Shown piece by piece: positions 1 to 64,000 of a stretch of DNA of 64,000 nucleotides. Under the pieces are notes generated by a model. The model searched no databases. It was not told the origin of the DNA and saw nothing but the letters and a program-made list of their open reading frames with translations. Positions within the stretch are counted from its first letter, which is position 1. Each line of letters opens with the position of its first letter. The translations under genes were made by a program, and so were the position numbers. The DNA comes from a virus. Taxonomy: Duplodnaviria > Caudoviricetes. The stretch covers positions 1 to 64,000 of the IMG/VR virus record IMGVR_UViG_3300037400_003797. The stretch is one strand, 5' to 3'.

Positions 1-22
1 CTACAAGAGCGAGGAGTAACAA

Positions 23-529
23 ATGGCAAATATTACACAGAACGGAAACCTTATCACAAAAGGTACAGACTGTTATGTATATGTTGACTTTCAAGACGAT
101 TCCGGGGCTGGTGCAGAGAAAATCGGTCTTTCTTCTGAATACAGCGCAACAAAGGACATGGAAGTTCAGAAAGCCAATGTATTGGGTGAAATCGTTCCTG
201 TATCGGTTGATATTGTCGGTATCAATGCCACAATTCACCTTTCTGGACTTATCCCGGCAAAGAATGTTTCAAGCGAATATTACACAGACGGAAAGAGCGT
301 CAAAAACTTCAACCCGGATGCAAAGAAAATCATTTCCGGCGAAAACGGCGCAAAAATCCCTTATATCTGCTTGAAAGACAAGAAGAGCGGCTCAATTATC
401 GGTTACGGTACATGGGGCGTTCCTTCGCGCTATTCAGAAAACACACAGGGTAAAAACTATGTGCAGGTTTCTGTAGACATTCAGCTTGTGGACTACAAGA
501 ACGGTGCTGACTACGAGCAGGTATTGTAA
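23..529 (+). CDS. Putative tail tube protein
   Basis: 168 aa beta-rich ORF with GAGGAG RBS, upstream of chaperone-like genes; context-based call. Confidence 0.55.
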   Translation: MANITQNGNLITKGTDCYVYVDFQDDSGAGAEKIGLSSEYSATKDMEVQKANVLGEIVPVSVDIVGINATIHLSGLIPAKNVSSEYYTDGKSVKNFNPDAKKIISGENGAKIPYICLKDKKSGSIIGYGTWGVPSRYSENTQGKNYVQVSVDIQLVDYKNGADYEQVL

Positions 530-592
530 CGAATAAAAGGCGGGGCGTTGAAATATACGCCCTGTCTTAAAACCTTTTTTGGGAGTAACTAA

Positions 593-1135
593 ATGGCTAA
601 AGCAAACGAAGAAGAATTTGAAATCTCTGACGAAATCGTAGAGAAAGAAGAAGAGAGTACAGAACAGCAGAAAGATGATATTTTCTATGCTATCATCTTG
701 GGAAAACAGATAACAAAGACTATCCACACTTCACGCGGAGACTTTGTTGTGAAATTCCCGAAAGAAAAAGACAGAACGGCTATTGATTTGCTGGAAGCAA
801 GCAGAAGGGGCGGCGTACCTGTAGAAAGTTTCACTCCGGCTGCAAACAGCAGATTAAATGAGATTGCGACACTTGATATTGTCGTGATTGACGGTGCAGA
901 TTGGTATAAAGCTGCAAAACAGAGAAACAAAAACTTTTCATGGGGGGATATGCCAGATACGGAATTCGTTGATTCGCTTTTCGTTGAGGCATGGACATTT
1001 TTTCAGAAAGTGCAGTCAATGTTTTCAGACAATAAAGAATCAGAAAATACAGAAAAGGCTCACAAAAAAGACATTTCTGAAACTGTGGGCGGCGGTTTAT
1101 TTTCGGGTTCTGCCACAACAGGTAAACGCGATTGA
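593..1135 (+). CDS. Putative tail assembly chaperone
   Basis: Acidic 180 aa ORF after the tube-like gene, overlapping a second-frame ORF. Confidence 0.55.
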   Translation: MAKANEEEFEISDEIVEKEEESTEQQKDDIFYAIILGKQITKTIHTSRGDFVVKFPKEKDRTAIDLLEASRRGGVPVESFTPAANSRLNEIATLDIVVIDGADWYKAAKQRNKNFSWGDMPDTEFVDSLFVEAWTFFQKVQSMFSDNKESENTEKAHKKDISETVGGGLFSGSATTGKRD

Positions 1136-1325
1136 CGAGGATTATCTGGAACTTGTATATAACTTTGCGAACACCTACACAGAAGAGGGAATTCGTGAAT
1201 GGTACAGGGATATAAATAAGGAAGATTCAAACACAGAGGATTCAACGGATAATCTGCTTGATTTGGGTTATACTTGGAAAGAAATCCTTGAAATGCAGGG
1301 TACGGATAATCAAGAAAACGAATAA
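888..1325 (+). CDS. Second tail chaperone segment (start uncertain, possibly reached by frameshift)
   Basis: Protein-like from about 1080 (LWAAVYFRVLP...); no good start or RBS nearby; A6 run at 1064-1069. Confidence 0.45.
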   Translation: MTVQIGIKLQNRETKTFHGGICQIRNSLIRFSLRHGHFFRKCSQCFQTIKNQKIQKRLTKKTFLKLWAAVYFRVLPQQVNAIDEDYLELVYNFANTYTEEGIREWYRDINKEDSNTEDSTDNLLDLGYTWKEILEMQGTDNQENE

Positions 1326-1328
1326 ATC

Positions 1329-1358
1329 AAACGGTCGGTTATTGCTGACCGTTTTTTT
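1329..1358. terminator. Intrinsic terminator between convergent genes
   Basis: AAACGGTCGG-TTATT-GCTGACCGTTTTTTT hairpin plus T tract. Confidence 0.75.
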
Positions 1359-1614
1359 ATACTCTATCTCCGTTTATATATCTTGCTATTGGTATGTTGT
1401 TATCGACATTTGAATCATTGTCAGAATAAGCAACACAAATACCATCGCCCATTTGATAAAGAACTTCATGCAGATTTTCTTCTTCATCTGGATTCTTATT
1501 ATTGAGCAAGGTTTCTATTTGTTCGCAGGTTTTAAGATATTTGAAAAACAAATCTTCTGCTTTGTATGCGAGTTTATCAATTTGTTTCTTTTCTTCTGGT
1601 GTAAAATCTCTCAT
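1357..1614 (-). CDS. Hypothetical protein
   Basis: 85 aa ORF with GGAG RBS, end of minus-strand operon. Confidence 0.7.
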   Translation of the reverse strand: MRDFTPEEKKQIDKLAYKAEDLFFKYLKTCEQIETLLNNKNPDEEENLHEVLYQMGDGICVAYSDNDSNVDNNIPIARYINGDRV

Positions 1615-1617
1615 AGT

Positions 1618-1797
1618 TTATTCTCCTTTTTTATACATCATAATCATTTTACCTTTGTAAAAGATTTTACACTCTGTATGCTTATCCTTAAAACAGTCCA
1701 AAGCATAATGGAACATTTCTTTCTTGTTATTAAAACAAACTTCAAGCATTTCTAATGCACCGCTTCTACATTTCAATGTAATATCATAATGTCTCAT
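1618..1797 (-). CDS. Small hypothetical protein (59 aa, not in ORF track)
   Basis: MRHYDITLKC... read by eye; AAGGAG RBS; fills operon gap. Confidence 0.6.
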   Translation of the reverse strand: MRHYDITLKCRSGALEMLEVCFNNKKEMFHYALDCFKDKHTECKIFYKGKMIMMYKKGE

Positions 1798-1845
1798 AGT
1801 TACTCCTTAGTCGATTTTTGTTTTTGTGGTCATTTTATACCTCGC

Positions 1846-2400
1846 TTAGAAAGCTCTTCTGAAAATGGAATCATCAGCGGGCTTCCATTCTTTGTAATTT
1901 ACCCATTTTCTTTTGATTGCCGAGAATCTATCGGCTTCTACAATTTCACCGTCTATAAAACAATATAAACGATTGTGAATAAGGTTCGTACACTTTCCGC
2001 TATACTGTATAAGGTTACGAACAGACCTGTTCCAAATATCCAAATCTACCTTATGTTTGATTGATAAAGAAACGCCATCGACATAGTTCAGAGTTCCGTT
2101 TGCAAGAAAAAGATAATCTGCAAACTCTTTGACATTACCATAAACAATTATATTCTCTATATTCGGATAATGTTCTTTATAATACTTTGCCAGAGCGTCC
2201 ACATTACAGAATTCGAAAGGTTCTCCACCTGTAAGGAACAGTGTTTCACAGTCCTTTAATTCATCTTCCGTAACAAGTGGAATATCATCTAAAGAATAAC
2301 ATTTATTGCAGCAATTAGGGCAATGTCTTGAACAGAGATTTGTTACCATAAGGTGTATTTTCTTAGATGTTTCTTCTGTCTTTTCGTTTAAGATACTCAT
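1846..2400 (-). CDS. Radical SAM domain protein
   Basis: CxxxCxxC (CSRHCPNC) and LTGGEP motif. Confidence 0.8.
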   Translation of the reverse strand: MSILNEKTEETSKKIHLMVTNLCSRHCPNCCNKCYSLDDIPLVTEDELKDCETLFLTGGEPFEFCNVDALAKYYKEHYPNIENIIVYGNVKEFADYLFLANGTLNYVDGVSLSIKHKVDLDIWNRSVRNLIQYSGKCTNLIHNRLYCFIDGEIVEADRFSAIKRKWVNYKEWKPADDSIFRRAF

Positions 2401-2741
2401 TATTTTACCTCATTTAGAAAGGCTTTTGCTAAATCCATGCTGTCTTTAATTTGTATGTTATCTTCATAATCAATTCTGCCTTGTATTATAAAATATAAAT
2501 CGCGAATTATATTTTCTGCTTTATTGAGTTTTTCCTTTACGAATGAATCAAGTTTTACAGGCTGTAGAAACTTTGTGTAAAAGAAGCCGGAAAAACCTTC
2601 AAGAAATACAACTTCTATACCAGCTTCGCATTTGAAACTGTCGGTACGGCAAGTCCAGACCTTACCTAAATTCTTTCCTTTTGATTCTAGGCAAGTGTGC
2701 ATTACAACCTTGTCGCCTTTTTTCAGTTTTATTTCGCTCAT
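2400..2741 (-). CDS. Hypothetical phage protein
   Basis: 113 aa ORF abutting the next gene. Confidence 0.7.
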   Translation of the reverse strand: MSEIKLKKGDKVVMHTCLESKGKNLGKVWTCRTDSFKCEAGIEVVFLEGFSGFFYTKFLQPVKLDSFVKEKLNKAENIIRDLYFIIQGRIDYEDNIQIKDSMDLAKAFLNEVK

Positions 2742-2787
2742 ATTTCCTCGCTTTTTCAGTTGTTAAGTAATCCTTTACAACTGACTT

Positions 2788-3252
2788 TTACTTGATTGAA
2801 TTAAGAAAATCCACGGTATTCTTTAGAATATCTTTCACTTCATCAGAATAGCCGAATCTGCTTTGATTGATTTCGATTGACCTGTAGATATTGCCGTCTG
2901 CATGGCGTTCTGAACTTGCTTTCCAATCGCAGAGCATTTCCAAAAGGTCAAGCAATGTCATGTCTTTTATGCCGTTCGCGAAGTGTTCCGGGTGGTGTCT
3001 GTTATTCTTGTAGTGAATATCAAGAGCAGGTTTTAGCCCGGCAAGAAAACTTTTGTATTCCTCGCTTCCATAGGTACAATGCTTCAATTTTGGTGTGTAT
3101 TCATCAAACATCGCTTTTTCGGTTTTGTCATGGATTTTGTCAAAATCATGCAGCTTTGCTTTTCTTGCAAGTTCTTTCTTGCAGATAGCAAGATAATGAG
3201 CAACGCGCTTAATATGTTTTCTTGTGTCGTTTTTACTGTCGTATTTTTTCAT
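2788..3252 (-). CDS. DUF5662-like (HD-like) protein
   Basis: HDxDK, HYxxNRHHPEHF and EMLCDW motifs; start set to ATG 3252. Confidence 0.7.
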   Translation of the reverse strand: MKKYDSKNDTRKHIKRVAHYLAICKKELARKAKLHDFDKIHDKTEKAMFDEYTPKLKHCTYGSEEYKSFLAGLKPALDIHYKNNRHHPEHFANGIKDMTLLDLLEMLCDWKASSERHADGNIYRSIEINQSRFGYSDEVKDILKNTVDFLNSIK

Positions 3253-3304
3253 AACATAAAGCTCCTTTTTTTTCAGTTGTAAAGAAATGTTTGACAACTG
3301 ATTT

Positions 3305-4207
3305 TTACAAAGTATCGAACAGGGTTCTTTGAAGTCGGTAATTGTTTTTCCTGTATTCTTCATAAACCTTGTGCCATATCATTTCACATTGCTTCCTTTC
3401 TTCCGGGAAGTAAACAGACATAACATCAAGCTGCACTTGCAAATCTACAGAATAGGGGCAGCCTTTACAGCCTGTACGCTTAAAGTTGTAGGGCGGATAA
3501 TACAGTTTACAAAGCTCTATGTTAAAGTTCTTTACAAAGTCATTTATCCATTCATCAGATACAACTAAAAGCGGGTGAAATTTGTGTAAGTTCTTACAGT
3601 CGGCATCATAAAAAACAGCACAAGATTTAACGCTTTGCCTTAATCCCCCTTCATCTTGCCTTATGCCTGTTATTGTTATTGGTCTTTTGTTTTTCTCTGA
3701 CCATAACGCCGCAGGCTCTTTCTTCAATTTGTAGCAGCACTTATCGGAAACTTTCAGTGTAAAGCATTGTGTAAAGTTGTATTTCAGTTTATCCGGGCAA
3801 AGAAAACTTGTCTTTGTTCCATTGCCTAGATAATTGCTTACAGTCTTACACATTCCGCTATGCTGATACAAAGCCACCTTTTGACTATGCTCTTTTGATT
3901 TGAACGGATAACCGTTTTCATCAAGCATTTTCTTTATATTTTGAGAAGGTTTTATAATCTGCAAGCGTCCGTCACGCTTACCGTATTCCTTCACAAAATC
4001 CACTATTGCCCGATAATCAATCCCGGTGTTTATGTAAACTCTAGGAATCTGATTGCCGGGAAGGGCTAAATCAAACAATGCACTAAGCACCGTTGAATCT
4101 TTTCCACCGCTGAAAGAAATGTAGGCTTTATGTTCCAAGTCGTACAATTCATTCATTGATTTTATTTTCTGCAATCTGTCAGAAAGCAGAAATTCAAAGT
4201 CCGTCAC
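3305..4207 (-). CDS. PAPS reductase-family (PP-loop) protein
   Basis: SFSGGKDS PP-loop, CCxxLKK, TGIR and RTGCxxCP motifs. Confidence 0.85.
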   Translation of the reverse strand: MTDFEFLLSDRLQKIKSMNELYDLEHKAYISFSGGKDSTVLSALFDLALPGNQIPRVYINTGIDYRAIVDFVKEYGKRDGRLQIIKPSQNIKKMLDENGYPFKSKEHSQKVALYQHSGMCKTVSNYLGNGTKTSFLCPDKLKYNFTQCFTLKVSDKCCYKLKKEPAALWSEKNKRPITITGIRQDEGGLRQSVKSCAVFYDADCKNLHKFHPLLVVSDEWINDFVKNFNIELCKLYYPPYNFKRTGCKGCPYSVDLQVQLDVMSVYFPEERKQCEMIWHKVYEEYRKNNYRLQRTLFDTL

Positions 4208-4322
4208 GCTTACCGTATACGCAGAAGTCTGTATATACGGATTTTCTACTTGCTAAAAAGCCACGGTTTACAAAATTACGCTTTTACCACAATTCGCAAA
4301 AGCAACCTTGTCTACAAGGATT

Positions 4323-4514
4323 CTAAGCGTTTTCCTCCTGTTTTAAGTTTCCCTTATCGAAGAGTTTTACAAAACACTCCGTACAGATATGTTTATGAAT
4401 ATGGCTACTGTTTCCTCTCAATCTGTCTGGAATGTTTTCTACAATATGAGAAAGGTGTTTACTTGTGACGGTAAACTCGCTTTCTTCTTTTCCGCATAAA
4501 TCACATGGTTTCAT
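4323..4514 (-). CDS. Small zinc-finger protein
   Basis: CDLC...CTEC. Confidence 0.55.
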   Translation of the reverse strand: MKPCDLCGKEESEFTVTSKHLSHIVENIPDRLRGNSSHIHKHICTECFVKLFDKGNLKQEENA

Positions 4515-4804
4515 TTCTTATCACCTCTTCCTTCGGCTCTCGCAAGGTTCTTCTGGAAGCACTTTTGCAGGGCTTCTTCAATGTCGATAGTTGGCTCGTT
4601 TGCGCAGATAATCAGAATACAGGCGATAACATCAGCAAGCTCTGATTCAAAGTGTTCCTGTAATTCGATTATGTTTCTTTCATATTCGCAGTTATCATTG
4701 ATTACAGAATCAAGTGTATTGTAGGCTTCTGTAGCCTTGTGTTTTTTTTGCACAGTCAGCCCCCAGATAAAAAGCCTCATCGCAAGCTTTGTTATATCCG
4801 TCAT
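4511..4804 (-). CDS. MazG-like nucleotide pyrophosphohydrolase (possibly truncated)
   Basis: ESELADV...IDIEEAL...KN helical motif. Confidence 0.55.
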   Translation of the reverse strand: MTDITKLAMRLFIWGLTVQKKHKATEAYNTLDSVINDNCEYERNIIELQEHFESELADVIACILIICANEPTIDIEEALQKCFQKNLARAEGRGDKK

Positions 4805-4928
4805 TTGCGCCTTGCCAATAAGCACCTTCAACTTCCCTTAGCACAAAGTTTGCAATCTGGCTGTTTTCGAATTTCGGATAAGTTCGAGTTATTGAATATT
4901 GCTTTGATTCCTTTTCAAACATTCTCAC
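4710..4928 (-). CDS. Hypothetical protein
   Basis: ORF coupled to 4925-5161; overlaps the MazG-like ORF. Confidence 0.4.
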   Translation of the reverse strand: MRMFEKESKQYSITRTYPKFENSQIANFVLREVEGAYWQGANDGYNKACDEAFYLGADCAKKTQGYRSLQYT

Positions 4929-5161
4929 GCTCCCTTTACAATGTGTTTTACATATATTTCAATAGGAATACGAATTGGTGTTGAGCAAAAATCTATTGCA
5001 ACGGCAAGAATACAGGTCTTAAAGAAACCCAATTTCGGCACAAAATTAAATACCAACGGCAACAAAAAATTGAATCCGATGTAAATAAATATGCCGGAAA
5101 ACAGCCATACCAGAAATTCAGTAACAACAAGCTCTAAAATCATCAGTCCAATCTTTTTCAT
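4925..5161 (-). CDS. Small membrane protein
   Basis: Hydrophobic 78 aa ORF. Confidence 0.6.
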   Translation of the reverse strand: MKKIGLMILELVVTEFLVWLFSGIFIYIGFNFLLPLVFNFVPKLGFFKTCILAVAIDFCSTPIRIPIEIYVKHIVKGA

Positions 5162-5505
5162 TTCTTTATCCTCTCAAAGTAAAATTTCTTATCCCACTTA
5201 TTTACGGTTATCATTCCGTAACGCTCGGCGATACGGAAAAGAAACTGTTTCTGCAGGCGGCTTATGACACCTGCAAGAAGCCAATTTTTGAAGTCGTACA
5301 GAAGAAGTGTACTCTTGTATTTGTTGCACATTCTGCAGGCAGGGTTTGCGTTTTCGATTGAATCAGCTCCGCCACGCTTTAATGCTACAATGTGGTCAAT
5401 CTGCATTTCTTCGATTCTGATTTTGCAGCCACAATAGGCACAATGTCCTTTGTACTTCTGATATATCCGTCTACGCTCTTCTTTAGTCCACTTTCTACGC
5501 TTCAT
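5158..5505 (-). CDS. HNH endonuclease
   Basis: CAYCG...IDHIV...N...CRMCN. Confidence 0.85.
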   Translation of the reverse strand: MKRRKWTKEERRRIYQKYKGHCAYCGCKIRIEEMQIDHIVALKRGGADSIENANPACRMCNKYKSTLLLYDFKNWLLAGVISRLQKQFLFRIAERYGMITVNKWDKKFYFERIKK

Positions 5506-5833
5506 CTATAACCTCTTTTACATCTGTAAGGTGTATGGCATACACAGGCTTGTCGATGTGCAAGTCTGTGTTCTTACCGTTTATTATTTCAACCTTTGAA
5601 ATAAAAGCCCTAAGCCTCGTTTCTGGGTTATAACCTAATTGCAGATAACAAATAATCGGGAACATTCCTAATTCTTGTCGTTCTTTGCAATCAAAAGGAA
5701 ACATTTCACTAGGCAAACAGTTTTCTTTCCACAACCTTGATGTCCAATATTGTTTAACTTCTCTGTATTCAATCGTCTTTTCGCCGGACTTGATTTTTTC
5801 ATACCATTGTTTTTTAAGAGGGAATATCAGCAT
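5495..5833 (-). CDS. ASCH domain protein
   Basis: WYEKIKSGEKTIEYRE motif; start at ATG 5833. Confidence 0.75.
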   Translation of the reverse strand: MLIFPLKKQWYEKIKSGEKTIEYREVKQYWTSRLWKENCLPSEMFPFDCKERQELGMFPIICYLQLGYNPETRLRAFISKVEIINGKNTDLHIDKPVYAIHLTDVKEVIDEA

Positions 5834-5840
5834 ACACACC

Positions 5841-6026
5841 TCACACAATATCGAACAAAGTCGGCTGTTTTGCGGCTTCGCGGTTCTTCCTTTCTTCAAG
5901 CAGTTTGTCTACTCTGGATTCAAGAATCTTTGATTTTTCGAGAGCTTCTTTTGAGCGTGTTTTGAAATACTCTTTTTGTGCGGCTCTCATGTCGTGTACC
6001 AAATCGGCGAATTCGCCTGTAGTCAT
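5841..6026 (-). CDS. Hypothetical phage protein
   Basis: MTTGEFADLVHDMRAAQKEYF; AGGAG RBS. Confidence 0.7.
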   Translation of the reverse strand: MTTGEFADLVHDMRAAQKEYFKTRSKEALEKSKILESRVDKLLEERKNREAAKQPTLFDIV

Positions 6027-6036
6027 TTCTGCTCCT

Positions 6037-6128
6037 AAAAAAAAGAAGCCCGCGCAGTCCTCGACAACTACACGGGCAGTAAACGCCTTAAAAAAGCGTT
6101 CAATCATGTCGAGGGGAGATTCAACGCT
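6037..6128 (-). promoter_or_regulatory. Paired-loop attenuator leader A
   Basis: Upstream hairpin loop CCUCGACA is complementary to terminator loop UGUCGAGG; U tract precedes the RBS. Confidence 0.7.
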
Positions 6129-6148
6129 CTTTTCTTGTTTATAAATCG

Positions 6149-6234
6149 AATTTACACCGATATTTATTATTTGTCAATACTAGAAACAGTAAAAGATACT
6201 ATAAATTGACAGAATAACGGAATGAATGTATTAT
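6149..6234. promoter_or_regulatory. Divergent sigma70-type promoters
   Basis: Minus: TTGACA(6172-6177)-17-TAAATT; plus: TTGACA(6206-6211)-17-TATTAT. Confidence 0.65.
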
Positions 6235-6263
6235 AGAAAATAAGATTGTGGTGAGGTGGAAAA

Positions 6264-7787
6264 GTGCTGAATGGCTTGATAAACGGCAAAAAAGAAAGTT
6301 ACTCGCGTTATATTGCACAAGCCCCACAGCCGATTGTAGAAATTGTAGAATTTAATCCTTCACTTGGAAATGAAATCCCTGTTATAGATTTTTCGGCAAT
6401 AAGAAAATCACCTATTGGAAAAGTTATATTAGCTGACAATGATGAGCAGAATGTTTTACAAGGGTATTCTTTCAAATTTTCTACAAGTGATACAGAAGGA
6501 AGTTTCACACTAACCTTGCATCCGGGCAATGCTGACAAGCCGTATTTTGACAAAATAAAACCGTTGCAGATTGTAAAAATCTATGAAAGAGATAATACAG
6601 GCAGAACACCCGACTTTGTGGGTGTAATCAACAGAAAGAAATTTGTCGCACAGCCGGGAAGCGGTTTGAGAATCAGCATAACAGGAAAATCAGTAGCAAG
6701 TTTTATCAGCAGATTCAAGATTAGTCTTGACCTTAATGCTATGGCGATTACAGAACAACTTGAATCTCAACAGGCATTATCTACAGCACTTACGGCAAGT
6801 CTTGCAGAAGGGAAAATATTAAAAGTTTCAGAAGTTCTAAAGAAAATCTGGGAATACTCCAAAGATTGTGCTTCTAAATGCATTAAACTCTCAAATCCAG
6901 CAATAGAAAAATATGTAGAGAAATATCTAGGAAGCAATTTCTTTTCTTTTGATGAAGAAATGGAGCTTTCCTATCCGCTTTCAAGTGTTTTTAACGGTCA
7001 GAATACAATTATGTTCTGGGATATTGTAAGCGGTATTATTCCGTTTCCTGTTTATGAACGGTTTGCTTTTATCGACGAAAAAGGAAAGACAAAAATAAAA
7101 ATCCGCGAAGTGCCTTTTGATTGTTCTGGTGACGGTTTGGGATTCTCTTCATGGGATAAACTCGAAAAGAACAAGACAGAGTTAGACCCCGCAATCGTCA
7201 AAGGTATTGACCTTGATGTTTCTGATGATGAAGTTTATACGGCTTTTTTCTCTTATGTTATTGGCTCTCCAATAGAGCAGGATAAGGCTTTAAGGCTTGC
7301 TGCACAAACAGGCGGATTCGGTAACGAAAAAGTAGAGATTTACAATAAAAAAGCTGCTATCTACGGTTATAGCCCTTTAACCGTCAATTTTAATGGGTAT
7401 GGCACAAAGGAAAAAACAGCATCAGACCCGGAAAAAAGTTCTGCATACGACAAACTTAATAAACGCCTTATGAATTGGTACGGACATCTTGAAGAGATGT
7501 TAAAAGGCACTATTACAATCTCAACTATTGTAAACAAAGAAGAGAGCAAAGATGAAAAAACACCTATGTGTGGTGAGATTGTTTCTTTTCTTGGCGGCGA
7601 ATTCTATGTGAACGAAGTTGAACATACTTGGAACTTTGGCGGAAACCCGGAAACAAAATTAACGGTATCTCGTGGTGGAAATTACGAAAAGAAAAAGTTT
7701 GCTCCATTAGAGGGTATTACAAAACGCTATGTACTCTTTAAGCAGCTTCTTGATACGGCAAAGGCTAAGGGAATCAATATTCTGTAG
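6264..7787 (+). CDS. Putative baseplate hub protein (gp27/gp44-like)
   Basis: 507 aa; C-terminal FYVNEVEHTW...LTVSRG; first gene of baseplate cluster. Confidence 0.6.
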   Translation: MLNGLINGKKESYSRYIAQAPQPIVEIVEFNPSLGNEIPVIDFSAIRKSPIGKVILADNDEQNVLQGYSFKFSTSDTEGSFTLTLHPGNADKPYFDKIKPLQIVKIYERDNTGRTPDFVGVINRKKFVAQPGSGLRISITGKSVASFISRFKISLDLNAMAITEQLESQQALSTALTASLAEGKILKVSEVLKKIWEYSKDCASKCIKLSNPAIEKYVEKYLGSNFFSFDEEMELSYPLSSVFNGQNTIMFWDIVSGIIPFPVYERFAFIDEKGKTKIKIREVPFDCSGDGLGFSSWDKLEKNKTELDPAIVKGIDLDVSDDEVYTAFFSYVIGSPIEQDKALRLAAQTGGFGNEKVEIYNKKAAIYGYSPLTVNFNGYGTKEKTASDPEKSSAYDKLNKRLMNWYGHLEEMLKGTITISTIVNKEESKDEKTPMCGEIVSFLGGEFYVNEVEHTWNFGGNPETKLTVSRGGNYEKKKFAPLEGITKRYVLFKQLLDTAKAKGINIL

Positions 7788-7794
7788 GTGATTT

Positions 7795-8754
7795 ATGGCG
7801 AAAGAAATAAGCATTGTATTAAATCGTAATTCCTCACCTATGAACAATCCAACAATTCCCGCTCCAATGCCGCCTATAAAAAACATGATTGGATTCTGGG
7901 GAACGGTAACGGAAGTACACCCGGAAAACTGTACTTGCCGTGTAAGAATGGCAAGCGGTTATGTAATTGCGAATGTTCGCGTTATGGTTCAGTCATGGGT
8001 AACGGTTGATGATGAAAAAGGGTATTTGAGCGGCGAGCGATATTTGCCGCCTGTTGATACTTTTGTGCTTTGTGTATGCCCGGAAGGAAATTTAGCGGAC
8101 ACCGTGATTATCGGTAGCGGCTTTGCTCTTTCTGCTGCTGTTCATGCGGATTTTAAGACAGATTCAGACGACAAGAAAGAACTTGATAACGCTGCAAACA
8201 CAAGAAAAATTGTGAAGAATTCGGGCTGGACTTTTGAAACTGACTACCGAAACGGCTCTAAAAAAATCCGTAATGCGCCGGAAGAAGGTGACGCAACAAT
8301 CAGCATAGAAGTGAATCAAGGCGAGGACGGCGAAAAAGCGGACGGCGGAGTAACAACGATTAAGGCATACGGTACGACACTCACGCTGACCGAAAAAGAC
8401 GACCCGGAAATAAAGGTTGAAACAATCGGAAACACAATCTTTGACATAACAGAAGATACGATTGAGTTTTCGACTGACGCTGAAATAAAGCGGACTATTA
8501 AAAAGGCTTTTACGCTTGAAACACAGGACGCTTTGACTTTGACGGCTCAAAAAGATGTCGGCTTGAAGTCAAGTGGAAGCGGAAAACTTGAACTTGGAAA
8601 TACTGTAGCGACTTTGGGAGCGATGATAAATGACTTGCTCGGTTATCTTGCAAGCCTAAAGACAGTCGGAAGCCCGGCAAGCCATACGGCAGCCCCGGAT
8701 TTTATAGCACAGATACAAGCACTTAAAGCAAAGTGGGGGCAGGTGTTTAAATGA
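7795..8754 (+). CDS. Putative baseplate spike (gpV-like)
   Basis: N-terminal GTVTEVHP OB-fold-like region, beta-rich C-terminus; context. Confidence 0.6.
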   Translation: MAKEISIVLNRNSSPMNNPTIPAPMPPIKNMIGFWGTVTEVHPENCTCRVRMASGYVIANVRVMVQSWVTVDDEKGYLSGERYLPPVDTFVLCVCPEGNLADTVIIGSGFALSAAVHADFKTDSDDKKELDNAANTRKIVKNSGWTFETDYRNGSKKIRNAPEEGDATISIEVNQGEDGEKADGGVTTIKAYGTTLTLTEKDDPEIKVETIGNTIFDITEDTIEFSTDAEIKRTIKKAFTLETQDALTLTAQKDVGLKSSGSGKLELGNTVATLGAMINDLLGYLASLKTVGSPASHTAAPDFIAQIQALKAKWGQVFK

Positions 8755-9356
8755 GTTTAGTACAGTCAAAACTTAAAAATGATTTACTCGCGGCTTTTAA
8801 TTCCATGACAGACGGTGACGATACTGTTTTTGCAAAGAAGGTTTCTAAAGCCGTTGCGGATTATGCGCAGACAGGAGTTGTTTCAACAACTGACGCAGGC
8901 GCAATTTCGGCTGGTGCTTTTACAGGAAAAGGCACAGGAAGTATAAGCGTACAATCTTCTATCTGTGAAAACATTCTGATTGCGGCTTGCCGTGCTATGG
9001 CGAATATGACAAGTGGCGGCGACACATACCTTGCGGCGCAAATGGCAAGCGGAATTCATGCGATGATTTCAGCCGGACAGGTAACAACATCTGTTGTAGG
9101 TACGGTTATTCCGCCTAGTGGTGGCTCTTCTCCAATGGCAGGAAGCGCAAAGGGAAAAATGGTAGGTGTTTCTGCAACAATTCAAGCCGGGCTTATCGCA
9201 ACATTTCAAGCAATGGGAGCAATGACAGAGGGCGGAGATAAGTATTTTGCTGAACAGGCTGCAAATGTCGTTACTTCATACCTAAAGGCGGCAGTTATCA
9301 CCACAAACGGTACAGGAAGCATTGCGGGAAGTATTGGAAGCGGAAACATGATGTAG
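8751..9356 (+). CDS. Gly/Ala-rich baseplate-associated protein with internal duplication
   Basis: Repeated M(T)xGGDxYxAxQ segments; lies within baseplate operon. Confidence 0.55.
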   Translation: MSLVQSKLKNDLLAAFNSMTDGDDTVFAKKVSKAVADYAQTGVVSTTDAGAISAGAFTGKGTGSISVQSSICENILIAACRAMANMTSGGDTYLAAQMASGIHAMISAGQVTTSVVGTVIPPSGGSSPMAGSAKGKMVGVSATIQAGLIATFQAMGAMTEGGDKYFAEQAANVVTSYLKAAVITTNGTGSIAGSIGSGNMM

Positions 9357-9368
9357 AGGTAATAGAAA

Positions 9369-11786
9369 ATGGCAAGAATAATGAATCTGGGAGTATGGCA
9401 CAAGGCTTATATGCTCGAAATTATGGGGCTACAAAAAGAAGAAGGTTTTAGCCTTAGTTCTGCTTTGAATTTCAGCGGTTCAGAAGTGTTTACTTTTGCC
9501 TTGCCTCCAGAAGCGGAAGATTTTGACTATTCTCAAAGAGTGACCGAAACAAAGACTTTCGGCGGTGCTGTATTCGATGATTACGGCAACGATACTTTCA
9601 AAATTGTCATTTCCGGCTCTACCGTAAACAATGAAAAGAAACTTATCTACAGAGGAACAAAAGCAATTCCCGAATATCTGACAGGCGAAAAAGAAATATT
9701 CAAATTGCGTGATTTACTCTACAGAAGCGGAAAACTTGAAAACCTTGAAGGAAAGAAAGTTTATCTGTACGACCTTTCTAAGATGTCGGCTTTGCAGATT
9801 GCAGCCGGAAGCCCTGCTAAAAATAGCTGGTGGCGGGTACAGATTAAGTCACTCAAAATCAAAAGGTCAAAAGACAAGCCTTTTACATACAATTACACAC
9901 TCGAAATGATTGGATATTACGAGGACAAGAAATCAATTCCAAGTCTTTTCGGTAGTGGCGTAGCTGATTTTATTTCCGGGGCGCAAGAAGTTCTTGAAAC
10001 TATCAACACGGCTTTTGCAACGGTTGAAATGGCAGCCGGGCTTTGTGCTGATGTTAAAGAAAAAATTGAAGAAACTAGCAAACTTATAGAAAACATTGAC
10101 AATCCACAAGAAGCAATTCAAGTTATAGGTGGCTTTGAAAGGGCTTTAATTGGTACATCTACCGTAAATGCCGCTTATAATTCAGCGAAATCATGTGCCG
10201 CTTTATGTGGAAAATTAACAGAATTCAATGACGCAATGGGGCTTTCTGATGATACATCGAAGAGCGGAAGCATAAGCGAAGATGAAAAGTTTACCGTAAC
10301 ATTTGACGCAAACGGCGGACATTTTATTGTCAAAGAAGAAGAGGTAGACAAGATAACAGAATCGGTTTCTTATTCTCAATCTGCCACAAAGCCGGAAACT
10401 GACCCGACAAGAACAAATTACGAATTCGCTTATTGGTATCAGCTTTCAAGCCCGGACACAGAATTCAATTTCAAAGATACACCGATTAAGGCTGATATTA
10501 TTCTTTTTGCAAAATGGGTACAGAAAAAAGCCGTTGTCACTTTCAATTCTCGCGGTGGTTCTGCTGTTGATTCGCAGACGGTTGATATTGGCGGAAAAGC
10601 CACAAAGCCGGGAACTGACCCGACAAGAGCAGGATATAACTTTACTCAATGGTGTTCAAATTATGCGGCAACTATCGCCTTTAATTTTGATACCGTGATA
10701 AATGAAGATACGACTATCTATGCTGCATGGGCAAGAATAACGGCGGTTACTGTCACATTCGACAGCAAGGGCGGTTCTGATGTTCCTTCGCAGAGTGTAG
10801 AGCCGGGAAATAAAGTTATTTGCCCGGACATTCCGACTAAAGAATATTATGCGTTCGGCGGTTGGTTTACAGATGAAGAATGTACGACAGAATTTGATTT
10901 CAGCCAGAGCATTTCATCGTCACTCACTCTTTACGCAAAATGGACGAGAGCATACAACGATGTTGTTTTTGATTCTAAGGGCGGAAGTAGCGTAACAAAA
11001 CAGACCGTCATTATTGGCGGAACGGCAACAATCCCGGAACAGCCGACAAAAGACGGTTACACTTTTGCTTTCTGGTGTACAGATTCGGGGGCAACAAACG
11101 AATTCGACTTTACAACACCGATTACGGCAGATACCACACTTTACGCAAGGTGGATTTTGAATCAGTACACAGTAGCATTTAACAGTAACGGCGGAAGCAG
11201 CGTACAAAGCCAGAGCGTAGAGCATGGAAAACTCGTTGTATTCCCGATTATGCCGACAAAAACAAATTACTCATTCTTTATGTGGTGTAAGGATAAATAC
11301 CTTGAAGAAGAATTCAGCTTCTCAACGCCTGTTACATCTGATTTGACTTTATACGCCCGCTGGTTCGGAAGCTCTTATAGTTTTGCTTTCGATTCTAACG
11401 GCGGTAATACTATTCCAACACAGACGATTGAGAACGGCAAGAAAGCAACAAGGGTTGTACCTGCAAAGACAGGCAACACTTTTGAAGGCTGGTTCTCTGA
11501 TGAAGAGCTGACAAAAGAATACAGCTTTGATACAGCGGTCGTGCATGACATGACTGTTTGGGCGAAATGGCAGCCGGAAACATTCACAGTTACTTTTGAA
11601 TCTAACGGCGGTTCGGAAGTAGACCCACAGACTATTGAATACGGAAACACGGTAACACAGCCGGACAATCCGACAAAGAGCGGAAGCGCATTTGCAGGCT
11701 GGTATTCTGATGAAGAGCTGACACAGAGCTATGATTTTAGTAGTTCTGTTACATCTGATATAACGCTTTACGCAAAATGGAGCTGA
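9369..11786 (+). CDS. Tail/baseplate protein with seven Listeria-Bacteroides (InlB B-repeat-like) domains
   Basis: N-terminal phage tail-like region, then 7 repeats of VTFDSxGG...PTKxGYxFxGW...TLYAKW. Confidence 0.8.
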   Translation: MARIMNLGVWHKAYMLEIMGLQKEEGFSLSSALNFSGSEVFTFALPPEAEDFDYSQRVTETKTFGGAVFDDYGNDTFKIVISGSTVNNEKKLIYRGTKAIPEYLTGEKEIFKLRDLLYRSGKLENLEGKKVYLYDLSKMSALQIAAGSPAKNSWWRVQIKSLKIKRSKDKPFTYNYTLEMIGYYEDKKSIPSLFGSGVADFISGAQEVLETINTAFATVEMAAGLCADVKEKIEETSKLIENIDNPQEAIQVIGGFERALIGTSTVNAAYNSAKSCAALCGKLTEFNDAMGLSDDTSKSGSISEDEKFTVTFDANGGHFIVKEEEVDKITESVSYSQSATKPETDPTRTNYEFAYWYQLSSPDTEFNFKDTPIKADIILFAKWVQKKAVVTFNSRGGSAVDSQTVDIGGKATKPGTDPTRAGYNFTQWCSNYAATIAFNFDTVINEDTTIYAAWARITAVTVTFDSKGGSDVPSQSVEPGNKVICPDIPTKEYYAFGGWFTDEECTTEFDFSQSISSSLTLYAKWTRAYNDVVFDSKGGSSVTKQTVIIGGTATIPEQPTKDGYTFAFWCTDSGATNEFDFTTPITADTTLYARWILNQYTVAFNSNGGSSVQSQSVEHGKLVVFPIMPTKTNYSFFMWCKDKYLEEEFSFSTPVTSDLTLYARWFGSSYSFAFDSNGGNTIPTQTIENGKKATRVVPAKTGNTFEGWFSDEELTKEYSFDTAVVHDMTVWAKWQPETFTVTFESNGGSEVDPQTIEYGNTVTQPDNPTKSGSAFAGWYSDEELTQSYDFSSSVTSDITLYAKWS

Positions 11787-12520
11787 TTATGATGTTAGAA
11801 ACTGATGATGATAAGAAAGATTCTCTGATTGACGCGGAAGCAGAATTGAATTCTTGCGTATGTAAAATTGTTGCAGCCGTAAAACAGAAACAGACGATGT
11901 ACGAGCCTGTTGTTTATGTTGATACAGAAGGAAATGACGCTATCGCTTATGTGTACGATTCTCGGAAAATCCGCATGAGTTCAACAATGACGCTTGATAA
12001 ACTCGCCGAAAAGTTTTTCGGAAACGCTGATTATGCAAGCCTTATCGCTTATTACAACAATATCCAGAATGAGCATGAAATTGAAGCGGGAACGATTATA
12101 AAGATTCCTATTCTTTCGCCGGACGAATCAAACGCAAATAACCGTATCTATGCCATTCCGGGAGATACTGACAATTACGGTCGTGACATTGCGCTTGATG
12201 ATGAGGGCGATTTTGCCGTACAGAACGGAGATTTTGCCACAACAAGCAGCGTTGAAAACCTTAATCAAGCTATCGCAATGCGCCTTACAACAGCTTCGGA
12301 AAAACGCATAAGGTACAACGCTTACGGAATCAAGGCACAAATCGGAGAAGAAGCCGTAAAGAATTACCTTTTGAGTACGGTTGAGCAGACTGTTTTAGCT
12401 GACCCTCGCGTAATGGAAATCAACGAGATTTCGGCAAGCAGCGACAATGACAAGATTTATATTGCCGTGGATTACACGGATATAAACGGAAATAAACAAA
12501 AAATGAATGAAGAGGTGTAA
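11777..12520 (+). CDS. LysM-like plus gp25-like baseplate protein
   Basis: TLDKLAEKFFG...IKIP segment, then NLNQAI...YG...DPRV. Confidence 0.7.
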   Translation: MELIMMLETDDDKKDSLIDAEAELNSCVCKIVAAVKQKQTMYEPVVYVDTEGNDAIAYVYDSRKIRMSSTMTLDKLAEKFFGNADYASLIAYYNNIQNEHEIEAGTIIKIPILSPDESNANNRIYAIPGDTDNYGRDIALDDEGDFAVQNGDFATTSSVENLNQAIAMRLTTASEKRIRYNAYGIKAQIGEEAVKNYLLSTVEQTVLADPRVMEINEISASSDNDKIYIAVDYTDINGNKQKMNEEV

Positions 12521-12522
12521 AT

Positions 12523-13596
12523 ATGGCAGACATCAAAAGATACGATGAACTTATGGAAGAAGCCTGTGCGAATATGATTGCAAGGCAGAACAAGATAACC
12601 GACTTTAACGAAGGTTCTATCATTCACACGATTTTAGACACTTTTTGCCGCATTGTGGAAAGAGTGTATATTGCCATTCGTTCCGGGTTCAATCAAGGCT
12701 TGATTATGCTGATTTATTCCGTATTCAAGTTTGAGAAGAAAAGCGGAACTTATGCAAGCGGAAAAGTAACATTCAGCCGGGCTAGTGCATTGGACGCAAG
12801 AACGGTTATTCCTTCGGGCGTGAAGGTTTCTGGGAATGGTTTTAATTTTGTAACAACGGAAGCCGGAGCGATTGAAGCTGGCGCGGTTGATTCTGACGAA
12901 ATCACGATAAAGGCAGAAGAAGCCGGAAGTGACTATAACTTGGAAGCTGGGGCAATTACAAGTATTGATTCATCTGTACCTAGCGACATTTCAGCCGTAA
13001 CAAACAAAAACGCAATCACAGGCGGAACAAACGAGGAAACAGACGCGGAAGTAGAAGAACGGTTTACAAAGAAACTCGCCGGACTTTCCGGCACAAATCT
13101 TTACGGCATTGAGGACGCAGCTTTAAGCGTTGATTCTGTACGCTCGGTATCGGTAAAGAATCACAAGCCGCCGTTGAAGAATGTTTATCATGTTTCGGTT
13201 TATGTTGACGATGGCTCTGGAACGGCAAGCGATGAACTTTTGCAGGAAGTAAAAAAAGCCGTTGAAGGAACTGAAACACAGAACGGACACCTTGCGCCGG
13301 GAGTAAATGCCCGCTATCTTGCTCCAACCGCCGTACCTGTTGATTTTGAGATTGAAGTTTCTACAGGTGAAGTTGATACGGCAGAAACACAGGCAGAGAT
13401 TAAGAAGATTGTTCAGTCTTATGTGAATTCGCTCCGTATTGGCGGTACGGTTATTCTTTCAACGATTGTCGCAAAAATCCGGGCATTGTCTTATGTGTCT
13501 GATGTTACGATTAAATCACCGACTGAAAACTTTACCGTAAACAGTGAGCAGATTGCACGGTTTGGAAACGCAGAAATTACAGTTGTGGAGAGTTAA
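12523..13596 (+). CDS. Baseplate J-like protein
   Basis: TDFNEGS, ASGKVTF, GGTNEETD motifs. Confidence 0.85.
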   Translation: MADIKRYDELMEEACANMIARQNKITDFNEGSIIHTILDTFCRIVERVYIAIRSGFNQGLIMLIYSVFKFEKKSGTYASGKVTFSRASALDARTVIPSGVKVSGNGFNFVTTEAGAIEAGAVDSDEITIKAEEAGSDYNLEAGAITSIDSSVPSDISAVTNKNAITGGTNEETDAEVEERFTKKLAGLSGTNLYGIEDAALSVDSVRSVSVKNHKPPLKNVYHVSVYVDDGSGTASDELLQEVKKAVEGTETQNGHLAPGVNARYLAPTAVPVDFEIEVSTGEVDTAETQAEIKKIVQSYVNSLRIGGTVILSTIVAKIRALSYVSDVTIKSPTENFTVNSEQIARFGNAEITVVES

Positions 13597-13598
13597 AA

Positions 13599-14888
13599 AT
13601 GAAACTTGGCGATTTTATAAAAAGTCCTTTTTCTACTCTCATAAACAGAAAAGGAAGCATATTCAAAGCTCTTCTTGCGGACAATGGAAACGGCACAATG
13701 GAAAAGCTGATTTCTGGTGTGGAAACTTGCCGCTCTGAATGGTGTAACGACACGGATTTTTACAACATGAGCGGTGAACGGTTTGAAAAATGTGCCGCTT
13801 TGTTCAGCGTTCTTAAAAGAATGTATGAAGAAAGTGACGAATCTTTCAAAAACAGAATCGGCTTGCTTTTGCACAGAAACGGTGATGATATTTGGGGCGA
13901 CAAGTGGAATATCCTTCATATCTTGCAGACCTACTTTGATACAAAATCGGTATGGATTCGCAACAGCACGGATAATCCTAGCCTTAATATTCTTTCTGAC
14001 CCGGATTTTGAAAAGATGTCTGCATGGACGCTTGAAGGTGGGGCTGCATATTCACAGCAGGCGAATTTCAGCGGTGCTTTGGGTATGGCTTTTTCTTCTG
14101 TTGGTTCATGTTCGCAGATTGTTTCCGTTTCACAGGACACTACATATTTCCTTCACTTCTTTGTGCAGGGAAAGATAAATGTTTCTGTAAGGGATAATAA
14201 CGGTCGTTATTACTGTACGAAAGCGGGTGATTTCGGAGCATGGCAACAGAATAAATGTGTCGCAACTTTTTCTTGTGATGAATGGGATGCTAAAAGTTTG
14301 TTCTTTATTACTGATTCTGATGTTAGCGCGGTGACAATCACTTTTGAATATGTGGATATTGAAACATACCTTGATTACACAAGGCTTTTTGCAATGGACG
14401 GAAGCATTACATTCTCTGTAATCGTTCAGTTCAAAGGCGTTCACAGTGATTCAACGCTTGTTCTTGCGCCGGGCGAAGCTGACCCGATTAAAGCTCCTGT
14501 TTTGGACTTTGCGGGATTCTTTGCCGAAGGTACGCAAGATGTAAGAGAAATAGACAGTGCAGACCAGAGTTTCTATGACTTTGATTCTGCTGCTGCAATA
14601 GCTGATGTTTCACCACTTTTAACAGGTGGGGAAGAGGACTTTATACCGACTGCAAACCTCGACGGCAGGGCGTATATAGAGCTTGATACATGGTGCATGG
14701 CGGGCAATACGGACGGCGATGTAATCACGATTGATTACGATTCAATGTCTTATTACGACAACGCATTTGTGTATGGAGCTACAGGCACTAAATCGCAGGC
14801 AGTTTACGAAGAATTGCTTGAGATTATGGCTGCTGGGGGAACAACGCCATTCATTGAGCTAGTCACTCGTGAAAGTGCGGAAGAATAA
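13599..14888 (+). CDS. Baseplate wedge/tail protein
   Basis: RxxxESDESFKNRI motif; lies between baseplate J and fibre gene. Confidence 0.6.
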   Translation: MKLGDFIKSPFSTLINRKGSIFKALLADNGNGTMEKLISGVETCRSEWCNDTDFYNMSGERFEKCAALFSVLKRMYEESDESFKNRIGLLLHRNGDDIWGDKWNILHILQTYFDTKSVWIRNSTDNPSLNILSDPDFEKMSAWTLEGGAAYSQQANFSGALGMAFSSVGSCSQIVSVSQDTTYFLHFFVQGKINVSVRDNNGRYYCTKAGDFGAWQQNKCVATFSCDEWDAKSLFFITDSDVSAVTITFEYVDIETYLDYTRLFAMDGSITFSVIVQFKGVHSDSTLVLAPGEADPIKAPVLDFAGFFAEGTQDVREIDSADQSFYDFDSAAAIADVSPLLTGGEEDFIPTANLDGRAYIELDTWCMAGNTDGDVITIDYDSMSYYDNAFVYGATGTKSQAVYEELLEIMAAGGTTPFIELVTRESAEE

Positions 14889-14909
14889 AATATCGAGGAG
14901 GCATTTTAT

Positions 14910-17000
14910 ATGTCTAATTTGGCAGGAGCGGTAACGCTTGAAAACGAAATCGTGAAAGCGACAGACTTTCAGTATGCTCACGACCAGCAGTATAAGAACA
15001 TTGCGCTTGTACTGAAAACTATTGTATCTGGGAGCGGGCATAACTTCATTCTTGGCGGTTCTGTAGCACCATATACAAACGGCGGAATGAATGTACAGGT
15101 TGACGGCTTGCTTGCGTATTGTGACGCAAACAAGGAAGTAGGAATTGAAACAGAAATGACTAAGCCTGTTTCTGTTGAAGCTGCTGACGACACACTTGAC
15201 CGCAAGGACATTGTGCAGGTTGCTATTTCAGAAGTCGGCTTTGACGAGCAGAGCCGCGCATTTATCGACCCGGACACAAAAGTTAAGACTTTTGAACACA
15301 TCAACACAAAGAAAAAAGTTGTGCTGACTATTTCTGTAAAGAAAGGTTCAAACGGTTCTGAAATTGCGCCTGCAGTTGATGAAGGTTGTGTAAAAATCGC
15401 TGAAATTTCTGTTCCGGCTGGTACTCTTAACATTACATCTGACTTAATTGAGAATGTTTCTTCAAGAGTTGCGGGCGGTGAGAATGTGAATTGGACGGCG
15501 GATAAAGATTCTACTTTTGCGCCGATTTACCTTGCTTCACTCATTCAGAGCTATCTCACACAGCACAATGAGGACGGCACACACAAGGACAATTCCATTG
15601 TTGCGGCAATGCTGAAATTCGGCACTGAATCCGGCTCAATCAATGCAAGCCTTTTGCCTGTTGGCGAGAGCATGACATTGAATAAGGTTTCTCACGAATC
15701 TGTAGAAAGCACAAAAGAGCTTATTAAGGCTATCGTAACTTTCTGCAATGGAGTGTACGCCTACACAAACAATATTTTCTCACGCTATGAATATCTTGAA
15801 GATGTTCCGGCAGCAGTTTCAACAGAAAATATTGATGTAACCGAAGGTGGGGAAACAACTATTGACGGCGTTTCTGTAACAGCAGGTCAGATTGTTTTCT
15901 TGAAAGACCAGACAGACAAAAAAGAAAACGGTCTGTGGGAAGTTCAGACAGGAAGCTGGAACAGAGCAGACGACTACGAAGAATCGACAACAGCCTTTGA
16001 CCACAAACTTGTTTTTGCAGCAGCAGGAACAGTGAATAAGGGGAAGGTTTTCTTTTTGCCGGGCAACACTTACACAATCGGCACTGATGAACTTGATTTT
16101 ACAGAAGCAAACTTCACTTCTGACAAACAGGCTCACAAATTCGTTATGCGTGACGAGAACGGACGCGCAAAAATGGCAGAGCCGGAAGAAGATGATGATA
16201 TTGCCGTAAAGGCTACCGTTAAGGCAGAAGAAGCTGCAAGAAAGGCTTATGAAAAGCAGCTTACAGCACATTATGACAGTTGCGAAGGAAGAAACCTTTT
16301 AACCGTTCTTGGTGTAGAAACTGTAGCCGAGGCTATGGAGATTCTTCACGAAAGATGTAACGGAACAGGAAAGCCGGACTTTTCGGGGCTTCTGATTGGT
16401 GATTATCTTGATTTGCCGTCATTCACTGTAGACGGAACTAGCTATAGTGGTCAGCGTATCGTTATTTCTGGATTCAATCAGTATATCGGTGTCGGTGATA
16501 CGGAAAACACTAAGAATCATATTCTTTGGACTTTCCGTGATGTCGTTCTCAAAAGACAGATGAACACAAGTGATACCAATGCAGGCGGTTATCCTGCTTC
16601 TGCAATGAAAACATTCCTTGAAGGTGTGTTTGCAGCAGGTCTTGCTTCTGCTCTTGGCGGAACTTACATCTATTCTGTAAGACGCGCTACTTCTGTTAAA
16701 GGTTCTACAGCATGGAATAGCTTTACGGTATTCTTGCCAACTACTGTTGAAGTATTCGGAGTTGATACCTACGGTGACGACCAGATTGCTTGGAATACGA
16801 ATGTTCAGTTTCCTATCTTTAGGAATTCTTCTTACTATCGTATTAAGCGTTATAGTGGAAGTAGAGCGTGGTGGTGGCTCGGTACGCCTGGTGCGTCGAA
16901 CTCCACCTCCTTCTGCCATGTCTACGGCCGTGGTAGTGGCGACGGCGTCATTGCAAGTAATACTGATGGCGGCGTTGCGCCCGCTTTCTGTACCTGCTAA
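14910..17000 (+). CDS. Tail fibre/receptor-binding protein, DGR target 1
   Basis: 696 aa; C-terminal WWWLGTP...GGVAPAF C-type-lectin-like end containing VR1. Confidence 0.85.
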   Translation: MSNLAGAVTLENEIVKATDFQYAHDQQYKNIALVLKTIVSGSGHNFILGGSVAPYTNGGMNVQVDGLLAYCDANKEVGIETEMTKPVSVEAADDTLDRKDIVQVAISEVGFDEQSRAFIDPDTKVKTFEHINTKKKVVLTISVKKGSNGSEIAPAVDEGCVKIAEISVPAGTLNITSDLIENVSSRVAGGENVNWTADKDSTFAPIYLASLIQSYLTQHNEDGTHKDNSIVAAMLKFGTESGSINASLLPVGESMTLNKVSHESVESTKELIKAIVTFCNGVYAYTNNIFSRYEYLEDVPAAVSTENIDVTEGGETTIDGVSVTAGQIVFLKDQTDKKENGLWEVQTGSWNRADDYEESTTAFDHKLVFAAAGTVNKGKVFFLPGNTYTIGTDELDFTEANFTSDKQAHKFVMRDENGRAKMAEPEEDDDIAVKATVKAEEAARKAYEKQLTAHYDSCEGRNLLTVLGVETVAEAMEILHERCNGTGKPDFSGLLIGDYLDLPSFTVDGTSYSGQRIVISGFNQYIGVGDTENTKNHILWTFRDVVLKRQMNTSDTNAGGYPASAMKTFLEGVFAAGLASALGGTYIYSVRRATSVKGSTAWNSFTVFLPTTVEVFGVDTYGDDQIAWNTNVQFPIFRNSSYYRIKRYSGSRAWWWLGTPGASNSTSFCHVYGRGSGDGVIASNTDGGVAPAFCTC
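16881..16989 (+). repeat. DGR variable repeat VR1
   Basis: 109-nt ungapped match to TR with 20 mismatches, all at TR adenines. Confidence 0.95.
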
Positions 17001-17015
17001 GGTGCAGAATCTTTA

Positions 17016-17045
17016 ATCTTAAAATCTGGGCGGCGTAATGCCGCC
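17016..17045 (+). promoter_or_regulatory. DGR cis element after VR1 (motif plus hairpin)
   Basis: ATCTTAAAATCT then GGCGGC-GTAAT-GCCGCC. Confidence 0.8.
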
Positions 17046-17100
17046 TTTATTTAGCAATAGAGAAAATACTAAGAATAAATATTTTAGGAGCATAAATAAT

Positions 17101-17613
17101 ATGTCGGTTGTTAAGAATAAGAGAAGTTTATCAAGACTTGAATTTTACAACACAGCAAGAAAATTAAGAATCGACCTTACGAATTGGCTTTTGCGTGATT
17201 TTGGAATCCGCGACAAAGTTTATAAATTTAAAAATGATGATGAACTAGAGAAAACTCTTTATGCAGAATATCCGAAATGGTTTATTGAAAGCACAAGAAA
17301 AACAATGCTGACTATATTAACAAATCTAATGATGAATATTACGGCAGCAAATTCTATCTACCCGATAAACATGACGGAAGTAGATTTAAGGCGTGGAATA
17401 CAGGATAAGGCAATCGCAAATTGCGAGCAGCTTTTACAGGAGCTTATTTACTGCGCTGATGTAATGCCTTTACAGATTTCAAAGCTAGAGCCTTATGCAG
17501 AAATGATAAACAAAGAAATTGCATTGCTGAAAGGCTGGCGAAAAACAACTAACGATATTGGTAAAAGGATAATGACAAAGAATCAAAAAAGTGATACTAT
17601 ATTTCGTACTTAA
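17101..17613 (+). CDS. avd: DGR accessory variability determinant (four-helix bundle)
   Basis: MSVVKNKR start, ANSIYP, LLKGWRK; sits between target gene and TR. Confidence 0.85.
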   Translation: MSVVKNKRSLSRLEFYNTARKLRIDLTNWLLRDFGIRDKVYKFKNDDELEKTLYAEYPKWFIESTRKTMLTILTNLMMNITAANSIYPINMTEVDLRRGIQDKAIANCEQLLQELIYCADVMPLQISKLEPYAEMINKEIALLKGWRKTTNDIGKRIMTKNQKSDTIFRT

Positions 17614-17652
17614 TACTAAAAATAAAAAGTAAAGAAAAATGGGAAACAATCT

Positions 17653-17761
17653 GATACGCCTAATGCGTCGAACTCCACCAACTTCTGCAATGTCAACAAC
17701 AATGGTAATAGCAACAACAACAATGCAAGTAATACTGATGGCGGCGTTGCGCCCGATTTCT
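17653..17761 (+). repeat. DGR template repeat TR
   Basis: Intergenic; 13 AAY triplets; matches VR1 and VR2 except almost only at adenines. Confidence 0.95.
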
Positions 17762-18016
17762 TACGGTGGTCATAAGTGTAGGCTTTTTAGCCGAGCCACC
17801 TTCTTAGAAAGGAGATTGTTTCCTTCCGTGAAAGAACGGTAAACGAGTATCTGACGAGTTCGGGCGGACGCTTCTTGCATGGCATGGGTTGTGTAGTAAT
17901 CCCTTGTTTCATGCCCGGAAACTCTAAGCGGCTTGGTGCTAAAACTACACACCGTTTACAGAAGAGTAGGCGGAAGCCGTGCAGATACATTTTTCTTTTT
18001 TTATTTGAAGGCAACT

Positions 18017-19264
18017 ATGACGAGCAAAGAAAGAAAAGAAGGGCGCAGATTAAGAAGAATCGAAAATCGACAGCGTAAAAAGGCTGATTTTCTTAAACAA
18101 TACAACGATTTTAATTTAGTTACTAATACAGATAATCTTTATCATGCTTTCAAGATGTCTAGGCGCGGTGTAAGCTGGAAAGAAAGCGTACAGCGTTACG
18201 AAAACGATGTCTTGCAGAATATAAACGATACAAAACAAAAACTTTTAAACGGCGAGAGCGTACAGAAAGGCTTTGTTGAATTCCAGATACACGAGCGGGG
18301 TAAAGTCCGCCATATCCGAAGCGTACATATTTCAGAAAGAATCGTACAAAAGTGTTTGTGTGACGAAATTCTTGTACCGATTATTACACGCTCTTTGATT
18401 TACGATAACGGCGCAAGTATAAAAAATAAGGGTATCAGCTTTGCAATGAATCGGTTACGGTGTCATTTGACAAAGTTTTACCGGGAAAATCATTCAAACA
18501 AAGGTTATGCGCTTGTAATTGATTTCTCAAAGTATTTTGACAATATTCTGCATGACAAACTCTTTGAAATGCAGAGAAGCAATCTGACAGACGAGCGGAT
18601 TTTCAATCTTTATAAGAGCTTTATTACTGTCTTTGGTGACGGTATTTCTTTAGGGCTTGGAAGTCAAGTTTCGCAGATTTCGGCTATCTCATATCCGAAC
18701 AAATTAGACCATTATTGCAAGGAAGTATTGAGAATCAAATATTATGGGCGTTATATGGACGATACATATTTGATTCACAGTGATAAAAAGTATCTTGAAT
18801 ATTGTCTTTCAGAGATAAAGAGAATCTGTGATGAATTGGGAATTAAGCTTAATCCGAAGAAAACGCGAATTGTGCCACTTGATGAAGGTTTCTGGTTCTT
18901 GAAGGGAAAATACATCTTGCTTGAATCCGGTAAAATCATTTGCAAGCCTGCTCGTGACGGTGCTTTGCGAATGAGAAGAAAATTAAGAAAGTTCCTCAAA
19001 ATGGTTGAAGAAGGTACGATGTCGCTTTCTGATGTTTACACTTCTTACCAATCATTCAGAAGCCATTTAATGCAGTTTGACAGCTACCACATCGTTCATA
19101 ACATGGATAAATACTATGCTAAACTGTTCGTACATAACTACAGCCTGCTTTATGATGAGCCGAGAATAACGCATAAGAACAGAATATTAAGCGAGCGCAA
19201 CAGGTGCATTGTACCTATCAGTCGTGTTTCAATAAAGAAAATGCCGCTTTTAGCCGGGGTATGA
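18017..19264 (+). CDS. DGR reverse transcriptase
   Basis: IDFSKYFD, LGLGSQVSQ and RYMDD motifs; about 415 aa; no maturase/endonuclease extension. Confidence 0.95.
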   Translation: MTSKERKEGRRLRRIENRQRKKADFLKQYNDFNLVTNTDNLYHAFKMSRRGVSWKESVQRYENDVLQNINDTKQKLLNGESVQKGFVEFQIHERGKVRHIRSVHISERIVQKCLCDEILVPIITRSLIYDNGASIKNKGISFAMNRLRCHLTKFYRENHSNKGYALVIDFSKYFDNILHDKLFEMQRSNLTDERIFNLYKSFITVFGDGISLGLGSQVSQISAISYPNKLDHYCKEVLRIKYYGRYMDDTYLIHSDKKYLEYCLSEIKRICDELGIKLNPKKTRIVPLDEGFWFLKGKYILLESGKIICKPARDGALRMRRKLRKFLKMVEEGTMSLSDVYTSYQSFRSHLMQFDSYHIVHNMDKYYAKLFVHNYSLLYDEPRITHKNRILSERNRCIVPISRVSIKKMPLLAGV

Positions 19265-19278
19265 GTTTAAGAAACTGA

Positions 19279-19385
19279 TTGATTTTTAGTCCTATATATC
19301 GTATAATTTACTATAAAAGGTATTTTGTAGCAACAAAAGCCGCTGGAATGACACTTGAACTGTCTTTCGGCGGCTTTTTTATTTC
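19279..19385 (+). promoter_or_regulatory. Promoter followed by an intrinsic terminator upstream of the lysis region
   Basis: TTGATT-17-TATAAT at 19279-19307; AAAAGCCGC...GCGGCTTTTTT hairpin. Confidence 0.55.
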
Positions 19386-19407
19386 TACAGGAAAAGGACT
19401 TAGGGCA

Positions 19408-20220
19408 ATGTTGGAATTCATATCTAAAAGTACACCGCTTAACCTCATTATCACAGGAATCTTTGTATTGTGCGCGATTTTAATAATCGTAAAGACAATC
19501 AAAGAGTTATCCGTGAAAGTTGGCGACAAGAGTGTTTCTTTTTCGAGCAAGAAAACGCAGTCGGAAATTGTAAAAGTCGTAACTGATTACGCAGATTTTA
19601 AGTACAAGATTAAGGAAGAGCAGGCGGAAGGTGTAAACGACCTGCATTTACAGGCAAAAAGAGTGGTGCAGGTGCAGATTGACCAATATGTAAAGAGAAT
19701 CACAGTTGATTACATGGGAGCGTTAAACAAGAGCGGGGCTGAAAATGCCGGGCTTACTATAAATATTTTCTCGCTTCTCATGCGGATTCTTTATAACGAA
19801 ATGTACAAATTCTGCATGGAGATATACGAAAGGAATCATCTTAAAGACAAGTCGGATTCTGAATTAAAAGAACTTGCAGAAACAAACTATCAGCGGCTTG
19901 CTGACATTTTCCGGGAATTCATGCAGACGAATTGGCTTGATGTAATGGGGGAGTACGAAGTCCTTCATAATATCTGTGTGGCAGAAATAAACTTTGTGCG
20001 GAATATTATGTATCAGATTCTTGCTTCTTTCCGGGATTTGAGCCGTCAAAAATACGAGCTTATCAATACTATCAATGACATAGATTGCAAGGTTAGGGAG
20101 AAAGTACAAAATAATGGCGTTCTTCCCACCAATGCAATCTCAATTCTTTCAGACCTTTACATTCCCGGAACAGGGCTTAACAAAAACAGCGTAGACAGGT
20201 GGCTATCCACAACAAAATAA
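19408..20220 (+). CDS. Membrane-anchored helical protein
   Basis: N-terminal hydrophobic helix; start at ATG 19408. Confidence 0.65.
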   Translation: MLEFISKSTPLNLIITGIFVLCAILIIVKTIKELSVKVGDKSVSFSSKKTQSEIVKVVTDYADFKYKIKEEQAEGVNDLHLQAKRVVQVQIDQYVKRITVDYMGALNKSGAENAGLTINIFSLLMRILYNEMYKFCMEIYERNHLKDKSDSELKELAETNYQRLADIFREFMQTNWLDVMGEYEVLHNICVAEINFVRNIMYQILASFRDLSRQKYELINTINDIDCKVREKVQNNGVLPTNAISILSDLYIPGTGLNKNSVDRWLSTTK

Positions 20221-20236
20221 AACAGGGGGCTAAAAA

Positions 20237-20545
20237 ATGATTGATTCACAGCTTATCTTGAAAATTTGTGTTGCAGCTTTTGCAACTGTAGGAATTGAAG
20301 AGTACATCAAGAACTTTCTGAAAACAGAAAAGACTAAAATCTATGCTCTTATTATGATTCCGCTTTCTCTCGGCTGCTTCTTCGCCATTGAGAAATTGCC
20401 TATCTGGGTTATAGGCGGACTTCTTACAGTCGGTTGTGTGCAGATTGCGTATCAGACAATCATACAGGGATTCAAGGCTGTTATTGACGGTCTTGTAGAT
20501 AAACTAAAGGGAATGGGAAAAGAAAACAATGACAGCCGCGATTAA
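20237..20545 (+). CDS. Putative holin
   Basis: 2-3 hydrophobic helices, charged C-terminus, lysis context. Confidence 0.55.
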   Translation: MIDSQLILKICVAAFATVGIEEYIKNFLKTEKTKIYALIMIPLSLGCFFAIEKLPIWVIGGLLTVGCVQIAYQTIIQGFKAVIDGLVDKLKGMGKENNDSRD

Positions 20546-20819
20546 ACTTCTTCTGATTGTTTGCGCCGTTTTTCTTTTTGCAGCTTTGATTTTCTTCTTT
20601 TTGTGGCGGCTCTCTGTTGGCAAGAGAAAGTCGCAGAAGGAAACGATTGACAAGCTCGTGCAGCAGATAAACGAAGCGAAACAGACGAATTCCGAATTGG
20701 AATACACGATTAGTGTTCTGAAAAAGAACAGGGAGAAAGCAAATGAAAAAATCAATGATGTGCATAATGGCGATGTTCTTGGCAATGCTCTTGATAGGTT
20801 GCACAAGCACAAAGGTTGA
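20529..20819 (+). CDS. Putative inner-membrane spanin (Rz-like)
   Basis: N-terminal TM helix plus coiled coil; overlaps a lipoprotein ORF. Confidence 0.65.
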   Translation: MTAAIKLLLIVCAVFLFAALIFFFLWRLSVGKRKSQKETIDKLVQQINEAKQTNSELEYTISVLKKNREKANEKINDVHNGDVLGNALDRLHKHKG

Positions 20820-21021
20820 GTACATCAAAAAGCCTTATTTGCCGGAATTAAACTTTCCATTTTTTCCCGAATTGTACGGCGATGTAAGAAACCCGGACGA
20901 CACAGTAACAGTGCCGGGGGATTGGATTATACAGATTACTGACTTCCAGATTTACTATGAGGAATTGGAAGATAACTACAACGACTTGAAAAAGAAGTAT
21001 GAGGGAGAGAGTGACAAATGA
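20743..21021 (+). CDS. Putative outer-membrane spanin lipoprotein (Rz1-like)
   Basis: Lipobox LLIGC, Pro-rich, overlapping in another frame. Confidence 0.65.
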   Translation: MKKSMMCIMAMFLAMLLIGCTSTKVEYIKKPYLPELNFPFFPELYGDVRNPDDTVTVPGDWIIQITDFQIYYEELEDNYNDLKKKYEGESDK

Positions 21022-21443
21022 GCATGACATTAACACAGTTCATAAACACATACAAGGGTACGAAAGTCGATTACAAAGACGAAAACTTCAAGGGTGACGG
21101 CTCTTTTCAGTGCGTGGACTTGGCGCGGCAGTATTACAAAGATGTTCTGAATGTTCCGCAGTTTCCGGCTCTCGGTGCTGACGGCGGGGCAAAGGACATT
21201 ATCAAGAATCCGGGCAGCAAGCTGAAAGTCATAAAAGAAGATTTGCTTGCTGATTATTCTGCAGGCGATGTCCTTGTCTGGGGAGCGAGCAAAACAAACA
21301 AATACGGTCATGTCGCTATTCTTGTGGCAATCTATAACACAAAGTATTTCATTGTTCTTGAACAGGACGGTTTCAAGCAGGACGGCGTAAAACTTGCTTT
21401 CAGAAGCCGTGAGAATCTTTTGGGCGGATTGTACAAGGCATAA
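21018..21443 (+). CDS. CHAP-domain endolysin
   Basis: QCVDL, YGHVAI and LEQDG motifs. Confidence 0.85.
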   Translation: MSMTLTQFINTYKGTKVDYKDENFKGDGSFQCVDLARQYYKDVLNVPQFPALGADGGAKDIIKNPGSKLKVIKEDLLADYSAGDVLVWGASKTNKYGHVAILVAIYNTKYFIVLEQDGFKQDGVKLAFRSRENLLGGLYKA

Positions 21444-21503
21444 AGGGAAAAAATGGGCGGTATGCTCATAAATATAAAATGCCTTTAAGGCAGGGGGTAA
21501 AAT

Positions 21504-21854
21504 ATGAAAAAGAATATTCTTCTTATTCTTGGTCTTATTTTCGTCATTGCGGGTGTTGCCGTTGCATACTTCGCAAAATTCGAGCTTGCTGATGTGACAG
21601 GTTTCGCAATCACAATGTTTGGTGCGGGTCTTGCTTCGGCTCAGTTGTGGCAGAAACGCGACACGACAAAAAAGACATGGCTTGCGCTGTTTGCCGTTGT
21701 TTTTGTCGGTCTGGGTGCGTTCCTTCTCGGCTTCGGTCAGTTCAGCAAGGAAACTATGGTCACAGTTATTTCTACCGTGTTTGGTCTTGTAGCGATTATC
21801 GGCGGTCTTATTGTTTCCGCAATACAGTCAAAGAACGCAAAGCAGATTGAATGA
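21504..21854 (+). CDS. Four-TM membrane protein (holin-like)
   Basis: Four hydrophobic segments. Confidence 0.6.
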   Translation: MKKNILLILGLIFVIAGVAVAYFAKFELADVTGFAITMFGAGLASAQLWQKRDTTKKTWLALFAVVFVGLGAFLLGFGQFSKETMVTVISTVFGLVAIIGGLIVSAIQSKNAKQIE

Positions 21855-21872
21855 TTATTTACTAAGGCTTGA

Positions 21873-21912
21873 AAAACCGCTCTCTTTTTGCAAGGGGGCG
21901 GTTTATCTGTTT
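21873..21912 (+). terminator. Hairpin/terminator after lysis genes
   Basis: AAACCGCTCTCTT...AAGGGGGCGGTTT. Confidence 0.55.
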
Positions 21913-21928
21913 TCTTTGAGGTGATTTT

Positions 21929-24370
21929 ATGGCGGATATTGGTATTAGCGTAGGCTTAGACACTTCTCAATTACAGCAGGGCGCAAAGGGTGCTGCTGAT
22001 TCTCTTGGTGAAATGTATGACAAAATGGCGGAGTTGCAGACCGCAGGGGAAAAGCGCAATGCCATTTATGAGTATATGGCTAATGCAAATAGTGCCATTA
22101 AGGAACTTCTAAGCAGTATTAACAATTTGAATGGTACACAGATACAGGGCGGACAGCCCGGAAATGTACCGAACGGAAATGATGATAAAAACGCTACTTC
22201 TTTTGCAAACCGTACAAGTAGGGTTACAGAAACTTTAAGAAACGCAAATATTGACCGCCTTAAAAGCCAAGTTGAGATTGTGAATGAAAAACTTGGTGAA
22301 ATGTATGACAAAATGGCGGGTATGAATTCGCTTACTGATTCACAAGATTATGCTTCTATGGCTGAAACCGTAGCAAGGTTGGAAGAAGTAAAACGCGGAT
22401 TAACAGGCGAAATAAACAGGCTTGAAAACGGAACAAACAGACAATCTCGTAATGGAAATGGAGCGTTTGGATTTTTACAGCGTTCTGTTGGTGGTGTTCC
22501 GGCAATTATAAATAATGTAGGAAATGGCAATTTAGCTTCTCTTGCCGTACAGGGCTTAACTTCGGGAGCGGGATTATTAAAGTCTGGAAGTGCAGCCGCC
22601 GCAGAAGGTGGAGCGGCTCTTGCAGGTTTAAGCCCGGCTTTGCTTGCTACAGGTGGTGTCGCTCTTATTGGTGCGCTCATAGCTGCAGGCGGTAACGCTA
22701 TGGCTAATCAGTGGGAAAAGAACTCCGAAGAAGCCGTAGATATGCAAGCTCTTTATGGTAGAAACATAGAAGGGAAAACAAAGCAGCAGAATAGCGAAGA
22801 ATTGAGAGAGTTATTCAATGCCGCTTCAACAAAAAACGAAAGAAACTTCACAGGATATACAACACAAGAATTCATGCAGCTTGCAAGCGGATTTTCAAGA
22901 TTTGGTATAAATAGTTCTTATTCCGCTATGAATAACGCCGCCGATGTTTTAAGTTGGCAGAGGTGGTCGGGTGCAGACCGTGGAGTATTGCAGAACTTTG
23001 TTGGAAATGCAATGCGTTATGGAGCTGCTGCAACGGCAAACAATGCTTTGAATCCGGCTTATGCAGCCCTCGAACAGTCGGGTATGCACAAAGGACAACT
23101 TAACGAAATGCTTTCTTCTATCCAGAGTGTGCTTGAAGAAGGTATTGCGAACGGCTTTGTAAAATCTACAGAAGAAATAGCAAATAATCTTTCTATGCTC
23201 TCAAAGTTGAGCGGAAACAATGTTTTGTGGCAAGGTCAGAATGGTGCGCAGCGACTTTCACAGATGAATTCTGCTCTTGCAAACAGTACATCGTTAGAAT
23301 CTGTTTCGGCTGTAATGAACTATCAAGCCGCAAATAACGCAAGAGGAAAAATGCTTGCTGAACTTTCTGACGAAAGAACAACGCCTCAGCGTAGAGCATA
23401 TATCAAAGACCAATTAAAGGGAATTGATACAGGCACTTATATAGATACAATGCTTCTCATGGAAAAGGGATTGTCGCCGGACATTCTTAAAGCACAGTTT
23501 GACGCTGTAGGCTCTATGGAAGGTAACAATACAGCAGGTGCTATTGAGCGATTCAGACAGATGTACAATCTTAACTATACAGGTGCAAAACAAGTTTATG
23601 ATATGTACGAAAAATCACGAAATGGTGAAGTTGATTGGAACGCTTTCTATAAAGCTGTAAACGGCATTACACAGAAAACTGAATATCAGTCGGAAGAAAC
23701 TTCATACAAAACCGCTGTAATAAACATCAAAGACCAGATTGCAAAAATGGGTCAAGATTTGTTCAGTATCCGTGAAAAAATCGTAGGTGTAGATTCAACA
23801 ACAAAGAAGGTTGAAGAAGCTAAAGAAAATGCCGCCGCTTATGCTCCTTCTGTTCCGGCTTTTGACCGAACATTTACAGAAACAGGCTCTTATAAGAACT
23901 ATAACCCGGTAAACGATAAATGGGAACAGCTTAAAAAAGCCGGGCTTGTTTTTGAAGCCGTAGAAGTAAAAGACATGAGCAGCCCAATGAGTAAAACCGA
24001 ATGGGCTAGTTCTGACGGCTGGGGTGGTGAAAGAACATTAGCGAATTACAAAGAAGCTCTTGAAAGTGGAGAAGCATATCATTCAAAGTTAGTTACAGGT
24101 GATGAAGCTAAAGGCTTCTTCTTTAATTCTGACGATATGGAGCAGGTAAGGCAGAAGGAAGCTGAATTCAGATTGCCAAATTCAGAAGGTGGAATAGACT
24201 TGTCAGAAAGGGAAAAATCTATTCTTAATTCAATGTTTGAAGAAATGTATAAAAAATACAATCCTAGTGCAGACAAAAAAACAATAGAAAGGTTCTTACA
24301 GATTATTTCAGAAAACACAAGTGCGCAGAATGACCAGCCGTTAGTTATAAATCTTACAATCCCGAACTAA
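21929..24370 (+). CDS. Tape-measure-like protein
   Basis: 813 aa, helical, Ala/Gly-rich hydrophobic middle segment. Confidence 0.6.
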   Translation: MADIGISVGLDTSQLQQGAKGAADSLGEMYDKMAELQTAGEKRNAIYEYMANANSAIKELLSSINNLNGTQIQGGQPGNVPNGNDDKNATSFANRTSRVTETLRNANIDRLKSQVEIVNEKLGEMYDKMAGMNSLTDSQDYASMAETVARLEEVKRGLTGEINRLENGTNRQSRNGNGAFGFLQRSVGGVPAIINNVGNGNLASLAVQGLTSGAGLLKSGSAAAAEGGAALAGLSPALLATGGVALIGALIAAGGNAMANQWEKNSEEAVDMQALYGRNIEGKTKQQNSEELRELFNAASTKNERNFTGYTTQEFMQLASGFSRFGINSSYSAMNNAADVLSWQRWSGADRGVLQNFVGNAMRYGAAATANNALNPAYAALEQSGMHKGQLNEMLSSIQSVLEEGIANGFVKSTEEIANNLSMLSKLSGNNVLWQGQNGAQRLSQMNSALANSTSLESVSAVMNYQAANNARGKMLAELSDERTTPQRRAYIKDQLKGIDTGTYIDTMLLMEKGLSPDILKAQFDAVGSMEGNNTAGAIERFRQMYNLNYTGAKQVYDMYEKSRNGEVDWNAFYKAVNGITQKTEYQSEETSYKTAVINIKDQIAKMGQDLFSIREKIVGVDSTTKKVEEAKENAAAYAPSVPAFDRTFTETGSYKNYNPVNDKWEQLKKAGLVFEAVEVKDMSSPMSKTEWASSDGWGGERTLANYKEALESGEAYHSKLVTGDEAKGFFFNSDDMEQVRQKEAEFRLPNSEGGIDLSEREKSILNSMFEEMYKKYNPSADKKTIERFLQIISENTSAQNDQPLVINLTIPN

Positions 24371-25050
24371 TCTATGTGTTCCATATATTCAACGACAAAA
24401 TGCCGATTTTTAATCTTGCCAAACAAGGCGTATTTGTTATTGAATTTCTGTTTCTGGATATAAAGAAGCTGTTTTGCTGTGTCGGTATTATAGTAAGCAA
24501 AAAAATCTTTCCATGTGTTATCAGATTCATCAAAATATTCAAAACAAATCATATCATTAGAGGTGTATTTGTAATCACATTGTAATTGAATCAGTTTACC
24601 TTCGTATTCGGTGGGAAGAATTGTAATGTTTCTTATGGGAACGATAGGAATAATTTTAGATAAATCATAAGGTTTTATGTCAGAAACATCAAGAAAAACA
24701 AAATTATTTTTTTTGATATAATCCAGAAAAATTGCAATATTCTTTTCTCCGTTTGGATTGGTCAAAATATAACTTTTGTATTCAGCATTAAACGATGTTT
24801 TGTAATCTAAAACATCGTTATGTTCTATCTCTTCAATGTATTTTATTTCGCACTTTTCAAAATACAATTCAAAAATATTCATCATTTCTTTTTTGTTAGA
24901 TTTATCAAGGAAAGAGCCAACGGCTGAAAATGTTTCTTCTATATTACCTTTTTTATTTTCCGAAAAAACTTTTTCCCAATCCGAGTGTGTTTGTGCAAAA
25001 ATAGAAAGCCCGGCAAAAAGCAGAAAAATAGATAAAACAAATCTTTTCAT
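24367..25050 (-). CDS. Exported protein, AT-rich moron-like gene
   Basis: Signal peptide MKRFVLSIFLLFAGLSIFA. Confidence 0.7.
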   Translation of the reverse strand: MKRFVLSIFLLFAGLSIFAQTHSDWEKVFSENKKGNIEETFSAVGSFLDKSNKKEMMNIFELYFEKCEIKYIEEIEHNDVLDYKTSFNAEYKSYILTNPNGEKNIAIFLDYIKKNNFVFLDVSDIKPYDLSKIIPIVPIRNITILPTEYEGKLIQLQCDYKYTSNDMICFEYFDESDNTWKDFFAYYNTDTAKQLLYIQKQKFNNKYALFGKIKNRHFVVEYMEHID

Positions 25051-25180
25051 ATTCTCACCTCACAATTATATTATACACAAATTTGTGCAAATTCGCAAAT
25101 AAAAAAGGTGTTTACTACAGATTGTAATGATTGTGGCGGAAATTACTACAATATGATATAATTGTGTAAAGGAGTATGTT

Positions 25181-25378
25181 ATGACAAAGGCTGATTTTGA
25201 CAACTATATGAAATTCCGTAAGGCAGCAGAAGAAAACGCTGCAAAGATTGAGAAAATCTTGAATGAGAATGGTTATACAGTAGTAAGGGCTTACAATCCA
25301 GAAGTTATTAACGGCAAAGACGGCAAGCCCGAACTGATTACAAATCTTATTGTTTCACAGGAATTTCCGCTTGATTAG
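25181..25378 (+). CDS. Hypothetical protein
   Basis: AAGGAG RBS, 65 aa. Confidence 0.65.
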   Translation: MTKADFDNYMKFRKAAEENAAKIEKILNENGYTVVRAYNPEVINGKDGKPELITNLIVSQEFPLD

Positions 25379-25517
25379 CGGAGTTATCCTCGATTGTAAG
25401 TGACTTGCCACAAAAAGGGCAGGTGTTTTCCAGCTCGTTAGAGCGCGGCAAATGATATTCTCCCGGAGCTGTATCGCCAACAAGAGCCTTACAGGTGTCG
25501 CAATAACATCTCCATTG

Positions 25518-25814
25518 TCAATCGTTTTTCACTTTCTCGATAAAACTTTCAATATCTGTAAGAAGCGTGTCATACTTCTTTTTATAGATGTTTTTTTCTT
25601 TGCCTGTGATAAGGTACTCCACGGAAACATTAAGAAATTGGGCGATTTTTACAGTATCGAATACATCAGGGGCGATGTTTCTTGTGATTCTCCCCCGATG
25701 GGATTGTATATTCATACCGCAAGCGTTACACATTTCAGTTTGCGTAACACCTTTTTCTTTGCAGAGGTCTTTTATTCTGTCATAAACGGCGGCAATTTTT
25801 TCTTCTGTACTCAT
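25518..25814 (-). CDS. XRE-family HTH regulator
   Basis: RIKDLCKEKG...KIAQFLNVSVEYLITG. Confidence 0.85.
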   Translation of the reverse strand: MSTEEKIAAVYDRIKDLCKEKGVTQTEMCNACGMNIQSHRGRITRNIAPDVFDTVKIAQFLNVSVEYLITGKEKNIYKKKYDTLLTDIESFIEKVKND

Positions 25815-25866
25815 AATCGTATTACATATTTATTATCGTATGTTTGGCAATAAAAATCAAGTGAAA

Positions 25867-25959
25867 AATTGTAAAATTACAATTTTTAAAGATAATTTAT
25901 TGACAAAACTTGCAATTTTGCAATATAATAATGATTATAAATTGTATTACTACAATTTA
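25867..25959 (+). promoter_or_regulatory. Promoter with palindromic operator candidates
   Basis: TTGACA(25900)-18-TATAAT; AAATTGTA...TACAATTT inverted repeats at about 25867 and 25940. Confidence 0.6.
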
Positions 25960-26020
25960 AATAAAAAAAGCGGTAGAAACTCTGTCTGCAAACTGAATCT
26001 TCTACCGCAAGGAGTTGCGT

Positions 26021-26866
26021 ATGCAAAACCCAATTAAAGAATCGGCATTAGCCGATACAAGTTTAGCAGAGATTCAAGTTTTTGAAAACTCTGAATTTGG
26101 AAAAGTAAGGACAGTAAGAATTGACAATGAGACTTACTTTGTTGGTAAGGATATTGCAGAGATTCTTGGATTTTCCAATTCAAGAAAAGCGATTGCTGAC
26201 CATGTTGATGATGAAGATAAGGGGGTAACGAATTGTTACACCCCCGGCGGAAAGCAAAATGTAACAATCATCAACGAAAGCGGCTTGTATTCGCTCATTC
26301 TTGGCTCAAAGCTGGAATCCGCAAAGAAATTCAAGCATTGGGTAACAAGTGAAGTCTTGCCGTCAATCAGAAAGACAGGCGGCTACAATGTACCGAAAAC
26401 TTATGCGGAAGCCTTGCAGATTGCGGCAAATCAAGCAAAGCAGATTGAGGAAAAGAACAGGCAGATAGCGCAGATGAAGCCGTCCGCCGATTCTTGGGAA
26501 ACTTACGCCGGGGATATGAAGCAGCGAAGCAAGGAAAAATCTTTCCGTGATGTTGCGAAGCTCTTGGGGCTTACGCCGCAGAAAGCACTTATCAAATGGT
26601 TCTTTGATAACGGCTATATCATGCGTGGCGGTGACGGTTGGACGGCAACCCAGAGGGGAATAGAAAGCGGAATGTTGGTAAATCGCATTATCACGGCGCA
26701 GAACGGACACGCCGGGGAACAATGCAAGGTTACGACATTTGGCATGATGAAGCTCTCCTACTTGAAGGGGGAGGGAACTTTTGACAACTGCATAGCGCAG
26801 GAAAGGACTTTCGGCGAGCGCAGAAAGCCGAGGAATTACCACAGAAAGTCCATTCTGACGGACTAA
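26021..26866 (+). CDS. Phage antirepressor (BRO-N plus ANT/KilA-C-like)
   Basis: FENSEFGKVR, INESGLYSL, VLPSIRKTGGY. Confidence 0.9.
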   Translation: MQNPIKESALADTSLAEIQVFENSEFGKVRTVRIDNETYFVGKDIAEILGFSNSRKAIADHVDDEDKGVTNCYTPGGKQNVTIINESGLYSLILGSKLESAKKFKHWVTSEVLPSIRKTGGYNVPKTYAEALQIAANQAKQIEEKNRQIAQMKPSADSWETYAGDMKQRSKEKSFRDVAKLLGLTPQKALIKWFFDNGYIMRGGDGWTATQRGIESGMLVNRIITAQNGHAGEQCKVTTFGMMKLSYLKGEGTFDNCIAQERTFGERRKPRNYHRKSILTD

Positions 26867-26907
26867 AAGAACAACCCAACGATACATTTTTAAGAGGAGA
26901 TAACGAT

Positions 26908-27180
26908 ATGACTATAGGCGAAATTTACGGAACGGCACTAAAAGTGCAGAATCTTTCCAACGAAGAATGGGATGCGTTCAATTCATTTTTTGACGAGCGC
27001 GATGTAATCAACAACGACATGAAGAAGGAAAACCCGGCTTTGTTCAATGCCCTTTGCCGAATGAAGGAAAATCAAGCGAAGATTGAAACGATTGACGCTC
27101 TTTTCTGCTCATGCGACGGTAAATTTGAGGACAGGACTGTTTCAACAAGTCGGGAACTTGCGATAGCAAGCAATTTTTAA
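26908..27180 (+). CDS. Hypothetical protein
   Basis: GAGGAG RBS, 90 aa. Confidence 0.65.
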   Translation: MTIGEIYGTALKVQNLSNEEWDAFNSFFDERDVINNDMKKENPALFNALCRMKENQAKIETIDALFCSCDGKFEDRTVSTSRELAIASNF

Positions 27181-27210
27181 ACTTTGTAAAAGAGAAGAGG
27201 TCGTGAGAAA

Positions 27211-27474
27211 TCACGACTTCTTCTTCTCAAAGAATTCCTGCACTCTTGCCGTTGCGTTTTCTTGAATTTTGTTCATTGCTTCAAGAGCGTCTTTCTTTGA
27301 AGTTTTGCCGAAAACGCCGATTATAAGCCGGGCGTAAATATCGGTGAAAAGAAAGGCAATGCTTCCGGCTGTACCTTTTGCGAAGTTCTTTTCAATCTTG
27401 CCGTCTTTTACTTTGATTTCAATTTCCGTTTCCTGTACACGGTTAATAAAGTCTTTTACATCAGTCTGTTTCAT
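27211..27474 (-). CDS. Hypothetical protein
   Basis: GGGAG RBS, 87 aa. Confidence 0.65.
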   Translation of the reverse strand: MKQTDVKDFINRVQETEIEIKVKDGKIEKNFAKGTAGSIAFLFTDIYARLIIGVFGKTSKKDALEAMNKIQENATARVQEFFEKKKS

Positions 27475-27489
27475 CTTTATATCTCCCTT

Positions 27490-27609
27490 TTAATATTCCC
27501 AATCGTTTTCCTGTTCAATCCCGCTGATTTCTTCTATGATTGCTCCGATAACGGCAATCGTTATGAACAAGCAGAGAATGACACCGATAAGAATTCCTAC
27601 AAATCTCAT
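27490..27609 (-). CDS. Small single-TM peptide (39 aa, not in ORF track)
   Basis: MRFVGILIGVILCLFITIAV...; GGAGG RBS. Confidence 0.5.
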   Translation of the reverse strand: MRFVGILIGVILCLFITIAVIGAIIEEISGIEQENDWEY

Positions 27610-27611
27610 TT

Positions 27612-28358
27612 CTATTCTGCCTCCTCAAAAAGTGATTGCATTTTAATCTGTTTGTTTTCTTCGATAAGTTCTGATTCATCGAAAAGAGAAGGACAAAAAC
27701 CGCCCTCGCTTTTAAGCCGTTCAATGGCTGGAATGAAGTATTTTCCCCGAAGCTCACAGCCTAAGAAATGCCTGCTTTCATTTCCCGCAACTAAAAGCGT
27801 TGAGCCACTTCCGGCACATGGGTCAAAGACTGTCTGATTAGGTCGTGAATTTTCTATGATAAGCTGCCTTAATAAGTCGTGATTCTTTTCTGTCGGGTGT
27901 AGTTTTCCTGTTCCTTGTGGATATGTAAGCACGGAAGGAATACAGAAGCCGCCAAAATATGCGCCGGGCTTTTTAGTCCATACGGCGTTTTCTACTGAAT
28001 TAAGGTATTCTTTTTCGCCGTTCATTACGCTGGGATTTGTCTTAGCCCATACTAAATGCCGGGTAGGGTATTTTTTTTTCTTAAAGTATGTGAAGATTTG
28101 CGCAAGCTGTTCTATTCCGCAGAATATGACGATTGAGCCTTTTGTTACTTTGTCAACGAGCGGCAAAAACTCTGACAGCTCGAATGTCTTTGTGTCTGCA
28201 TCGCCTTTATCCAGATTCCTTCTATCCATGCCGTTATGTCCGATATTGGTATTAACTTCGCAATATGGTATGTCGGTAAGGGTGAGGTCTACGGAATTCT
28301 TAGGCATATTCTTCATGTATTCTATGCAGTCGCAATGTATGAGCGTGTCAAAGTCCAT
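27612..28358 (-). CDS. N4-C/N6-A DNA methyltransferase (beta class)
   Basis: TDIPY precedes HPTEK and FDPCAGSG. Confidence 0.9.
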   Translation of the reverse strand: MDFDTLIHCDCIEYMKNMPKNSVDLTLTDIPYCEVNTNIGHNGMDRRNLDKGDADTKTFELSEFLPLVDKVTKGSIVIFCGIEQLAQIFTYFKKKKYPTRHLVWAKTNPSVMNGEKEYLNSVENAVWTKKPGAYFGGFCIPSVLTYPQGTGKLHPTEKNHDLLRQLIIENSRPNQTVFDPCAGSGSTLLVAGNESRHFLGCELRGKYFIPAIERLKSEGGFCPSLFDESELIEENKQIKMQSLFEEAE

Positions 28359-28374
28359 TTTGTTTTAGTTCCTT

Positions 28375-29153
28375 CTATTTCTCGTCCAAAAAATCAAATA
28401 GCGTAGGCTGCAAGTGCTGATTCTTCCCGATTACGAAATCACAAATCCAATTTCTAGCGTAATCCGGGTGTATCATTGACCTTTCGCCTCCACATAGTCC
28501 GTTTCCTTTACTTCTTGCGCAGTCGTTTATTACCTTTTGCTTTTTGTCATTCTGATAGCTCCAACCGTGCGTAGGTTCACAGTTTATAAACCAATACGCC
28601 GTAGGCTTTTTGAATACATCACCGCGCTCCATTCTGTTTTTATCTATGAATGTAGGCGGCAAGAAGTTCTGACCAGAAATCAAGTAATTCGGTATAGTTG
28701 CCGGATTCTCGATTATCAGCCGTATTTTCTTTTGGTCGCAGATTGCAACGAACTTATAAAGCAATTCGTGAAATCGCGTCCGTTTTTCAAGCCTGTCAAG
28801 TGCGTATTCGATACGCTCTGTAAGGCTTTTATTAAGTGTTCCGTTCCGCATAAGCGCAAAATCAAGCTGCTGGATTGTTTCAAAGTAAATGCACGGAAAG
28901 AACGCAATAACAAGGTCTTGACAGGAAGAAATAGAATCGAACAAACTTGTCTTGTCTTGTCTTGTCTTGTCTTGTCTTGTCTTAGGGCTTCATACGCCTT
29001 ATCAATTTCAGCGAACAAATCTATTACATGGTCTGTTTCGCCGAATTCGTTTTGTATGTCATAATCCTCTGCTTGAAATCCGAGCTTGCGGAATTCATTC
29101 TTGAATGTTCCGCTTTGCTCGAAAAAGCAATGTACTTTACCTGTAATTTCCAT
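28375..29153 (-). pseudogene. C5-cytosine-methyltransferase-like gene frameshifted at a pentanucleotide repeat
   Basis: FFEQSG in the 5' frame; FFPC, IENP and KKPT in the 3' frame; junction at (CTTGT)7. Confidence 0.75.
28946..28983 (+). repeat. Simple sequence repeat (CTTGT)7 CTT
   Basis: Directly visible perfect tandem repeat. Confidence 0.97.
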
Positions 29154-29155
29154 TG

Positions 29156-30298
29156 CTATTTACTTCCTTTTACATGAACATCAAGAAGCAGATAGCCCTT
29201 GTATGATGATTTTTCGTAAACAAAGCCGTTTGATTCCATTGCAGAGCGGAAATCTTTCATCTGCTGCATTGTGGCTCTCATAAGGATAGGCTCGGAAGCA
29301 ATTCCGCATTGTTTAGCGAGTGTTGCAATAGGCATTGTCACATAGAAGTCAAAGAGTTTTTCTATCGGCTGTTTTGGCTGTTCCGGCTGAACTTCTGTTA
29401 CTTCGTGTGTGCTGAAATCAACATTATAGGTCGGGGCATTTTCTCCGAGTATTTCTTTTTCCTGTTCTACTATCTTTGCCATAGCGTTAGGAGCTTCCGC
29501 CCACTGTTTGTTACGCTCTTCTTCCGCTTTTCTTTCGGCTTCAAGCTGGGCTTTGCGTTCTTCTTCTTCCTGCAGGCGTTTTCTGTTCTCCCGGAGTTCA
29601 GCACCACGGCGCAAGGTTGCCTGTAAATCAAGTGTGGTAAGATACAATTCTTTGAGTGTCGCGGTGTCCTCTCCGAACTGTTCAATGCTCTGTAAGTCGC
29701 CTGTGATACGGTCAATGATATGTGCAATATCATCATGAATCTGTTTTGTTTTGTAGGTTTTGTTAAGCCATTTATCGTTGAAGATTCTTTCAAGCGGAAC
29801 AAGATTGAAGTCGTACACTTTCCAGATGTCGGCAATTTCGGCGCGTTTTGCTTCTTTCTCTCTTCGCTCTTCTTCCTTAACAACGCCGTCAAGCTGAATT
29901 GTGCAGCTTTTGACAAGGTTTACTGATTCGCTTACAAGGTCTTTGAATCCGTTGAAGGGCTGCATCCATTCCTTTTCATAGGCGATACGAGCGTCATTCA
30001 TCTGTTTTGCGAGAGTGTTTAATTTTGCCTTGCGGTCGGCGGCTTTTTTCGGGTTTCCGATATATTCTTCGATTGAGAAGTTATCTGTAAGGGCTTTGAT
30101 TGAATCCCTAATAATCCTTGCGTTTGTTGTCAGAGTTCCGATTTTCATATCGGCAACGAAATTCAATGATTCAATCGGCAAGATTGCGATTTCGTTCTTT
30201 GGCTCTTCTGCCGTAAGTTCTGGCTGAACTACAGTTTCTTTTTCCTGTTCTGTCTGATTCTCTGGAACAAGTACATTCTTTTTTGTTGTTCTAGGCAT
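29156..30298 (-). CDS. DUF1351-like phage protein
   Basis: KAKLN...YEKEWMQPF...IFNDKWLNKT, coiled-coil. Confidence 0.75.
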   Translation of the reverse strand: MPRTTKKNVLVPENQTEQEKETVVQPELTAEEPKNEIAILPIESLNFVADMKIGTLTTNARIIRDSIKALTDNFSIEEYIGNPKKAADRKAKLNTLAKQMNDARIAYEKEWMQPFNGFKDLVSESVNLVKSCTIQLDGVVKEEERREKEAKRAEIADIWKVYDFNLVPLERIFNDKWLNKTYKTKQIHDDIAHIIDRITGDLQSIEQFGEDTATLKELYLTTLDLQATLRRGAELRENRKRLQEEEERKAQLEAERKAEEERNKQWAEAPNAMAKIVEQEKEILGENAPTYNVDFSTHEVTEVQPEQPKQPIEKLFDFYVTMPIATLAKQCGIASEPILMRATMQQMKDFRSAMESNGFVYEKSSYKGYLLLDVHVKGSK

Positions 30299-30314
30299 TG
30301 TGTTTTTCTCCTCT

Positions 30315-30424
30315 AAAAAAAAGAAAGCCGTCTGTATTCTTGCCTCTACAGACGGCTTAAAATGTCGCTTTCACGACACACCGCATAAAGCGGTTTAGAA
30401 AAGGCAAGATATTTTCTAAACCGT
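30315..30424 (-). promoter_or_regulatory. Paired-loop attenuator leader B
   Basis: UCUUGCCU in upstream hairpin versus AGGCAAGA in terminator loop; TTGACA-18-TATGAT at 30463-30492. Confidence 0.7.
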
Positions 30425-30601
30425 TCTATTTACGAATTGCTTTATTAAGCAATTCTAAAGCAATCATATTGCTAAATAGCGTAATTTGTCAATAAGAAAA
30501 TTATGTAATTAAGCAATTTTTAGTTTGATTCTATGTGATTTTCGTATATTTACTATGTTTCCGGGCAATAAAAAAGGCTTGCGATGAAGCAAGCCCTGTT
30601 T

Positions 30602-30910
30602 TCAGTCGTAATATAAAGGCGTATCGTATGATACGCGCAATGTTTTGTTTCTGATTCCTTCGGCGAATTGCGCAAGTCGTTTCTTTCCGTACTCGATTGT
30701 TCCGCCGCTCTGGTAATTGTGTCCGTTCAGAAAAAGCCGCATAAATCCACGGTTCGGAAGTTCTGGAATATCAATCAGAAAGATATAATTTTTACCGATT
30801 CTGATTTCTTCAATCAGCTCATAGCGTTCAAGCTCTTTCTTGTCGTGACAAAGCGGGTAAGCGATTTTCTGCCATTCTTCCCATTTGCCATAGTTGCGGT
30901 TCAGCTTCAT
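30602..30910 (-). CDS. Hypothetical protein
   Basis: MKLNRNYG..., GGAGG RBS; hairpin at about 30570-30600 downstream. Confidence 0.65.
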   Translation of the reverse strand: MKLNRNYGKWEEWQKIAYPLCHDKKELERYELIEEIRIGKNYIFLIDIPELPNRGFMRLFLNGHNYQSGGTIEYGKKRLAQFAEGIRNKTLRVSYDTPLYYD

Positions 30911-30911
30911 G

Positions 30912-31085
30912 TTATGCCTCCGGGAATTCAACCTTTACGACTTTGTGCATATCGTCAGATACGACACCAAGATTAAACCAATTACCCATGTAATATCTAG
31001 CGATACCCTCGCGTCCTACGGCTGCATTGTAATCTGTTGTCATTGTTTCGCCGTTATCGAATGTCACTCTTACTGTGTCTAACAT
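30912..31085 (-). CDS. Small hypothetical protein (57 aa, not in ORF track)
   Basis: MLDTVRVTFDNG...; AGGAG RBS. Confidence 0.6.
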   Translation of the reverse strand: MLDTVRVTFDNGETMTTDYNAAVGREGIARYYMGNWFNLGVVSDDMHKVVKVEFPEA

Positions 31086-31086
31086 A

Positions 31087-31242
31087 TTACGCTCCTATTT
31101 CTGAATAAAAAATCTGGGCAAGGAATTCACCGTTTTTGTAAACATGAAAATCCGTGTGATGAAAAAAGACATTCAGATTCTTTCCAAATTCCTTTTCGCA
31201 GAAACCCAAGACTTTGTTTTTTCTTGATTCTGTAAGTTTCAT
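31087..31242 (-). CDS. Small hypothetical protein (51 aa, not in ORF track)
   Basis: MKLTESRKNK...; AAGGAG RBS. Confidence 0.55.
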   Translation of the reverse strand: MKLTESRKNKVLGFCEKEFGKNLNVFFHHTDFHVYKNGEFLAQIFYSEIGA

Positions 31243-31405
31243 AAGCCACTCCTTGCAAGGTCTGAATCACCCTACATTTATAATATACACTAATATTTTA
31301 TATCTGTCAATTAAAAATGTATATCATAGGTGTAAAAAGTTCAATAATTATGAAATAAATTAAATTATAGTTGCTAAAAATAAAATTATGGTGTATATAT
31401 GAAGT

Positions 31406-31624
31406 ATGGATATTGTAGAATACATCAAGCTGTGTTGCGTGAAAAAAAATGACATTTCTCTTAGGCAGATTGCCTTAAACGCTGGAATATCACCGCAGAA
31501 TCTAAGCAATAAAATTGCAAAAGGTTCTTTCTATCTCCGTGATATTGAAAAAATTGCAGCCGCATTAAATGCGGATTTGGAAATCAAGTTTATTGACCGG
31601 GAAACAGGAAAGGCGATTATATGA
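31406..31624 (+). CDS. XRE/Cro-like HTH regulator
   Basis: SLRQIALNAGISPQNLSNK...EKIAAAL. Confidence 0.8.
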   Translation: MDIVEYIKLCCVKKNDISLRQIALNAGISPQNLSNKIAKGSFYLRDIEKIAAALNADLEIKFIDRETGKAII

Positions 31625-31935
31625 GCGATTTTGATTTCAGTAAGGTTACTTGTGACAATATAAAGTTTATTCCTCAAAAATCACAGTCTATAAAAGACCT
31701 TGAAAAAGAGTACGAAAAGCAGAGTAAATACATCTTAGATAAAATAAATGAAAAATACTCCAACTCTATTATGTCTGACAGAATCAAGCTGCAAAGGCGA
31801 CAGGAACTTATGGGGTTAAAAAGAATGTTTCTTGACCCGATTTCAGAAAGAATCACGCAGCTTGCAAAAGTTGAAGTAAATACTGCAATGATTCAGATTA
31901 GTGTTGATATAGATTTACCAATCTCCGCGACATAA
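31621..31935 (+). CDS. Hypothetical protein
   Basis: Coupled to upstream HTH gene. Confidence 0.6.
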   Translation: MSDFDFSKVTCDNIKFIPQKSQSIKDLEKEYEKQSKYILDKINEKYSNSIMSDRIKLQRRQELMGLKRMFLDPISERITQLAKVEVNTAMIQISVDIDLPISAT

Positions 31936-32202
31936 ATCTATAACATAAGAAGTGTGCTTAGATTCGTCTGTGTGCCAGCCTTGAACTAGGATGCAAATTA
32001 CTTTATCTTCATAAAAAAATACACGCCTAGAGCCTTGATTGTTTTCAAGCGGATAAACATAACATTTTCCATTCTGCTTCAAATCATATTCAGTCAGATT
32101 CTTTTTTATCATGTACTCTCTGATAATATTATCAATCTTTCTAAATGCAAATTGCAGCCGTTTTGAGATTGTATCTTGAATATGTTTTTCAAACTCTGTC
32201 AT
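31915..32202 (-). CDS. Hypothetical protein
   Basis: 95 aa ORF. Confidence 0.6.
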   Translation of the reverse strand: MTEFEKHIQDTISKRLQFAFRKIDNIIREYMIKKNLTEYDLKQNGKCYVYPLENNQGSRRVFFYEDKVICILVQGWHTDESKHTSYVIDLCRGDW

Positions 32203-32548
32203 AAGATTGTTTGTCCTCTAGGTCGCTGTAATAAAAGATTATTTCCTTTCCTTTTGCCTGTGCATAGTGCCATTCTCTGATTGCGCCTTTTGAATTGCGC
32301 CAATCTGGAAGCATGAAGAGAGCGTCACAGCAATCTATAAGCGCGAAGTCGATATGTAAAAATTGCTCGTATGAAAAAAAATCATACTCGCCGATTTTGC
32401 AGGGATTTATGACTTTAAAGCCTTTTTCTGTAAGTATTCTTTCGGCTTCGGCAAACTTTTTTACATAGTTTTCATCACCTGTAATTTTCCCGCTGATGTA
32501 GATAATTTTATTCAATTTCATCTTCCTTGTTTTCGTTTTCACGGTCAA
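32189..32548 (-). CDS. DUF4406-like protein
   Basis: IYISGKITG, VINP, CDALFMLPDWRNSKGA. Confidence 0.8.
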   Translation of the reverse strand: MTVKTKTRKMKLNKIIYISGKITGDENYVKKFAEAERILTEKGFKVINPCKIGEYDFFSYEQFLHIDFALIDCCDALFMLPDWRNSKGAIREWHYAQAKGKEIIFYYSDLEDKQSYDRV

Positions 32549-32624
32549 ACAGATTCAAATATACGGCACTTGCGGCTAGTCCGCCGATTAAGATAACAAG
32601 CACAATAGATATAACGATTTCCAT
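32508..32624 (-). CDS. Small single-TM peptide (38 aa, not in ORF track)
   Basis: MEIVISIVLVILIGGLAASAV... Confidence 0.5.
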   Translation of the reverse strand: MEIVISIVLVILIGGLAASAVYLNLFDRENENKEDEIE

Positions 32625-32627
32625 AGC

Positions 32628-32783
32628 TTAATCCTTGCAAAGCGCGTCTGAAATAAACATTCCGGCAATGTTAAGGCAAATCAGCAGGAATACTTCTAAA
32701 GCCCTGTTGTTTATATTCATCTGTACAAATTCAATGGCAAAACAACCGAATATATAACCGACTGTGAACTTTTTAATTTTCAT
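32628..32783 (-). CDS. Small membrane protein (51 aa, not in ORF track)
   Basis: MKIKKFTVGYIFG...; GGGAG RBS. Confidence 0.5.
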   Translation of the reverse strand: MKIKKFTVGYIFGCFAIEFVQMNINNRALEVFLLICLNIAGMFISDALCKD

Positions 32784-32801
32784 GCGTCACGCTCCCTTTC
32801 T

Positions 32802-32831
32802 TCCCGGCATTACGCCGGGAGATTTCAAGAT
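32802..32831 (-). promoter_or_regulatory. DGR cis element after VR2 (motif plus hairpin)
   Basis: Minus strand ATCTTGAAATC then TCCCGGC-GTAAT-GCCGGGA. Confidence 0.8.
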
Positions 32832-32837
32832 ATGAGT

Positions 32838-33632
32838 TTACTCGCTATCAGCGGTAAACTCGAAAGCGGGCGCAACGCCGCCACCAGTATAACCCGCATA
32901 GCCGCCGCCGCTATAACCGGCGTCGTCGACCGCGCAGAAGTAGGCGGAGTTCGACGCATAAGGCGTTTTCAGCCACCACCACCATGTATCGTTTTCAAAA
33001 GCAAGAGCTTTGATTCTGTTTTTAATCGCCTTGAAGTACGGCATAAAATCCTTGCTGTCCTCATTGAAAACATTGTCTTTTGAGAGCAGGGAAACATTGA
33101 CTTTTCCTGTGTATTCTTTGAGAGCTTTTGCAAAGTGTTTAGCAAGGTAGACACCGAGCGGTGTTTCTTCAAACGGCTTGCCGGATTCTTCATAATCAAC
33201 ATCATGTCTGAAAAGAATATCCTCAAAGTTGAAAACTACACGGCGCGGCTCAACATGAACGGCGGTAATGACAACATTTTCAAGGTCAATTTCGTCAAAT
33301 TCTTCACCTTCACAATCTTTGACGGCTGGAACTTTGAAATGCGGAATAAGAATCTGCTGACCCGCTGTTACATATTTATCAGCTTCGCCGTTGTTACACC
33401 ATTTGCGGAGCATTTGAAAAATTGTTGTAGAATAAACGCCGGGGTGGGCGATAGACATTATTTCAGCGTATTCAACTTTTCGTGATTCAGCCTTTTCTTC
33501 CTGTTCCTCACGAATTCCCGGTTCAGCAATATCAACGGTATAAACATTTCCGTCAAAAGTTTTCTTTTTGGAAATATTCAAAATTTCCGCTCCCAAATCC
33601 TCAATCTGCTGTGCGAGCAATGCAATTTTCAT
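32838..33632 (-). CDS. Remote DGR target 2; C-terminal lectin-like variable domain
   Basis: WWWWLKTP...GGVAPAF end contains VR2; no signal peptide or TM segment seen. Confidence 0.85.
   Translation of the reverse strand: MKIALLAQQIEDLGAEILNISKKKTFDGNVYTVDIAEPGIREEQEEKAESRKVEYAEIMSIAHPGVYSTTIFQMLRKWCNNGEADKYVTAGQQILIPHFKVPAVKDCEGEEFDEIDLENVVITAVHVEPRRVVFNFEDILFRHDVDYEESGKPFEETPLGVYLAKHFAKALKEYTGKVNVSLLSKDNVFNEDSKDFMPYFKAIKNRIKALAFENDTWWWWLKTPYASNSAYFCAVDDAGYSGGGYAGYTGGGVAPAFEFTADSE
32862..32966 (-). repeat. DGR variable repeat VR2
   Basis: 105-nt ungapped match to TR 17656-17760: 22 mismatches at A, 2 at T. Confidence 0.92.
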
Positions 33633-33634
33633 GT

Positions 33635-34105
33635 TTATTTTCCCCCTTCATACAGGATATATTTGTTTTCAATCAGTTCTTTCATGTCGTCTGCCTGCAG
33701 AATTACAGGCGTTCTACCGTAAGGAATTGAAACGAACAGGTAGAAATGATGTGTGTAAGCGGCAGCTCCTTCTTTTGTAAAAGGGGCGTGTTCCCAGATA
33801 AGATTTGTTTTTGGAAAAAATGTCTTGATAATTTTTGCTGCTCTTTTGTGGTCGAACGGCTGAATATAACTTTTGCCGTCTTTCGTAATGCCGCAAAAAG
33901 TCAAAGACAGGTAATAGCAACTGTTAAGCAAACGATTCTTGAAGCCGGATTTATCCAGCAAGTTGAAAGTGCAGATTACTTTTTCTTCTTGAAAGATAAA
34001 TGTTGAGCTGTCAGAATTCTTAATGCCGTCAGTGCAGATGTTTTTAATTGCGTGTTCAATAATCTTTTCAACGGATTTTGAATCGCATTTCGGGAATGTT
34101 CTCAT
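33635..34105 (-). CDS. Hypothetical protein
   Basis: MRTFPK..., GAGGTG RBS. Confidence 0.7.
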   Translation of the reverse strand: MRTFPKCDSKSVEKIIEHAIKNICTDGIKNSDSSTFIFQEEKVICTFNLLDKSGFKNRLLNSCYYLSLTFCGITKDGKSYIQPFDHKRAAKIIKTFFPKTNLIWEHAPFTKEGAAAYTHHFYLFVSIPYGRTPVILQADDMKELIENKYILYEGGK

Positions 34106-34119
34106 AGAAACACCTCGCC

Positions 34120-34227
34120 AAAAAAGAAGGGCTTTGAAACCGTTTCGTATTCTGGCAATACTACGCGGCACAAAGCCCTAAGTCTGCATAAAGCAGTTTT
34201 GGAAAAGCCAGATAATTCCAAAAATGC
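34120..34227 (-). promoter_or_regulatory. Paired-loop attenuator leader C
   Basis: UCUGGC in upstream hairpin loop versus GCCAGA at terminator apex; TTGACA-18-TATTAT at 34333-34362. Confidence 0.65.
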
Positions 34228-34509
34228 CTTATCGTTTTTCTTCAAAAAAGGAACCCCTTGCAAGCTCTGACCCAAGCAAGGGGCAGAAGAAAAACCCAAC
34301 GATAACCTCTAAGAGGCTTGTTGATATTTAGTATAATAATACTTGTAATCGTATTATGTCAATGATAAATCGTATTGAAATCGTTATAAAATACTAAAAA
34401 GTGTAAATAGTCCGAAAAGCAGAATAAAAGGACTATAATTTACTGTTTTATACTTAATTTTGGTCGAAATATTGAATATTTGCGTAAAATTGACGATAAT
34501 ATTAGCAGA

Positions 34510-34941
34510 ATGGAAAACTTCAACGATAGATTTGAACGCCTTATAGCCGAAAAAGGCAAGAATAAGGCTGACATTGCCGATGCCGTTGGTATATCTCGTA
34601 CAGGTATGTCGTCATGGAAAGACAACGACAGAATACCACGCGCCGATGTCGCCGTAAAAATTGCAAAGATTCTTGATGTTCCTGTGGACTATCTTGTATT
34701 GGGTGAAGATGTCGGATTGAAGCCCGGAAACGAAAAATTGCCCGGAAGATTGCAGGAACTTTCGCAGGCTCAACAAGCCGTTGTAAACTCCCTTGTAGAT
34801 TTATTGAGAGCGCAAACACTCACGCCGGAAGGTGCTTCTGTTGGTACAAGGTGGCAGATGTTGCCGCCGAACAAACAGCAGATTATTCTTGATATGATGA
34901 GCGATATGGAAGCAGCGCAAAAGGGAATAGAAAGGGAATAA
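34510..34941 (+). CDS. XRE-family HTH repressor
   Basis: KADIADAVGISRTGMSSW...PVDYLVLG. Confidence 0.85.
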   Translation: MENFNDRFERLIAEKGKNKADIADAVGISRTGMSSWKDNDRIPRADVAVKIAKILDVPVDYLVLGEDVGLKPGNEKLPGRLQELSQAQQAVVNSLVDLLRAQTLTPEGASVGTRWQMLPPNKQQIILDMMSDMEAAQKGIERE

Positions 34942-35178
34942 AACAAATTATCTATAATTGATTTTACTACGGAAAAATGTAAAATTGTGACGAAAAGAGG
35001 GGTAAAATTGCTACAAATTGACGGAAATTGAATCTGTCTTTTGGTTCAATTCCCCCCATCTCCAATTTTAATAGCCGTAGTTTGTTATATTATTTGTTTA
35101 ATTATAACGAATTACGGTTTTTTTATTTTCTGCCGAAAATCATTATATAATTAAAAAGGGAATAGAAAGGGAATAAAA
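34919..35178 (+). other. Putative attP: tmRNA/tRNA 3'-end-like core (35043-35064) between two identical 25-bp arm-type repeats
   Basis: GGTTCAATTCCCCCCATCTCCA; AAAAGGGAATAGAAAGGGAATAAAA at 34919-34943 and 35154-35178; adjacent to integrase. Confidence 0.8.
35073..35124 (+). terminator. Long hairpin plus T tract after att core
   Basis: CCGTAGTTTGTTATA...TATAACGAATTACGG then T run. Confidence 0.65.
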
Positions 35179-35183
35179 TCATT

Positions 35184-36437
35184 TTGTTTAAGGAGCGGAT
35201 TGTGGAACGGCATTTATTCAAAAGAACTGAAACAAAGAACGGCAGAAAAGAAACACGGTGGTATTATTGGTTTTATGACGAGAACGGCAAGCAGGTCAAG
35301 AAGTCATGCGGTCAGCATGGGAAGCCCTGTTATCTGAAAAAAGAAGCCGAAGCCTTTTTAGCACATCTTGAAGAACAAGACCGAGAGAATCAGAGAGAAA
35401 GACAAGAAGCGCAGCAGGTGAGATTAAAAGATGTCGGCGCGAATCTTTATGACGATGATTCATTTTTTATGAAACTGAAAATGGCAAGGGGTAAAGCATT
35501 GCACTCTCAGACCATAGCTCAAAAAAAGCGGATATTGAAAAGCATAATGTCAGAATTTGGGGAAAGAATACCTAAAACGATTGAAGAAGGTGAGATTGAG
35601 AATTATATAATCTCTCTTGATTATAAAAATTCTTACAAGAATACAATCTTGGGTGTCTTTCGGGATTTGTTTTCGGAGTGCAAGCGTTTAAAAGTTGTTG
35701 AGCATAAACTTGACATTGAATGTTTTTCCCGCGTCAACACTGAAAAAAAAGATATTCTTACTTTGGAGCAATTAAAAATACTTTTCCCTTCTGACAAAAA
35801 TAAACTTGCAGAAGTATGGAGTGTAACAAAAAACGATAAATACATTGGAATTGACGGCTTGGTACATTCTTATGGTTTTATGTACGGTGTTATGTTCAGA
35901 CTTATGGCAAGCACAGGATTAAGACCGGGAGAGGTGAGGGCTGTCTGTATCGACCAGATACAAGAAGGTGGTCTTTTTGTAAATCGTATGCTTGATGTTT
36001 ATGATAATCTGTGTGCATATCTGAAAAAAGGAAATGATGAAAATAAAAAACAGCGTACGGTTTTATTACCGTCCGAAATGGCTAAATTACTTGAAGAATA
36101 TATTGCCATAAGACCAAAGTGTGAGCAAGGTTTTATTTTCTCATTCAACGGTCTTTTTGTTTCAGAAAATCGTCTTGCAAAAAGATTTAAGTATGGGATA
36201 ACTAAAGCTGGAATTTGTTCATCTGGGAAGCGTTTAAGCCCTCATTCTTTGAGATTCACATACAACACTTACACGGTAAATTCTAACCTCATTCCGGCGG
36301 AAGTTTTGCGGAAAATGATAGGTCATAACTCGCAGATTATGACAGATTACTACACAAGACCAGACCTTGAGGCACAGTTGCAGGGCTTGCAGCCGTACCA
36401 AAAAAATGTTGATGAAATCTGGAACAAAGTAAAATAA
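35184..36437 (+). CDS. int: Tyrosine integrase
   Basis: TGLRPGE, HSLR, IGH and catalytic Y (TDYY). Confidence 0.93.
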   Translation: MFKERIVERHLFKRTETKNGRKETRWYYWFYDENGKQVKKSCGQHGKPCYLKKEAEAFLAHLEEQDRENQRERQEAQQVRLKDVGANLYDDDSFFMKLKMARGKALHSQTIAQKKRILKSIMSEFGERIPKTIEEGEIENYIISLDYKNSYKNTILGVFRDLFSECKRLKVVEHKLDIECFSRVNTEKKDILTLEQLKILFPSDKNKLAEVWSVTKNDKYIGIDGLVHSYGFMYGVMFRLMASTGLRPGEVRAVCIDQIQEGGLFVNRMLDVYDNLCAYLKKGNDENKKQRTVLLPSEMAKLLEEYIAIRPKCEQGFIFSFNGLFVSENRLAKRFKYGITKAGICSSGKRLSPHSLRFTYNTYTVNSNLIPAEVLRKMIGHNSQIMTDYYTRPDLEAQLQGLQPYQKNVDEIWNKVK

Positions 36438-36484
36438 AGACCGCTACTATTTTACTTTTTGGCTTGAATGTAAAATAACGCTTG

Positions 36485-36515
36485 AAAGCTCTCTTTTTGG
36501 AAGAGGGCTTTTTTT
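36485..36515 (+). terminator. Intrinsic terminator after integrase
   Basis: AAAGCTCTCTT-TTTGG-AAGAGGGCTTTTTTT. Confidence 0.75.
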
Positions 36516-36687
36516 ATTGTCAAAAGCAATTATGATGTTTCTATAATATAGTCACGATTTCAGCAAGTAAAATCAAGATGTTACTAGATTTAATCAGCGG
36601 TCAGTCATTAGTTATTATTGATTTAGTCAGCACTCTATCAATGGATAGTCAAGATTTATCATGACAAAATCATGATACTATCATGCA

Positions 36688-36742
36688 AGATAAGAATAGA
36701 TTAGATAAGATTAGACTAGAAGAGATAAGAGAAGATGAGATA
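36688..36742 (+). repeat. Degenerate AGAnn pentamer array
   Basis: AGATA AGAAT AGATT AGATA AGATT AGACT AGAAG AGATA AGAGA AGATG AGATA. Confidence 0.8.
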
Positions 36743-36783
36743 AATTTAAAATACTTACCGCCGTAATTTTTTTTCGGCAAAAA

Positions 36784-37422
36784 TCAGTCGATGTGTTTCA
36801 AGACATAGTGAACTCTTCCGACAATTCCTAAACACTGTGAATCCTGTGGTTCTTCTTTTGTTGGATAAAGCGGATTGTCTGACTTGATGATGAACTTCCC
36901 GGAATCTTTATAAACTCGTTTTACATAACCGTCACCGTCACGCATTATTGCGTAAAGCCCTTCGCCGCTATAACCGCATGAATCGCAAAGCACCAAGTCA
37001 CCGCGCCTTAAAGTTGGTTCCATGCTGTCACCGTCAACATAAAGCAAAGCTAAGTTTTCGCCGAATTGTTTTAAGTATCGTGGCACTTCCATGTAGCCGA
37101 TTACTTGCGGTTCTTCCTGTAGGTACTGACCGTACCCGGCTGAAAGTTTTTGATTAAGTACAGGCACAAAGAATTTATCTGTGTCGGAATTTCTGACAAC
37201 TCGCCTTTCGTTTTCTTCCAGACCGTCAATCAAAAAATTAAAAGATACGCCAAAGATTTCAGAGAGCTTTTTTAGTTCCGCAATGTTCGGCAGGCTGTTT
37301 CTCTGAATTTTGATTTCAAGATTACGCGCTCCATAGCCCAATTTTTCAGACAATTCCCTTTGTGTGATACCGTTGCTTTTGCAGAGATTTTGTATTCTTT
37401 CCCAGAATGAAGTTATTTCCAT
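36784..37422 (-). CDS. CI-like repressor (HTH plus S24 peptidase)
   Basis: N-terminal HTH; SAG cleavage site, GDSMEP, VKR, SDNPLY. Confidence 0.92.
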   Translation of the reverse strand: MEITSFWERIQNLCKSNGITQRELSEKLGYGARNLEIKIQRNSLPNIAELKKLSEIFGVSFNFLIDGLEENERRVVRNSDTDKFFVPVLNQKLSAGYGQYLQEEPQVIGYMEVPRYLKQFGENLALLYVDGDSMEPTLRRGDLVLCDSCGYSGEGLYAIMRDGDGYVKRVYKDSGKFIIKSDNPLYPTKEEPQDSQCLGIVGRVHYVLKHID

Positions 37423-37570
37423 GCTCAAATTTTCGGCAGAAAACATCAAAAAAAGCACTGTTTTTTAAGAAATGTTGTGAAAAAGCACAAAAAGGTGTAA
37501 AAACTTATTGACTTTAAAATCAAACAGGTGTAAAAACAGAATCAAGACAACATCAAAACGATGTAACGAC

Positions 37571-37667
37571 AGAGCCATTAACATTACAGCGCGTTGTTAA
37601 TTGCTTTGGCAATTTGGGGAAACCCGGAAAGCCTGTTGGTTTGCGCTGAAACTGACAGGCTTTTTTT
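37571..37667 (+). promoter_or_regulatory. Paired-loop attenuator leader D
   Basis: CAGCGC in upstream hairpin loop versus GCGCUG terminator loop; TTGACT at 37508. Confidence 0.7.
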
Positions 37668-37687
37668 GTTGCAGGGGGATTGAAGGT

Positions 37688-37900
37688 ATGACAGACGCTA
37701 GAAAAGATGCGGTGTTGGCACTGACCGAGCAGATTTTGCGTGAAGCTGATGACGAGTTTAAGGGCATGGCTATTCATAAGGTCGGGGATATGTACGACAG
37801 CGTAGATATTTTCAAGGGCGTGGGCAAGATAAATGTCCGTATTGCCGGAGATAGCCCTCTTGCAATCTTCAAGGATATAGCAAGGGCGATACCTTGTTAA
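37688..37900 (+). CDS. Hypothetical protein
   Basis: MTDARKDAV...INVRIAGDSPLAIFKDI. Confidence 0.65.
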   Translation: MTDARKDAVLALTEQILREADDEFKGMAIHKVGDMYDSVDIFKGVGKINVRIAGDSPLAIFKDIARAIPC

Positions 37901-37907
37901 AAATATG

Positions 37908-38004
37908 GCGCGTGTAAGCCGCTAACGGTTAAGCGGTGTATGTTCTTTTTCCAAAAGTTTTTCCGAAAGTAAATAACTTGCAGGTTCAAGTCCTGTCACG
38001 CGCA
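37908..38004 (+). ncRNA. tRNA-like RNA with non-canonical anticodon/variable region
   Basis: 7-bp acceptor GCGCGTG/CACGCGC plus A; T arm GCAGG-TTCAAGT-CCTGT; D-like arm with GG. Confidence 0.6.
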
Positions 38005-38271
38005 AGAGGAGTTGCTGGAAACAGGGCGCAAAGAGTACGCAGAGGGTGTGAGCAGAGTATGCGGAGGGTATGCGAAAAGAATAGCAAAGGGGCTGTAGAG
38101 TTGCTCAAAGGCTACAGTGAGTATGCTATCCCGGACAAGCGAGGAAAAAATCTAATCCTTGCCACGCGCTCGCAGCGGAGTTTTCGGTGTAGGTAGTGTT
38201 TTGTCTGTTCAAGAGATGTAGAGTGCCAGACCGCAGCAATGCGTTAATTGCAAAAAAACAGGAGAAGAAGA

Positions 38272-39072
38272 ATGACCAACGAGAACATTTTAGAGAACTT
38301 GAAAAAACTGTATCAGTGCAAGACCGAATTCACGGTAACGCAGACAGGAAAGCAGAGCAAAAAAGTAAACGGATTTTATAAGCCGCTGACACATGAAATA
38401 TTCTTGCATAACAAAAACTTCAAATCCGACAACGCCGTAATGTTCACGGCGATTCACGAGCTTACGCACCATATCCAGAATGAAAACGGCGTGAAAGCTG
38501 CAAGAGCGCACAACAACGCTTTTTGGAGTACATTCTACAACCTTCTTGATGAAGCTGAAAGAATCGGCATTTATTCACGCGAACGAAGCGAAAGCGTAGC
38601 GGCAAAAACAAAAGAACTTACAGACATTCAAAAACAGATTATCGAATTGCAGAAAAAGCAGGGAAAACTTCTTGCCGAACTTCACAGGGAATGTGAAGAG
38701 CAGGGCGACAGATACGAAGATGTACTTGAACATGATTTGCAGATTTCCAGAAACAAGGCAAAAGAATTACAGAAACAGGCTTATTTGACTTCTGATGTTT
38801 CAGATGAAATGTCAAAGGCAATCAATTCAGCAAAAGACGCAATGATGAAAAGCGCCGCAATACAGGCGGCTGACAGCGGGGCAACCGTTGAGCAGGTAAA
38901 GGCGATTGCAAAAGACACGGCGAAAAAAACTAAGCCTGCAGACGATGGACTTGATTCACCTTCAAGCCTTATGCGCGAAAAGAAGCGTATTGAAAAAACA
39001 ATCGAGCAGTTACAAGACAGACTTGTAAACATTGACGAGCAGCTTATAAGCATGGGGGTAGATGATGATTGA
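38272..39072 (+). CDS. SprT-like HExxH metalloprotease-domain protein with coiled coil
   Basis: IHELTHH...HNNAFW. Confidence 0.7.
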   Translation: MTNENILENLKKLYQCKTEFTVTQTGKQSKKVNGFYKPLTHEIFLHNKNFKSDNAVMFTAIHELTHHIQNENGVKAARAHNNAFWSTFYNLLDEAERIGIYSRERSESVAAKTKELTDIQKQIIELQKKQGKLLAELHRECEEQGDRYEDVLEHDLQISRNKAKELQKQAYLTSDVSDEMSKAINSAKDAMMKSAAIQAADSGATVEQVKAIAKDTAKKTKPADDGLDSPSSLMREKKRIEKTIEQLQDRLVNIDEQLISMGVDDD

Positions 39073-39298
39073 CGGTAACGAAATCAAGCTGAATACCACC
39101 CAGCAGAGAGTTTTTAATTACATCATGGATTTTGGGTCAATCACGACACTTGAAGCGTGTGTAGATTTGGGCGAAACAAGGCTTTCAGCTCGGATTTTCG
39201 AGCTTAAAAGCAAGGGCGTGAACATTTCAAGTGATTGGATTGAAGTCCAGAACAGGTACAAGGAAAAACGCCATGTAAAGCGATATTACATCGGCTAA
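39062..39298 (+). CDS. Winged HTH phage protein
   Basis: GSITTLEA...RLSARIFELK. Confidence 0.75.
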   Translation: MMIDGNEIKLNTTQQRVFNYIMDFGSITTLEACVDLGETRLSARIFELKSKGVNISSDWIEVQNRYKEKRHVKRYYIG

Positions 39299-39316
39299 AA
39301 ATAAAGTGAGGTGACT

Positions 39317-39757
39317 ATGAAAAAGATTTTTATGATTCTGCTGATTCTTGCAACTTGCCTTATGGTCGGTTGTACAGGCAACGATTGGGCAGAAATGAAT
39401 TATAACCGCGAAGCTCGTTCAGCAAGGTTTCAGTCGGAATATGCGACAACAGTAAACAAGCTGGAAATGAAAGAGGGCAACTTCAAAACTTACAGAAGAG
39501 TGATTTTCTACAATGTCCGGCTTGGTGAAACCGTCTTTGCCTGTGAAGGATATTGTCATGTACAGGTCGATAATGACGGCGATATTGAGATTGTCGTTAA
39601 GACAGGTGATGAAGAATACTTGCGCCATTACTTAGGGCAGAAACAGGATATTACATACTTTTCGGAACAGTTGAAACCTGTAAAACAAGACGAATACCGC
39701 TATCAAATTGTCTGGAATCCTAAATTATGGTTTCCCGAATTCAAGGTAGCGCACTAA
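39317..39757 (+). CDS. Phage lipoprotein
   Basis: Lipobox LMVGC; NFxxxRRVIFYN. Confidence 0.75.
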   Translation: MKKIFMILLILATCLMVGCTGNDWAEMNYNREARSARFQSEYATTVNKLEMKEGNFKTYRRVIFYNVRLGETVFACEGYCHVQVDNDGDIEIVVKTGDEEYLRHYLGQKQDITYFSEQLKPVKQDEYRYQIVWNPKLWFPEFKVAH

Positions 39758-39928
39758 ATAACTATCGGGCAAAAAGTGAGGTGGGAAAATGGGAAGGAGA
39801 ATCTATGTAGAACAGTACACACCGAAGATGTACACAATGCACAAAAACGGCGTACAGACTAGGCGCATTAGCTTTATCCGTTACCTGTTTTTGAAGCTTT
39901 GCGGTAGCAAGGATATTAAAGTCCTTCG

Positions 39929-40270
39929 CTAAAAATCCTGCTGCTTTTCAGATTGCTTTTTGAACAAGTCAATCTGGAATTGCAGCGAGGACATGAGGAA
40001 TGATTTTTGATTTTCATTCAGCGTGTCTAGTTCTGCAAAAAGAAGCCGTATTTCTTGCGGAAAATCACATTTCTCTTGACCTGTAATCAGAAAATCAAGG
40101 GAAACTTTGAAATGCTTTGCGATTGCTACTAAATCCGGGAGAGCCGGGAAGCGTTTAGCCTGTTGGCTGGAATAGTAAGACGATTGCACGATTCCGTTTT
40201 TTTCAAGCATTTCTTTCAGCGAGATACCTTCTTTTTTGCAGAGTTCTTTAATCCGTTCGTAAATATCCAT
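39929..40270 (-). CDS. XRE-family HTH regulator
   Basis: YERIKELCKKEG...VSLDFLITG. Confidence 0.85.
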   Translation of the reverse strand: MDIYERIKELCKKEGISLKEMLEKNGIVQSSYYSSQQAKRFPALPDLVAIAKHFKVSLDFLITGQEKCDFPQEIRLLFAELDTLNENQKSFLMSSLQFQIDLFKKQSEKQQDF

Positions 40271-40349
40271 GCTTTTATGTTCGGAATAATTGCTTAAAAA
40301 CATAACTATCAAACAGTTTGATAGGTGTACTTTACTTTCAAGATAAAGG

Positions 40350-40637
40350 CTATTTAAGCAGGTTGATTATTTCTTGTGCAAGTGCGGCGGCTTTTTCTTT
40401 GGATTCGTCTTTGGGGAATGTCGGTGTATTGCCGGAAACGAGGAATTCGACAGATGTGTTTAGGGCTTCGGCGATTTTTACGGCTTCGATTACATCGGGA
40501 GAGCGATTATTGGACGACAGGGTTTCAATTCTTCTTTCGGTAAATCCACATTCTAGGGCTAATCCCCTTTGGGTTTTACTTTGGAGTTTGATAAGTTCGT
40601 TTGTCCTTTTCCAAAATTCCGTGTAATCCATACGCAA
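40350..40637 (-). CDS. XRE-family HTH regulator
   Basis: TQRGLALECG...TSVEFLVSG. Confidence 0.85.
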   Translation of the reverse strand: MRMDYTEFWKRTNELIKLQSKTQRGLALECGFTERRIETLSSNNRSPDVIEAVKIAEALNTSVEFLVSGNTPTFPKDESKEKAAALAQEIINLLK

Positions 40638-40766
40638 ATTATATCAGAAAAACACACTTTTTTGTGTGAAAACTAATTGACTATCACATAAAAGCGTGAT
40701 ATTAGTATAAGTGTAATCACACGAAAGTATGTGATTATAAATAAAAATCGGATTGTTAATCCGTTT

Positions 40767-40893
40767 AGGCATTTCAACAATATTTTTCGGGTACATTGTT
40801 GAACTGCTTAGTTCATAAGCCTTGTGGCTTTGCACTACCCGAACATTCATGTGTCGTAGCGTGAATGAGTGCATAAGCTACAGGGCTTTTTTT
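40767..40893 (+). promoter_or_regulatory. Paired-loop attenuator leader E
   Basis: UUCGGGUA in upstream loop versus UACCCGAA bulge in the long terminator stem. Confidence 0.65.
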
Positions 40894-40957
40894 ATTTCAA
40901 GCGGTTAGGGTGTCAGATTCTTGGCGGAACTTCACCCAAAACCGCAGGGAGTTACTA

Positions 40958-41845
40958 ATGCAGAACTCACTTAGTTTGTCGGCTGAAAACGGTTTGACTT
41001 TAGCACAAAATCAGAAAGTCCAGATTGTAAGACAGGAAAATGTATTAGGACAGGAATTCACGGTTTACGGAGATTTTGAAAATCCACTTTTCCTTGCGAA
41101 AGATGTAGCAGCATGGATTGATTACGCTAAAACCTCACAAGGTTTTTATGATGTGTCAAATATGCTGAAAAGCGTAGATGATGATGAAAAAATTAAGATT
41201 TTTACTACTACGAACAATCTTCGTAGTGGTTGTGAACAATGGTTTTTGACTGAAAACGGCTTGTATGAAGTCCTTATGTTATCAAGAAAACCTATCGCAA
41301 AGGATTTCAAGAAAGAAGTAAAGAGAATCCTTCACGAAATCAGAACTACAGGCGGCTATACAGTGCCTAGAAGCTATGCGGAAGCATTGCAGATTGCCGC
41401 AGACCAAGCAAAAAGAATCGAAGAGCAGAACAAACAGATTGAAGTTATGAAACCTTCTGCTACATCTTGGGAAACTTACGCCGGAAACATGGAACATAGG
41501 AATTCTGAAAAGTCTTTCCGGGAAGTTGCAAAACTCTTGAATCTGAATCCGCAGAATTGCCTTACAAATTGGTGTGAGAAAAACGGCTACATCTACAGGA
41601 ACAAGGGCGTTTACACGGCAAGTCAGAAAGCAATCACAAAAGGAATTCTTGTAAACAGAATCGTAAACGCTGAAAACGGTTGGAGCGGCGAACAGTGCAA
41701 AATTACCGCTTACGGCATGAGGTTCTTTTCTGAAATGAAAGCGCAGGGCGAATTCGGTTATTGCGTTCTCACAGACAAGCCAGAGGACGGAAGCAAACGA
41801 CCCGCAAGACCTTCTAGGGATTACCGCAAGCGAGGCGATAAATGA
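40958..41845 (+). CDS. Phage antirepressor (BRO-N-like plus ANT/KilA-C-like)
   Basis: PLFLAKDVA, LTENGLYEVLM; C-terminal half similar to 26021-26866. Confidence 0.88.
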   Translation: MQNSLSLSAENGLTLAQNQKVQIVRQENVLGQEFTVYGDFENPLFLAKDVAAWIDYAKTSQGFYDVSNMLKSVDDDEKIKIFTTTNNLRSGCEQWFLTENGLYEVLMLSRKPIAKDFKKEVKRILHEIRTTGGYTVPRSYAEALQIAADQAKRIEEQNKQIEVMKPSATSWETYAGNMEHRNSEKSFREVAKLLNLNPQNCLTNWCEKNGYIYRNKGVYTASQKAITKGILVNRIVNAENGWSGEQCKITAYGMRFFSEMKAQGEFGYCVLTDKPEDGSKRPARPSRDYRKRGDK

Positions 41846-42192
41846 CATTGCAGATTGATGATGAAGGGGAGCTTGGAAAACTTCTTCAACTTCTCCCGGA
41901 AGCAATAAACACATTCAAACAGGCTGCAAGCGTACAAAACAATCAGCTTACGGCGCAATGGTACGACTTGGAAGCCTGTTATAACTTGCGCGGCGTGGGT
42001 GCTTTTTCGACCTTCAAAAATAACAGGTGGTATCAACCGAAGGGCGGAATCCCGGACGACATCGTACAGGGGCGGCACGCTTGGAGCAGGGAAACGGTGG
42101 CGGAATGGCTGACTTATACGGACAGAACACTTCCAGAATACCACAAGAAATATTGCACAGGGGCGAGAAATCCGAAGGGGGCGCAGAAATGA
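41842..42192 (+). CDS. Putative excisionase-like DNA-binding protein
   Basis: WYDL...QP...WSRETVAEWL pattern. Confidence 0.45.
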   Translation: MTLQIDDEGELGKLLQLLPEAINTFKQAASVQNNQLTAQWYDLEACYNLRGVGAFSTFKNNRWYQPKGGIPDDIVQGRHAWSRETVAEWLTYTDRTLPEYHKKYCTGARNPKGAQK

Positions 42193-42386
42193 TGTTGAAA
42201 TGCACTACAACGAAGTTTAACGGCAAAGACATAAAACTTTACGAATCTTCCTACAAGGGCAAAAAGCAGACCTTCGGAAGCGTGAGAGAAGCACTTTTAT
42301 TCAGCATGGGTTACGGTTCTGACCAAGCGGCAGAATTGCGCTACATGATGAAAAAAAAGATAGACGAGAAATCCAACGAAGCATAA
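42189..42386 (+). CDS. Hypothetical protein
   Basis: ATGA-coupled to upstream gene. Confidence 0.55.
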   Translation: MMLKCTTTKFNGKDIKLYESSYKGKKQTFGSVREALLFSMGYGSDQAAELRYMMKKKIDEKSNEA

Positions 42387-42398
42387 GGAGGCAAAAAA

Positions 42399-43451
42399 AT
42401 GCTTTATGAAGAAATCTTGAAAAATGGATTCTGTACGGCTGAAAGTACGGAAGGTATGAGCGAAGATGTGTGGCTTGATAAACGCCGTGAGGGTATCGGC
42501 GGCAGCGATTCCGGGGCAATCCTTAACATGAATCGCTTTGCTACACCGTTGAGCGTTTACATCGCAAAGAAAAACCTTCTTGATTCTGATTTGAACAAAA
42601 ACAATCAGTCTATCAAGTGGGGAAAAATGGCGGAAGCTGCAATCAGAAAAGGGCTTGCAGACGATTTGAATTTGCAGATTGAAACCGCACCTGTAATGTT
42701 CAAGAGCGTTAAAAATCCGTTCATGCTTGCTGATTTGGACGGCGTGATTTTTGTGCCGGAAGCAAGAGAAATCAACGGAAAGACCGTTAAGGGAATCGGC
42801 GGCCTTGAAATCAAAACCGCAACTTCACGCAATACGGAATTTGGAAGTGATGAAATTCCCGACAGTTATTATTGCCAAGTCCAGCATTACATGGCTGTAA
42901 CCGGGCTTGATTGGTTTGTTCTTTGTGTGCTTATCGACAAGGCAGACGGCAGAATCTACACAGTGCCTAGAAATGACGACTTCATTAACAACACTCTTAT
43001 TCCGGCTGAAAAATCATTCTGGAATGACTATGTACTTGCAGAAGTAATGCCAGCTCCAACAGGCAATGAATACGAATCAAAGATTGTTGACGGCGTGTAT
43101 AAAGAGTGTGCCGCAGAGGTTGAACTTCCCGAAGAGGTTTCTTTGCTCTGTGATGAATACAATCTTGCAGCACAGGAAGAAAAAGCCGCCGGAGAGAAAA
43201 AAGAAATCATCAAGGAAAAAATCAAGATTGCCATTATGAAAGCCTCGCCGACCGCTGATGTCGAGAAGCAGAAAATCATTGCAAAGGCGGGCGGTGCGAA
43301 AATATCTTGGAACAAGCAGGTTCGCAAGATTGCCGATACTGACAAGCTCAAAAAATCCGGGCTTTTTGATGAATATTGCAAGGAATCAGCAAGCCTTGTA
43401 ATGAAAATCACGGCAGAGAAAAAAGCAGCGGGGGCGGCTGATGTATTCTGA
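42399..43451 (+). CDS. YqaJ-like viral recombinase exonuclease
   Basis: WLxxRRxGIGGSD, LADLDG, LEIKT, YxxQVQHY. Confidence 0.92.
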   Translation: MLYEEILKNGFCTAESTEGMSEDVWLDKRREGIGGSDSGAILNMNRFATPLSVYIAKKNLLDSDLNKNNQSIKWGKMAEAAIRKGLADDLNLQIETAPVMFKSVKNPFMLADLDGVIFVPEAREINGKTVKGIGGLEIKTATSRNTEFGSDEIPDSYYCQVQHYMAVTGLDWFVLCVLIDKADGRIYTVPRNDDFINNTLIPAEKSFWNDYVLAEVMPAPTGNEYESKIVDGVYKECAAEVELPEEVSLLCDEYNLAAQEEKAAGEKKEIIKEKIKIAIMKASPTADVEKQKIIAKAGGAKISWNKQVRKIADTDKLKKSGLFDEYCKESASLVMKITAEKKAAGAADVF

Positions 43452-43638
43452 TGATGAAGATTTGAGAGCGGACAAGTGCTATTGTGGCGGAAATCCGCAG
43501 GTAGAAAGTAAGTACGGCTCTTTCTTTGTCATTTGTAAAGAGTGTGGTTGCTCTGGTTCTGCATATCCAACACAGAAACAGGCAATCCGCTCTTGGAACA
43601 AGAAAAACAAACGGATTAAGGGGGAATCTGAAAAATGA
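43441..43638 (+). CDS. Lar-like restriction alleviation protein
   Basis: CxCGG...CxxCG...AIRSWN. Confidence 0.7.
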   Translation: MYSDDEDLRADKCYCGGNPQVESKYGSFFVICKECGCSGSAYPTQKQAIRSWNKKNKRIKGESEK

Positions 43639-44234
43639 AAGTTCTTTGGTGTGACACAGAAACAACAGGATTAAAGCCGGAAAACAGCGGAGCTTTTCAA
43701 GTCGCAATGCTTTTTAAGCACGGCATGGATAAAACAAAAGTGTGGCAGCGGCTTTTCTTTCTGAATCCGCTGGACGAAGAAAAGGGCATTTTATACCACG
43801 AAGAAGCATACGAAACTCACGGCGTGAAGAAAGAAACGATTGAAGGGTATGCAAAGGCGGCGGAAGTTATGCCGAAAATCGCTTCATTCTTTCTGGAATA
43901 CGGAAAAGGTTTTACCGATGAAGGGAAGTTTGAAAAGATGTACTTTGCAGGCTATAACCCTTCTTTCGATTGGGAACATCTGGACGAACTTTTCAAGCGT
44001 TACACCGAATTAAAGATGTCAGACTTCTTTGAGCCGAAATTGCTTGATGTTCTGGAACAGGTAAAGCGGGCAACGGCAATGGGAAAACTGAATACCGTAA
44101 ACAAGAAACTTACAACAGTTTGCAAATCGCTTGAAATTCCGCTTGTAAACGCGCATGACGCTATGGGCGACATCGAAGCGACAAGAGAATTGGCGGTAAG
44201 ACTTCAAAGAATTGGTGTACCTTTGGTTTTGTAA
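43635..44234 (+). CDS. DEDDh 3'-5' exonuclease (DnaQ-like)
   Basis: DTETTG, GYNxxFD, HDAMGD. Confidence 0.9.
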   Translation: MKVLWCDTETTGLKPENSGAFQVAMLFKHGMDKTKVWQRLFFLNPLDEEKGILYHEEAYETHGVKKETIEGYAKAAEVMPKIASFFLEYGKGFTDEGKFEKMYFAGYNPSFDWEHLDELFKRYTELKMSDFFEPKLLDVLEQVKRATAMGKLNTVNKKLTTVCKSLEIPLVNAHDAMGDIEATRELAVRLQRIGVPLVL

Positions 44235-44261
44235 ATTTGTGCAAATTTGCACAAATTCGTA

Positions 44262-44290
44262 TTGACTGATACGATAAATAGATTTACAAT
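44262..44290 (+). promoter_or_regulatory. Sigma70-type promoter upstream of recT
   Basis: TTGACT-17-TACAAT. Confidence 0.6.
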
Positions 44291-44350
44291 CGTATTAGAT
44301 ACGAAATAGAGTATCAAACCCAACGATATATAGACACGGAGGCATTTTTT

Positions 44351-45358
44351 ATGAAAACAGACGGCTCTGACGCACAGACTAAACAAGTTGCGACACAGAC
44401 ACAAGGAAAACAGGGAACTTTGAGGGATTGGCTTTCGATTCAGCAGAAGGCTGTTGCTCCTTCTCTCCCGGCTGGTACTGTAAGTATCGAGCGTTTTATG
44501 GAGAGCGTGAAATTCGCTATCTTAGACCCTAAAAACCCGCTTTTGCGCACTTGTGACAAGGGAAGTTTGCAGCGTTCTATTGCGCAGGCGGCAAATTACG
44601 GCTTGGAAGTCGGCGGAGTTTTAGGGCAGTCTTATTTTATCCCATACAATGAATCTGTCAAGAATCCACAGACAGGTCAGTGGGAAAAGGTAATGACTTG
44701 TCATTTCCAGATTGGTTACAAAGGCTTGATTGAGCTTGCTAGACGCTCTAAGACAATCAAGACAATCGCCGCCGAGCCTGTTTACTCAAACGATGATTTT
44801 GAGTGTGAATTGGCAAGCGGAAGAAGTATTCATCATAAAATCAACATCTTCAAAGACCGAGGCGAAGTCGTAGCTTATTACTGTCTTGTTGAACTTACAA
44901 ACGGCGGTGAGCAATTCGCAATCCTTACTAAATCAGACGCAGAGAAATTCCGCGACAAGTATTCAAAGTCTTATGTCATGGCAAAGAACAGCGGCAAAGG
45001 GCTTGAAGAAAATAATTGGGTGAAGAACTTTGACGCAATGGCTTTGAAAACTTGCGTTATTAAAGCTCTTAAACTCTGTCCTATCAGCATTGAAACATTG
45101 CGGGCAGTCCAGACAGAAGAAATCGGAGATTACAACGATACAGCCGTTGAAGTTACTCCCGAAGCTGAAAATGTTACCTATTCGGTAAGTGAAGAGCCTA
45201 GACAGATTGTAGCTCCTGCACAGACAGAAGAGCCTGCACCTAGCGATATGGCACAGGAAGCACTTGAAAGTGGAATGTCCGCTGAAGATGAAGCTGCAAT
45301 GAACGCCGCTTTTGATTCAATGCCACCACAGGCACAAGACCCTAGCGAGATATTCTAA
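44351..45358 (+). CDS. recT: RecT-family ssDNA annealing protein
   Basis: YFIPY, FQIGYKGLIELARRS, FDAMALKT. Confidence 0.92.
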   Translation: MKTDGSDAQTKQVATQTQGKQGTLRDWLSIQQKAVAPSLPAGTVSIERFMESVKFAILDPKNPLLRTCDKGSLQRSIAQAANYGLEVGGVLGQSYFIPYNESVKNPQTGQWEKVMTCHFQIGYKGLIELARRSKTIKTIAAEPVYSNDDFECELASGRSIHHKINIFKDRGEVVAYYCLVELTNGGEQFAILTKSDAEKFRDKYSKSYVMAKNSGKGLEENNWVKNFDAMALKTCVIKALKLCPISIETLRAVQTEEIGDYNDTAVEVTPEAENVTYSVSEEPRQIVAPAQTEEPAPSDMAQEALESGMSAEDEAAMNAAFDSMPPQAQDPSEIF

Positions 45359-45369
45359 GGCGGTAGGGA

Positions 45370-46164
45370 ATGAAAGTCACAGGCTATTTTCACGGCATAC
45401 TTTTCAAAGATAACTCAATTATTTTAAGACCGAGTGATAGCCGTGACTTAATCCCTATTAGAAAGGTTTTCAAAAGCAAGAAAGACCGGGAAGAAAGAAG
45501 CGGGCTTGAAATCCTTTTGAGGTGTGAAATTGACGCACCTTTACAGAAACGGAGCATAAAAGAATTAAACACAGCTTGGAAGCTGATTTCAATTATTCAT
45601 GAATCAATGGAAGGTCGGCGCGGAACGGACGAAGAGCTTTACAGCTTGTATGAAGATTTGCTGACCGAATACGCCGAAAAGACACCTTGCACACTATACC
45701 CGAACAGATTGCGCCCGGTACGGTTGAGCGAAGCAAACACGGTACAGGCTGCAACTTTCATTGACGGCTTAATTTATCACCTGTGTATGCTTTGTGACTT
45801 GAAGCAGGATTTACAGGCTGATGTACGAATGGTTATTTACGAATTCGAGGAATGGCGGGGAAAACAGAAAGAAGATTTTACCGCCACAATGACAGAATCG
45901 AAGTGGAGAGAAAGGGCGGTTTATTCCGAAGCGAGCGGAATAGGAACAGATATAGACCTTCATCACATGATGGGAAAGGGAGCGCACGAGATTTTACGGA
46001 ATGACCCGGAAAATTGGATTGCGTTAAACCGTGTGGAGCATGAGGAATTCCACAACGAAGGGGAAGAAAACTTTTTGCAGAAATACCCGCACTTAAAGGG
46101 GCGTTTCGAGCATATACATAAAAAGGCGGCGAGCCTTTACGAAGATAAAAGAAATTTGGGGTGA
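45370..46164 (+). CDS. Phage protein with C-terminal HNH-like His motif
   Basis: DLHH...NWIALxRxEHxEFH. Confidence 0.55.
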   Translation: MKVTGYFHGILFKDNSIILRPSDSRDLIPIRKVFKSKKDREERSGLEILLRCEIDAPLQKRSIKELNTAWKLISIIHESMEGRRGTDEELYSLYEDLLTEYAEKTPCTLYPNRLRPVRLSEANTVQAATFIDGLIYHLCMLCDLKQDLQADVRMVIYEFEEWRGKQKEDFTATMTESKWRERAVYSEASGIGTDIDLHHMMGKGAHEILRNDPENWIALNRVEHEEFHNEGEENFLQKYPHLKGRFEHIHKKAASLYEDKRNLG

Positions 46165-46174
46165 CAGGTAAAAA

Positions 46175-46816
46175 ATGACAAGAGAGATACCATTGAGCCG
46201 GATTCTTTACGGCACGAATGTCAGAAGCGAGCGTGACGAGGATATTATCGAGCTTGCAAAGAGCATTGAAGCACATGATATTTTACAGCCTTTAGTTGTA
46301 AGACCAAAGGGCAACAAGTATGAAGTTATTTGCGGACACAGACGGCTTAAAGCCTTGCAGCTTGTCGGCGGTGATATTTCTGTACCTTGCATTATCCGTG
46401 AGGATATTCCAGATTCAGAAGTTCTCAAAGTTCAGCTTGAAGAGAATATTCAGCGTAAGCAAATGAGCGCGATTGAACTTGTAGAAGCGTTTGACAAGAT
46501 TAAGGCACAAAGCCGGGTAAAACTTACGAATGAACGGCTTGCCACAATGCTGAACAAAAACGTTAGTTGGGTTTTGAATCAGTATTATGCGGTAAAGAAC
46601 ATTGAAAAAGTATATGGCGACAACGGCAAGGAGTATGTGAGAAAAAATCACATCGCTGCTGGAAAGATTATCGGTGACTTGCAGAAAAAAAATCGGGAAG
46701 GCACAAAGGTTCAGAAAAACGGTTTTACCATTGAACATAACGGAAAGACTATCACAGTCAAATGTGAGAGCGTTGATGTGGTGAATTATGTTGTCGCAGA
46801 ACTTAAAAAAATCTAA
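46175..46816 (+). CDS. ParB/Spo0J-like protein
   Basis: ILQPLVVR, GHRRLKA, EENIQR. Confidence 0.85.
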   Translation: MTREIPLSRILYGTNVRSERDEDIIELAKSIEAHDILQPLVVRPKGNKYEVICGHRRLKALQLVGGDISVPCIIREDIPDSEVLKVQLEENIQRKQMSAIELVEAFDKIKAQSRVKLTNERLATMLNKNVSWVLNQYYAVKNIEKVYGDNGKEYVRKNHIAAGKIIGDLQKKNREGTKVQKNGFTIEHNGKTITVKCESVDVVNYVVAELKKI

Positions 46817-46827
46817 GGGGAATTGAT

Positions 46828-47445
46828 ATGTCAGAAGAAAAGCCGATTGAGAAGCCTAGAGCCGTAAAGCTCGTTTACAATCTGAATGATGATTACAGGA
46901 CACCGCGCTATCTTGTTTCGTGCCTTGATACATTCATCTTTGATTTTATGCAGCGTCATAACATCAACAGAAAATTGGTTGTGTATTGCCCTTTTGATAC
47001 CGAAGAAAGCGAGTATGTACGCTACTTCAAAGAAAACGGCGCGAAAGTAATTCACGGAGATATAAAGACAGGGCAGGACTTCTTCGAGAATCCTATCCCG
47101 GAATGTGATTTAGTTATCTCAAATCCGCCTTTTTCACGAAAGCGTGAAGTTTTTTCTAAATTGTTTGCGGCTAATGTACCTTTTGCCCTGCTGATGAATC
47201 TGCAGGCAATGCAGTATCAAGAAATGGGGCAGTTGTTTTTTGAGGAACAGCAGAGAACGGAAGCAATTCAGTTTATTATCCCGGATAAGAAAGTGTCTTT
47301 TGACGGTCATACATCGGCTTTTTGCAGCGGTTATTATTGCTGGAAGTTCGTTGAGAAAACATCATTCGTACACCTTCCACATAATAATAGCGGAAAGTTT
47401 TATGTTCCGGCTTATTCACTTACAAAACAGGGAGATGTGCAATAA
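46828..47445 (+). CDS. Adenine methyltransferase-like protein
   Basis: DYRTP, CPFD, GQDFF, ISNPPFS. Confidence 0.8.
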   Translation: MSEEKPIEKPRAVKLVYNLNDDYRTPRYLVSCLDTFIFDFMQRHNINRKLVVYCPFDTEESEYVRYFKENGAKVIHGDIKTGQDFFENPIPECDLVISNPPFSRKREVFSKLFAANVPFALLMNLQAMQYQEMGQLFFEEQQRTEAIQFIIPDKKVSFDGHTSAFCSGYYCWKFVEKTSFVHLPHNNSGKFYVPAYSLTKQGDVQ

Positions 47446-48305
47446 TGAAATGGTTTAAGCACGATTCAGACGCAATGACAGACAGCAAAATCAGAAAGTT
47501 AATCTTGAAGCATGGGGCGGTAGGTTACGCCGTTTATTTTCACTGTTTGGAGCTGATAGCAAGCACCGTCAGCGAAACAAACATCAATTTTGAGTTGGAG
47601 CATGACGCGGAAATCATAGCCGATGATTTGAAAATCAACGGAAGCGGAACGGAAAGCGGAGCGCAGATTGTTGAGAATATCATGCGCACCATTATTGACC
47701 TTAAACTTTTTGAGGAATCAGACGGTCATATCTTTTGCTTGAAGCTCTTAAAAAGGCTTGATACTTCCATGACTTCAAACAAGTATTTCCGTACTTTGAT
47801 TGCGGAAGCAAAAAGCGCAAGAACACCACAGGCACAAATTCCGGCTCTTGAAGCAACACAGGCAGAAGAGCCGCAGCAGGAAGAAATACCTTACGAAGTC
47901 CAGACACCGGGCGAAGAACAATTTTCTTATGCGCAGAAAGAATACGCTAAGAAGATTTTCGACTTATGGAACGGAGCAGGGCTTCCTTGTCCTAAATCCG
48001 GCTACATTACATTTATGCTCTCTGATTTCAGAATGGCAGTCGGAGAGTTGCAGAAAGAAAAGCTGCATAGCAGTTCAGTAATTGCCGCCGTTGAAAATTA
48101 CATCAAGGTTATGGAGCTTAAAAAAGCGAATAAAACTTGGTGGAATGTAAAATACAGCTTTGACAACTTTGCAAAGTTCAAGAACATAAAAAGATTCTTG
48201 CCGGACTATTTCGACATCACGGAATATCAAGACATGAAGAAAAAGAACGGTTCAGCGGTCGCACAATCGGGAGCAGATTCTAGCGGCGAGGGGGTAGATT
48301 TCTAA
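47445..48305 (+). CDS. Phage replication initiator (DUF4373/Lin1244-like N-terminus)
   Basis: MKWFKHDSDA...GYAVYF; upstream of DnaC-like gene. Confidence 0.75.
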   Translation: MKWFKHDSDAMTDSKIRKLILKHGAVGYAVYFHCLELIASTVSETNINFELEHDAEIIADDLKINGSGTESGAQIVENIMRTIIDLKLFEESDGHIFCLKLLKRLDTSMTSNKYFRTLIAEAKSARTPQAQIPALEATQAEEPQQEEIPYEVQTPGEEQFSYAQKEYAKKIFDLWNGAGLPCPKSGYITFMLSDFRMAVGELQKEKLHSSSVIAAVENYIKVMELKKANKTWWNVKYSFDNFAKFKNIKRFLPDYFDITEYQDMKKKNGSAVAQSGADSSGEGVDF

Positions 48306-49072
48306 TGAGCGAAGAAGAAAAGAAAAACAAAGACCCTATAAAAACCGTGCCGGAAGTTATGAAGAATGTTTTTGCGGGTATTACCGTTGCTTCTGATGAA
48401 GATATTGCGAAGCGTGAAGAAGAAATTCGCAAGTATGAAGAAGAGCAGAGAAAAGCAAACCGGGAGCGCAATTTCTTGAACAGCGGAATAGCAGAGAAAT
48501 TCGAGAATGTAGAACTTTCTGACATTCTGGAGGCAGGAATTGCAGAAATGAAAGACAAAGACGGAAACATCATCACAGATATAAATGTCTTTGAGAAGTT
48601 CATTTCTGATATTGCGGAAGGAAAGCCTAGAGGCTTGTGGCTTTGCGGAAAATACGGAACAGGAAAAAGCGTTTTTGCAATCGCTCTTATGCACGAGCTT
48701 TGCCGCCGTGGTGTTTCCTGCTCATATTTCAAAACACATGAAGTTATGCAGCGGCTTGATGATGTGAAATGGCATTTAAGTCATGAAACAAGAGCGGGAA
48801 TTGTGAAAGAGCTTTGCAGCTCTGATTTCCGTATCTTTGACGAAATCGGGCGTTATCCAGATTCAAAGTGGGAGCAGTTTATATTGTTTGATGTAACGAA
48901 TAAATGTTACGAAAGCTATAAATCAATGCTCTTTATCTCAAATCTGACAAGAAACGAATTAGGCGAGTTTTTGGGCGGGGCTGCTACTGACAGATTCAAG
49001 GGTTTAGGAATGACTATTGAATTCAGCGGCAAATCGTTCAGAGGTTCGGAAAAAGAATTGTACACAAAGTAG
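48305..49072 (+). CDS. DnaC/IstB-like AAA+ helicase loader
   Basis: GKYGTGKS, IFDEIG, ISNL, DRF. Confidence 0.88.
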   Translation: MSEEEKKNKDPIKTVPEVMKNVFAGITVASDEDIAKREEEIRKYEEEQRKANRERNFLNSGIAEKFENVELSDILEAGIAEMKDKDGNIITDINVFEKFISDIAEGKPRGLWLCGKYGTGKSVFAIALMHELCRRGVSCSYFKTHEVMQRLDDVKWHLSHETRAGIVKELCSSDFRIFDEIGRYPDSKWEQFILFDVTNKCYESYKSMLFISNLTRNELGEFLGGAATDRFKGLGMTIEFSGKSFRGSEKELYTK

Positions 49073-49084
49073 GAGAATGAATAT

Positions 49085-49558
49085 ATGACAGACTTAAATC
49101 ATGTTGTTTTGATTGGACGGCTTACCCAAGATTTGGGAAACGATGAAAGAAGTTTCGGATATTTGCCTAACGGACAGGCAAGGGCGAATGTAAGTATTGC
49201 TGTAAATCGAAGCAAGAAACAGGGTGACGAATGGATTAACGAAGTTTTTTATTTTGAAGTTGCAATTTTCGGAAAGACCGCCGAAAACTTGAAGCCGTAT
49301 CTTTTGAAGGGTAAACAAATCTGTGTAGACGGACACCTTAAACAAGACCGCTGGAAAGACCAGCAGGGCAACAACAGAAGCAAAATCAGCATTGTTGCGG
49401 AAAATGTTCAGCTTTTGGGCGGCAAGAGTGAAGATACAACACAGAACGCGGGCGGAAATTATCAGCAGCAGTCTTTCACACCGAAAGCAAATACACAGTA
49501 TCAGACACCGCCTGCACCACCAAGCGATGATGAATTCCCGGAAGACATACCCTTCTGA
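49085..49558 (+). CDS. ssb: Single-stranded DNA-binding protein
   Basis: NHVVLIGRLT, C-terminal EDIPF. Confidence 0.95.
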   Translation: MTDLNHVVLIGRLTQDLGNDERSFGYLPNGQARANVSIAVNRSKKQGDEWINEVFYFEVAIFGKTAENLKPYLLKGKQICVDGHLKQDRWKDQQGNNRSKISIVAENVQLLGGKSEDTTQNAGGNYQQQSFTPKANTQYQTPPAPPSDDEFPEDIPF

Positions 49559-49572
49559 TGTGAGGTTTAAGC

Positions 49573-49746
49573 ATGAAACTTGTTGAGCTTACAGGAAGAT
49601 TACAGGCACTTTGTCATAACGGTTATTCACTTTCAGAAGTGAAGTTCAAAATCAACGGCGTGGAATATACGCCGGAAGATGTGAAGTTGGTTTTTCCTTC
49701 CGAAGTCGTAAAGGGCGGAGAAATTACCGTAAAAATTGAGGGCTGA
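49573..49746 (+). CDS. Small hypothetical protein (57 aa, not in ORF track)
   Basis: MKLVELTGRLQALCH...; GAGG RBS. Confidence 0.55.
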   Translation: MKLVELTGRLQALCHNGYSLSEVKFKINGVEYTPEDVKLVFPSEVVKGGEITVKIEG

Positions 49747-49750
49747 AATT

Positions 49751-49936
49751 ATGGAGATTCAGACAGACAGAAAAACATATAAGACTTTCAAGACGCTTCC
49801 ATGCTGCTATAACTGTAAACACTCTTATTTCAGAATGGGTATTGCGCTTTATTGCAATAACCGCTCGGAGTGGATTAAAGAAGCGAGCGTAGAGCCGATA
49901 GGAACTTGTGACAGTTTCGAGGAAAAGAATGTTTGA
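49751..49936 (+). CDS. Small Cys-rich protein
   Basis: CCYNCKH...C...CDSF. Confidence 0.55.
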   Translation: MEIQTDRKTYKTFKTLPCCYNCKHSYFRMGIALYCNNRSEWIKEASVEPIGTCDSFEEKNV

Positions 49937-50132
49937 CAAGAAAATAAAAGAGCATTGCGGAAACTGTGTTTCTTTTCTGACTGATGAAGATGATAAAGGC
50001 AATGTCACGGAATTTCACCATGACAGGAATAAAGATTGCGGATTTTGCGCCATGCGGGATTTGTTCTACACGGTGCAAAATGATTCAAAACCCTGCGATA
50101 GCTGGGTGCATGACGGAGAAAAAGAGGAATGA
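49929..50132 (+). CDS. Small Cys-rich protein
   Basis: CGNC...C...PCDSW. Confidence 0.55.
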   Translation: MFDKKIKEHCGNCVSFLTDEDDKGNVTEFHHDRNKDCGFCAMRDLFYTVQNDSKPCDSWVHDGEKEE

Positions 50133-50512
50133 ACAAAAACGAATTCGTAAAAGAGATAAAGAAACTTGATAAATCTTGCTTTTATCTTGTGACTGTAGAT
50201 GAAAGTTATGATTTTCAGACAATGGCAAATATCGCAGATATACTTGATAAACAGGGTATAAAATCTGTTGTCATGCCTAAAAACATCAACTTCAAAGAAT
50301 TGCCTGCAGAAAGCAAAGATGAACTTCTTGAATACATAAAGCGTGAAATCGGAATCAAAGACGGTTTTGAAGTTCCGACTAATCCAGAGCAAGAACGCTG
50401 TAGAAACTGTTTGCATTGGGGCGGCAGGGAGTGTATATCAAAAGTAATTTGCGTAAAAGGCAGCGAGTATGTACAGAGAATCAAATTCAAAAAGGCGGTT
50501 CAGCATGAATAG
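50129..50512 (+). CDS. Hypothetical protein
   Basis: 127 aa ORF with Cys-rich end. Confidence 0.6.
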   Translation: MNKNEFVKEIKKLDKSCFYLVTVDESYDFQTMANIADILDKQGIKSVVMPKNINFKELPAESKDELLEYIKREIGIKDGFEVPTNPEQERCRNCLHWGGRECISKVICVKGSEYVQRIKFKKAVQHE

Positions 50513-50873
50513 CGGATTTGGAAGAAGTTATTTCGCACTCCCTAAGAAAAATAAATACGGTAACAGAAAAACAACGGTTGAAGGAATTACCTTTGATTCT
50601 GCTAAAGAAGCGAATCGTTACCGCGAGCTTAAAATGCTTGAAATTTCGGGGCTGATTTCTGACTTGAAGATTCGGCAGCGTTTTGAGATTGTACCGAAAG
50701 CGGGCGGAAATAAAAGAGCAAGGTTTTATGTCGCTGATTTCACATATCTGGAAGGTGGAAAGAAAATCATTGAAGATGTAAAAAGCCCTATTACCCGCAG
50801 TAATGCAGTTTATACGCTTAAAAAAGCGTTGGTGCTTTGGCAATATCCAGATTGGAATTTCCGGGAATCGTGA
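50505..50873 (+). CDS. DUF1064-like nuclease
   Basis: NKYGN, FDSxKEA, YVADF, EDVK. Confidence 0.85.
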   Translation: MNSGFGRSYFALPKKNKYGNRKTTVEGITFDSAKEANRYRELKMLEISGLISDLKIRQRFEIVPKAGGNKRARFYVADFTYLEGGKKIIEDVKSPITRSNAVYTLKKALVLWQYPDWNFRES

Positions 50874-51171
50874 TATGTGCAGAAGTTGTATTGATTGCAA
50901 AAGGCTTTATGTCTGCAAACCGTTTTATTCAAAAAGGCTTAAAAAAGAAGTTCAAAACTATGTTTGCAAGACAAAAAGAAGAATGATAAGCAAAAAGTTT
51001 TATGAAATGTTTCCGTTGCGATACGGTTGTTTCGAGAAAAAATAGTCATATTTTAGGTGGGAAGTATGAAAAATTTGCAAACTTTGACATAATAGGTTAT
51101 AACAAAAAAAAAGAAAAACCCAACGAAGAAAACATAACGGCGATTCTGACCTTAGCCGTATGGGGTGGATT

Positions 51172-51483
51172 ATGTCATATTCGTTGGATAAACTTGTAAA
51201 ATCTCTTGAAAACCGCATACAGAAAATTGACAGCGGTTATATAAAACTTGGATTTGAGAGCGGAAAACTTGTAGCCGTTGCACAATATAACAATCCCACA
51301 GAAGAAGAAAGAAAATACCCTGTTGTCAAAGAGGGCTTTTCACTTGCGGAAGAACTGAAAGAAGCAAGTGTAAGCACTTTTTACGGCACTTTGGGCTTTG
51401 TCTTTTCTGGAAAGAAAATCACAAATTGCTATAAATCTCAATCATGGAAAGGCTCAACTTTGGAGCTTTTTATCGGGGGCTGA
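51172..51483 (+). CDS. Hypothetical protein
   Basis: ORF upstream of packaging genes. Confidence 0.6.
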   Translation: MSYSLDKLVKSLENRIQKIDSGYIKLGFESGKLVAVAQYNNPTEEERKYPVVKEGFSLAEELKEASVSTFYGTLGFVFSGKKITNCYKSQSWKGSTLELFIGG

Positions 51484-51485
51484 TT

Positions 51486-51671
51486 ATGCAGTTATGCCCG
51501 AAATGCAGAAAAGAAATCCGTTATATTCCTGTCAAATACGATGAAGTTATCGTGTGTGATGATGAATTAACAACAGTCTACACAGAGCGTGGGCGGCGTG
51601 TGGAAGGGTATCAACCGCATAAATGCAAGGAGCTGAACAATGCCAAGAGCGAAGAAAACAACAACGGCTGA
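51486..51671 (+). CDS. Small zinc-finger protein
   Basis: CPKC...CD...HKC. Confidence 0.55.
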   Translation: MQLCPKCRKEIRYIPVKYDEVIVCDDELTTVYTERGRRVEGYQPHKCKELNNAKSEENNNG

Positions 51672-52407
51672 AAAAGAACAGAAAGAAAAGAAGCCTCGCA
51701 AACCGACAAAGAAAACAATTCCGGCAGAAGGTGAGCCGACAAACTTAGACATTGATTTGAACTCTTTTGATTGGGGCGAAGATTGCAAGCTGAACGACAG
51801 ACAGAAATATTTTGTTATCTGGTTTACATATCCGGGAAGGACATATCACAACGCTATGCAATCTGCAATAAAAGCAGGATATACCAAAAAGACGGCTAAT
51901 GTTTTGTCGCCCGCCATACGCAGAAACCCGGAAATTTCCGCGCTCATTAAAAAGTTTGATGATATGTATGTCAGAGAATCGCTTGATGATTTTTACCACC
52001 GGGCAATAACTGACAAGATTGCAAGAGCGACTTTTGATGTAAACGATTTTCACGAAGTCAAGAAATACACGGACAAGGACGGCAACGAAAGGGAGTATTT
52101 AAGCATTAAAGACCCTTCGACACTTACGCCGGAGCAGAGAAAGTGTATTGACGGTGTAAAGTTCAACAATAACGGAACGCCAAGCTATGAATTCGCAAAC
52201 AGAACTCATGAAATGGAAGTTTTGATGAAGCTGCACGAAATGGCAAGCGGCGAGAAGAAAAACACAGAAAGCGAAATGGAATTGACCATTGAGCAGATAA
52301 AAGACAAAGTGACCGCAAAGCTGAAAGTCATTCAGAAAAAGGACGAAGAAGAAGAGCTTGCGGGTAAATACATTGACGAGCCGGACAATTTGCTAGAGGA
52401 AGCGTAA
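51640..52407 (+). CDS. terS: Terminase small subunit
   Basis: LNDRQKYFV...NAMQSAIKAGY; directly upstream of TerL. Confidence 0.8.
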   Translation: MPRAKKTTTAEKEQKEKKPRKPTKKTIPAEGEPTNLDIDLNSFDWGEDCKLNDRQKYFVIWFTYPGRTYHNAMQSAIKAGYTKKTANVLSPAIRRNPEISALIKKFDDMYVRESLDDFYHRAITDKIARATFDVNDFHEVKKYTDKDGNEREYLSIKDPSTLTPEQRKCIDGVKFNNNGTPSYEFANRTHEMEVLMKLHEMASGEKKNTESEMELTIEQIKDKVTAKLKVIQKKDEEEELAGKYIDEPDNLLEEA

Positions 52408-54060
52408 ATGTTTACACCCGATGAAAGATTGCGGTTTTGTTACACCTTTATGAAGTTCAATGAGCGTGATATTGATTTGGACTTCTGGCAAAACCGCTAT
52501 ATCCGCAGTATGTCAAGATTCTCTATTCTGGTAAAATCACGCCGTACAGGTTTTTCTTTTGTGACTTCCATGAAGGGAGTTGTCAAAGCGATAGACCCGG
52601 ACAGAGTAGCATATACAAAGCAGTTTGTTTCTTACAACGAATCGGACGCGGTAGAAAAAATAAACTATGCCGCGCAATTCTATGAATCTCTTCCGGGAAA
52701 TGTACGGAAAGTATGCAAGACAAACAACAAGACAGAACTTGATTTTCTTGACAAAAACGGAAAAACAATAAGCCGTCTTATCTCTATTCCTTGTCGCCCT
52801 CCTCGCGGAAAGGGAGGCGATATTGCCCTTGATGAATATGCGATTTATTTACCGAAAATGTCAGACGCAGTTTATACGGCTGCATTACCTGTAATTTCTC
52901 GTGGTGGTTGTATCGAAATGGGAAGCTCACCACTCGGAAAAATCGGCAAGTTTTATGAAATCTATTCTGACAAAGAAACATATAAGAGTTACGAACGCTA
53001 TAACATTCCGTGGTGGTTCTCTTCCGGCTTGTGTGTTGATGTTCCAATGGCGGTAAAGATTGCGCCGGAAATGACAACAGAAGAGCGTGTTTTCACTTTT
53101 GGTACAGACATCATCAAAGAGATTTACAACTCTATGGAGCTGGAAAAGTTTCAGCAGGAATATGAATGTCGGTTCATTGATGAAGCTGCAAGCTATATCC
53201 CGCTTGAATTGATTTATGAAAACACTCCCGGACGCGATAACGAAGAAAAACTTATCGAAATGAGTAAAGATGAATCAATCACCGATGAAGAGTATTGGGA
53301 ATACAACAGGGGCGTTGATTTTCAAGCGTACACTTCGGAAGATGAAGCGATTCTGCAATACAAAAAAGAAATGCACGGTTCACCTTTATTTCTGGGCTTC
53401 GATGTTGCAAAACATCGGGATGCTATGTCTATTTATTTAATCGGTATGAAGGGCGACAAGAAAAGGAGTTTTGCCCGGATTGAAAGAAAAGGCATGAGCT
53501 ATGAGCAACAGGGAGATATTGCCGAAAAGCTCTTTAGAGAATTGCCGATTTACCGTGGAGCAATCGACCGAACAGGTAGCGGCGATGGCGTTTATGAGCG
53601 GCTCTACAAGAAATTCGGGGATAAAATAGACGGTGTATATTTCACTCCACAAATGAAAGAACAGCTTGCAATCGAAGCAAAAAGGGGATTGGAACAACAC
53701 GAATTCGCACTTGAAAACAACAAAGATTTTCACTCACAGATTCACAGTATTAAGCGCATGGACGCTGTAGGAAAGTATTTCAGATATGACGCAGAGCGAA
53801 ACGAGAAAGGTCATGCAGATAGTTTCTGGGCATGGGCTTTAGCGAACTTTGCGAGCATGGACGCTAAAAAAATATCGTTCTACAAACAATATGCTAGTCA
53901 AAAAAACAATACTGTGGTACAATCGGTAGTAGATTCTACGATAAATCGCACAGAAAACGAAGTAAAACCCATCGAAAAACGCGCCGAAACTCTGACCCAT
54001 AGGCGCGGAAAATCGCTTGATAGCGTTATGCGGGGTTTTACAAATGCTTGGAATAAATAA
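52408..54060 (+). CDS. terL: Terminase large subunit (Mu gp28-like)
   Basis: KSRRTGFS, IALDEYA, FQQEYEC, GFDVA, GHAD. Confidence 0.92.
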   Translation: MFTPDERLRFCYTFMKFNERDIDLDFWQNRYIRSMSRFSILVKSRRTGFSFVTSMKGVVKAIDPDRVAYTKQFVSYNESDAVEKINYAAQFYESLPGNVRKVCKTNNKTELDFLDKNGKTISRLISIPCRPPRGKGGDIALDEYAIYLPKMSDAVYTAALPVISRGGCIEMGSSPLGKIGKFYEIYSDKETYKSYERYNIPWWFSSGLCVDVPMAVKIAPEMTTEERVFTFGTDIIKEIYNSMELEKFQQEYECRFIDEAASYIPLELIYENTPGRDNEEKLIEMSKDESITDEEYWEYNRGVDFQAYTSEDEAILQYKKEMHGSPLFLGFDVAKHRDAMSIYLIGMKGDKKRSFARIERKGMSYEQQGDIAEKLFRELPIYRGAIDRTGSGDGVYERLYKKFGDKIDGVYFTPQMKEQLAIEAKRGLEQHEFALENNKDFHSQIHSIKRMDAVGKYFRYDAERNEKGHADSFWAWALANFASMDAKKISFYKQYASQKNNTVVQSVVDSTINRTENEVKPIEKRAETLTHRRGKSLDSVMRGFTNAWNK

Positions 54061-55669
54061 ACCTACTCCCATAAACATTAAGAAAGAAATCGCAAGGCGA
54101 GCCGAATTTGACAAAATGGGGCTGGGGCAGGGCGAAGGTTCTTTCTTCAATGACAACGGCAGACTACACGGCGCAAGTTCTTCATTCTTTGACCCATTCA
54201 CAGTATCAGACACTTCAATCGCAGGTTTACGATGTGTAAGCCGGGCAATGAACGGCTCTGTAAGTGCAAGCGTTTTACGCAGAATTGCAGATAAAGCATG
54301 GGTTATAAACATCTGTATCAACAACATTCAGAAAAAAGTTAAACCGTTTTTGAAACCTTCTACAGACCGCAATATTCGCGGTTTCGTTATCCTCAAAAAA
54401 GGCGAGGAACTCGGAAAAGCCGCCGGACAGAAAAGCGCAAAGCGAAAAGAAATCGAAGATTTCATAGTTCATACAGGAAACTACAAAGATACCGACCGTG
54501 ACACTCTTACGGTATTTTCAGAAAAGATTATCCGCGATTGGCTGACGATTGCACAGGCAAGTACAGAAATGCAGTACAATGTGGCAGGAAAGCCGATAGC
54601 ATTTTTTGCCGTGGATTCTGGCACTATTGAGCGTGTTTTGCCGAATTCGGAACACCCGGAATTCAAGTATGCGCAAGTAATACACGGTATGGCGCGGGTA
54701 GCATACACTGACAAGGAAATGATTGTTCAGATTGCAAATCCGCAGACTGATATTTACCGCTCTTTCTATGGTCACTCACCAATCGAACAGGCAATAGACC
54801 TTATTGCAAGCGAAATCAACACAATCACATATAACGCCGGAGCATTTACAGAAAACAAATTGCCGCGAGGTATGCTTCTTGTTGACGGTGATTTGGATTA
54901 TGAATCAACGGAAGAAATGGTTGATTATGTTTCCGAAATTATGAACGGAAGCCCGGCTAATCAGTGGCGAGTGCCTATCATTCCTTCTGGTGGCGGAAAA
55001 GAGGGCGGAAACAATTCTATCAAGTGGGTACAGCTTGGCGGAAATAACCGCGATATGGAATTCTCAAATTGGCTTGACTTCCTTGTTTCAAATGTCGTAG
55101 CCCTTTTTGGTTGCAGCATGGAAGAATTGGGGCTTCATTCGCAGAAGTCACAGGCAATGTTTGAGCGTGAAGGAAAGACACGAATTGAGCAGGCAAAATC
55201 TACAATTCTTGGTGATACTCTCTCATTCTTACAGGATTACATCAACCGTATTCTTGATATTGCATACCCAGATTATGAGCTTGAATTCGTAGGGTACGAA
55301 AAAGACGACCCTAAAGCAATCGTTGACATTGATAAATCAGAAGTTGAAGCGTACAAGACATTGAACGAAAAGCGCGAAGAAAAAGGCATGAAAAAACTTG
55401 ATGCCGAATGGGCTGACATTCCGCTTAACCCGCAAGCCGTGCAGCTTTTCCAGAGCGCACAGGCACAACAGCAGCAGGGCGGAGATATGGGCGGCTCTGA
55501 TGATGATTCATGGGGTGATTATCAAGGCGCAATTATGGGTGACGATGCCGAAGCTGGCGACTTTGGAAGTGAAGGAAATGCAGAAGAGCCTGCAGAAGAA
55601 AACGGCGGGGAAGAAATGCAGAAGTCACTTCTTGAAAGAACAAGGGAACTTGTGAGAATCCGAATATGA
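54044..55669 (+). CDS. Portal protein
   Basis: GHSPIE, RDMEF, TLNEKR; follows TerL. Confidence 0.85.
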   Translation: MLGINKPTPINIKKEIARRAEFDKMGLGQGEGSFFNDNGRLHGASSSFFDPFTVSDTSIAGLRCVSRAMNGSVSASVLRRIADKAWVINICINNIQKKVKPFLKPSTDRNIRGFVILKKGEELGKAAGQKSAKRKEIEDFIVHTGNYKDTDRDTLTVFSEKIIRDWLTIAQASTEMQYNVAGKPIAFFAVDSGTIERVLPNSEHPEFKYAQVIHGMARVAYTDKEMIVQIANPQTDIYRSFYGHSPIEQAIDLIASEINTITYNAGAFTENKLPRGMLLVDGDLDYESTEEMVDYVSEIMNGSPANQWRVPIIPSGGGKEGGNNSIKWVQLGGNNRDMEFSNWLDFLVSNVVALFGCSMEELGLHSQKSQAMFEREGKTRIEQAKSTILGDTLSFLQDYINRILDIAYPDYELEFVGYEKDDPKAIVDIDKSEVEAYKTLNEKREEKGMKKLDAEWADIPLNPQAVQLFQSAQAQQQQGGDMGGSDDDSWGDYQGAIMGDDAEAGDFGSEGNAEEPAEENGGEEMQKSLLERTRELVRIRI

Positions 55670-57345
55670 ACAAAACCGTAGTATTGGAATTCACAAACAT
55701 TACACCTCAAAATTGCCGCTACAAGTTTGAAAAGGCGATTCACGCAGTTTCTAAACAACTCGGAATTCCTGCTTCTGTCGAAAAGCAGAATACAGAACAT
55801 ACAGGAGAGGCTTTTGCTTTTGCTTCGCAGGAGCAATTAACCTATAAGTGGTATGACTATTTCAATAACGCAATCAAAGAAGTTTATTATTTTGTCGCTG
55901 ATTATTTTGATTTACCGATTCAGAATGTACTTCAAAAAGCCGGGGAACTTATTCACAGAGGGCAGATTCTTTACTCACCCGAAACAGGAAAGCCGATTAA
56001 AAAGGCTGATTGGGATAGGTTTGTAAAGGCTCTTGAAAAGATTCTCAATCAGAAATTCAACGGCAGCGGAGAAAAGATTGTACTTGAAAGCAAGGCGTTG
56101 GGAAAACTTCTTGACCGTATGCTTAAATACAATAAGTTGCCGGAAGTAAAAGACATCAGCCTTTCAGATATAAGATATTCAAACAAAACTTTTGACTACA
56201 TCGCCGAAAGCACAAAGACCGCTGAAAAAGTTTTCGGGGCAATGGATAATACCCGGATAGAGCTTATTCAGCAGAGCGCGGCAGAAAGAATATCGGGAAT
56301 GACTGACGAACTCAAAACCGAAGTAAAGCAGACCCTTATTGACGGCATAAAGTCACGCAAGGGAAAGCAGCAGATTTCACAAGACCTGTTTAATAGACTT
56401 TCCGGCACAAACAGAGATTTCAGAAAAATTGCCGACACAGAGATTCAGAACAACATAAACAATTCATTCATTGAAGAAGAAGTGTCTAACGCCGAGGCGG
56501 GGGAAAAAGTCTACTTTCAGCGCATAGAGATTGTAGACGGCGCAACCTGTCCTTTCTGCAAGAAGATGAACGGAGTAATTGCCGTATGGAGCGAAACACC
56601 ACTTTCAAACGACAAGGTAGACGGCGACCCATACGCAACAGTAGCACTTTGGGAAGGTAAGGATTGGAACGGACAAAAGAACTATGTCGCAAACGGAGCT
56701 TTTCACCCTTATTGCCGGGGAATCTGGACTAGGTGGAATTCACGCATTAACGCATATTCCGCAATGCTTAAAAAGCGAAGTGAGGATTACAACAAGGCAA
56801 TAGACAAAGCCCGCGAGGAATGGAAAGCAAAGGGAATCGAAAACCCGAACGACAAAACACCGGGATATATCGACCGTATCAACGAATTGTATAACGGCAC
56901 TATTCAGAAATCACTCACATGGAGCGGTCACGAATTGCAGGACAGATACAATTTTGCGGGGCTGAAAATCTCGGTAGAGAACAAGAAGGGAAGCACCAGA
57001 AGCGGAAAAGACAAAGACGGTCACGAGTGGCACACATTCATGCACTATGACTATGGCTATATACGAGGTACAGAAGGAACTGACGGCGACCATGTAGATT
57101 GCTATATAGGCGATAACGAGGACGCAAAGAATGTTTACATCATTCATCAGAACGACCCTGTAACAAACAAGTACGATGAAGATAAATGTATGCTCGGTTT
57201 TGATTCTCTTGAATCTGCAAAGGCTGCATACCTCAAACAGTATGACAGACCGGGATTTTTAGGAAGTATTACCACAATGAGCATTGACGAATTCAAAGAT
57301 TATGTACTTGCAAAAGAAAATCACGGAGAGCGAATTCAACCTTGA
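55666..57345 (+). CDS. MuF-like head morphogenesis protein fused to an inorganic-pyrophosphatase-like domain
   Basis: IADTE, CPFC, HPYCR; C-terminal YGYIRGTEGTDGDHVD and DEDKCMLGF. Confidence 0.85.
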   Translation: MNKTVVLEFTNITPQNCRYKFEKAIHAVSKQLGIPASVEKQNTEHTGEAFAFASQEQLTYKWYDYFNNAIKEVYYFVADYFDLPIQNVLQKAGELIHRGQILYSPETGKPIKKADWDRFVKALEKILNQKFNGSGEKIVLESKALGKLLDRMLKYNKLPEVKDISLSDIRYSNKTFDYIAESTKTAEKVFGAMDNTRIELIQQSAAERISGMTDELKTEVKQTLIDGIKSRKGKQQISQDLFNRLSGTNRDFRKIADTEIQNNINNSFIEEEVSNAEAGEKVYFQRIEIVDGATCPFCKKMNGVIAVWSETPLSNDKVDGDPYATVALWEGKDWNGQKNYVANGAFHPYCRGIWTRWNSRINAYSAMLKKRSEDYNKAIDKAREEWKAKGIENPNDKTPGYIDRINELYNGTIQKSLTWSGHELQDRYNFAGLKISVENKKGSTRSGKDKDGHEWHTFMHYDYGYIRGTEGTDGDHVDCYIGDNEDAKNVYIIHQNDPVTNKYDEDKCMLGFDSLESAKAAYLKQYDRPGFLGSITTMSIDEFKDYVLAKENHGERIQP

Positions 57346-57413
57346 TTTTTAGGTTGATTTAGGGAAAAACGCCAAATTTGAGCAAATTTGCACAAACATT
57401 AAGGAGATATAAA

Positions 57414-60400
57414 ATGCTGATAATCAACAAAGAAAAGTTTGCAGAGATTCTTAAATCTGCTCTTGGTTCACAGAAAGGGGAACATGATTACATCTACCGT
57501 GTACCGATTGCAGAGAAACATAGTGGAAAGTCTGTCAGAAGGTATAAATATTTATACGCTTGGGAACAGATTAAAAAGCCTTTTGAAAAGCTGGCAGAGT
57601 TTTTCGGAATCAACGAAAAGCAGGTAGATGAAATGTATGCGAAAGAAAACATACAGAAAGATTTCAATGCCGATAAAAAGACTTTTGCGCAGCACCTTGT
57701 TGAATACTTCTCACATCGCAAACAGTGGGACGACCGATTTGCGCCGAAAGAGAATCAGCAGAAATTCAATAAGCCTGTAAAAATGGCGACATTTAAAGAA
57801 AACGCCGATGTACTCTCAAAAGATATGGAAACACCCGCACCAGAGAATGACGAGCCGTCATTGTTCAGCGACAAGGAACTTAAAAAACTTGGGGCAAAAG
57901 ATAAAGGCGAGTGGAAAGCAAACCCTTATTTAATGCGCCGTATCTGGGGAATGTACACAGGAAAGACAATTCAGCAGCAGGAAAAACAGGAACAGGTAGC
58001 AGAAAAGAAAGTTGCTGATGAATCGGCAAAGAAAGAAGAGCAGAAGAAACTCATTGCGGAATTTGCCGAAAAGCATAACCTTGACCCAAAGAAAGTTGAA
58101 GCCGGAATGAAACAGGCTTTCAAAGAACTAGATAACATCGGGAAGAAAACCGAAAAGAAGCCGACAAAAGCGCAGCTTCTTAAAGATGTTATCAAGCCGC
58201 AGTTGTTTGATTTGGGAATTATCCCACATTCACAGATTGAAGCGACAAACACAGAACAGATTGACAATGTACAGGCACTTCTTGAAACAATCGCAACAAT
58301 GCCGAAGATGTACGAGGGCGACCATACGGCAAGGCTGCATTACTTTGTCGGTGGTATGGATTACTACATTACAGAGCTTGGCGACGATGGCGTAGGCTAT
58401 GGTTATGTAGACAACAACGGCGACCCAATGACAAGCGAATGGGGATATGTAGACCTTAAAGAGCTTGCTTCTGCAGGCGACATGAAGGGCTTGAATATTG
58501 ACTATTTCTTCACTCCAAAACTTGTAGGCGACCTTATCAAAGAGAGCGGACACCGTGAACTTGCCGAAGAGTACGAAGATACTTACGGCGAAGAAGAAGC
58601 CGAAATGAAAGAAAAGGTAGAGGACAAGAAGCCTGCTGCACCTAAAAAAGTAGATTGGTTTCAAGCGTTTGCTGGCTCTTGGAACAGATTCTATCCTAAC
58701 GGAACAGGCGGAAAACCTTATTCTAATATCTCAAAGATTGATTCAAAAGGCAGAAAAATTACAGAATCATGGAGAGCGAATTCAAAGACCGATTTGAGCG
58801 GTATTCTTGATAACGCTAATGATTTTGTTTTTGATTGTGAACACCTCGGAGAAAAATCAAGACAGAACTTTATCGAAAGACTTGCTGATTTGGGATTCCA
58901 TGCACAGAAAGAATACACGGACGAAAAAGGCGAAACAAAGTATATGCTGATGATTCGTGACGGCTCAAAAGCCGGGCTTGTTGAAATGATTCCGAATTCT
59001 GATTACAAGAAAAAAGAATACACCGTTATTACTCACGATGAAGCCGGAAACGAAACTGACAAGCAGGTATTCAGCGACATTGACAGCGCACAGGCTTTCA
59101 TGGATAAGCAGAGAAAAGCACTTGAAGCCGGGGAAAGCGAAGCGGAGAAACACGAAAACCGCAGTAATGCAATGCTCGGAAATCAGAACGCAAAGAAATT
59201 CGGTATGCCGGAAGATGTTTACGAAATCATGCGAAACATGGTGAGTGAACAGGTAAACGGACAGGGAATAAAAAATCGTCAAATACTGTTTGAAAAACTG
59301 TATAAAAAAGACGATTATTTTAGAAAGAAACTTGATATGTACGGTGGTACAAGCAATGAAGAAATCACAGGCTATAAACGGTCTGATATTTTCAATGCTC
59401 TGTATGATGATGTAACAGGAGGCGAACATGGAGAAGATAACTCTGGAATTGGACGAAATGGACTTTCCGCAGGTACTAGCGACTTACGGAGCGGAACAGG
59501 CGAAGGAAATGGCAATAGCGATGTGTCTGAAACAGAATCAGCCATTGACGGAAACGAATTTGTACAGCAACCTCGCGAATCTGGAATCGGACTTGGAGAG
59601 CGAAGTTCTGACAATGGACGAAACGGAGCAGGAAGCGGACGAGTAACAAAAGCGACCGCAAAACAAATCCGCGCAAAATGCCTTGAACTTCTCGCAACAA
59701 AGAAAGATTCTGAAATGACCGCAGAAGATAAAGCACTTCTTTCACAGTATGAAGGTGGCGGCGGATTAAATGAGGGCGGGCAGTCTACAAAAGCCGTACT
59801 CACCGAATTCTACACTCCTAGAGATGTTATCTCTAAGGTGTGGGAGCTTGTAGACAAATACAATCCAAATCAGAAGAAAAAAGTTTTAGAGCCGTCTAGC
59901 GGTATCGGACGCTTTGCAGAAGGAAGAAGCGAAGATTTCACACTTTGCGAACTTGACGAAACAAGCGCACGAATTGCCGGAATTCTTCACCCGGATTCAG
60001 AAGTAAAGCAGGGGGCATTTCAAAAGCTCTTCATGCAGAATAACGCCGTAACAGGCTACAAAGGCGAACTGTACGATGTCGCAATCGGAAACCCGCCGTA
60101 TGGAGCTTATAACGACCTTTACAAAGGCATGGGAGAAGGAAAACACCACACACGCTATGAAGAATACTTTATTGACCGCTCTCTTGATACTCTCAAAGAC
60201 GGTGGTATTCTTGCCTTTGTCGTTCCTTCTTCATTCTTGCGGGGCAAAAACGGCAAGGGGAAAGAAGCGATTGCAAAGAAAGGAAAGCTGCTTGAAGCGT
60301 GGCGACTTCCAAAGGGTACATTCAGCAGTACAGATGTCGGAACAGATATTATTGTTATTCAGAAGGGCAAGGGCGATATTGCCGACTATTGCGACAATAA

Positions 60401-63400
60401 ATATTTTGCCGACAATGAATCTCATGTAATCGGACACGAAACAGAAGGAAAAGACCGTTTCGGAAAGCCGACAAAGATTGTAAATCTCCCGGAAGGAAAG
60501 ACAGTTGCAGAAGCAATTTCCATGATTGATACAAAAGCCGTTGAAGTCAAAGAGATTGCAAAGAATGTCGAAGTAAAGACCGTACAGGCTGATTTGTCAA
60601 AACGATTTACAGTTATTGGCAAGTTGCAGGTAGGCGCGGAACTTACACGCCCGGACGGAGCAAAAGGAAAAATCACATACATTACTGACGGCGGAATGAT
60701 TGGTTACGAATTCGACAGTAAGACCAATCCGGGCGGAAGAACAAGCCTTGAAGATTTTGCCGTATTGGACGACAAGGAAACCGCCGAAGAAATCAGCCGC
60801 AAGCGTAGCGAAGCCATGAAGGGCAACGACAACGCAAAAAAGGCTTTTCACAAGCAGATTGTAAAGAAAGCTACAAAAGGCGATGTATTCACACCTTCTA
60901 TCGGTAAGAATATGACAGCGCAGGAATTCAACGCTAAATACTCAAAGGATATTCCAGAAGCCGACATGAAATTCTGGAAAGTAACCGATTGGGAAGGTAA
61001 GGTTGATGTAACGAAACTTACTGATGAAGAGCGTGAGGAACTTAGCAAAAACAAGAACTTTGTGACCGATGAAAACGGAAACTTTGTAAATGTCGCAAAC
61101 TATGCAAGCGGAAACATTGTTGAAAAACTCGCGAAACTTGAAGCTGAAAAAGACCGCATAAGCAAAGAATCTTACGAAGAAAAGAAAGCTATTCTTGAAG
61201 CCGTATTGCCTGCAAGAAAAAATATCATGCAGTTTACAATCTCGCCAAAAGAAAACTTTGCTTTGCAGTTCAAAGACGAGGACGGTATTTCTCTTAAAGA
61301 CAAATTCCTTGCATATTGCGGATTTAATGAAAACGGGGGAATCGACCGGAACTCTCATTGTCCTATTCCAAAGTCAGAGCTTGCGGACGGAATGACAATG
61401 CAGGATATTTGGGATTATGTAAATCAGATTCCTGTAAGAACTGAAAGAACAAGAAACCCAGAGGACGCAGAAACCGCCAAAATGTTTGCGGAGCAGAAAA
61501 AGAACGCAAGACGCGAAACAACAGAAAGGCTTTTCAATAAGTGGTTGCGCGAACTCCCGGAAAGACAGCAGAACGCCATTGAAGATGAATGGAACGCAAG
61601 ATTTAACTCGCGCGTAAACCCAGATTATAAAAAGATTCCGCTTTTCGTTGACGGCATGAACACCCACAAGGGGAAGAAGAAATTCGACATGACCGAACAG
61701 CAGATTAAAGGCGTTTCTATGCTCTGCAATAAGGGCAATGGTATTCTTGCTTATGATGTCGGTGTAGGAAAGACCGTAACAGGTATTGTTGCGACTGTAA
61801 ATCAGATTCAGACAGGAAAAGCAAAACGCCCGATTATCTGTGTACCAAAATCTGTTTACAAGGAATGGATTAAGGAAATTAAGCAGCATTTCCCAAATCA
61901 GACAATAAACGAACTCGGAAATTTCAGCGAAAAGGACTTAGGCAGATTCAAAGATTCTGACGGTAAAGTAAACTTGCCGGAAGGTGCATTGAATGTCTGT
62001 ACTTACGAAGCATTGCAGAAAGTCACTTTCAAAGAGGAAACTCTTAACGGTGATTTGCGTGATGATATGCTTGATTCACAGTCGGTATATGACTATGACG
62101 AATACGGAAACCTCGTAGAAGATACCCGAAGTGAGCGCGAAAAGGCACAGGCAGAAGAAAAGTTGATGAAAATGCTCGGTATTGCAGCAGAAGCAAAGCC
62201 GGGAGCGGTTTATTGGGAAGATTTGGGAATTGACCATATCACAGTAGACGAGCTGCACAACTTCAAAAATGTTTTCTCAATTCCACGCACTTTTGGTAAA
62301 TCTGTACGAAGCACAAACGAAAAGAAAACCGATTATTGGGGAAGAAAGATTAAGGCAGACGACGACCCCGAACAGCTCTCAAACGAATACAGCGGTATGC
62401 AGGGAGCGACATCTGGACGCGCTATGAAACTCTTTGCAATTTCACAGTTGATTCAGAGAGAAACAAACGGTAGGGGATTCTTCGGACTTTCAGCAACGCC
62501 TTTCAATAACTCGCCTGTAGAGATTTACAACATTCTTTCTATGGTGGCAAGAAACCGCCTCAAAGATTTGGAAATCTACAACTTGCAGGACTTTATGAAG
62601 CAGTTTGCAGAAATGAAGCCGGATTGGAAGGTACAGGCAAACGGTGATGTAGTATCAGCACAGGTTATGAAGAACTTCAAAAACCTTAACGCATTGCAGA
62701 ATCTTATTACTGAATTCATCGACAAGGTAGACGGTGAAGAAGCCGGAGTAGTAAGACCATACAAGAGAGTACACAAGCCGGAGCTTGATTTGACACCATT
62801 GCAGAAAGCAATTATTAAGGCTGAAACTGACCGTATGGACGGTAAATTCTCAAAGCCGGGTGACGATAATAAAAACTCTGCTGACGCTCTTATCGCAATG
62901 AACAATATGCGAATGGCTACACTCTCACCAGCATTGATTGACCCGAAATTCTGGGCTGATTATGAGGATTACGAGGGCTGGCACAAACCGCAGATGAAGG
63001 ACATTGTAAAAGAATCGCCTAAGCTGCAATTTGTTTGTGATACGGCAAGCACACAGTACAAGGAAAGACCGACAGAAGGACAGGTAATCTATATGCCGCG
63101 TGGTGTGGAGCAGTATCAGTATGTAAAAGATTATCTTGTTTCTAAAGGTGTTCCGGCTGACGCTATCGCCTTTATGGATTCAAGCACAAGCCTTGCAGAC
63201 AAAGAGCGCATTAAGGACGACTTCAACGATGTGGACGGCAAGATTAAAATTATTATCGGTTCGGAAACAATCAAAGAAGGTGTTTCACTCAATGGAAACT
63301 CTACAACGCTTTATAACACAATGCTTGGCTGGAATCCTACCGAAACAATACAGGTAGAAGGTCGTATCTGGCGACAGAATAACAAACAGGGAATTACTCA

Positions 63401-64000
63401 TATCGTTTATCCGCTTATGAATGATTCCATTGACGCTATGATGTACCAGAAGTATGACGAAAAATCTAGCCGCCTTAACGCATTGTGGAGCTATAAGGGC
63501 GATTCTCTCAATGTTGAGGACATCAACCCGGAAGAGCTGAAATTCGAGCTTATTAAAGACCCGAAAAAGCGTGCAAGCATGAAAATCTTGCAGGAGCAGG
63601 CAGACTTGAAGAAACAGCAGAAAATGACGGATGCGCTTTATGATACCATTGCCGAACAGATGAGCCAAAGAAAGAATCTGATAGGCAATACAGAGTATCA
63701 GACAAAGCAGATACCAGAGTATGAAAAATCTGTTGCGAATTACACTAACCTTGTGGAAGAAGCAGAAAAGAAACTGAAAGCCGCAAAGAAAGCGAAAGAA
63801 GATACTTGGAGAATTGAGCGGGATTTGGAGAACTACAAATATTCTGTAAACTCTTACAAGTCACAGCTTCGATTGGCAAACAAAGCCATTAAAGAAAACG
63901 GCGAATTGATTGCAGCCATTGAAAACTCTTGGAGAAAACAGGGAGTAGATAACCCGGAAAACATCGAGAAAAAACTTTCTGAAATCTCTGCAAGACGACA
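57414..64000 (+). CDS. Giant DarB-like polyvalent protein (DUF2958-like, N6-adenine MTase, SNF2-like helicase); partial, runs off window
   Basis: AAGGAG RBS; LEPSSGIG (about 59886) and GNPPY (60087) checked in frame with ATG 57414; DVGVGKT (about 61760), VDELH (about 62245), QVEGRIWRQ (about 63351); absent from ORF track, consistent with no stop inside the window. Confidence 0.88.
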   Translation, partial: MLIINKEKFAEILKSALGSQKGEHDYIYRVPIAEKHSGKSVRRYKYLYAWEQIKKPFEKLAEFFGINEKQVDEMYAKENIQKDFNADKKTFAQHLVEYFSHRKQWDDRFAPKENQQKFNKPVKMATFKENADVLSKDMETPAPENDEPSLFSDKELKKLGAKDKGEWKANPYLMRRIWGMYTGKTIQQQEKQEQVAEKKVADESAKKEEQKKLIAEFAEKHNLDPKKVEAGMKQAFKELDNIGKKTEKKPTKAQLLKDVIKPQLFDLGIIPHSQIEATNTEQIDNVQALLETIATMPKMYEGDHTARLHYFVGGMDYYITELGDDGVGYGYVDNNGDPMTSEWGYVDLKELASAGDMKGLNIDYFFTPKLVGDLIKESGHRELAEEYEDTYGEEEAEMKEKVEDKKPAAPKKVDWFQAFAGSWNRFYPNGTGGKPYSNISKIDSKGRKITESWRANSKTDLSGILDNANDFVFDCEHLGEKSRQNFIERLADLGFHAQKEYTDEKGETKYMLMIRDGSKAGLVEMIPNSDYKKKEYTVITHDEAGNETDKQVFSDIDSAQAFMDKQRKALEAGESEAEKHENRSNAMLGNQNAKKFGMPEDVYEIMRNMVSEQVNGQGIKNRQILFEKLYKKDDYFRKKLDMYGGTSNEEITGYKRSDIFNALYDDVTGGEHGEDNSGIGRNGLSAGTSDLRSGTGEGNGNSDVSETESAIDGNEFVQQPRESGIGLGERSSDNGRNGAGSGRVTKATAKQIRAKCLELLATKKDSEMTAEDKALLSQYEGGGGLNEGGQSTKAVLTEFYTPRDVISKVWELVDKYNPNQKKKVLEPSSGIGRFAEGRSEDFTLCELDETSARIAGILHPDSEVKQGAFQKLFMQNNAVTGYKGELYDVAIGNPPYGAYNDLYKGMGEGKHHTRYEEYFIDRSLDTLKDGGILAFVVPSSFLRGKNGKGKEAIAKKGKLLEAWRLPKGTFSSTDVGTDIIVIQKGKGDIADYCDNKYFADNESHVIGHETEGKDRFGKPTKIVNLPEGKTVAEAISMIDTKAVEVKEIAKNVEVKTVQADLSKRFTVIGKLQVGAELTRPDGAKGKITYITDGGMIGYEFDSKTNPGGRTSLEDFAVLDDKETAEEISRKRSEAMKGNDNAKKAFHKQIVKKATKGDVFTPSIGKNMTAQEFNAKYSKDIPEADMKFWKVTDWEGKVDVTKLTDEEREELSKNKNFVTDENGNFVNVANYASGNIVEKLAKLEAEKDRISKESYEEKKAILEAVLPARKNIMQFTISPKENFALQFKDEDGISLKDKFLAYCGFNENGGIDRNSHCPIPKSELADGMTMQDIWDYVNQIPVRTERTRNPEDAETAKMFAEQKKNARRETTERLFNKWLRELPERQQNAIEDEWNARFNSRVNPDYKKIPLFVDGMNTHKGKKKFDMTEQQIKGVSMLCNKGNGILAYDVGVGKTVTGIVATVNQIQTGKAKRPIICVPKSVYKEWIKEIKQHFPNQTINELGNFSEKDLGRFKDSDGKVNLPEGALNVCTYEALQKVTFKEETLNGDLRDDMLDSQSVYDYDEYGNLVEDTRSEREKAQAEEKLMKMLGIAAEAKPGAVYWEDLGIDHITVDELHNFKNVFSIPRTFGKSVRSTNEKKTDYWGRKIKADDDPEQLSNEYSGMQGATSGRAMKLFAISQLIQRETNGRGFFGLSATPFNNSPVEIYNILSMVARNRLKDLEIYNLQDFMKQFAEMKPDWKVQANGDVVSAQVMKNFKNLNALQNLITEFIDKVDGEEAGVVRPYKRVHKPELDLTPLQKAIIKAETDRMDGKFSKPGDDNKNSADALIAMNNMRMATLSPALIDPKFWADYEDYEGWHKPQMKDIVKESPKLQFVCDTASTQYKERPTEGQVIYMPRGVEQYQYVKDYLVSKGVPADAIAFMDSSTSLADKERIKDDFNDVDGKIKIIIGSETIKEGVSLNGNSTTLYNTMLGWNPTETIQVEGRIWRQNNKQGITHIVYPLMNDSIDAMMYQKYDEKSSRLNALWSYKGDSLNVEDINPEELKFELIKDPKKRASMKILQEQADLKKQQKMTDALYDTIAEQMSQRKNLIGNTEYQTKQIPEYEKSVANYTNLVEEAEKKLKAAKKAKEDTWRIERDLENYKYSVNSYKSQLRLANKAIKENGELIAAIENSWRKQGVDNPENIEKKLSEISARR
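59428..59646 (+). CDS. Possible nested acidic protein in an alternative frame
   Basis: AGGAGG RBS at 59417-59422; 72 aa with 18 D/E, 3 K and no R. Confidence 0.4.
   Translation: MEKITLELDEMDFPQVLATYGAEQAKEMAIAMCLKQNQPLTETNLYSNLANLESDLESEVLTMDETEQEADE

What the first reader, a model, noticed from the sequence alone, without database searches (positions are those of the whole stretch)
6037..40893. Five operon leaders share one RNA switch architecture, each with its own complementary loop pair
Seen between promoter and first RBS at five loci: hairpin P1, a short alternative hairpin that uses the 3' strand of P1, then a terminator with U tract whose loop or bulge is complementary to the P1 loop. 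A (6037-6128, -): CCUCGACA/UGUCGAGG. B (30315-30424, -): UCUUGCCU/AGGCAAGA. C (34120-34227, -): UCUGGC/GCCAGA. D (37571-37667, +): CAGCGC/GCGCUG. E (40767-40893, +): UUCGGGUA/UACCCGAA. Alternative hairpins are ACGC/GCGU, CCGC/GCGG, CUGC/GCAG, AAUUGC/GCAAUU and UGAACU/AGUUCA. Primary sequences are largely unrelated while the pairing pattern is kept. Known analogues: P1 c4 and P4 CI RNA-controlled premature termination. Inference: a genome-wide kissing-loop/pseudoknot attenuation system gating accessory operons, possibly read by one antiterminator or releasing small RNAs. I do not recognise it as a named motif.
Basis: partly seen in the sequence, partly recalled or inferred. Interest (0 to 1): 0.85.

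Follow-up and report, generated by a model that had tools for sequence, protein, structure and literature searches.

The report
Kissing-loop leader terminators in Treponema prophage
Five operons of a rumen Treponema prophage start with an unnamed RNA leader in which the loop of a long hairpin pairs with the loop of the terminator behind it, each operon using its own sequence code, which looks like a new natural set of non-interfering RNA switches.

Summary
The window is a temperate phage of about 80 kb whose close relatives sit in rumen and gut Treponema genomes. At all five places a sigma-70-like promoter is followed by a long hairpin (P1), a short competing hairpin (P2) and a U-tailed terminator (T). 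A loop or bulge of T is complementary to the P1 loop (8, 8, 6, 6 and 8 nt); pairs from different leaders reach at most 5 nt.

The same architecture recurs in related phages, prophages and metagenome contigs: 31 modules with 28 different loop pairs of 6-9 nt. The pairing changes by compensatory substitutions while the flanks stay conserved. Among hairpin-plus-terminator candidates picked without regard to loops, 22 of 25 have at least 6 complementary nt, against 8% of mismatched pairs.

No Rfam family reaches its threshold, and four full-text searches found no description.

Most likely this is a leader attenuator whose termination is set by a P1-T kissing contact, switchable through P2. The direction of control, and whether it acts within one RNA or between RNAs, are not shown. 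P2 has good support across the family but is weak at four of the five window loci. The leaders head the main lytic and excision operons too, not only accessory ones.

The parts
6149..6177 (-). Promoter of leader A: TTGACA, 17 nt, TAAATT
   Evidence: Read; scored 10 of 12.
6090..6133 (-). Leader A, hairpin P1 (15 pairs, 1 mismatch, 12-nt loop). Loop code CCUCGACA at 6107-6114.
6082..6100 (-). Leader A, alternative hairpin P2. Its 5' arm is the 3' strand of outer P1.
   Evidence: Only 2 of 300 linker shuffles are as good.
6037..6077 (-). Leader A, terminator T (6048-6077) with U tract. Apical-loop anticode UGUCGAGG at 6059-6066.
30463..30492 (-). Promoter of leader B: TTGACA, 18 nt, TATGAT
   Evidence: 11 of 12.
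30385..30429 (-). Leader B, hairpin P1 (17 pairs, 1 mismatch, 9-nt loop). Code UCUUGCCU at 30402-30409.
30380..30394 (-). Leader B, P2 (ACCGC/GCGGU). An extra small hairpin follows at about 30362-30379.
   Evidence: Weak against shuffles: 83 of 300 as good.
30315..30358 (-). Leader B, terminator T (30325-30358) with U tract. Apical-loop anticode AGGCAAGA at 30338-30345.
34333..34362 (-). Promoter of leader C: TTGACA, 18 nt, TATTAT. It lies 100 nt upstream of P1, with another terminator-like hairpin in between.
   Evidence: 11 of 12; sequence.
34188..34232 (-). Leader C, hairpin P1 (16 pairs, 1 mismatch, 11-nt loop). Code UCUGGC at 34207-34212.
34184..34196 (-). Leader C, P2 (CUGC/GCAG)
   Evidence: Not better than shuffles: 152 of 300 as good.
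34120..34179 (-). Leader C, long terminator T (34128-34179) with U tract. Apical-loop anticode GCCAGA at 34151-34156.
37508..37536 (+). Promoter of leader D: TTGACT, 17 nt, TAAAAA (weak -10). It is divergent from the CI-like repressor gene at 36784-37458 (-).
   Evidence: (9 of 12). Not listed by the consensus scan.
37570..37608 (+). Leader D, hairpin P1 (13 pairs, 1 mismatch, 11-nt loop). Code CAGCGC at 37587-37592.
37599..37614 (+). Leader D, P2 (AAUUGC/GCAAUU). Its sequence is conserved in D-type homologues.
   Evidence: 55 of 300 shuffles as good.
37626..37669 (+). Leader D, terminator T (37626-37665) with U tract. Apical-loop anticode GCGCUG at 37643-37648.
40677..40705 (+). Promoter of leader E: TTGACT, 17 nt, TATTAG, preceded by TGa. 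It is divergent from two HTH regulator genes at 39929-40637 (-).
   Evidence: (9 of 12). Not listed.
40765..40811 (+). Leader E, hairpin P1 (16 pairs, 1 mismatch, 13-nt loop). Code UUCGGGUA at 40786-40793.
40800..40815 (+). Leader E, P2 (UGAACU/AGUUCA). It overlaps 12 nt of the P1 3' arm.
   Evidence: 85 of 300 shuffles as good under the stricter rule.
40817..40893 (+). Leader E, 72-nt terminator T (40817-40888) with U tract. The anticode UACCCGAA at 40836-40843 sits in a 5'-side bulge 19 nt above the base, under an extra apical hairpin.

Best explanation
Each of the five operons starts with a promoter-proximal leader RNA of about 90-130 nt (P1 through the U tract) that works as a transcription attenuator.

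Proposed mechanism: P1 folds first. [quoted passage not shown] This contact is compatible with the T stem on paper, because the target is always unpaired in T. P1 is long and the linker is short, so the contact must change how fast and how fully T can close. It therefore sets the fraction of polymerases that stop at the U tract. P2 competes for the 3' strand of P1. When P2 forms, P1 and the contact are lost, which makes the leader a two-state switch. The invariant A-G-A/U-U-U base of P1, with its G.U pair, is the likely handle for whatever shifts the balance, such as a protein or the rate of transcription. Private loop codes keep the several leaders of one phage from docking onto each other.

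Shown here: the architecture, the promoters by consensus, selection on loop complementarity, the diversity of codes, and P2 as a family feature.

Inferred: that T terminates, that the contact is intramolecular, whether it raises or lowers termination, and what the input signal is.
For: Architecture:
- P1 and T are in the MFE fold of all five leaders; P2 comes from my own parse of the same leaders.
- 21 of 21 modules examined in eleven phages or prophages have a TTGAC(A/T) -35 box and a -10-like hexamer 8-100 nt upstream, and a ribosome-binding site and start codon after T.

The loop pairing is selected:
- Among 25 unique hairpin-plus-terminator candidates chosen without looking at loops, 22 have at least 6 and 18 at least 7 complementary nt. 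Of 600 non-cognate pairs, 8% reach 6 and 3.3% reach 7.
- There are 31 modules with 28 different code pairs of 6-9 nt.
- On alignment A6, 97% of cells are paired against 33-51% when partners are slid. Three of 5 kissing pairs change on both sides, and 0 of 500 shuffles reach the covariation score.
- L219 and L224 differ in the contact by one compensatory swap.
- D-type leaders keep AGAGCAAU...AUUGCUUUGGCA while inner stem, loop and T are replaced, giving at least 12 codes.

The target is always unpaired in T. It is the apical loop in 21 modules and a 5' bulge 19-21 nt above the base in 6. Linkers are shorter in the bulge type: median 9.5 against 19 nt, Mann-Whitney p = 0.002, not corrected for shared ancestry.

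P2 beats 95% of linker shuffles in 11 of 21 modules.

Precedent for a P1-loop/terminator-loop contact acting in cis through steric strain from a short linker: the guanidine-IV riboswitch (passages of PMC11611296) and the fhsA motif (passage of PMC11109978).
Against: - There is no direct evidence of termination or regulation.
- The consensus terminator scan does not list the T hairpins of B-E, because their loops exceed its 8-nt limit.
- In the window P2 is significant only for A, and RNAfold prefers full P1 over P2 in all five leaders.
- With full P1, a collinear kissing helix and full T, linkers of 5-31 nt look too short by my own rough geometry. So either P1 frays or the contact is between molecules. 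Linker length does not rise with P1 plus T height (Spearman -0.31, p = 0.17).
- The tandem paralogues G020a and G020b differ at 8 of 14 contact positions but only 21 of 119 elsewhere. The orthologues G003a and G020b differ at 0 of 14 against 32 of 120. So the identity of the code matters, not only complementarity, which a purely cis model explains only through avoidance of cross-talk.
- No factor that would read the P1 base was identified.
Confidence: 0.45

Rival explanations
1. Trans-acting leader RNA, as with P1 c4, P4 CI or Gifsy-1 IsrK. The short RNA released at T accumulates and uses its P1 loop and T loop to kiss the matching loops of nascent or read-through transcripts of the same operon, in the same prophage or in a superinfecting relative. 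This gives operon-specific feedback or RNA-based immunity. Two molecules could also pair head to tail through both contacts.
For: - Codes behave like specificity determinants. All codes within one genome differ (5 in the window's phage, 3 in G001, 4 in G020). The tandem paralogues G020a and G020b differ at 8 of 14 contact positions against 21 of 119 elsewhere, while the orthologues G003a and G020b keep the code (0 of 14) despite 32 of 120 differences elsewhere.
- D-type leaders swap inner stem, loop and T between conserved flanks, as immunity regions do.
- In one DNA run a relative's contig aligns on both sides of 40484-40888 but not across it. This is a weak hint, because the island between the joints is only 21 nt.
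- Long rigid stems and short linkers suit an intermolecular head-to-tail dimer (my inference).
- E precedes a Bro/ANT antirepressor-type gene, the kind of gene c4 controls in P1 (the P1 fact is recalled).
- Precedent for a terminated leader acting on its own read-through form, and the summary of P4 CI: passages of PMC4825925.
Against: - Hairpin and target are always in one transcript, 5-31 nt apart and in the same order, so the cis partner has the concentration advantage.
- Linker length differs with the position of the target in T, which points to intramolecular fit.
- No c4-type Rfam model matches.
- T looks able to terminate alone, so a helper RNA has no obvious need.
- Orthogonal codes are also expected for cis elements that must avoid each other.
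Confidence: 0.25
2. The product is the point. Each module is a small-RNA gene whose kissing contact builds a compact or coaxially stacked fold for stability, RNase III processing or protein binding. T merely ends the sRNA, and downstream genes are expressed by ordinary leakage or by a general phage antiterminator.
For: - Two further promoter-plus-terminator leaders in the same phage have no loop match (G000 68855-69071 and 77552-77678). So the phage seems to use leader terminators in general, which may be overcome by one general mechanism.
- P0 hairpins before P1 and a further covarying hairpin between T and the ribosome-binding site in E-type leaders show that these are elaborate RNAs.
Against: - Every module sits directly in front of a ribosome-binding site and gene in the same orientation.
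- P2 competing with P1 is a switch feature, not a stability feature.
- No other site in the phage matches the codes beyond chance.
Confidence: 0.15
3. Chance, or a DNA-level feature: nested inverted repeats that serve as protein-binding or recombination sites, with no role for RNA pairing.
For: The matches of C and D are only 6 nt, and two other 6-nt matches occur by chance in the same genome.
Against: - Cognate pairs far exceed non-cognate pairs.
- Compensatory changes keep complementarity while the sequence changes.
- One contact contains a G.U pair, L192, which pairs in RNA only.
- The strand is always that of the downstream gene, after a promoter.
- 28 different code pairs cannot be sites for one DNA-binding protein.
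Confidence: 0.03

Closest known systems
Guanidine-IV (mepA) riboswitch
   Same: A 5' hairpin loop kisses the loop of the downstream hairpin that becomes the terminator. The contact and full terminator extension compete through a short linker, and the outcome is read-through or termination (passages of PMC11611296).
   Different: There the loops are conserved and the contact needs guanidine. Here the loops are hypervariable, the helix is 6-9 Watson-Crick pairs and needs no pocket, several different copies occur per genome, and a P2 competitor is present. No Rfam hit. The sign of control is unknown here.
fhsA motif (riboswitch candidate, Narunsky et al. 2024)
   Same: [quoted passage not shown]
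   Different: It is a single cellular leader upstream of one metabolic gene, found in Leptotrichia and environmental DNA, and is a ligand candidate. It is not a multi-copy, code-diversified phage element. I did not see its alignment, because supplements are closed.
P1/P7 c4 RNA, P4 CI RNA, Gifsy-1 IsrK
   Same: In each, a small RNA made from the leader of a phage operon pairs with complementary sites in the same transcript to control what lies downstream. P4 CI causes premature termination. Short IsrK acts on its own read-through form (passages of PMC4825925). The point that loop differences set immunity specificity between P1 and P7 is recalled, not checked.
   Different: Those RNAs act in trans, after processing in c4 and CI, on linear targets and RBS regions in enterobacterial phages. 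They have a conserved fold held in Rfam. Here the target is the loop of an intrinsic terminator, no Rfam model matches, and trans action is not shown.
pT181 / pIP501-type antisense attenuators
   Same: A loop-loop kiss decides between terminator and read-through in a leader.
   Different: Those need a countertranscript from the opposite strand. No promoter-like site of 10 of 12 or better lies on the opposite strand of any of the five leaders. One 9-of-12 match lies opposite C's terminator.
trpB motif (Rfam RF04312)
   Same: A long hairpin followed by an intrinsic terminator in a 5' UTR. Leader B aligns to the whole model.
   Different: B scores 35.5 bits against a gathering score of 59, and the other four leaders do not match. 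The trpB motif is found in Firmicutes and Fusobacteria before amino-acid transport genes, and its proposed anti-terminator lies in the right shoulder of P1, not in a loop contact (passage of PMC11109978).
Lambda PR'-tR' (6S RNA) and HK022 put leaders (recalled)
   Same: Constitutive phage promoters are followed by a short leader and a terminator at the head of an operon. In put, a two-hairpin leader RNA controls termination in cis.
   Different: Lambda needs the Q protein, and put acts on the polymerase without loop-loop pairing. No Q-like protein was found here.

Membership tests
c4-type antisense RNA families of Rfam (C4, IsrK) | Match to the family covariance model | tested here: not met
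   All 4227 Rfam 15 models were scanned. The window at E<=10 gave nothing on the leaders except a spurious U6atac hit on A (17.3 bits against 33). The five leaders alone, at E<=1, gave no c4 or IsrK model.
c4-type antisense RNA families of Rfam (C4, IsrK) | Stable small RNA from the leader that acts in trans on sites of the same transcript | not testable with these tools
   Only assembled contigs of RNA runs were on hand, and these cannot show RNA ends or levels.
Guanidine-IV riboswitch (mepA motif) | Conserved loop nucleotides that form the ligand site; match to the Rfam model | tested here: not met
   No Rfam match. The loops differ in 28 code pairs.
Guanidine-IV riboswitch (mepA motif) | Kissing contact between the P1 loop and the loop of the terminator-forming hairpin | tested here: met
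   6-9 nt of complementarity in 31 of 31 modules collected, with covariation. Note that these modules were partly found by this very feature. The set chosen without it gives 22 of 25.
trpB motif RF04312 | Score at or above the gathering threshold of 59 bits | tested here: not met
   B scores 35.5 bits. A, C, D and E have no match.
Intrinsic (Rho-independent) terminator | G+C-rich stem directly followed by a U tract | tested here: met
   In the window's five, the outer stems have 6-17 pairs and the tails have at least 5 U in the first 8 nt. In the set chosen without regard to loops, stems have at least 8 pairs and tails at least 6 U in 8; folds.
Intrinsic (Rho-independent) terminator | Small loop (3-8 nt in the consensus scan) | tested here: not met
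   The scan of 30000-41000 does not list the T hairpins of B, C, D or E. Their tops are wider than that limit or are branched: 6-8 contact nt plus a few free nt, or internal loops and a bulge.
Intrinsic (Rho-independent) terminator | RNA 3' ends at the U tract | not testable with these tools
   No raw RNA reads were available. One RNA-library contig runs across B's U tract (29465-30377), which may be read-through or DNA carry-over.
Kissing-loop complex (structural class) | A short Watson-Crick helix between two closed loops with few unpaired flanking nucleotides | tested here: met
   The helix is 6-9 nt. The P1 loop has 0-4 free nt on the 5' side and 0-2 on the 3' side, and the target nearly fills the T loop or a 7-nt bulge. 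Physical formation was not tested.
Countertranscript (pT181-type) attenuator | Antisense promoter inside the leader | tested here: not met
   No site of 10 of 12 or better lies on the opposite strand of the five leaders. One 9-of-12 site lies opposite C's T.

The most novel reading that the evidence does not exclude
The loop codes are addresses in an RNA-only regulatory network. Each operon's terminated leader is a diffusible key that recognises only its own lock on nascent transcripts. One prophage would then run five independent c4/CI-like circuits (immunity, timing or threshold switches). The codes would diversify under selection, much as immunity specificities do. That would make these Treponema phages a natural library of non-interfering kissing-loop transcription regulators.
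Probability: 0.25. Interest if true: 0.9.

Novelty: new variant of a known kind. Interest (0 to 1): 0.72.

Why it matters
- Control of termination by RNA pairing in a leader is well known. Here, however, the pairing partners are a hairpin loop and the terminator's own loop. The pairing sequence is free to vary, and one genome carries several mutually non-matching versions.
- If the contact sets termination, it is a simple, programmable way to tune or gate operons, close to what synthetic biologists build from pT181.
- It may explain how a prophage keeps its lytic, excision and accessory operons quiet or times them.
- It is a first regulatory RNA candidate for the little-studied phages of rumen and gut Treponema.
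- It gives Rfam a new, covariation-supported family.
- The compensatory-mutation and code-swap experiments are easy to design, because nature has already supplied 28 working pairs.

Tried and rejected
- Covariance model R1, built from the P1 hairpins of B and C, was too narrow. With filters off, E ranked 5th (E = 0.014), A 12th (2.5) and D 24th (8.3) among 27 hits, mixed with noise. The alignment made from its hits also held reverse strands and terminators, so I built no second model.
- MAFFT alignments of all five P1 hairpins, and of 13 D-type leaders, were not structurally consistent. RNAalifold on A6 recovered P1 only. Formal pair counting was therefore done only on A6, for P1 and five contact columns.
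- Megablast of 25000-45000 against GenBank phages found no match.
- Integrase, Bro/ANT and DUF1351 proteins as IMG/VR queries gave 2, 1 and 1 loci. The DUF1351 homologue has no leader in front of it.
- The D-type pattern in IMG/VR gave 9 stretches, of which only 1 is a true module, the contig already known.
- The S2-type pattern in 338 genomes of the genus of G018 matched 3 genomes. The pattern is too narrow to measure prevalence.
- Allowing G.U in the non-cognate control made it useless, because stem parts of T then match. I rely on the Watson-Crick control.
- A looser census, taking any terminator with at least 7 nt of upstream complement, added only low-complexity A/U matches and one possible extra module in L137. 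Seven related phage contigs fetched whole (G007-G010, G012-G014) showed none, and G011 had only 12 terminators to test.
- Sequencing runs were contigs only. RNA-library contigs cover parts of 29136-43000, but leader bins 30204-30737 and 40350-40883 have no cover in X15, and 40350-40883 none in X17. A part without cover proves nothing. The joints 40484->40743 and 40763->40888 in X4 have a side of only 21 nt.
- A search for other sites matching the 8-nt codes in the phage gave 0-5 extra sites per code over both strands, about the number expected by chance.
- Leader peptides: B's only upstream ATG lies inside the -10 box, and E's is followed at once by a stop (read).
- A tRNA-like hit at 37908-38004 (27.6 bits against 29) was not confirmed by ARAGORN.
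- Supplementary alignments of PMC11109978 (trpB and fhsA motifs) could not be seen.

Full report
WHAT THE WINDOW IS

The window lies in a single contig of 80,496 nt. The first 30 nt of the contig recur at position 80,354, so the unit is about 80.35 kb and is circularly permuted or terminally redundant. G+C is 41%.

It is a temperate phage. Family scans found:
- a tyrosine integrase at 35184-36437;
- a CI-like repressor (HTH plus S24-like part) at 36784-37458 on the minus strand;
- three further HTH regulators;
- a recombination directionality factor at 39317-39757;
- a Bro-N/ANT protein, YqaJ, RecT, a ParB-like protein, a methylase, a DnaC-like loader, SSB and a RusA-like resolvase;
- small and large terminase subunits;
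- tail proteins, and a reverse transcriptase behind an Rfam RT-2 RNA.

Megablast found nothing similar among GenBank phages.

Relatives of the large terminase in species-representative genomes are almost all Treponema MAGs from rumen and gut (25 loci). Four of them are 99-100% identical. Two of those four lie inside Treponema contigs of 113 and 157 kb. The runs that hold this DNA are bovine, sheep, pig and other gut metagenomes. The host is therefore most likely a rumen or gut Treponema. Two of the four near-identical contigs are binned as Clostridia and Lachnospiraceae, which I read as mis-binned phage contigs.

CHECK OF THE OBSERVATION

RNAfold gives each leader a long 5' hairpin and a U-tailed 3' hairpin. 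The z-scores against dinucleotide shuffles run from -3.5 to -7.0.

It has 13-17 pairs with one 1x1 mismatch, because an outer helix (5' AGRGC, 3' GCUUU) continues the inner one. The 3' strand of that outer helix is what the short alternative hairpin P2 uses.

The loop matches are exact: 8, 8, 6, 6 and 8 nt. In A-D the target fills the apical loop of T. In E it is a bulge on the 5' side of a 72-nt T.

Cognate pairs stand apart from non-cognate pairs. The diagonal of the 5x5 table is 8, 8, 6, 6, 8 and all 20 other values are 2-5. A blind scan of the whole phage puts the five on top. It also finds two 6-nt matches inside genes that look like chance, so C and D need outside support.

P2 exists at all five loci but is statistically convincing only in A.

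RELATED SEQUENCES

My descriptor was a hairpin of at least 12-13 pairs, a terminator within 35-90 nt, and the longest loop match. It found the same architecture in these places:
- IMG/VR phages that share the terminase at 50-62% identity;
- Treponema prophages;
- metagenome contigs found through the conserved flanks of the D-type leader. That scan gave 116 stretches, of which 80 loci were returned. Fourteen have a P1-like hairpin, and 12 of these are true modules.

In total I collected 31 modules with 28 different code pairs of 6-9 nt. Their duplex energies run from -8.6 to -15.5 kcal/mol.

Copy number per genome varies:
- the window's phage has five;
- G020 has four;
- G001 has three;
- G003 has two;
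- G006 and G015 have one each;
- seven related contigs fetched whole (G007-G010, G012-G014) have none by my scans, and G011 had only 12 terminators to test.

All 21 modules for which I examined the upstream sequence have a TTGAC(A/T) -35 box and a -10-like hexamer 8-100 nt before P1.

IS THE PAIRING SELECTED?

Four lines of evidence say yes.

1. I chose hairpin-plus-terminator candidates without regard to loops: P1 of at least 13 pairs, T within 35 nt with at least 8 outer pairs, and at least 6 U in 8. This gave 25 unique sequences, some of them near-identical copies from sister phages. Twenty-two have at least 6 complementary nt, 18 at least 7 and 11 have 8. Of 600 non-cognate pairs, 8% reach 6, 3.3% reach 7 and 1% reach 8, and part of those come from the sister copies.

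2. On a six-sequence alignment (A6), 97% of cells pair, against 33-51% when partners are slid by 1-3 columns. Three of the five contact columns change on both sides. None of 500 shuffles reaches the covariation score.

3. Close pairs differ by clean compensatory changes:
- GCAUGAC/GUCAUGC against GUACGAC/GUCGUAC;
- CCUGAUAG/CUAUCAGG against CCUGUUAC/GUAACAGG;
- GCACGUUU/AAACGUGC against GCGUACUU/AAGUACGC;
- a single swap, CCGUCAC/GUGACGG against CCGUGAC/GUCACGG.

4. One contact holds a G.U pair, which argues for RNA and not DNA.

ANATOMY OF THE FAMILY

A module reads as follows: promoter; often a small hairpin P0; P1 of 13-21 pairs; P2; sometimes one more small hairpin; T; U tract; ribosome-binding site.

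Near the base of P1 the pairs A-U, G.U, A-U (5' AGA, 3' UUU) recur in most of the modules parsed; the G.U shifts by a position in C and E, and G006a and G015a lack the motif. They are invariant in the six aligned sequences.

The contact lies at the 3' side of the P1 loop, with 0-4 free nt before it and 0-2 after.

T comes in two forms. In 21 modules the target nearly fills the apical loop. In 6 modules, including E, it is a bulge of about 7 nt that starts 19-21 nt above the base of T, under an extra apical hairpin. Linkers are shorter in the second form: median 9.5 against 19 nt, p = 0.002, not corrected for ancestry.

The target is thus always unpaired in the folded T. The design is a contact that coexists with the terminator on paper, not an anti-terminator that sequesters a stem strand.

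The helix length of 6-9 pairs with almost no free loop residues is what solved kissing complexes show. I state this from recall.

P2 has 4-9 pairs and its 5' arm overlaps 5-13 nt of the P1 3' arm. It beats 95% of linker shuffles in 11 of 21 modules, where about one would be expected by chance. Its arms differ between subfamilies. P1 and P2 exclude each other.

CONTEXT IN THE PHAGE

- C, D and E each start next to a divergently transcribed HTH repressor-type gene.
- E heads the long plus-strand operon from the Bro/ANT gene through recombination and replication genes to the terminase and beyond.
- D heads the operon with the directionality factor.
- B heads a DUF1351 and methylase operon.
- A heads a minus-strand operon (HNH, PAPS-reductase-like) set inside the late region.

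The leaders therefore gate core as well as accessory functions.

Six other strong intergenic promoters have no module. Two of these lie outside the window at G000 68855 and 77552, and are followed by structured leaders ending in terminators without a loop match. This suggests a general reliance on leader terminators.

No known antiterminator family appeared among the 40 proteins of this phage that I scanned.

HOW IT MOST LIKELY WORKS

The best reading (0.45) is a cis attenuator. P1 folds first. Its loop captures the top of T as that emerges. Because P1 is long and the linker short, the contact alters how readily the lower stem of T closes while the polymerase sits on the U tract. P2 removes P1, and with it the contact.

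Two directions remain open:
- By analogy with the guanidine-IV riboswitch, the kiss could hinder completion of the terminator through the short linker (passages).
- Alternatively it could bring the ends of an unusually large loop together and help T nucleate.

The consensus scan's failure to list these terminators, because of their large loops, fits either direction.

The main rival (0.25) is trans action of the terminated leader, as in P4 CI or IsrK (passages). The behaviour of the codes favours it. The tandem paralogues G020a and G020b differ at 8 of 14 contact positions but at 21 of 119 other positions. The orthologues G003a and G020b share the code while differing at 32 of 120 other positions. 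D-type leaders also exchange everything between conserved flanks. But cis elements that must not dock onto one another would be selected for the same non-matching codes.

A third reading is a structural small RNA (0.15). Chance or a DNA site is very unlikely (0.03).

COMPARISON WITH WHAT IS KNOWN

No Rfam 15 family reaches its threshold in any of these scans:
- the window;
- the five leaders scanned alone with lax filters;
- the rest of the phage;
- fifteen loci that hold homologous modules, where only tRNAs were found.

The best sub-threshold match is leader B to the trpB motif, at 35.5 bits against 59. That is a generic hairpin-plus-terminator likeness (passage).

Four full-text searches found no description of a hypervariable hairpin-loop to terminator-loop contact in phage leaders. 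Subscription journals and supplements were not searched.

The closest known systems are the guanidine-IV riboswitch and the fhsA candidate, which share the contact, and c4, CI and IsrK, which share the leader-RNA logic. The family is a member of none of them.

VERDICT

This is a real, conserved and so far unnamed RNA motif family of Treponema phages. It has strong covariation for the loop-loop contact and good family-level support for the competing hairpin. The attenuator function is inferred and its direction unknown.

I rate it a new variant of a known kind, with interest 0.72.

Noticed in passing
window 17764-19264 (+): An Rfam RT-2 RNA (108 bits, full length) lies directly in front of a reverse transcriptase gene. 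It follows tail genes with Listeria-Bacteroides repeats and DUF6273. PADLOC gives only generic RT matches. It may be a diversity-generating retroelement or another RT-plus-RNA system.
   Followed up: partly
G000 contig 68815-69075 and 77515-77685 (outside the window): Two more strong promoters are followed by structured leaders (216 and 126 nt) that end in U-tailed hairpins, with no loop match to an upstream hairpin. There is no Rfam match in 63901-80496.
   Followed up: partly
window 34245-34290 (-): Between C's promoter and P1 lies a further terminator-like hairpin (CCCCUUGC...GCAAGGGG followed by UUCCUUUUUU), so leader C may hold two terminators in tandem.
   Followed up: no
window 40894-40957 (+); also L071, L169: In E-type leaders a further hairpin lies between the terminator and the ribosome-binding site (GCGGUUAGGGUG...CACCCAAAACCGC in E), with different but still complementary arms in relatives. 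This could act on translation of read-through RNA.
   Followed up: no
window 30436-30457, 40718-40763; L004, L160 and others: Most modules have a small hairpin (P0) just before P1. B and the D-type leader of G019 share the same P0 (AAUUGCUUAAUAAAGCAAUU), although the rest of those two modules differs.
   Followed up: no
L005 5640-5725, L040, L032, L007 (upstream of S2-type modules): Direct repeats of CGTTA/CGTTT plus an A-rich tail, at about 11-12 bp spacing, occur in the promoter spacer and again between the start site and P1. They may be operator sites for a DNA-binding regulator.
   Followed up: no
L005 5725-5825, L040 2613-2711, L032 4935-5027: In several relatives a complete promoter-plus-module-plus-small-gene unit sits right after the large terminase gene in the same orientation. 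The product starts like a signal peptide. Its terminator would also block late transcription unless that transcription is made terminator-resistant.
   Followed up: no
window 1-143 and contig 80354-80496: The contig ends repeat its start (about 143 nt), so the phage genome is complete and circularly permuted or terminally redundant. IMG/VR classes it as linear.
   Followed up: partly
window 37601-37614 and 37670-37679 (+); L004: In D and its homologue L004, the 3' arm of P2 (GCAAU) can also pair with (G/A)UUGC just after the U tract and next to the GGGGGA ribosome-binding site. This pairing appears in the MFE folds of both.
   Followed up: no

Follow-up and report, generated by a model that had tools for sequence, protein, structure and literature searches.

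One diversity-generating retroelement with two targets, a tail fibre and a remote small DUF6273 protein, in a temperate Treponema myovirus

The retroelement cassette and its two variable regions

The 64,000-nt stretch of DNA analysed here (hereafter, the window; positions 1 to 64,000 of IMG/VR record IMGVR_UViG_3300037400_003797) is most of an 80.5-kb temperate myovirus genome (full record: 80,496 bp), the host of which is a gut or rumen Treponema. The prophage junction lies at window position 35032, where the homology of five out of five related loci ends; in G004, the flank beyond the junction contains a truncated host UvrD-like helicase gene. The following features make up a diversity-generating retroelement (DGR), with its template repeat (TR) and variable regions (VR1, VR2), and its two target genes.

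14910–17000, plus strand: target 1, a 696-aa tail fibre with a C-terminal DUF6273 domain
16881–16989, plus strand: VR1, in frame, the last 36 codons of the tail fibre gene
16986–17009, plus strand: hairpin directly 3' of VR1 (10-bp stem, 4-nt loop; DNA fold), conserved in relatives
~17028–17045, plus strand: second hairpin 3' of VR1
17038–17613, plus strand: Avd-like accessory gene (phrog_3206 'Avd protein of DGR', E 1.9e-7)
17653–17761, plus strand: TR, with 35 adenines and 13 AAY codons in the VR frame
17764–18009, plus strand: structured RNA between TR and RT, Rfam RT-2 RNA (RF03077)
17933–19264, plus strand: DGR reverse transcriptase (RT; phrog_1423, E 1.5e-77; PF00078, E 1.5e-14)
32802–32861, minus strand: two hairpins directly 3' of VR2 (DNA fold)
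32838–33632, minus strand: target 2, a 264-aa soluble protein with a DUF6273 domain (PF19789; AF2 model)
32862–32966, minus strand: VR2, in frame at the 3' end of the 264-aa gene, ~15 kb from TR

The phage carries one DGR, composed of avd, TR, an RT-2-type structured spacer RNA, and RT. The Avd-like gene (17038–17613) had no Pfam match above threshold, and the spacer RNA matched RF03077 over its full length (E 1.3e-24; 108.2 bits, gathering score 40). The RT ORF (an alternative ATG start is possible at 18014) begins 172 nt downstream of TR, and its translation contains YMDD and LGSQVSQ, the latter a DGR-RT signature. Target 1 comes after the baseplate wedge genes (phrog_6 at 12523–13596); its residues 256–447 match PHROG tail-fibre and virion-protein families, and residues 542–694 match PF19789 (E 5.6e-9).

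An earlier note on this DNA had proposed that a single DGR serves both the tail fibre and a remote gene on the opposite strand, and the repeat counts on which it relied were reproduced. VR1 differs from TR at 20 of 109 nt, all 20 at TR adenines, and VR2 aligns with TR positions 17656–17760 with 24 mismatches, 22 of which fall at TR adenines (binomial tails: VR1 1.4e-10, VR2 2.2e-9). When VR2 is compared over the full 109 nt, the count rises to 27 mismatches because the edge positions 17653, 17655, and 17761 lie outside the true homology. Of the 35 adenines in TR, VR1 has changes at 20 and VR2 at 22; 13 are altered in both VRs, six of them to different bases. The two non-adenine mismatches in VR2 (17691 T>G and 17703 T>C) are synonymous third positions of Ala codons, suggesting an allele that has not been rewritten recently. 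Both VRs occupy the 3' ends of their ORFs (14910–17000, plus strand; 33632–32838, minus strand), and TR, VR1, and VR2 are the only three copies of the repeat in the whole record. TR sequence replaces two variable regions in this phage, i.e., the end of the fibre gene and the end of the 264-aa gene. Two adenine-biased TR/VR pairs, each with its VR inside an ORF, occur together with a DGR-type RT beside TR and an accessory protein.

The ends of VR1 and VR2 share a GC-rich block (GGCGGCGTTGCGCCCG) followed by hairpins, presumably the same order as in the cis elements of Bordetella phage BPP-1 (GC-rich 3' end, then hairpin). At VR2, these are a 12-bp stem with a 3-nt loop (32861–32834) and a 7-bp GC stem (32820–32802), a layout that parallels the VR1 flank; the DNA fold of the VR2 3' flank has z = -5.7, with 0/200 shuffles folding as well. 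Unlike both VRs, the 3' side of TR showed no such hairpin in the DNA fold; the block and the hairpins at the VRs are conserved. The hairpin 3' of VR1 may have a functional role. Adenine-mutagenic reverse transcription of TR RNA, the usual DGR chemistry, would be followed by cDNA homing guided by the putative 3' cis elements. TR adenine 17756 is C in both window VRs and is kept as A in one relative. Target 2 of the related genome G005 bears a VR1-type 3' flank, showing that exchange between the two loci has occurred.

Natural variation of VR2

If the DGR acts on VR2, its variation should fall at TR-adenine positions, a check that the earlier note had proposed. We compared 31 natural variants of the 264-aa protein (sequences at least 90% identical). 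All 13 AAY codons vary, with 6–13 residue types per column; four single-A codons show three residue types, and the columns outside the VR (residues 1–221) have three or fewer everywhere. Related genomes record the flow of information from TR to VR: five non-adenine TR changes in G003 are mirrored in VR1 and VR2 alike, as is a 3-nt TR deletion in G001. The TR, VR1, and VR2 layout is present in four of five related genomes, and the fifth (G005) has VR2 only. In nature, VR1 and VR2 differ from TR almost only at adenines. Natural variants and relatives thus document continuing diversification, and VR2 is almost certainly a live target, with one DGR serving two live targets; the proposal that a second, distant target lies on the other strand is borne out by the natural VR2 variation and by the tracking of TR changes in both VRs.

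VR2 could instead be a decaying or chance repeat copy, or a recombination reservoir for VR1 without protein function, as might be argued from the two non-A changes in the window VR2 and from the VR1-type flank on target 2 of G005. This is very improbable: the ORF is intact, the protein scaffold is conserved in 41 homologues with variation confined to TR-adenine codons, phages of different bacterial phyla retain the domain family, and the chance probability is 2.2e-9. The pattern in the 31 variants, and the TR changes that VR2 follows in relatives, contradict it directly.

Structure, gene context and relatives of target 2

The AF2 model of target 2 (pLDDT 89.4) consists of a helix plus beta-hairpin (residues 1–36, a small and confidently modelled module), a disordered stretch (41–66), and a DUF6273/C-type-lectin fold (~68–260), in which the variable codons map to a beta-hairpin (residues 231–245). 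The model matches C-type lectin domains, which dominate its VIA match list, and PF19789 is present in both targets. VIA Z scores were 13.0 for 9qa6 (DUF6273 domain), 8.1 for Lcl, 7.3 for Treponema TvpA (2y3c), 7.0 for 4eps, and 5.0 for Mtd. Among DUF6273 domains of solved structure, the closest is part of a secreted protein, and the BFVD fold matches include DUF6273-carrying tail-collar and receptor-binding proteins. Target 2 has acidic residues within its first 12 residues and, as described previously, neither a transmembrane segment (maximum Kyte-Doolittle 19-residue mean 0.86, no hydrophobic stretch) nor a fibre body (no fibre, collar, or Ig domain in Pfam or PHROG). Outside the VR, no similarity to target 1 was found. 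Two candidate identities were rejected on these grounds. An Mtd-like tail-fibre receptor-binding protein does not fit, given that fibre, collar, and Ig domains are lacking, only the VR aligns with target 1, and the gene lies outside the structural module; a tentaclin does not fit either, given the C-terminal VR and the lack of an Ig-like domain in Pfam or the model. Target 2 is a small stand-alone DUF6273 protein, not a fibre.

Target 2 is the second, not the first, ORF of its operon, upstream of which lies a divergent regulator:

33635–34105, minus strand: 156-aa ORF, first gene of the target-2 operon, with its stop 3 nt before the target-2 ATG
34244–34362, minus strand: promoter-like site and leader hairpin with T run (sequence patterns)
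34480–34941, plus strand: CI-type HTH regulator, divergent from the operon (PF07022, E 4.3e-9; PF01381)

The 156-aa ORF (33635–34105) had no Pfam, PHROG, or Atlas match. The promoter and attenuator proposed in the earlier note stand as sequence patterns only: a consensus scan found TTGACA-18-TATTAT at 34362–34333 (11/12 consensus positions), and the leader contains a GC hairpin (34284–34253) followed by a T run to 34244 (fold z = -4.4). Contigs of four RNA libraries fall on structural and accessory regions alike and do not discriminate for transcription. Target 2 is 1.4 kb, and the operon promoter 0.7 kb, from the prophage junction. The block also holds methyltransferases, DUF4406, and DUF1351, and two small hydrophobic ORFs lie downstream of target 2 (KD19 2.15 and 2.83).

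To place target 2 in a wider context, we examined eight lineages, i.e., that of the window, three distant Treponema prophages (G019, G204, and G161), and four named phages (Shimadzu, Fontainebleau, Dulem virus 34, and Toutatis). All eight have the small DUF6273 gene in a block of early, DNA-metabolism, or accessory genes, and none has it in the structural module. For example, G019 has the homologue between RecT and a RecE/DnaQ-like exonuclease, and G204 has it beside RecE. In G161, it is flanked by SSB and a DnaC-like gene, and in Fontainebleau by Pol I and a helicase, whilst in Dulem virus 34 it sits in a methyltransferase/rep/DUF4406 region. The family comprises 160–310-aa proteins, in many of which profile matches cover residues ~70–257, and hhalign connects it to Shimadzu orf43 (probability 99.4%) and the Fontainebleau protein (probability 99.5%), so that the conservation of this domain family extends to phages whose hosts belong to different bacterial phyla. 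In three named phages, mismatches of the small target fall at adenines in 15/15, 15/15, and 15/16 cases, and in several lineages a dual-target DGR has a family member as its second target. Diversification is not universal in the family, as no TR or DGR-type RT was found in G019 and G204 (both incomplete MAGs); in G161, a TR-like repeat is degenerate (14/27 mismatches at adenines). No conserved partner or effector gene was found beside target 2 across the lineages compared.

The phage is a further case of a layout with two targets that other gut phages are known to have. The earlier note had called its second target unusual, which was overstated: prophage DGRs with non-adjacent second targets were described by Wu et al. 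(2018; PMC5758913), and in Roseburia phage Shimadzu, reads show both VRs modified, with experimental diversification of orf43 (bioRxiv 10.1101/575076). Because both are already published, the window DGR is not a new kind. Shimadzu and the window phage are both temperate myoviruses in which a single Avd/TR/RT cassette adjoins the tail target; Shimadzu has VR1 in the tail gene and a non-adjacent VR2 in a small stand-alone DUF6273 protein, orf43 (15/15 mismatches at TR adenines; gene between a methyltransferase and Erf/SSB). Target 2 has the two properties of an orf43-like protein, a near-whole-protein DUF6273 domain with a C-terminal VR and a remote early/DNA-metabolism location. However, the host phyla differ (Bacillota vs. 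Spirochaetota here), BLASTP identity is only ~27% over 62 residues, target 2 has an extra 66-residue N-terminal part, and orf43 is part of the early operon, with no change of strand, whereas target 2 belongs to a block of its own on the opposite strand, at the end of the prophage.

Other known systems share parts of this organization. The Faecalibacterium Toutatisvirus/Lelie DGR also has two DUF6273 targets, the remote one 17,480 nt from TR (Egorov 2024 preprint, 10.1101/2024.10.15.618418), and Toutatis gp24 is the small one, DUF6273 by annotation, in the early region; the cassette-adjacent target there is an Ig-domain Hoc-like 'tentaclin', whereas here it is a fibre of P2 gpH position. In tentaclin DGRs (Baykov et al. 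2023, PMC10743442), two targets with a C-type-lectin fold and a hypermutated beta-hairpin share one TR. [quoted passage not shown] BPP-1 shares Avd, TR, RT, adenine-specific TR-to-VR differences, and a target of C-type-lectin fold (Mtd) whose gene has the VR at its 3' end, but it was described with a single adjacent target, compared to two in the window, and Mtd matches target 2 weakly (VIA Z 5.0), the latter lacking a trimeric fibre body. In Treponema denticola, of the same genus as the host, a DGR acts in trans on remote targets (Wu 2018, PMC5758913). Its C-type-lectin-fold variable protein TvpA is described as a cellular protein displayed on the surface, and the DGR as chromosomal (Roux preprint), whereas the window DGR is phage-borne and target 2 lacks a hydrophobic segment suggesting an export signal.

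Possible roles of the second target

The description of target 2 as non-structural holds by gene context only (eight lineages, never in the structural module), and on that basis it is probably a non-virion protein. Where a gene lies says little, however, about whether its product is in the virion. Taken together, a two-target DGR with target 2 as a soluble non-virion binder is the best overall explanation, to which we assign a probability of roughly 60%. Target 2 would be made early or outside the virion and would bind a variable ligand, candidates being a protein of the host or of a competitor, or a precursor of the cell envelope. In this scenario, diversification would act on an intracellular binding surface as well as on the receptor-binding tip. 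A role specifically as an anti-defence or host-factor binder, close to the anti-defence or host-takeover function suggested in the earlier note, is less likely than not.

Less probable than a non-virion protein is a virion-associated second receptor-binding or adhesin protein (an accessory tip or decoration) encoded outside the structural module, which would dock via the N-terminal helix and beta-hairpin and provide wider or switched host or mucosal binding. The C-type-lectin scaffold and TR are common to target 2 and the fibre tip, the fold is that of known receptor-binding DGR targets (Mtd, TvpA), the modelled VR is on a surface beta-hairpin, as described for tentaclins and tgt2 proteins, and the 1–36 module could serve for docking. 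The BFVD matches to tail-collar and receptor-binding proteins and the secreted origin of the closest solved domain point the same way, and the authors of two studies favour receptor binding for homologous small targets (Baykov et al. 2023, PMC10743442; Egorov 2024 preprint, 10.1101/2024.10.15.618418). Against this, the gene is in a head, tail, or fibre module in none of the eight lineages, its neighbours being recombination, replication, methylase, and accessory genes, nothing beyond the VR resembles target 1, and target 2 has no fibre, collar, or Ig domain. Furthermore, VR1-VR2 similarity is no higher within than between genomes (only three genomes share a TR), giving no sign of a shared ligand.

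It is unlikely that target 2 is a lysogen-expressed, moron-type diversified sensor or blocker for superinfection exclusion or prophage defence, possibly acting with the two tiny membrane ORFs downstream. Its operon is outermost at the prophage end (5/5 related loci end at window 35032), has its own HTH regulator and promoter-like site, and is followed by the small hydrophobic ORFs; intracellular DGR-diversified sensors have been discussed for bacteria (PMC10053308). However, homologues in the other lineages are part of the early lytic operon, with recombination and replication genes around them, and none is at the end of a prophage; those lineages also lack conserved counterparts of the small membrane ORFs, and target 2 is without an effector domain.

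It is possible, although less likely than not, that dual-target phage DGRs have a conserved non-virion second arm, a small, soluble, early-expressed DUF6273 family with genes next to those for recombination and replication; phages of unrelated gut bacteria would then hypermutate this second arm alongside their receptor-binding protein. In that case, programmed hypermutation would serve to adapt a binder inside the cell and not adsorption alone; such a binder might, for example, inhibit variable defence proteins or nucleases of the host or act as a decoy for them.

The retroelement and its two targets

The DGR of this Treponema myovirus is a standard element, in which the template repeat (TR) comes directly after avd in gene order and an RT-2 RNA fills the gap between TR and the RT gene.

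Features of the DGR and its targets
16881-16989: VR1, the variable region of target 1
17038-17613: avd (phrog_3206)
17653-17761: TR
17764-18009 (+): Rfam RT-2 RNA (RF03077), full-length match, 108 bits
17933-19264: RT (phrog_1423, E 1.5e-77; PF00078; YMDD)
32862-32966 (-): VR2, the variable region of target 2

Target 1 is a fibre of 696 aa encoded after the baseplate wedge genes, with DUF6273 at residues 542-694. With the TTG start at 17933, the RT-2 RNA would overlap the first RT codons.

The repeat family was checked by a three-way alignment of TR, VR1, and VR2 together with ungapped counts, and the adenine bias described in the earlier note was reproduced: all 20 mismatches between TR and VR1 (109 nt, ungapped count) and 22 of the 24 between TR and VR2 fall at TR adenines (binomial tails: 1.4e-10 and 2.2e-9, respectively). 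Both VR2 exceptions (17691 T>G and 17703 T>C) fall at third positions of Ala codons and are synonymous. Three extra VR2 mismatches, at the outer positions 17653, 17655, and 17761 of the 109-nt frame, show that the VR2 homology is 105 nt long, and nothing more. Both VRs are in frame, each at the 3' end of an ORF, and TR read in the VR frame comprises 13 AAY codons. VR1 differs from TR at 20 of the 35 TR adenines and VR2 at 22; both differ at 13 of them, and at 6 of these 13 sites the two VRs have different bases. A search across the whole record (an 80,496-bp IMG/VR virus contig with a completeness rating of 100%) found these three repeat copies only.

Natural variants and relatives show the same pattern. 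A protein search recovered 41 target-2 homologues (190-297 aa), part of them labelled Treponema at source, and the 24 that were aligned have a conserved scaffold with variation limited to the VR. Across 31 variants taken from 90%-identity clusters, each of the 13 AAY-codon columns holds 6-13 residue types and four single-adenine codons show 3, and every column of residues 1-221 holds at most three. Five syntenic loci were recovered from MAGs; four of these genomes carry TR, VR1, and VR2, and the fifth (G005) shows VR2 only. Interior mismatches at non-adenine positions in the four genomes number zero in every VR1, zero in three of the VR2 copies, and one in the other. Five non-adenine differences in the TR of G003 recur in both of its VRs, as does a 3-nt TR deletion in G001; these shared changes are direct evidence, from genome comparison, that both targets receive TR information. 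The check set beforehand, that VR2 variation should lie at TR-adenine positions, was passed by the 31 variants and by the mirrored TR changes of G001 and G003. In addition, 21 sequencing runs were examined as contigs, a level that hides minority VR alleles. Taken as a whole, the two-target DGR is almost certainly real and active in nature.

Two further candidates were rejected. Coupling of VR1 and VR2 was considered as evidence of a shared ligand; in the three genomes with a common TR, adenine-site identity within genomes (13, 21, and 12) was not above that across genomes (10-20). A contig of X15, an RNA-library run, joins TR at 17711 to VR2 at 32934; this joint is out of register, occurs in a single contig at a depth of 4.6, and is probably a repeat or assembly artefact.

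Hairpins and exchange at the 3' flanks

VR1 and VR2 share the terminal GGCGGCGTTGCGCCCG, which is followed by a hairpin (after VR1: 10-bp stem, 4-nt loop; after VR2: 12-bp stem, 3-nt loop, z = -5.7); no such hairpin was present at TR. About 20-30 nt beyond the first, both VR flanks contain a second hairpin (17028-17045 and 32820-32802 in the window) with a common GTAAT loop and stems that differ by compensating changes (GGCGGC/GCCGCC vs. CCCGGC/GCCGGG), a layout kept in relatives. By analogy with the homing signals of the BPP-1 DGR, the hairpins downstream of VR1 and VR2 are putative homing signals. The second hairpin on the VR1 side overlaps the avd start codon and precedes a T-rich run.

The target-2 gene of G005 (L008, about 10718-10821) bears a VR1-type 3' flank, including the first VR1 hairpin and a fibre-like end (APAFCTC), and returns to the VR2 type within the GTAATGCC that the second hairpins have in common (reference: window 16946-17049 and 32904-32801). 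This mixed flank suggests that the two target loci have recombined. Both window VRs have C in place of TR adenine 17756 (Asp to Ala); the A is kept in the VR2 of G001 and in the variants P0049 and P0052 (APDF), implying that information transfer reaches to within 5 nt of the homology end, if not further.

Fold and family of target 2

Target 2 (33632-32838, minus strand; 264 aa) is a small soluble protein with a lectin fold. A TM segment is absent, as the earlier note stated, and no similarity to target 1 was found beyond the VR. An exhaustive profile search gave 141 representatives, many of which are 160-310 aa long and match residues of about 70-257, showing that most of the protein consists of the DUF6273 domain.

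An AF2 model based on an 80-sequence alignment (pLDDT 89.4), which supersedes one from 24 sequences with a poor VR domain (pLDDT 61), predicts a helix and beta-hairpin at residues 1-36, disorder at 41-66, and then a compact domain; the variable codons are placed on a predicted beta-hairpin (strands 231-235 and 241-245). Foldseek against the PDB returned nothing at E <= 0.001 (best: 0.028). VIA-wide matched 9qa6, the DUF6273 domain at the N-terminus of the T. ramosa IgA peptidase (Z 13.0), as well as Legionella Lcl (8.1), T. denticola TvpA (7.3), B. ovatus 4eps (7.0), and Mtd (5.0); C-type lectin domains fill the list. The AF2 and VIA-wide results support the prediction of a C-type lectin fold for the C-terminal domain.

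BFVD matches are small phage DUF6273 proteins, and a homologue is present in MT835625, a record that has neither annotation nor RT. The ESM Atlas gave nothing usable for target-2 residues 1-68 or for the 156-aa ORF upstream. None of the pattern matches in IMG/VR scans were relatives (0/34 by protein and 0/76 by alignment), neither 20 kb of DNA nor target 2 had a match in 50,697 phage records, and tblastn of the family representatives P0111 and P0099 had none among phages.

Gene context and the role of target 2

In the prophage map, target 2 lies in a convergent minus-strand block.

Features of the prophage map
3305-4207 (-): PAPS-reductase-like gene (phrog_424, E 9.5e-32), member of a cluster on the minus strand, upstream of the tail genes
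34171-24367 (-): convergent block with target 2
34362-34333: promoter-like site opening this block (11/12 consensus matches)
34480-34941 (+): CI-type HTH gene, divergent from the promoter-like site
35184-36437 (+): integrase
36784-37458 (-): S24/LexA-type repressor, beside the integrase
57378-63998 (+): giant ORF, 2,207 aa or longer, running off the window end

The rightward early operon (antirepressor, RecE, DnaQ-like exonuclease, RecT, ParB, methyltransferase, replication initiator, DnaC-like, and SSB) is followed by terminase, portal, head, tail, baseplate, fibre (target 1), DGR, and endolysin. The giant ORF is downstream of a minor head protein, the C-terminus of which matches DarB-like and virion-protein PHROGs. 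In the minus-strand block, the 156-aa ORF and target 2 come first, then two tiny hydrophobic ORFs, followed by DUF4406, DUF1351, and methyltransferases; the 156-aa ORF and several neighbours matched no Pfam or PHROG family. The own promoter and attenuator that the earlier note ascribed to this operon hold as patterns, not as established activities, with a structured leader (hairpin and T run) located after the promoter-like site. RNA-library contigs (four libraries) cover target 2 in runs X15, X16, and X19, and structural genes in X15 and X16; DNA carry-over is possible and the X19 cover is sparse, and this cover carries no weight on expression.

Homology ends at window position 35032 in all five related loci, and the flank in G004 contains a truncated UvrD-like host gene on a Treponema-labelled contig of 156,854 bp. 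Therefore, the minus-strand block is the outermost operon at the prophage end, and the host is Treponema. The flanking ORF (L039, 950-2188) encodes the first 320 residues of a UvrD/Rep helicase and runs into phage DNA, so the prophage seems to be inserted in or at this host gene. Near-identical phage contigs (L005 and L006) were binned in MAGs labelled Clostridia and Lachnospiraceae, probably due to mis-binning given the integrated copy on the Treponema-labelled contig. The ~35032 junction is flanked by two repressor-like genes, the CI-type HTH-only gene facing the target-2 operon and the S24/LexA-type gene beside the integrase. A tRNA-like 3' fragment (35043-35064) was rejected as the att core: ARAGORN found no tRNA in the window or four related loci, and the junction at about 35032, next to the UvrD-like gene, also disfavours it.

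Positions were also recorded for small DUF6273 genes of other phages.

Small DUF6273 genes in distant Treponema prophages and named phages
G019: 48% identity; order RecE, exonuclease, homologue, RecT
G204: 51% identity; order homologue, RecE, exonuclease, RecT
G161: 32% identity; flanked by SSB on one side and a DnaC-like gene on the other
Shimadzu orf43: between a methyltransferase and Erf/SSB; 15/15 mismatches at TR adenines
Fontainebleau: between Pol I and helicase; 15/15 mismatches at TR adenines
Dulem virus 34: methyltransferase/rep/DUF4406 region; 15/16 mismatches at TR adenines
Toutatis gp24: early region; annotated DUF6273

In the three more distant prophages (genomes of the same family as G004), the homologue is inside the recombination/replication module. 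Neither TR nor a DGR-type RT was found in the incomplete MAGs G019 and G204; G161 has an RT 11 kb away and a degenerate TR-like repeat with 14/27 mismatches at adenines. By their mismatch counts, the homologous Shimadzu, Fontainebleau, and Dulem virus 34 genes are DGR targets, and the target-2 family profile matches the Shimadzu and Fontainebleau proteins at hhalign probabilities of 99.4% and 99.5%, respectively. Toutatis gp24 shares their annotation and gene context, the two features compared. All four of these genes are located among early DNA-metabolism genes.

Based on gene context across the eight lineages, we favour a non-virion, early or accessory role for target 2 (probability of roughly 0.6). 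The main rival, a virion-associated second receptor binder, is rather improbable given this context; it accords with Baykov 2023 (PMC10743442), the Egorov 2024 preprint (10.1101/2024.10.15.618418), and the Faecalibacterium prophage paper, which describe DGRs with two DUF6273 targets and either favour receptor binding for the small one or leave its role open. The Roux et al. preprint describes viral DGR targets as mostly structural and assumes that unannotated ones are unknown structural proteins. Within the preferred non-virion reading, an anti-defence function is a tentative hypothesis. Searches on DUF6273, on DGRs in anti-defense, and on second DGR targets linked to recombinases found no main-text statement that the small target recurs in early modules.

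Wu et al. 2018 (PMC5758913) report that numerous phage-associated DGRs pair an adjacent target with a non-adjacent one, within 50 kb; together with the three two-DUF6273-target papers, this shows that the architecture was already known, and the present element adds a member in a Treponema phage. The Shimadzu preprint (10.1101/575076) places VR2 in orf43 ‘of unknown function’, with reads showing modification of both VRs. Shimadzu and Lelie, a relative of Toutatis, are described as inducible from cultured hosts, making the gain from hypermutating a non-virion protein a directly testable question. Phage DGRs have been interpreted almost wholly as a means of changing host range through virion proteins. 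The Treponema phage provides a clean, naturally active case in which the second target is not among the structural genes, and its DGR sharpens a testable question: what phages diversify besides fibres.

Follow-up and report, generated by a model that had tools for sequence, protein, structure and literature searches.

Both variable repeats (VRs) of a phage DGR are followed by the same composite element, which is absent after the template repeat (TR). It contains a hairpin at the stop codon of the target gene, a 12-nt motif and a GC-rich hairpin with a GTAAT loop. It is likely that this element is a clade-specific version of the known DGR target hairpin, supplemented by an added sequence determinant, that marks the recipient repeats; as such it probably indicates where mutated copies get pasted in.

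The DGR and its targets

The genome of the Treponema-associated phage comprises 80,496 bp, part of which is covered by the window (the whole 64-kb stretch of DNA analysed, to which all positions refer). It carries one DGR, ordered target-avd-TR-RT at 14.9-19.3 kb, with a remote target at 32.8-33.6 kb, and the only TR-like repeats across the 80.5-kb genome are TR, VR1, and VR2. The first target gene (14910..17000, plus strand) is an open reading frame of 696 aa with a variable C-terminal Pfam DUF6273 domain (residues 542-694, E 5.6e-9) and a middle part that matches virion structural, head-decoration, and tail-fiber families of PHROG. The remote target gene (32838..33632, minus strand), an open reading frame of 264 aa, likewise ends in Pfam DUF6273 (E 9.9e-9). 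The avd-like accessory gene (17101..17613, plus strand, 170 aa) matches the PHROG family 'Avd protein of DGR' at E 2.3e-7, a moderate match, with none above cut-off in Pfam and none in NCBIfam. TR, delimited by repeat alignment at 17655..17761 (plus strand), ends in ...CCCGATTTC and is followed by a structured TR-RT spacer, the RT-2 RNA (Rfam RF03077; 17764..18000, plus strand; E 2.7e-23), whose match of 98.5 bits, for a gathering score of 40, ends at the edge of the stretch searched. The reverse transcriptase (RT) gene (17933..19264, plus strand, 443 aa; Pfam RVT_1, E 1.5e-14; PHROG reverse transcriptase, E 1.5e-77) starts 172 nt downstream of the TR end. The features that define a DGR are all found here: an RT beside TR, differences at TR adenines, an Avd-type gene, and a structured spacer RNA between TR and RT.

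VR1 (16883..16989, plus strand) is 82% identical to TR, and VR2 (32862..32966, minus strand) is 77% complementary to it; the mismatches to TR fall at TR adenines in 19 of 19 cases for VR1 and 22 of 25 for VR2. Relative to three close relatives VR1 differs at 21, 21, and 23 positions, 21, 21, and 19 of them at TR adenines, and comparison of VR2 with two close relatives gives 21 and 26 differences, of which 19 in each case fall at TR adenines. The 75-nt 3' flanks of the VRs show 0-3 differences from those of close relatives, L170 excepted; loci L175 and L249 are left out of these VR and flank counts, their values being inflated in the ungapped comparison. In L170 (RT 85% identical) the first 57 flank positions contain 3 differences from the window and the next 18, beyond the hairpin, contain 13, and flank conservation in this locus ends sharply at the 3' end of the distal hairpin. 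The concentration of changes at TR adenines and the near fixation of the 3' flanks bear out the view that both VRs are maintained targets.

The last 21 nt of VR1, GGCGGCGTTGCGCCCGCTTTC (16968-16988, plus strand), form an IMH-like end that is the same in VR2 (32862-32882, minus strand), and the TR version differs at one adenine position only. At that one position VR2 of L249 has the A of TR. Because the IMH is near-identical in TR and VRs, and because a VR2 exists that carries the A of TR, the difference between donor and recipient must therefore lie downstream.

Anatomy of the VR flanks

The original prediction, that the same 12-nt motif and then a GC-rich hairpin with a GTAAT loop follow both VRs, is confirmed by the location of both copies. 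After VR1 the motif is ATCTTAAAATCT (17016..17027, plus strand), composed of two ATCT units, the second of which adjoins the GC stem; after VR2 it is ATCTTGAAATCT (32820..32831, minus strand), recovered by sequence, by pattern scan, and by covariance model R2 (see below). The distance from the VR, given previously as 27-30 nt, is 30 nt at VR2 but 26 nt, not 27, at VR1. The distal hairpins, evident from sequence, fold, and covariance models, are (G)GGCGGC-GTAAT-GCCGCC(T) at 17028..17046 on the plus strand (GGCGGC 17029-17034, GTAAT 17035-17039, GCCGCC 17040-17045) and TCCCGGC-GTAAT-GCCGGGA at 32802..32820 on the minus strand (TCCCGGC 32820-32814, GTAAT 32813-32809, GCCGGGA 32808-32802). The VR1 stem has six Watson-Crick pairs and one G-T, and the VR2 stem seven Watson-Crick pairs; the outer stems differ yet stay paired, as had been proposed, through two G-C to C-G swaps, as the sequence itself shows. 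The stems start 38 nt (VR1) and 41 nt (VR2) past the end of TR homology.

These parts belong to a larger element, the stop-codon (proximal) hairpin of which had been overlooked. At VR1 the DNA folds into TTCTGTACCT-GCTA-AGGTGCAGAA (16986..17009, plus strand), a 10-pair stem with the stop codon TAA (16998-17000) straddling its loop and the base that opens the 3' arm; the hairpin is perfect in relatives as AGGTACAG. At VR2 it folds into GAGTTTACCGCT-GAT-AGCG(A)GTAAACTC (32834..32861, minus strand), which has 12 pairs, places the stop codon TAA (32840-32838) within its 3' arm, and is unchanged in three related genomes. At VR1 the first 4 nt of the proximal hairpin fall within the end of the homology, at VR2 the hairpin begins directly after it, and neither stem is GC-rich. 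Compared with 200 shuffles the two flanks fold with z = -3.7 and -4.5, and none of the 200 folds as well.

Within the window the exact 12-mer occurs in the two VR flanks only, two other matches having one mismatch, and exact CGGCGTAATGCCG occurs at the same two sites only. A motif-plus-hairpin pattern allowing up to 2 mismatches has two matches in the 80,496-bp genome, both after VRs, and the reversed control pattern has none; the full-genome scan suggested earlier for finding further targets thus recovers the two VR-flank sites and no additional target. The 3' flank of TR shows no such element by alignment or in its sequence, and neither covariance model matches near 17.76-17.9 kb, in agreement with the absence after TR claimed at the outset.

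Distribution among related DGRs

The 12-mer is the local form of a wider consensus, ATCTT-n(1-2)-AATC adjoining a 7-8-bp GC stem with a 5-nt loop that is mostly YTTRT, which is found after the VRs of many DGRs with RTs 34-98% identical. Records of this large DGR clade are labelled Spirochaetes, Firmicutes, Bacteroidota, Desulfovibrio, and Saccharibacteria. To build model R2, 25 flanks of DGRs with RTs ∼60% identical or less were used, and this phage and its 70%-identity clade were left out; the consensus of the model is AucUUaaaAUC, then the stem and CUUGU. In the 64-kb window the top R2 match is the VR2 flank (E 6.6e-4), followed by the VR1 flank (E 0.016); the next match, at E 0.62, is the antisense of the VR2 hairpin. 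The corresponding R1 matches have E 1.2e-4 (VR2) and 6.1e-4 (VR1).

At a threshold of E<=0.05, R1 has 48 matches in 80 IMG/VR loci (717,573 bases), all on the RT strand and ∼0.85-1.1 kb upstream of the RT. The 80 GTDB loci, which were not used for building R1, and the rest of this genome (721,449 bases in all) yield 51 matches, 50 of them VR flanks and one the antisense of such a hairpin, so that 98 of 99 matches in 1.4 Mb of related loci are VR flanks. About 30 of the 80 loci in each set, some of them incomplete, have no match at this threshold. In each of three 3.1-3.4-Mb genomes with near-identical prophages there are exactly two matches, the VR1 and VR2 flanks.

In the first 60-70 nt past the repeat, 39 of 62 and 44 of 59 distinct VR flanks have a strict GC hairpin, compared with 0 of 54 and 0 of 56 TR flanks from relatives and 55 of 3000 random windows. 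Covarying proximal stems occupy the same place in 35 of 119 VR flanks and 1 of 106 TR flanks. All seven pairs of the distal stem change on both sides across 34 flanks, with a covariation score of 0.831 (0.202 in shuffles), reached by none of 500 shuffles; the rows were picked by the hairpin finder, and the figure of 93.7% paired is therefore partly by construction.

The motif itself is placed with respect to the stem. ATC stands at the 5' stem edge in 19 of 29 IMG/VR sequence clusters (shuffles 4.05 ± 1.9, maximum 11 in 2000; antisense 8) and in 10 of 16 GTDB clusters (shuffles 1.92 ± 1.31, maximum 8; antisense 5), where the sequences are related and single-linkage clustering is a crude correction for kinship. 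ATC is absent from the stem edge in the remaining 10 of 29 and 6 of 16, and the motif is not universal. In 41 distinct GTDB matches the four columns before the stem contain A 31, A 32, T 38, and C 39 times. The form ATCTTCAAATCT occurs in L168 and L175, and ATCTTGAAATCT in L170 and also in L179 and L182 (RT 56% identical). Conservation at homologous DGR targets, the loss of which the original prediction had named as grounds for abandoning it, is thus found in these loci and in the R2 consensus. Any of A, G, or C may stand at position 6 of the 12-mer, GTC replaces the second ATC in L169, and the VR1-type flank of the 70% clade has TAATAA before the stem. Several loci have ATCT paired with AGAT on the opposite side of the stem, so part of the motif signal may belong to the stem, not to a separate motif. 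The conservation, position, and strand of the motif support the proposal that the 12-nt motif is a candidate additional recognition determinant.

The loops of the targets in one genome agree. In the clade of this phage, four genomes have GTAAT at both targets. For the 70% clade, the loop of the VR1-type flank is TTTAC in four genomes, and that of the VR2-type flank is TTTAT in three and TTTAC in one; the stem typical of each flank, GGCGGC (VR1-type) or CCCGGC (VR2-type), is conserved from one clade to the other. GTAAT is lineage-specific and not conserved clade-wide.

Proposed function and alternatives

The two sites would be cis-acting recipient marks of one phage DGR. In the proposed module three parts come after the IMH-like 21-mer: the stop-codon hairpin, ATCTT-N-AAATCT as the motif, and the GTAAT-loop hairpin with its 6-7-bp GC stem. 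TR has the 21-mer, bar one adenine position, but lacks all three. The module is probably this clade's form of the 'IMH plus downstream inverted repeat' by which a DGR distinguishes the recipient repeat. Its hairpins could fold in single-stranded or supercoiled DNA and hold the 3' end of the VR open for adenine-mutagenised cDNA, and the motif, with its ATC at the base of the GC stem on the 5' side, probably together with the loop, could serve as the sequence-specific contact for either the RT-Avd-RNA particle or a host protein. A role in homing or recognition is suggested by conservation, position, and strand, and the binding partners named are candidates. If the element acts in recognition, homing frequency should depend on pairing of the distal hairpin, on ATCTTNAAATCT, and on the loop.

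A more specific possibility, though less likely than not, is that ATCTT-n-AATC and the adjoining hairpin loop form a two-part address that is read in trans by a lineage-specific factor and that, instead of the IMH, decides the recipients across this large DGR clade. The factor might be the RT-Avd-RT-2-RNA particle or, on the host side, a nickase or primase that works on folded single-stranded DNA. The parallel loop change at both targets (GTAAT/GTAAT versus TTTAC/TTTAY) would then reflect co-evolution with this factor, and with the help of the element remote targets could be predicted and these DGRs retargeted.

Alternatively, the hairpins might be transcript-level signals, intrinsic terminators or 3'-end stabilisers, that follow VRs because VRs end genes. 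They sit at or right after stop codons, the two hairpins after VR1 have T-rich tails and are classed as terminator-like, and a likeness to terminator stem-loops has been noted by Guo et al. (PMC3240598). However, no terminator-like site follows VR2, where the distal hairpin lacks a T-run and the ribosome-binding site and start codon of the next open reading frame come directly after it; L170 retains the hairpin and loses the T-run, and most homologous flanks lack one. The model matches only VR flanks (in the 1.4 Mb of loci, apart from the antisense match) and does the same in three whole genomes, where ordinary terminators must be numerous. Terminators are not characterised by conserved sequence on the 5' side of the stem, and, in the available text of their survey, Wu et al. 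saw evidence of terminators after the IMH in a minority of DGRs only (PMC5758913). A purely transcript-level role is accordingly improbable.

Somewhat less probable still is that the shared sequence is a promoter, operator, or translational control site of the gene downstream of each VR, which in the cassette would act on the avd-TR-RT transcript. The cassette element always lies 50-100 nt upstream of avd, and A/T-rich hexamers (TATAAT, TAAAAT) occur in many flanks; yet remote VRs with unrelated downstream genes also have the element (for instance VR2 of the window, the equivalent VRs of the 70% clade, and L137 at its second target), a consensus scan finds no promoter-like site overlapping either motif, and ATC set at a fixed place against a covarying stem does not resemble a promoter. 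That the likeness is a functionless residue of an old duplication of the target-gene 3' end and flank is very unlikely and already disfavoured: both targets do end in a DUF6273 domain and the IMH-like 21-mer, but the stretches from IMH to motif cannot be aligned between the flanks and yet each folds into a hairpin, the motif and stem geometry persist across RTs 34-98% identical, the stems covary, and conservation stops sharply at the hairpin 3' end.

Comparison with known target hairpins

Read as a recipient mark, the element resembles the BPP-1 hairpin as described in the available sections of PMC3240598: the VR, unlike TR, is closely followed by an inverted repeat (here and in relatives), its stem sequence varies with pairing kept, the hairpin region contains a stop codon (here in the proximal hairpin), and it marks the recipient repeat, a role that the present element would share. 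According to the same source, efficient homing of BPP-1 needs the structure, not the sequence, of the stem and also the sequence of the loop, and a later account, as far as its accessible text goes, finds the stem-loop important and not strictly required (PMC12875486).

Published DGR hairpins, in the parts of PMC3240598 and PMC6602519 at hand, have a 7-10-bp GC stem and a 4-nt GRNA loop (sense strand) and lie 4-34 bp from the VR. The present element departs from this definition in loop and distance, and its distal stem has 6-7 pairs. Unlike BPP-1, the phage flanks have two hairpins instead of one; the loop of the conserved hairpin numbers 5 nt (GTAAT in this phage and mostly YTTRT across the clade), the proximal loops being GCTA and GAT; the conserved hairpin starts 38-41 nt after homology here and 13-43 nt in relatives; and a conserved ATCTT-n-AATC motif adjoins its 5' side. 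No such flanking motif is described in the available text of PMC3240598, PMC5758913, PMC6602519, PMC4372165, or PMC12875486. The element shares its place downstream of the target-gene IMH with the GC-rich inverted repeats of the survey and of MyDGR (PMC5758913, PMC6602519), although the MyDGR criteria for stem, loop, and distance, as given in the accessible part of PMC6602519, would miss it.

The Nanoarchaeota DGR hairpins with GRA loops, as presented in the available portion of PMC4372165, are likewise a lineage-specific, sequence-constrained variant partly inside coding sequence, but belong to another loop family and have no flanking motif described there. A broader parallel, drawn from the same partial text of PMC3240598, is offered by group IIC introns at terminator stem-loops, where a retroelement recognises a DNA stem-loop structure and a short adjacent sequence, as may be the case here; those introns insert by reverse splicing, whereas here cDNA replaces a homologous repeat, and membership is not claimed. 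High-confidence repeats were reported by Wu et al. in 127 of 372 DGRs (PMC5758913, available sections), and some members of the present clade may already be listed in that survey.

Elements in the flanks of both variable repeats

The element predicted 3' of both variable repeats (VRs), a 12-mer motif ATCTT-N-AAATCT followed by a GC-rich hairpin with a GTAAT loop, is present with exactly the coordinates and letters originally reported, at 17016-17045 (+) for VR1 and at 32831-32802 (-) for VR2. Two G-C to C-G swaps distinguish the outer stems and leave them paired, bearing out their description as compensatory, and the flank of the template repeat (TR) is indeed devoid of the element, none being found there in the sequence, in the alignment or among the matches of either covariance model. 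Within the window, the exact 12-mer occurs only at two sites, both in VR flanks, and the exact 13-nt hairpin core occurs only in the same two flanks. A combined motif and hairpin pattern permitting at most two mismatches yields two matches in the whole genome, and the reversed control yields none.

Another hairpin, overlooked in the original prediction, is located directly at the end of TR/VR homology and carries the stop codon. This proximal hairpin is TTCTGTACCT-GCTA-AGGTGCAGAA at VR1 (16986-17009, +) and GAGTTTACCGCT-GAT-AGCG(A)GTAAACTC at VR2 (32861-32834, -); the two have no common sequence and both are foldable. Because both proximal regions fold, the layout at each VR is the IMH-like 21-mer that ends the repeat, the proximal hairpin, the motif, and the distal GC hairpin. 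Folding of the whole flanks gives z = -3.7 and -4.5, with none of 200 shuffles folding equally well. No Rfam family is matched in the VR1 flank at E ≤ 1, and inspection by eye for complementarity of motif or loop to the TR-proximal spacer RNA reveals matches of 4-6 nt only, with no consistent covariation.

Organization of the DGR

The source record is an 80,496-bp IMG/VR virus genome rated complete. Target gene 1 (14910-17000, +; ORF, Pfam) has a C-terminal DUF6273 domain and VR1 at 16883-16989 (+), and is followed by an Avd-like gene (17101-17613, +), which matches the PHROG family 'Avd protein of DGR' at E 2.3e-7, the TR (17655-17761, +), an RT-2 RNA in the spacer between TR and reverse transcriptase (RT) (17764-18000, +; Rfam RF03077, 98.5 bits, the match being truncated at the end of the searched stretch), and the RT gene itself (17933-19264, +; Pfam, PHROG). 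This DGR clade may be definable by RF03077. The remote VR2 (32862-32966, -) forms the 3' end of target gene 2 (32838-33632, -), which encodes a 264-aa DUF6273 protein; a few hundred bases downstream lies a DUF4406 / nucleoside 2-deoxyribosyltransferase-like gene (32189-32548, -; E 8.6e-24). In the phage collection, megablast finds zero matches for 14-20 kb of the window.

VR2 resides in a minus-strand gene block (window 27000-34000) of slightly negative GC skew, the remaining genome being plus-strand with positive skew, and VR1 and VR2 are therefore oppositely oriented, which is relevant to the reported bias toward targets that run in the direction of replication. GC skew tracks gene orientation alone and is thus uninformative on the direction of replication relative to the VRs.

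All 19 mismatches of VR1 with TR, and 22 of the 25 of VR2, are at TR adenines, and the genome holds no TR-like copies beyond TR, VR1 and VR2. VR1 and VR2 have the same IMH-like 21-mer, which differs from TR once, again at a TR adenine. At this position, the sole IMH versus IMH* difference of the window, the VR2 ortholog of the related locus L249 (G005:C50) has the A of TR (CCCGATTTC), and for this reason information transfer seems to reach to within 5 nt of the homology end. These comparisons argue that donor and recipient in this phage differ essentially only 3' of the repeat, that is, in the flank.

Diversification of the repeats and conservation of the flanks

VR1 has 21, 21 and 23 differences from its relatives, of which 21, 21 and 19 are at TR adenines, and VR2 has 21 and 26, with 19 at TR adenines in each case; the counts for loci L175 and L249 are inflated, probably by an indel in the ungapped comparison. 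Over 75 nt the flanks differ from those of relatives at 0-3 positions. In the flank of L170, 3 of the first 57 positions differ and then 13 of the next 18, so conservation extends no farther than the 3' edge of the distal hairpin. Among the differences listed for contig X2, assembled from a public run (38 of 39), 21 are in VR1 (16868-16966) and none at 16967-17053. The pattern of substitution points to a flank under selection beside diversifying VRs.

Relatives of the DGR

RT searches returned 4 close IMG/VR loci, a further 80 from IMG/VR at 44-71% RT identity, and 80 loci in GTDB genomes at 34-98% RT identity. Three loci, in MAGs from rumen and gut, have 98%-identical RTs; as two of these are labeled Treponema (one of them lying on a contig of 156,854 bp) and the third Clostridia bacterium (on a 3-kb contig), the host of the phage is likely Treponema. 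Farther relatives are labeled Spirochaetaceae, Lachnospiraceae, Prevotella, Bacteroides, Desulfovibrio, Selenomonadaceae, Nanosyncoccus and others, all organism names of relatives being unverified MAG labels.

VR flanks were collected by a script for repeat pairs with adenine-biased mismatches, giving 62 distinct flanks from IMG/VR and 59 from GTDB. Loci L027 and L028 and one row of L139 were left out as false TR/VR pairs, as was one reciprocal row of L200. The finder saw no hairpin in L154, L159, L163, L164, L013, L056 and L113, which are outside the 29 IMG/VR clusters, and seven flanks without a hairpin are likewise outside the 16 GTDB clusters. Locus L049 was also kept out of the clusters for want of a GC hairpin: its repeat ends as in VR2, and its flank stops inside the proximal hairpin, with neither motif nor GC hairpin. 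Its IMG/VR contig-mate L085 has the full element, and L049 possibly represents a target that has decayed or recombined.

A scan of IMG/VR for the exact 21-nt IMH gave zero matches, and a degenerate IMH 17-mer gave 76 stretches, mostly chance matches in unrelated GC-rich DNA. One contig family with the 17-mer (L017, L019, L031, L041, L046, L054, L057, L062, L069, L074 and L080) shows neither GC hairpin nor motif in the printed flank, about 70 nt past the 17-mer, and may represent a different type of DGR target or contain no VR.

Covariation of the distal hairpin

A hairpin was called strict if it had 7 bp or more, a GC content of 70% or higher and a 4-6-nt loop, and was counted if it lay no more than 60-70 nt 3' of the repeat. 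Such hairpins are found in 39/62 VR flanks from IMG/VR and 44/59 from GTDB, as against 0/54 and 0/56 TR flanks, respectively, and 55 of 3000 random windows from the same IMG/VR loci, indicating a clade-wide GC hairpin with specificity for VR flanks. Of 47 non-redundant flanks, the 34 with a stem of 6 bp or more and a 5-nt loop make up alignment A4; MAFFT misaligned three of these (L137a, L137b and L151), which lowers the pairing score. All seven stem pairs vary on both sides, and the covariation score is 0.831 versus 0.202 for shuffled alignments, a value attained by none of 500 shuffles. Pairing is 93.7%, falling to 40-51% once the 3' partner is slid; this high value is partly by construction, the rows having been picked by the hairpin finder, a selection that does not account for the diversity of stems at a single homologous position.

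The conserved unit of the motif

Like the hairpin, the motif recurs across the clade. In alignment A3, 25 flanks picked by hand and aligned by MAFFT alone, the consensus 5' of the stem is ATCTTnnAATCT, and the T in the last ATC is invariant; in most rows anchored on the loop, this ATC ends 7-8 nt 5' of the loop. ATC is at the 5' edge of the stem in 19 of 29 IMG/VR clusters (antisense, 8; shuffles, 4.05 ± 1.9 with a maximum of 11 in 2000) and in 10 of 16 GTDB clusters (antisense, 5; shuffles, 1.92 ± 1.31 with a maximum of 8). The four columns 5' of the stem in 41 distinct GTDB model matches read A (31), A (32), T (38) and C (39), and the loop consensus is Y-T-T-R-T. The 12-mer thus consists of two ATCT-like units, and it is the second, abutting the stem, that is widely conserved. 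In close relatives position 6 of the 12-mer alone varies (A, C or G), a GTC variant in L169 aside, and the bases immediately 5' of the 12-mer are variable.

Loops and proximal hairpins

Between the clade of the phage and the 70%-identity clade of relatives, both stem types are kept, GGCGGC in VR1-type and CCCGGC in VR2-type flanks, and the two targets therefore split earlier than the two clades. The loop is GTAAT at both targets in four genomes of the phage's clade; in four genomes of the 70% clade it is TTTAC paired with TTTAT (three genomes) or with TTTAC (one genome). This distribution is consistent with recognition of the loop by a lineage-dependent factor. Alternatively, short gene conversion between the two flanks may be the source of the agreement. 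The VR1-type flanks of L023, L025 and L076, which have the GTAAT loop, are uninformative on agreement within a genome, since pattern search of these records (20-70% complete) finds only the VR and neither a TR nor another VR.

The IMG/VR locus L137 has two targets about 4.9 kb apart with the element in both flanks, and its loops, TAGAC and TAGAT, are absent elsewhere in the set. As the two flanks are nearly identical overall, this pair may be a recent duplication.

The proximal hairpin is found in 35 of 119 VR flanks versus 1 of 106 TR flanks, counts that include a few short and probably spurious matches, and is a subclade feature. Its stems covary (GTGTGGC/GCCACAC, GTGTTGC/GCAACAC, GTGTCGC/GCGACAC and TGGTAGGTTAGC/GCTAACCTACCA). 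The VR flanks of L176 and L187 keep the proximal arms (TGTGTTGC/GCAACAC and GTGTGGC/GCCACAC) despite loop insertions of about 35-40 nt.

Covariance model searches

Model R2 was trained on 25 flanks exclusive of the phage and the 70% clade; alignment A5 leaves out the window, L007, L023, L025, L048, L137a, L137b and L151. In the 64-kb window the best R2 match is the VR2 flank (E 6.6e-4) and the next is the VR1 flank (E 0.016), followed by the VR2 hairpin in antisense (E 0.62), all others having E > 3. In the IMG/VR loci (717,573 bases), model R1 has 48 matches, every one on the strand of the RT and a short way upstream of avd; in the GTDB loci and the remainder of the phage genome (721,449 bases) it has 51, of which 50 are VR flanks and one is the antisense of one of those; the last 16.6 kb of the phage genome has zero matches. 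In three genomes of 3.1-3.4 Mb with near-identical prophages, R1 finds only the VR1 and VR2 flanks at E ≤ 1; in two of the three, scoring covered 150 out of 177 and 150 out of 164 candidates from the first look. The scan of phage and host-type genomes proposed with the original prediction thus recovers the two VR flanks, and further targets are absent among the scored candidates.

Relation to known target hairpins

In the published pattern, a DGR target hairpin has a GC stem of 7-10 bp and a loop of the form GRNA or GRA, lies 4-34 bp from the VR, and is important for efficiency and not strictly essential, according to the available text of five sources (Guo 2011, PMC3240598; Wu 2018, PMC5758913; MyDGR, PMC6602519; Paul 2015, PMC4372165; and a 2026 reconstitution study, PMC12875486). 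Such hairpins are reported in 127/372 DGRs (PMC5758913), the loop sequence matters in BPP-1 (PMC3240598), and how the cDNA finds and enters its target is described as 'still mysterious' (PMC12875486). The available portions of the same five sources mention no flanking motif, YTTRT loop class or two-hairpin layout, and no titles or abstracts describing a flanking motif, YTTRT loop or two hairpins were found in a search of open-access literature. The element probably functions like the BPP-1 hairpin, but it is set apart from that pattern because its loop and distance fall outside it.

The element is real and more general than the original prediction recognized. It is very probably selected and tied to VR flanks, and a part for it in the recognition of DGR targets or the efficiency of homing is likely; that the motif itself would be a recognition determinant is an evenly balanced proposition. 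The BPP-1-pattern definition used in current software and surveys overlooks this clade. The compact signature of motif, 7-8-bp GC stem and 5-nt loop, VR-flank-specific across 160 related loci as well as three whole genomes, is usable for discovering remote targets, for sorting live from decayed targets, for mutational tests of target choice, and possibly for porting gut and rumen DGRs to new targets.

Some loci (L089, L112, L116, L139, L143, L145, L147 and L158) carry, about 40-60 nt past the first GC hairpin, another conserved hairpin, GCCGC-GTAA-GCGGC (with a GAA loop in L158), which leads into an A/T run and looks like either a terminator or a GNRA-type hairpin nearer the BPP-1 pattern.
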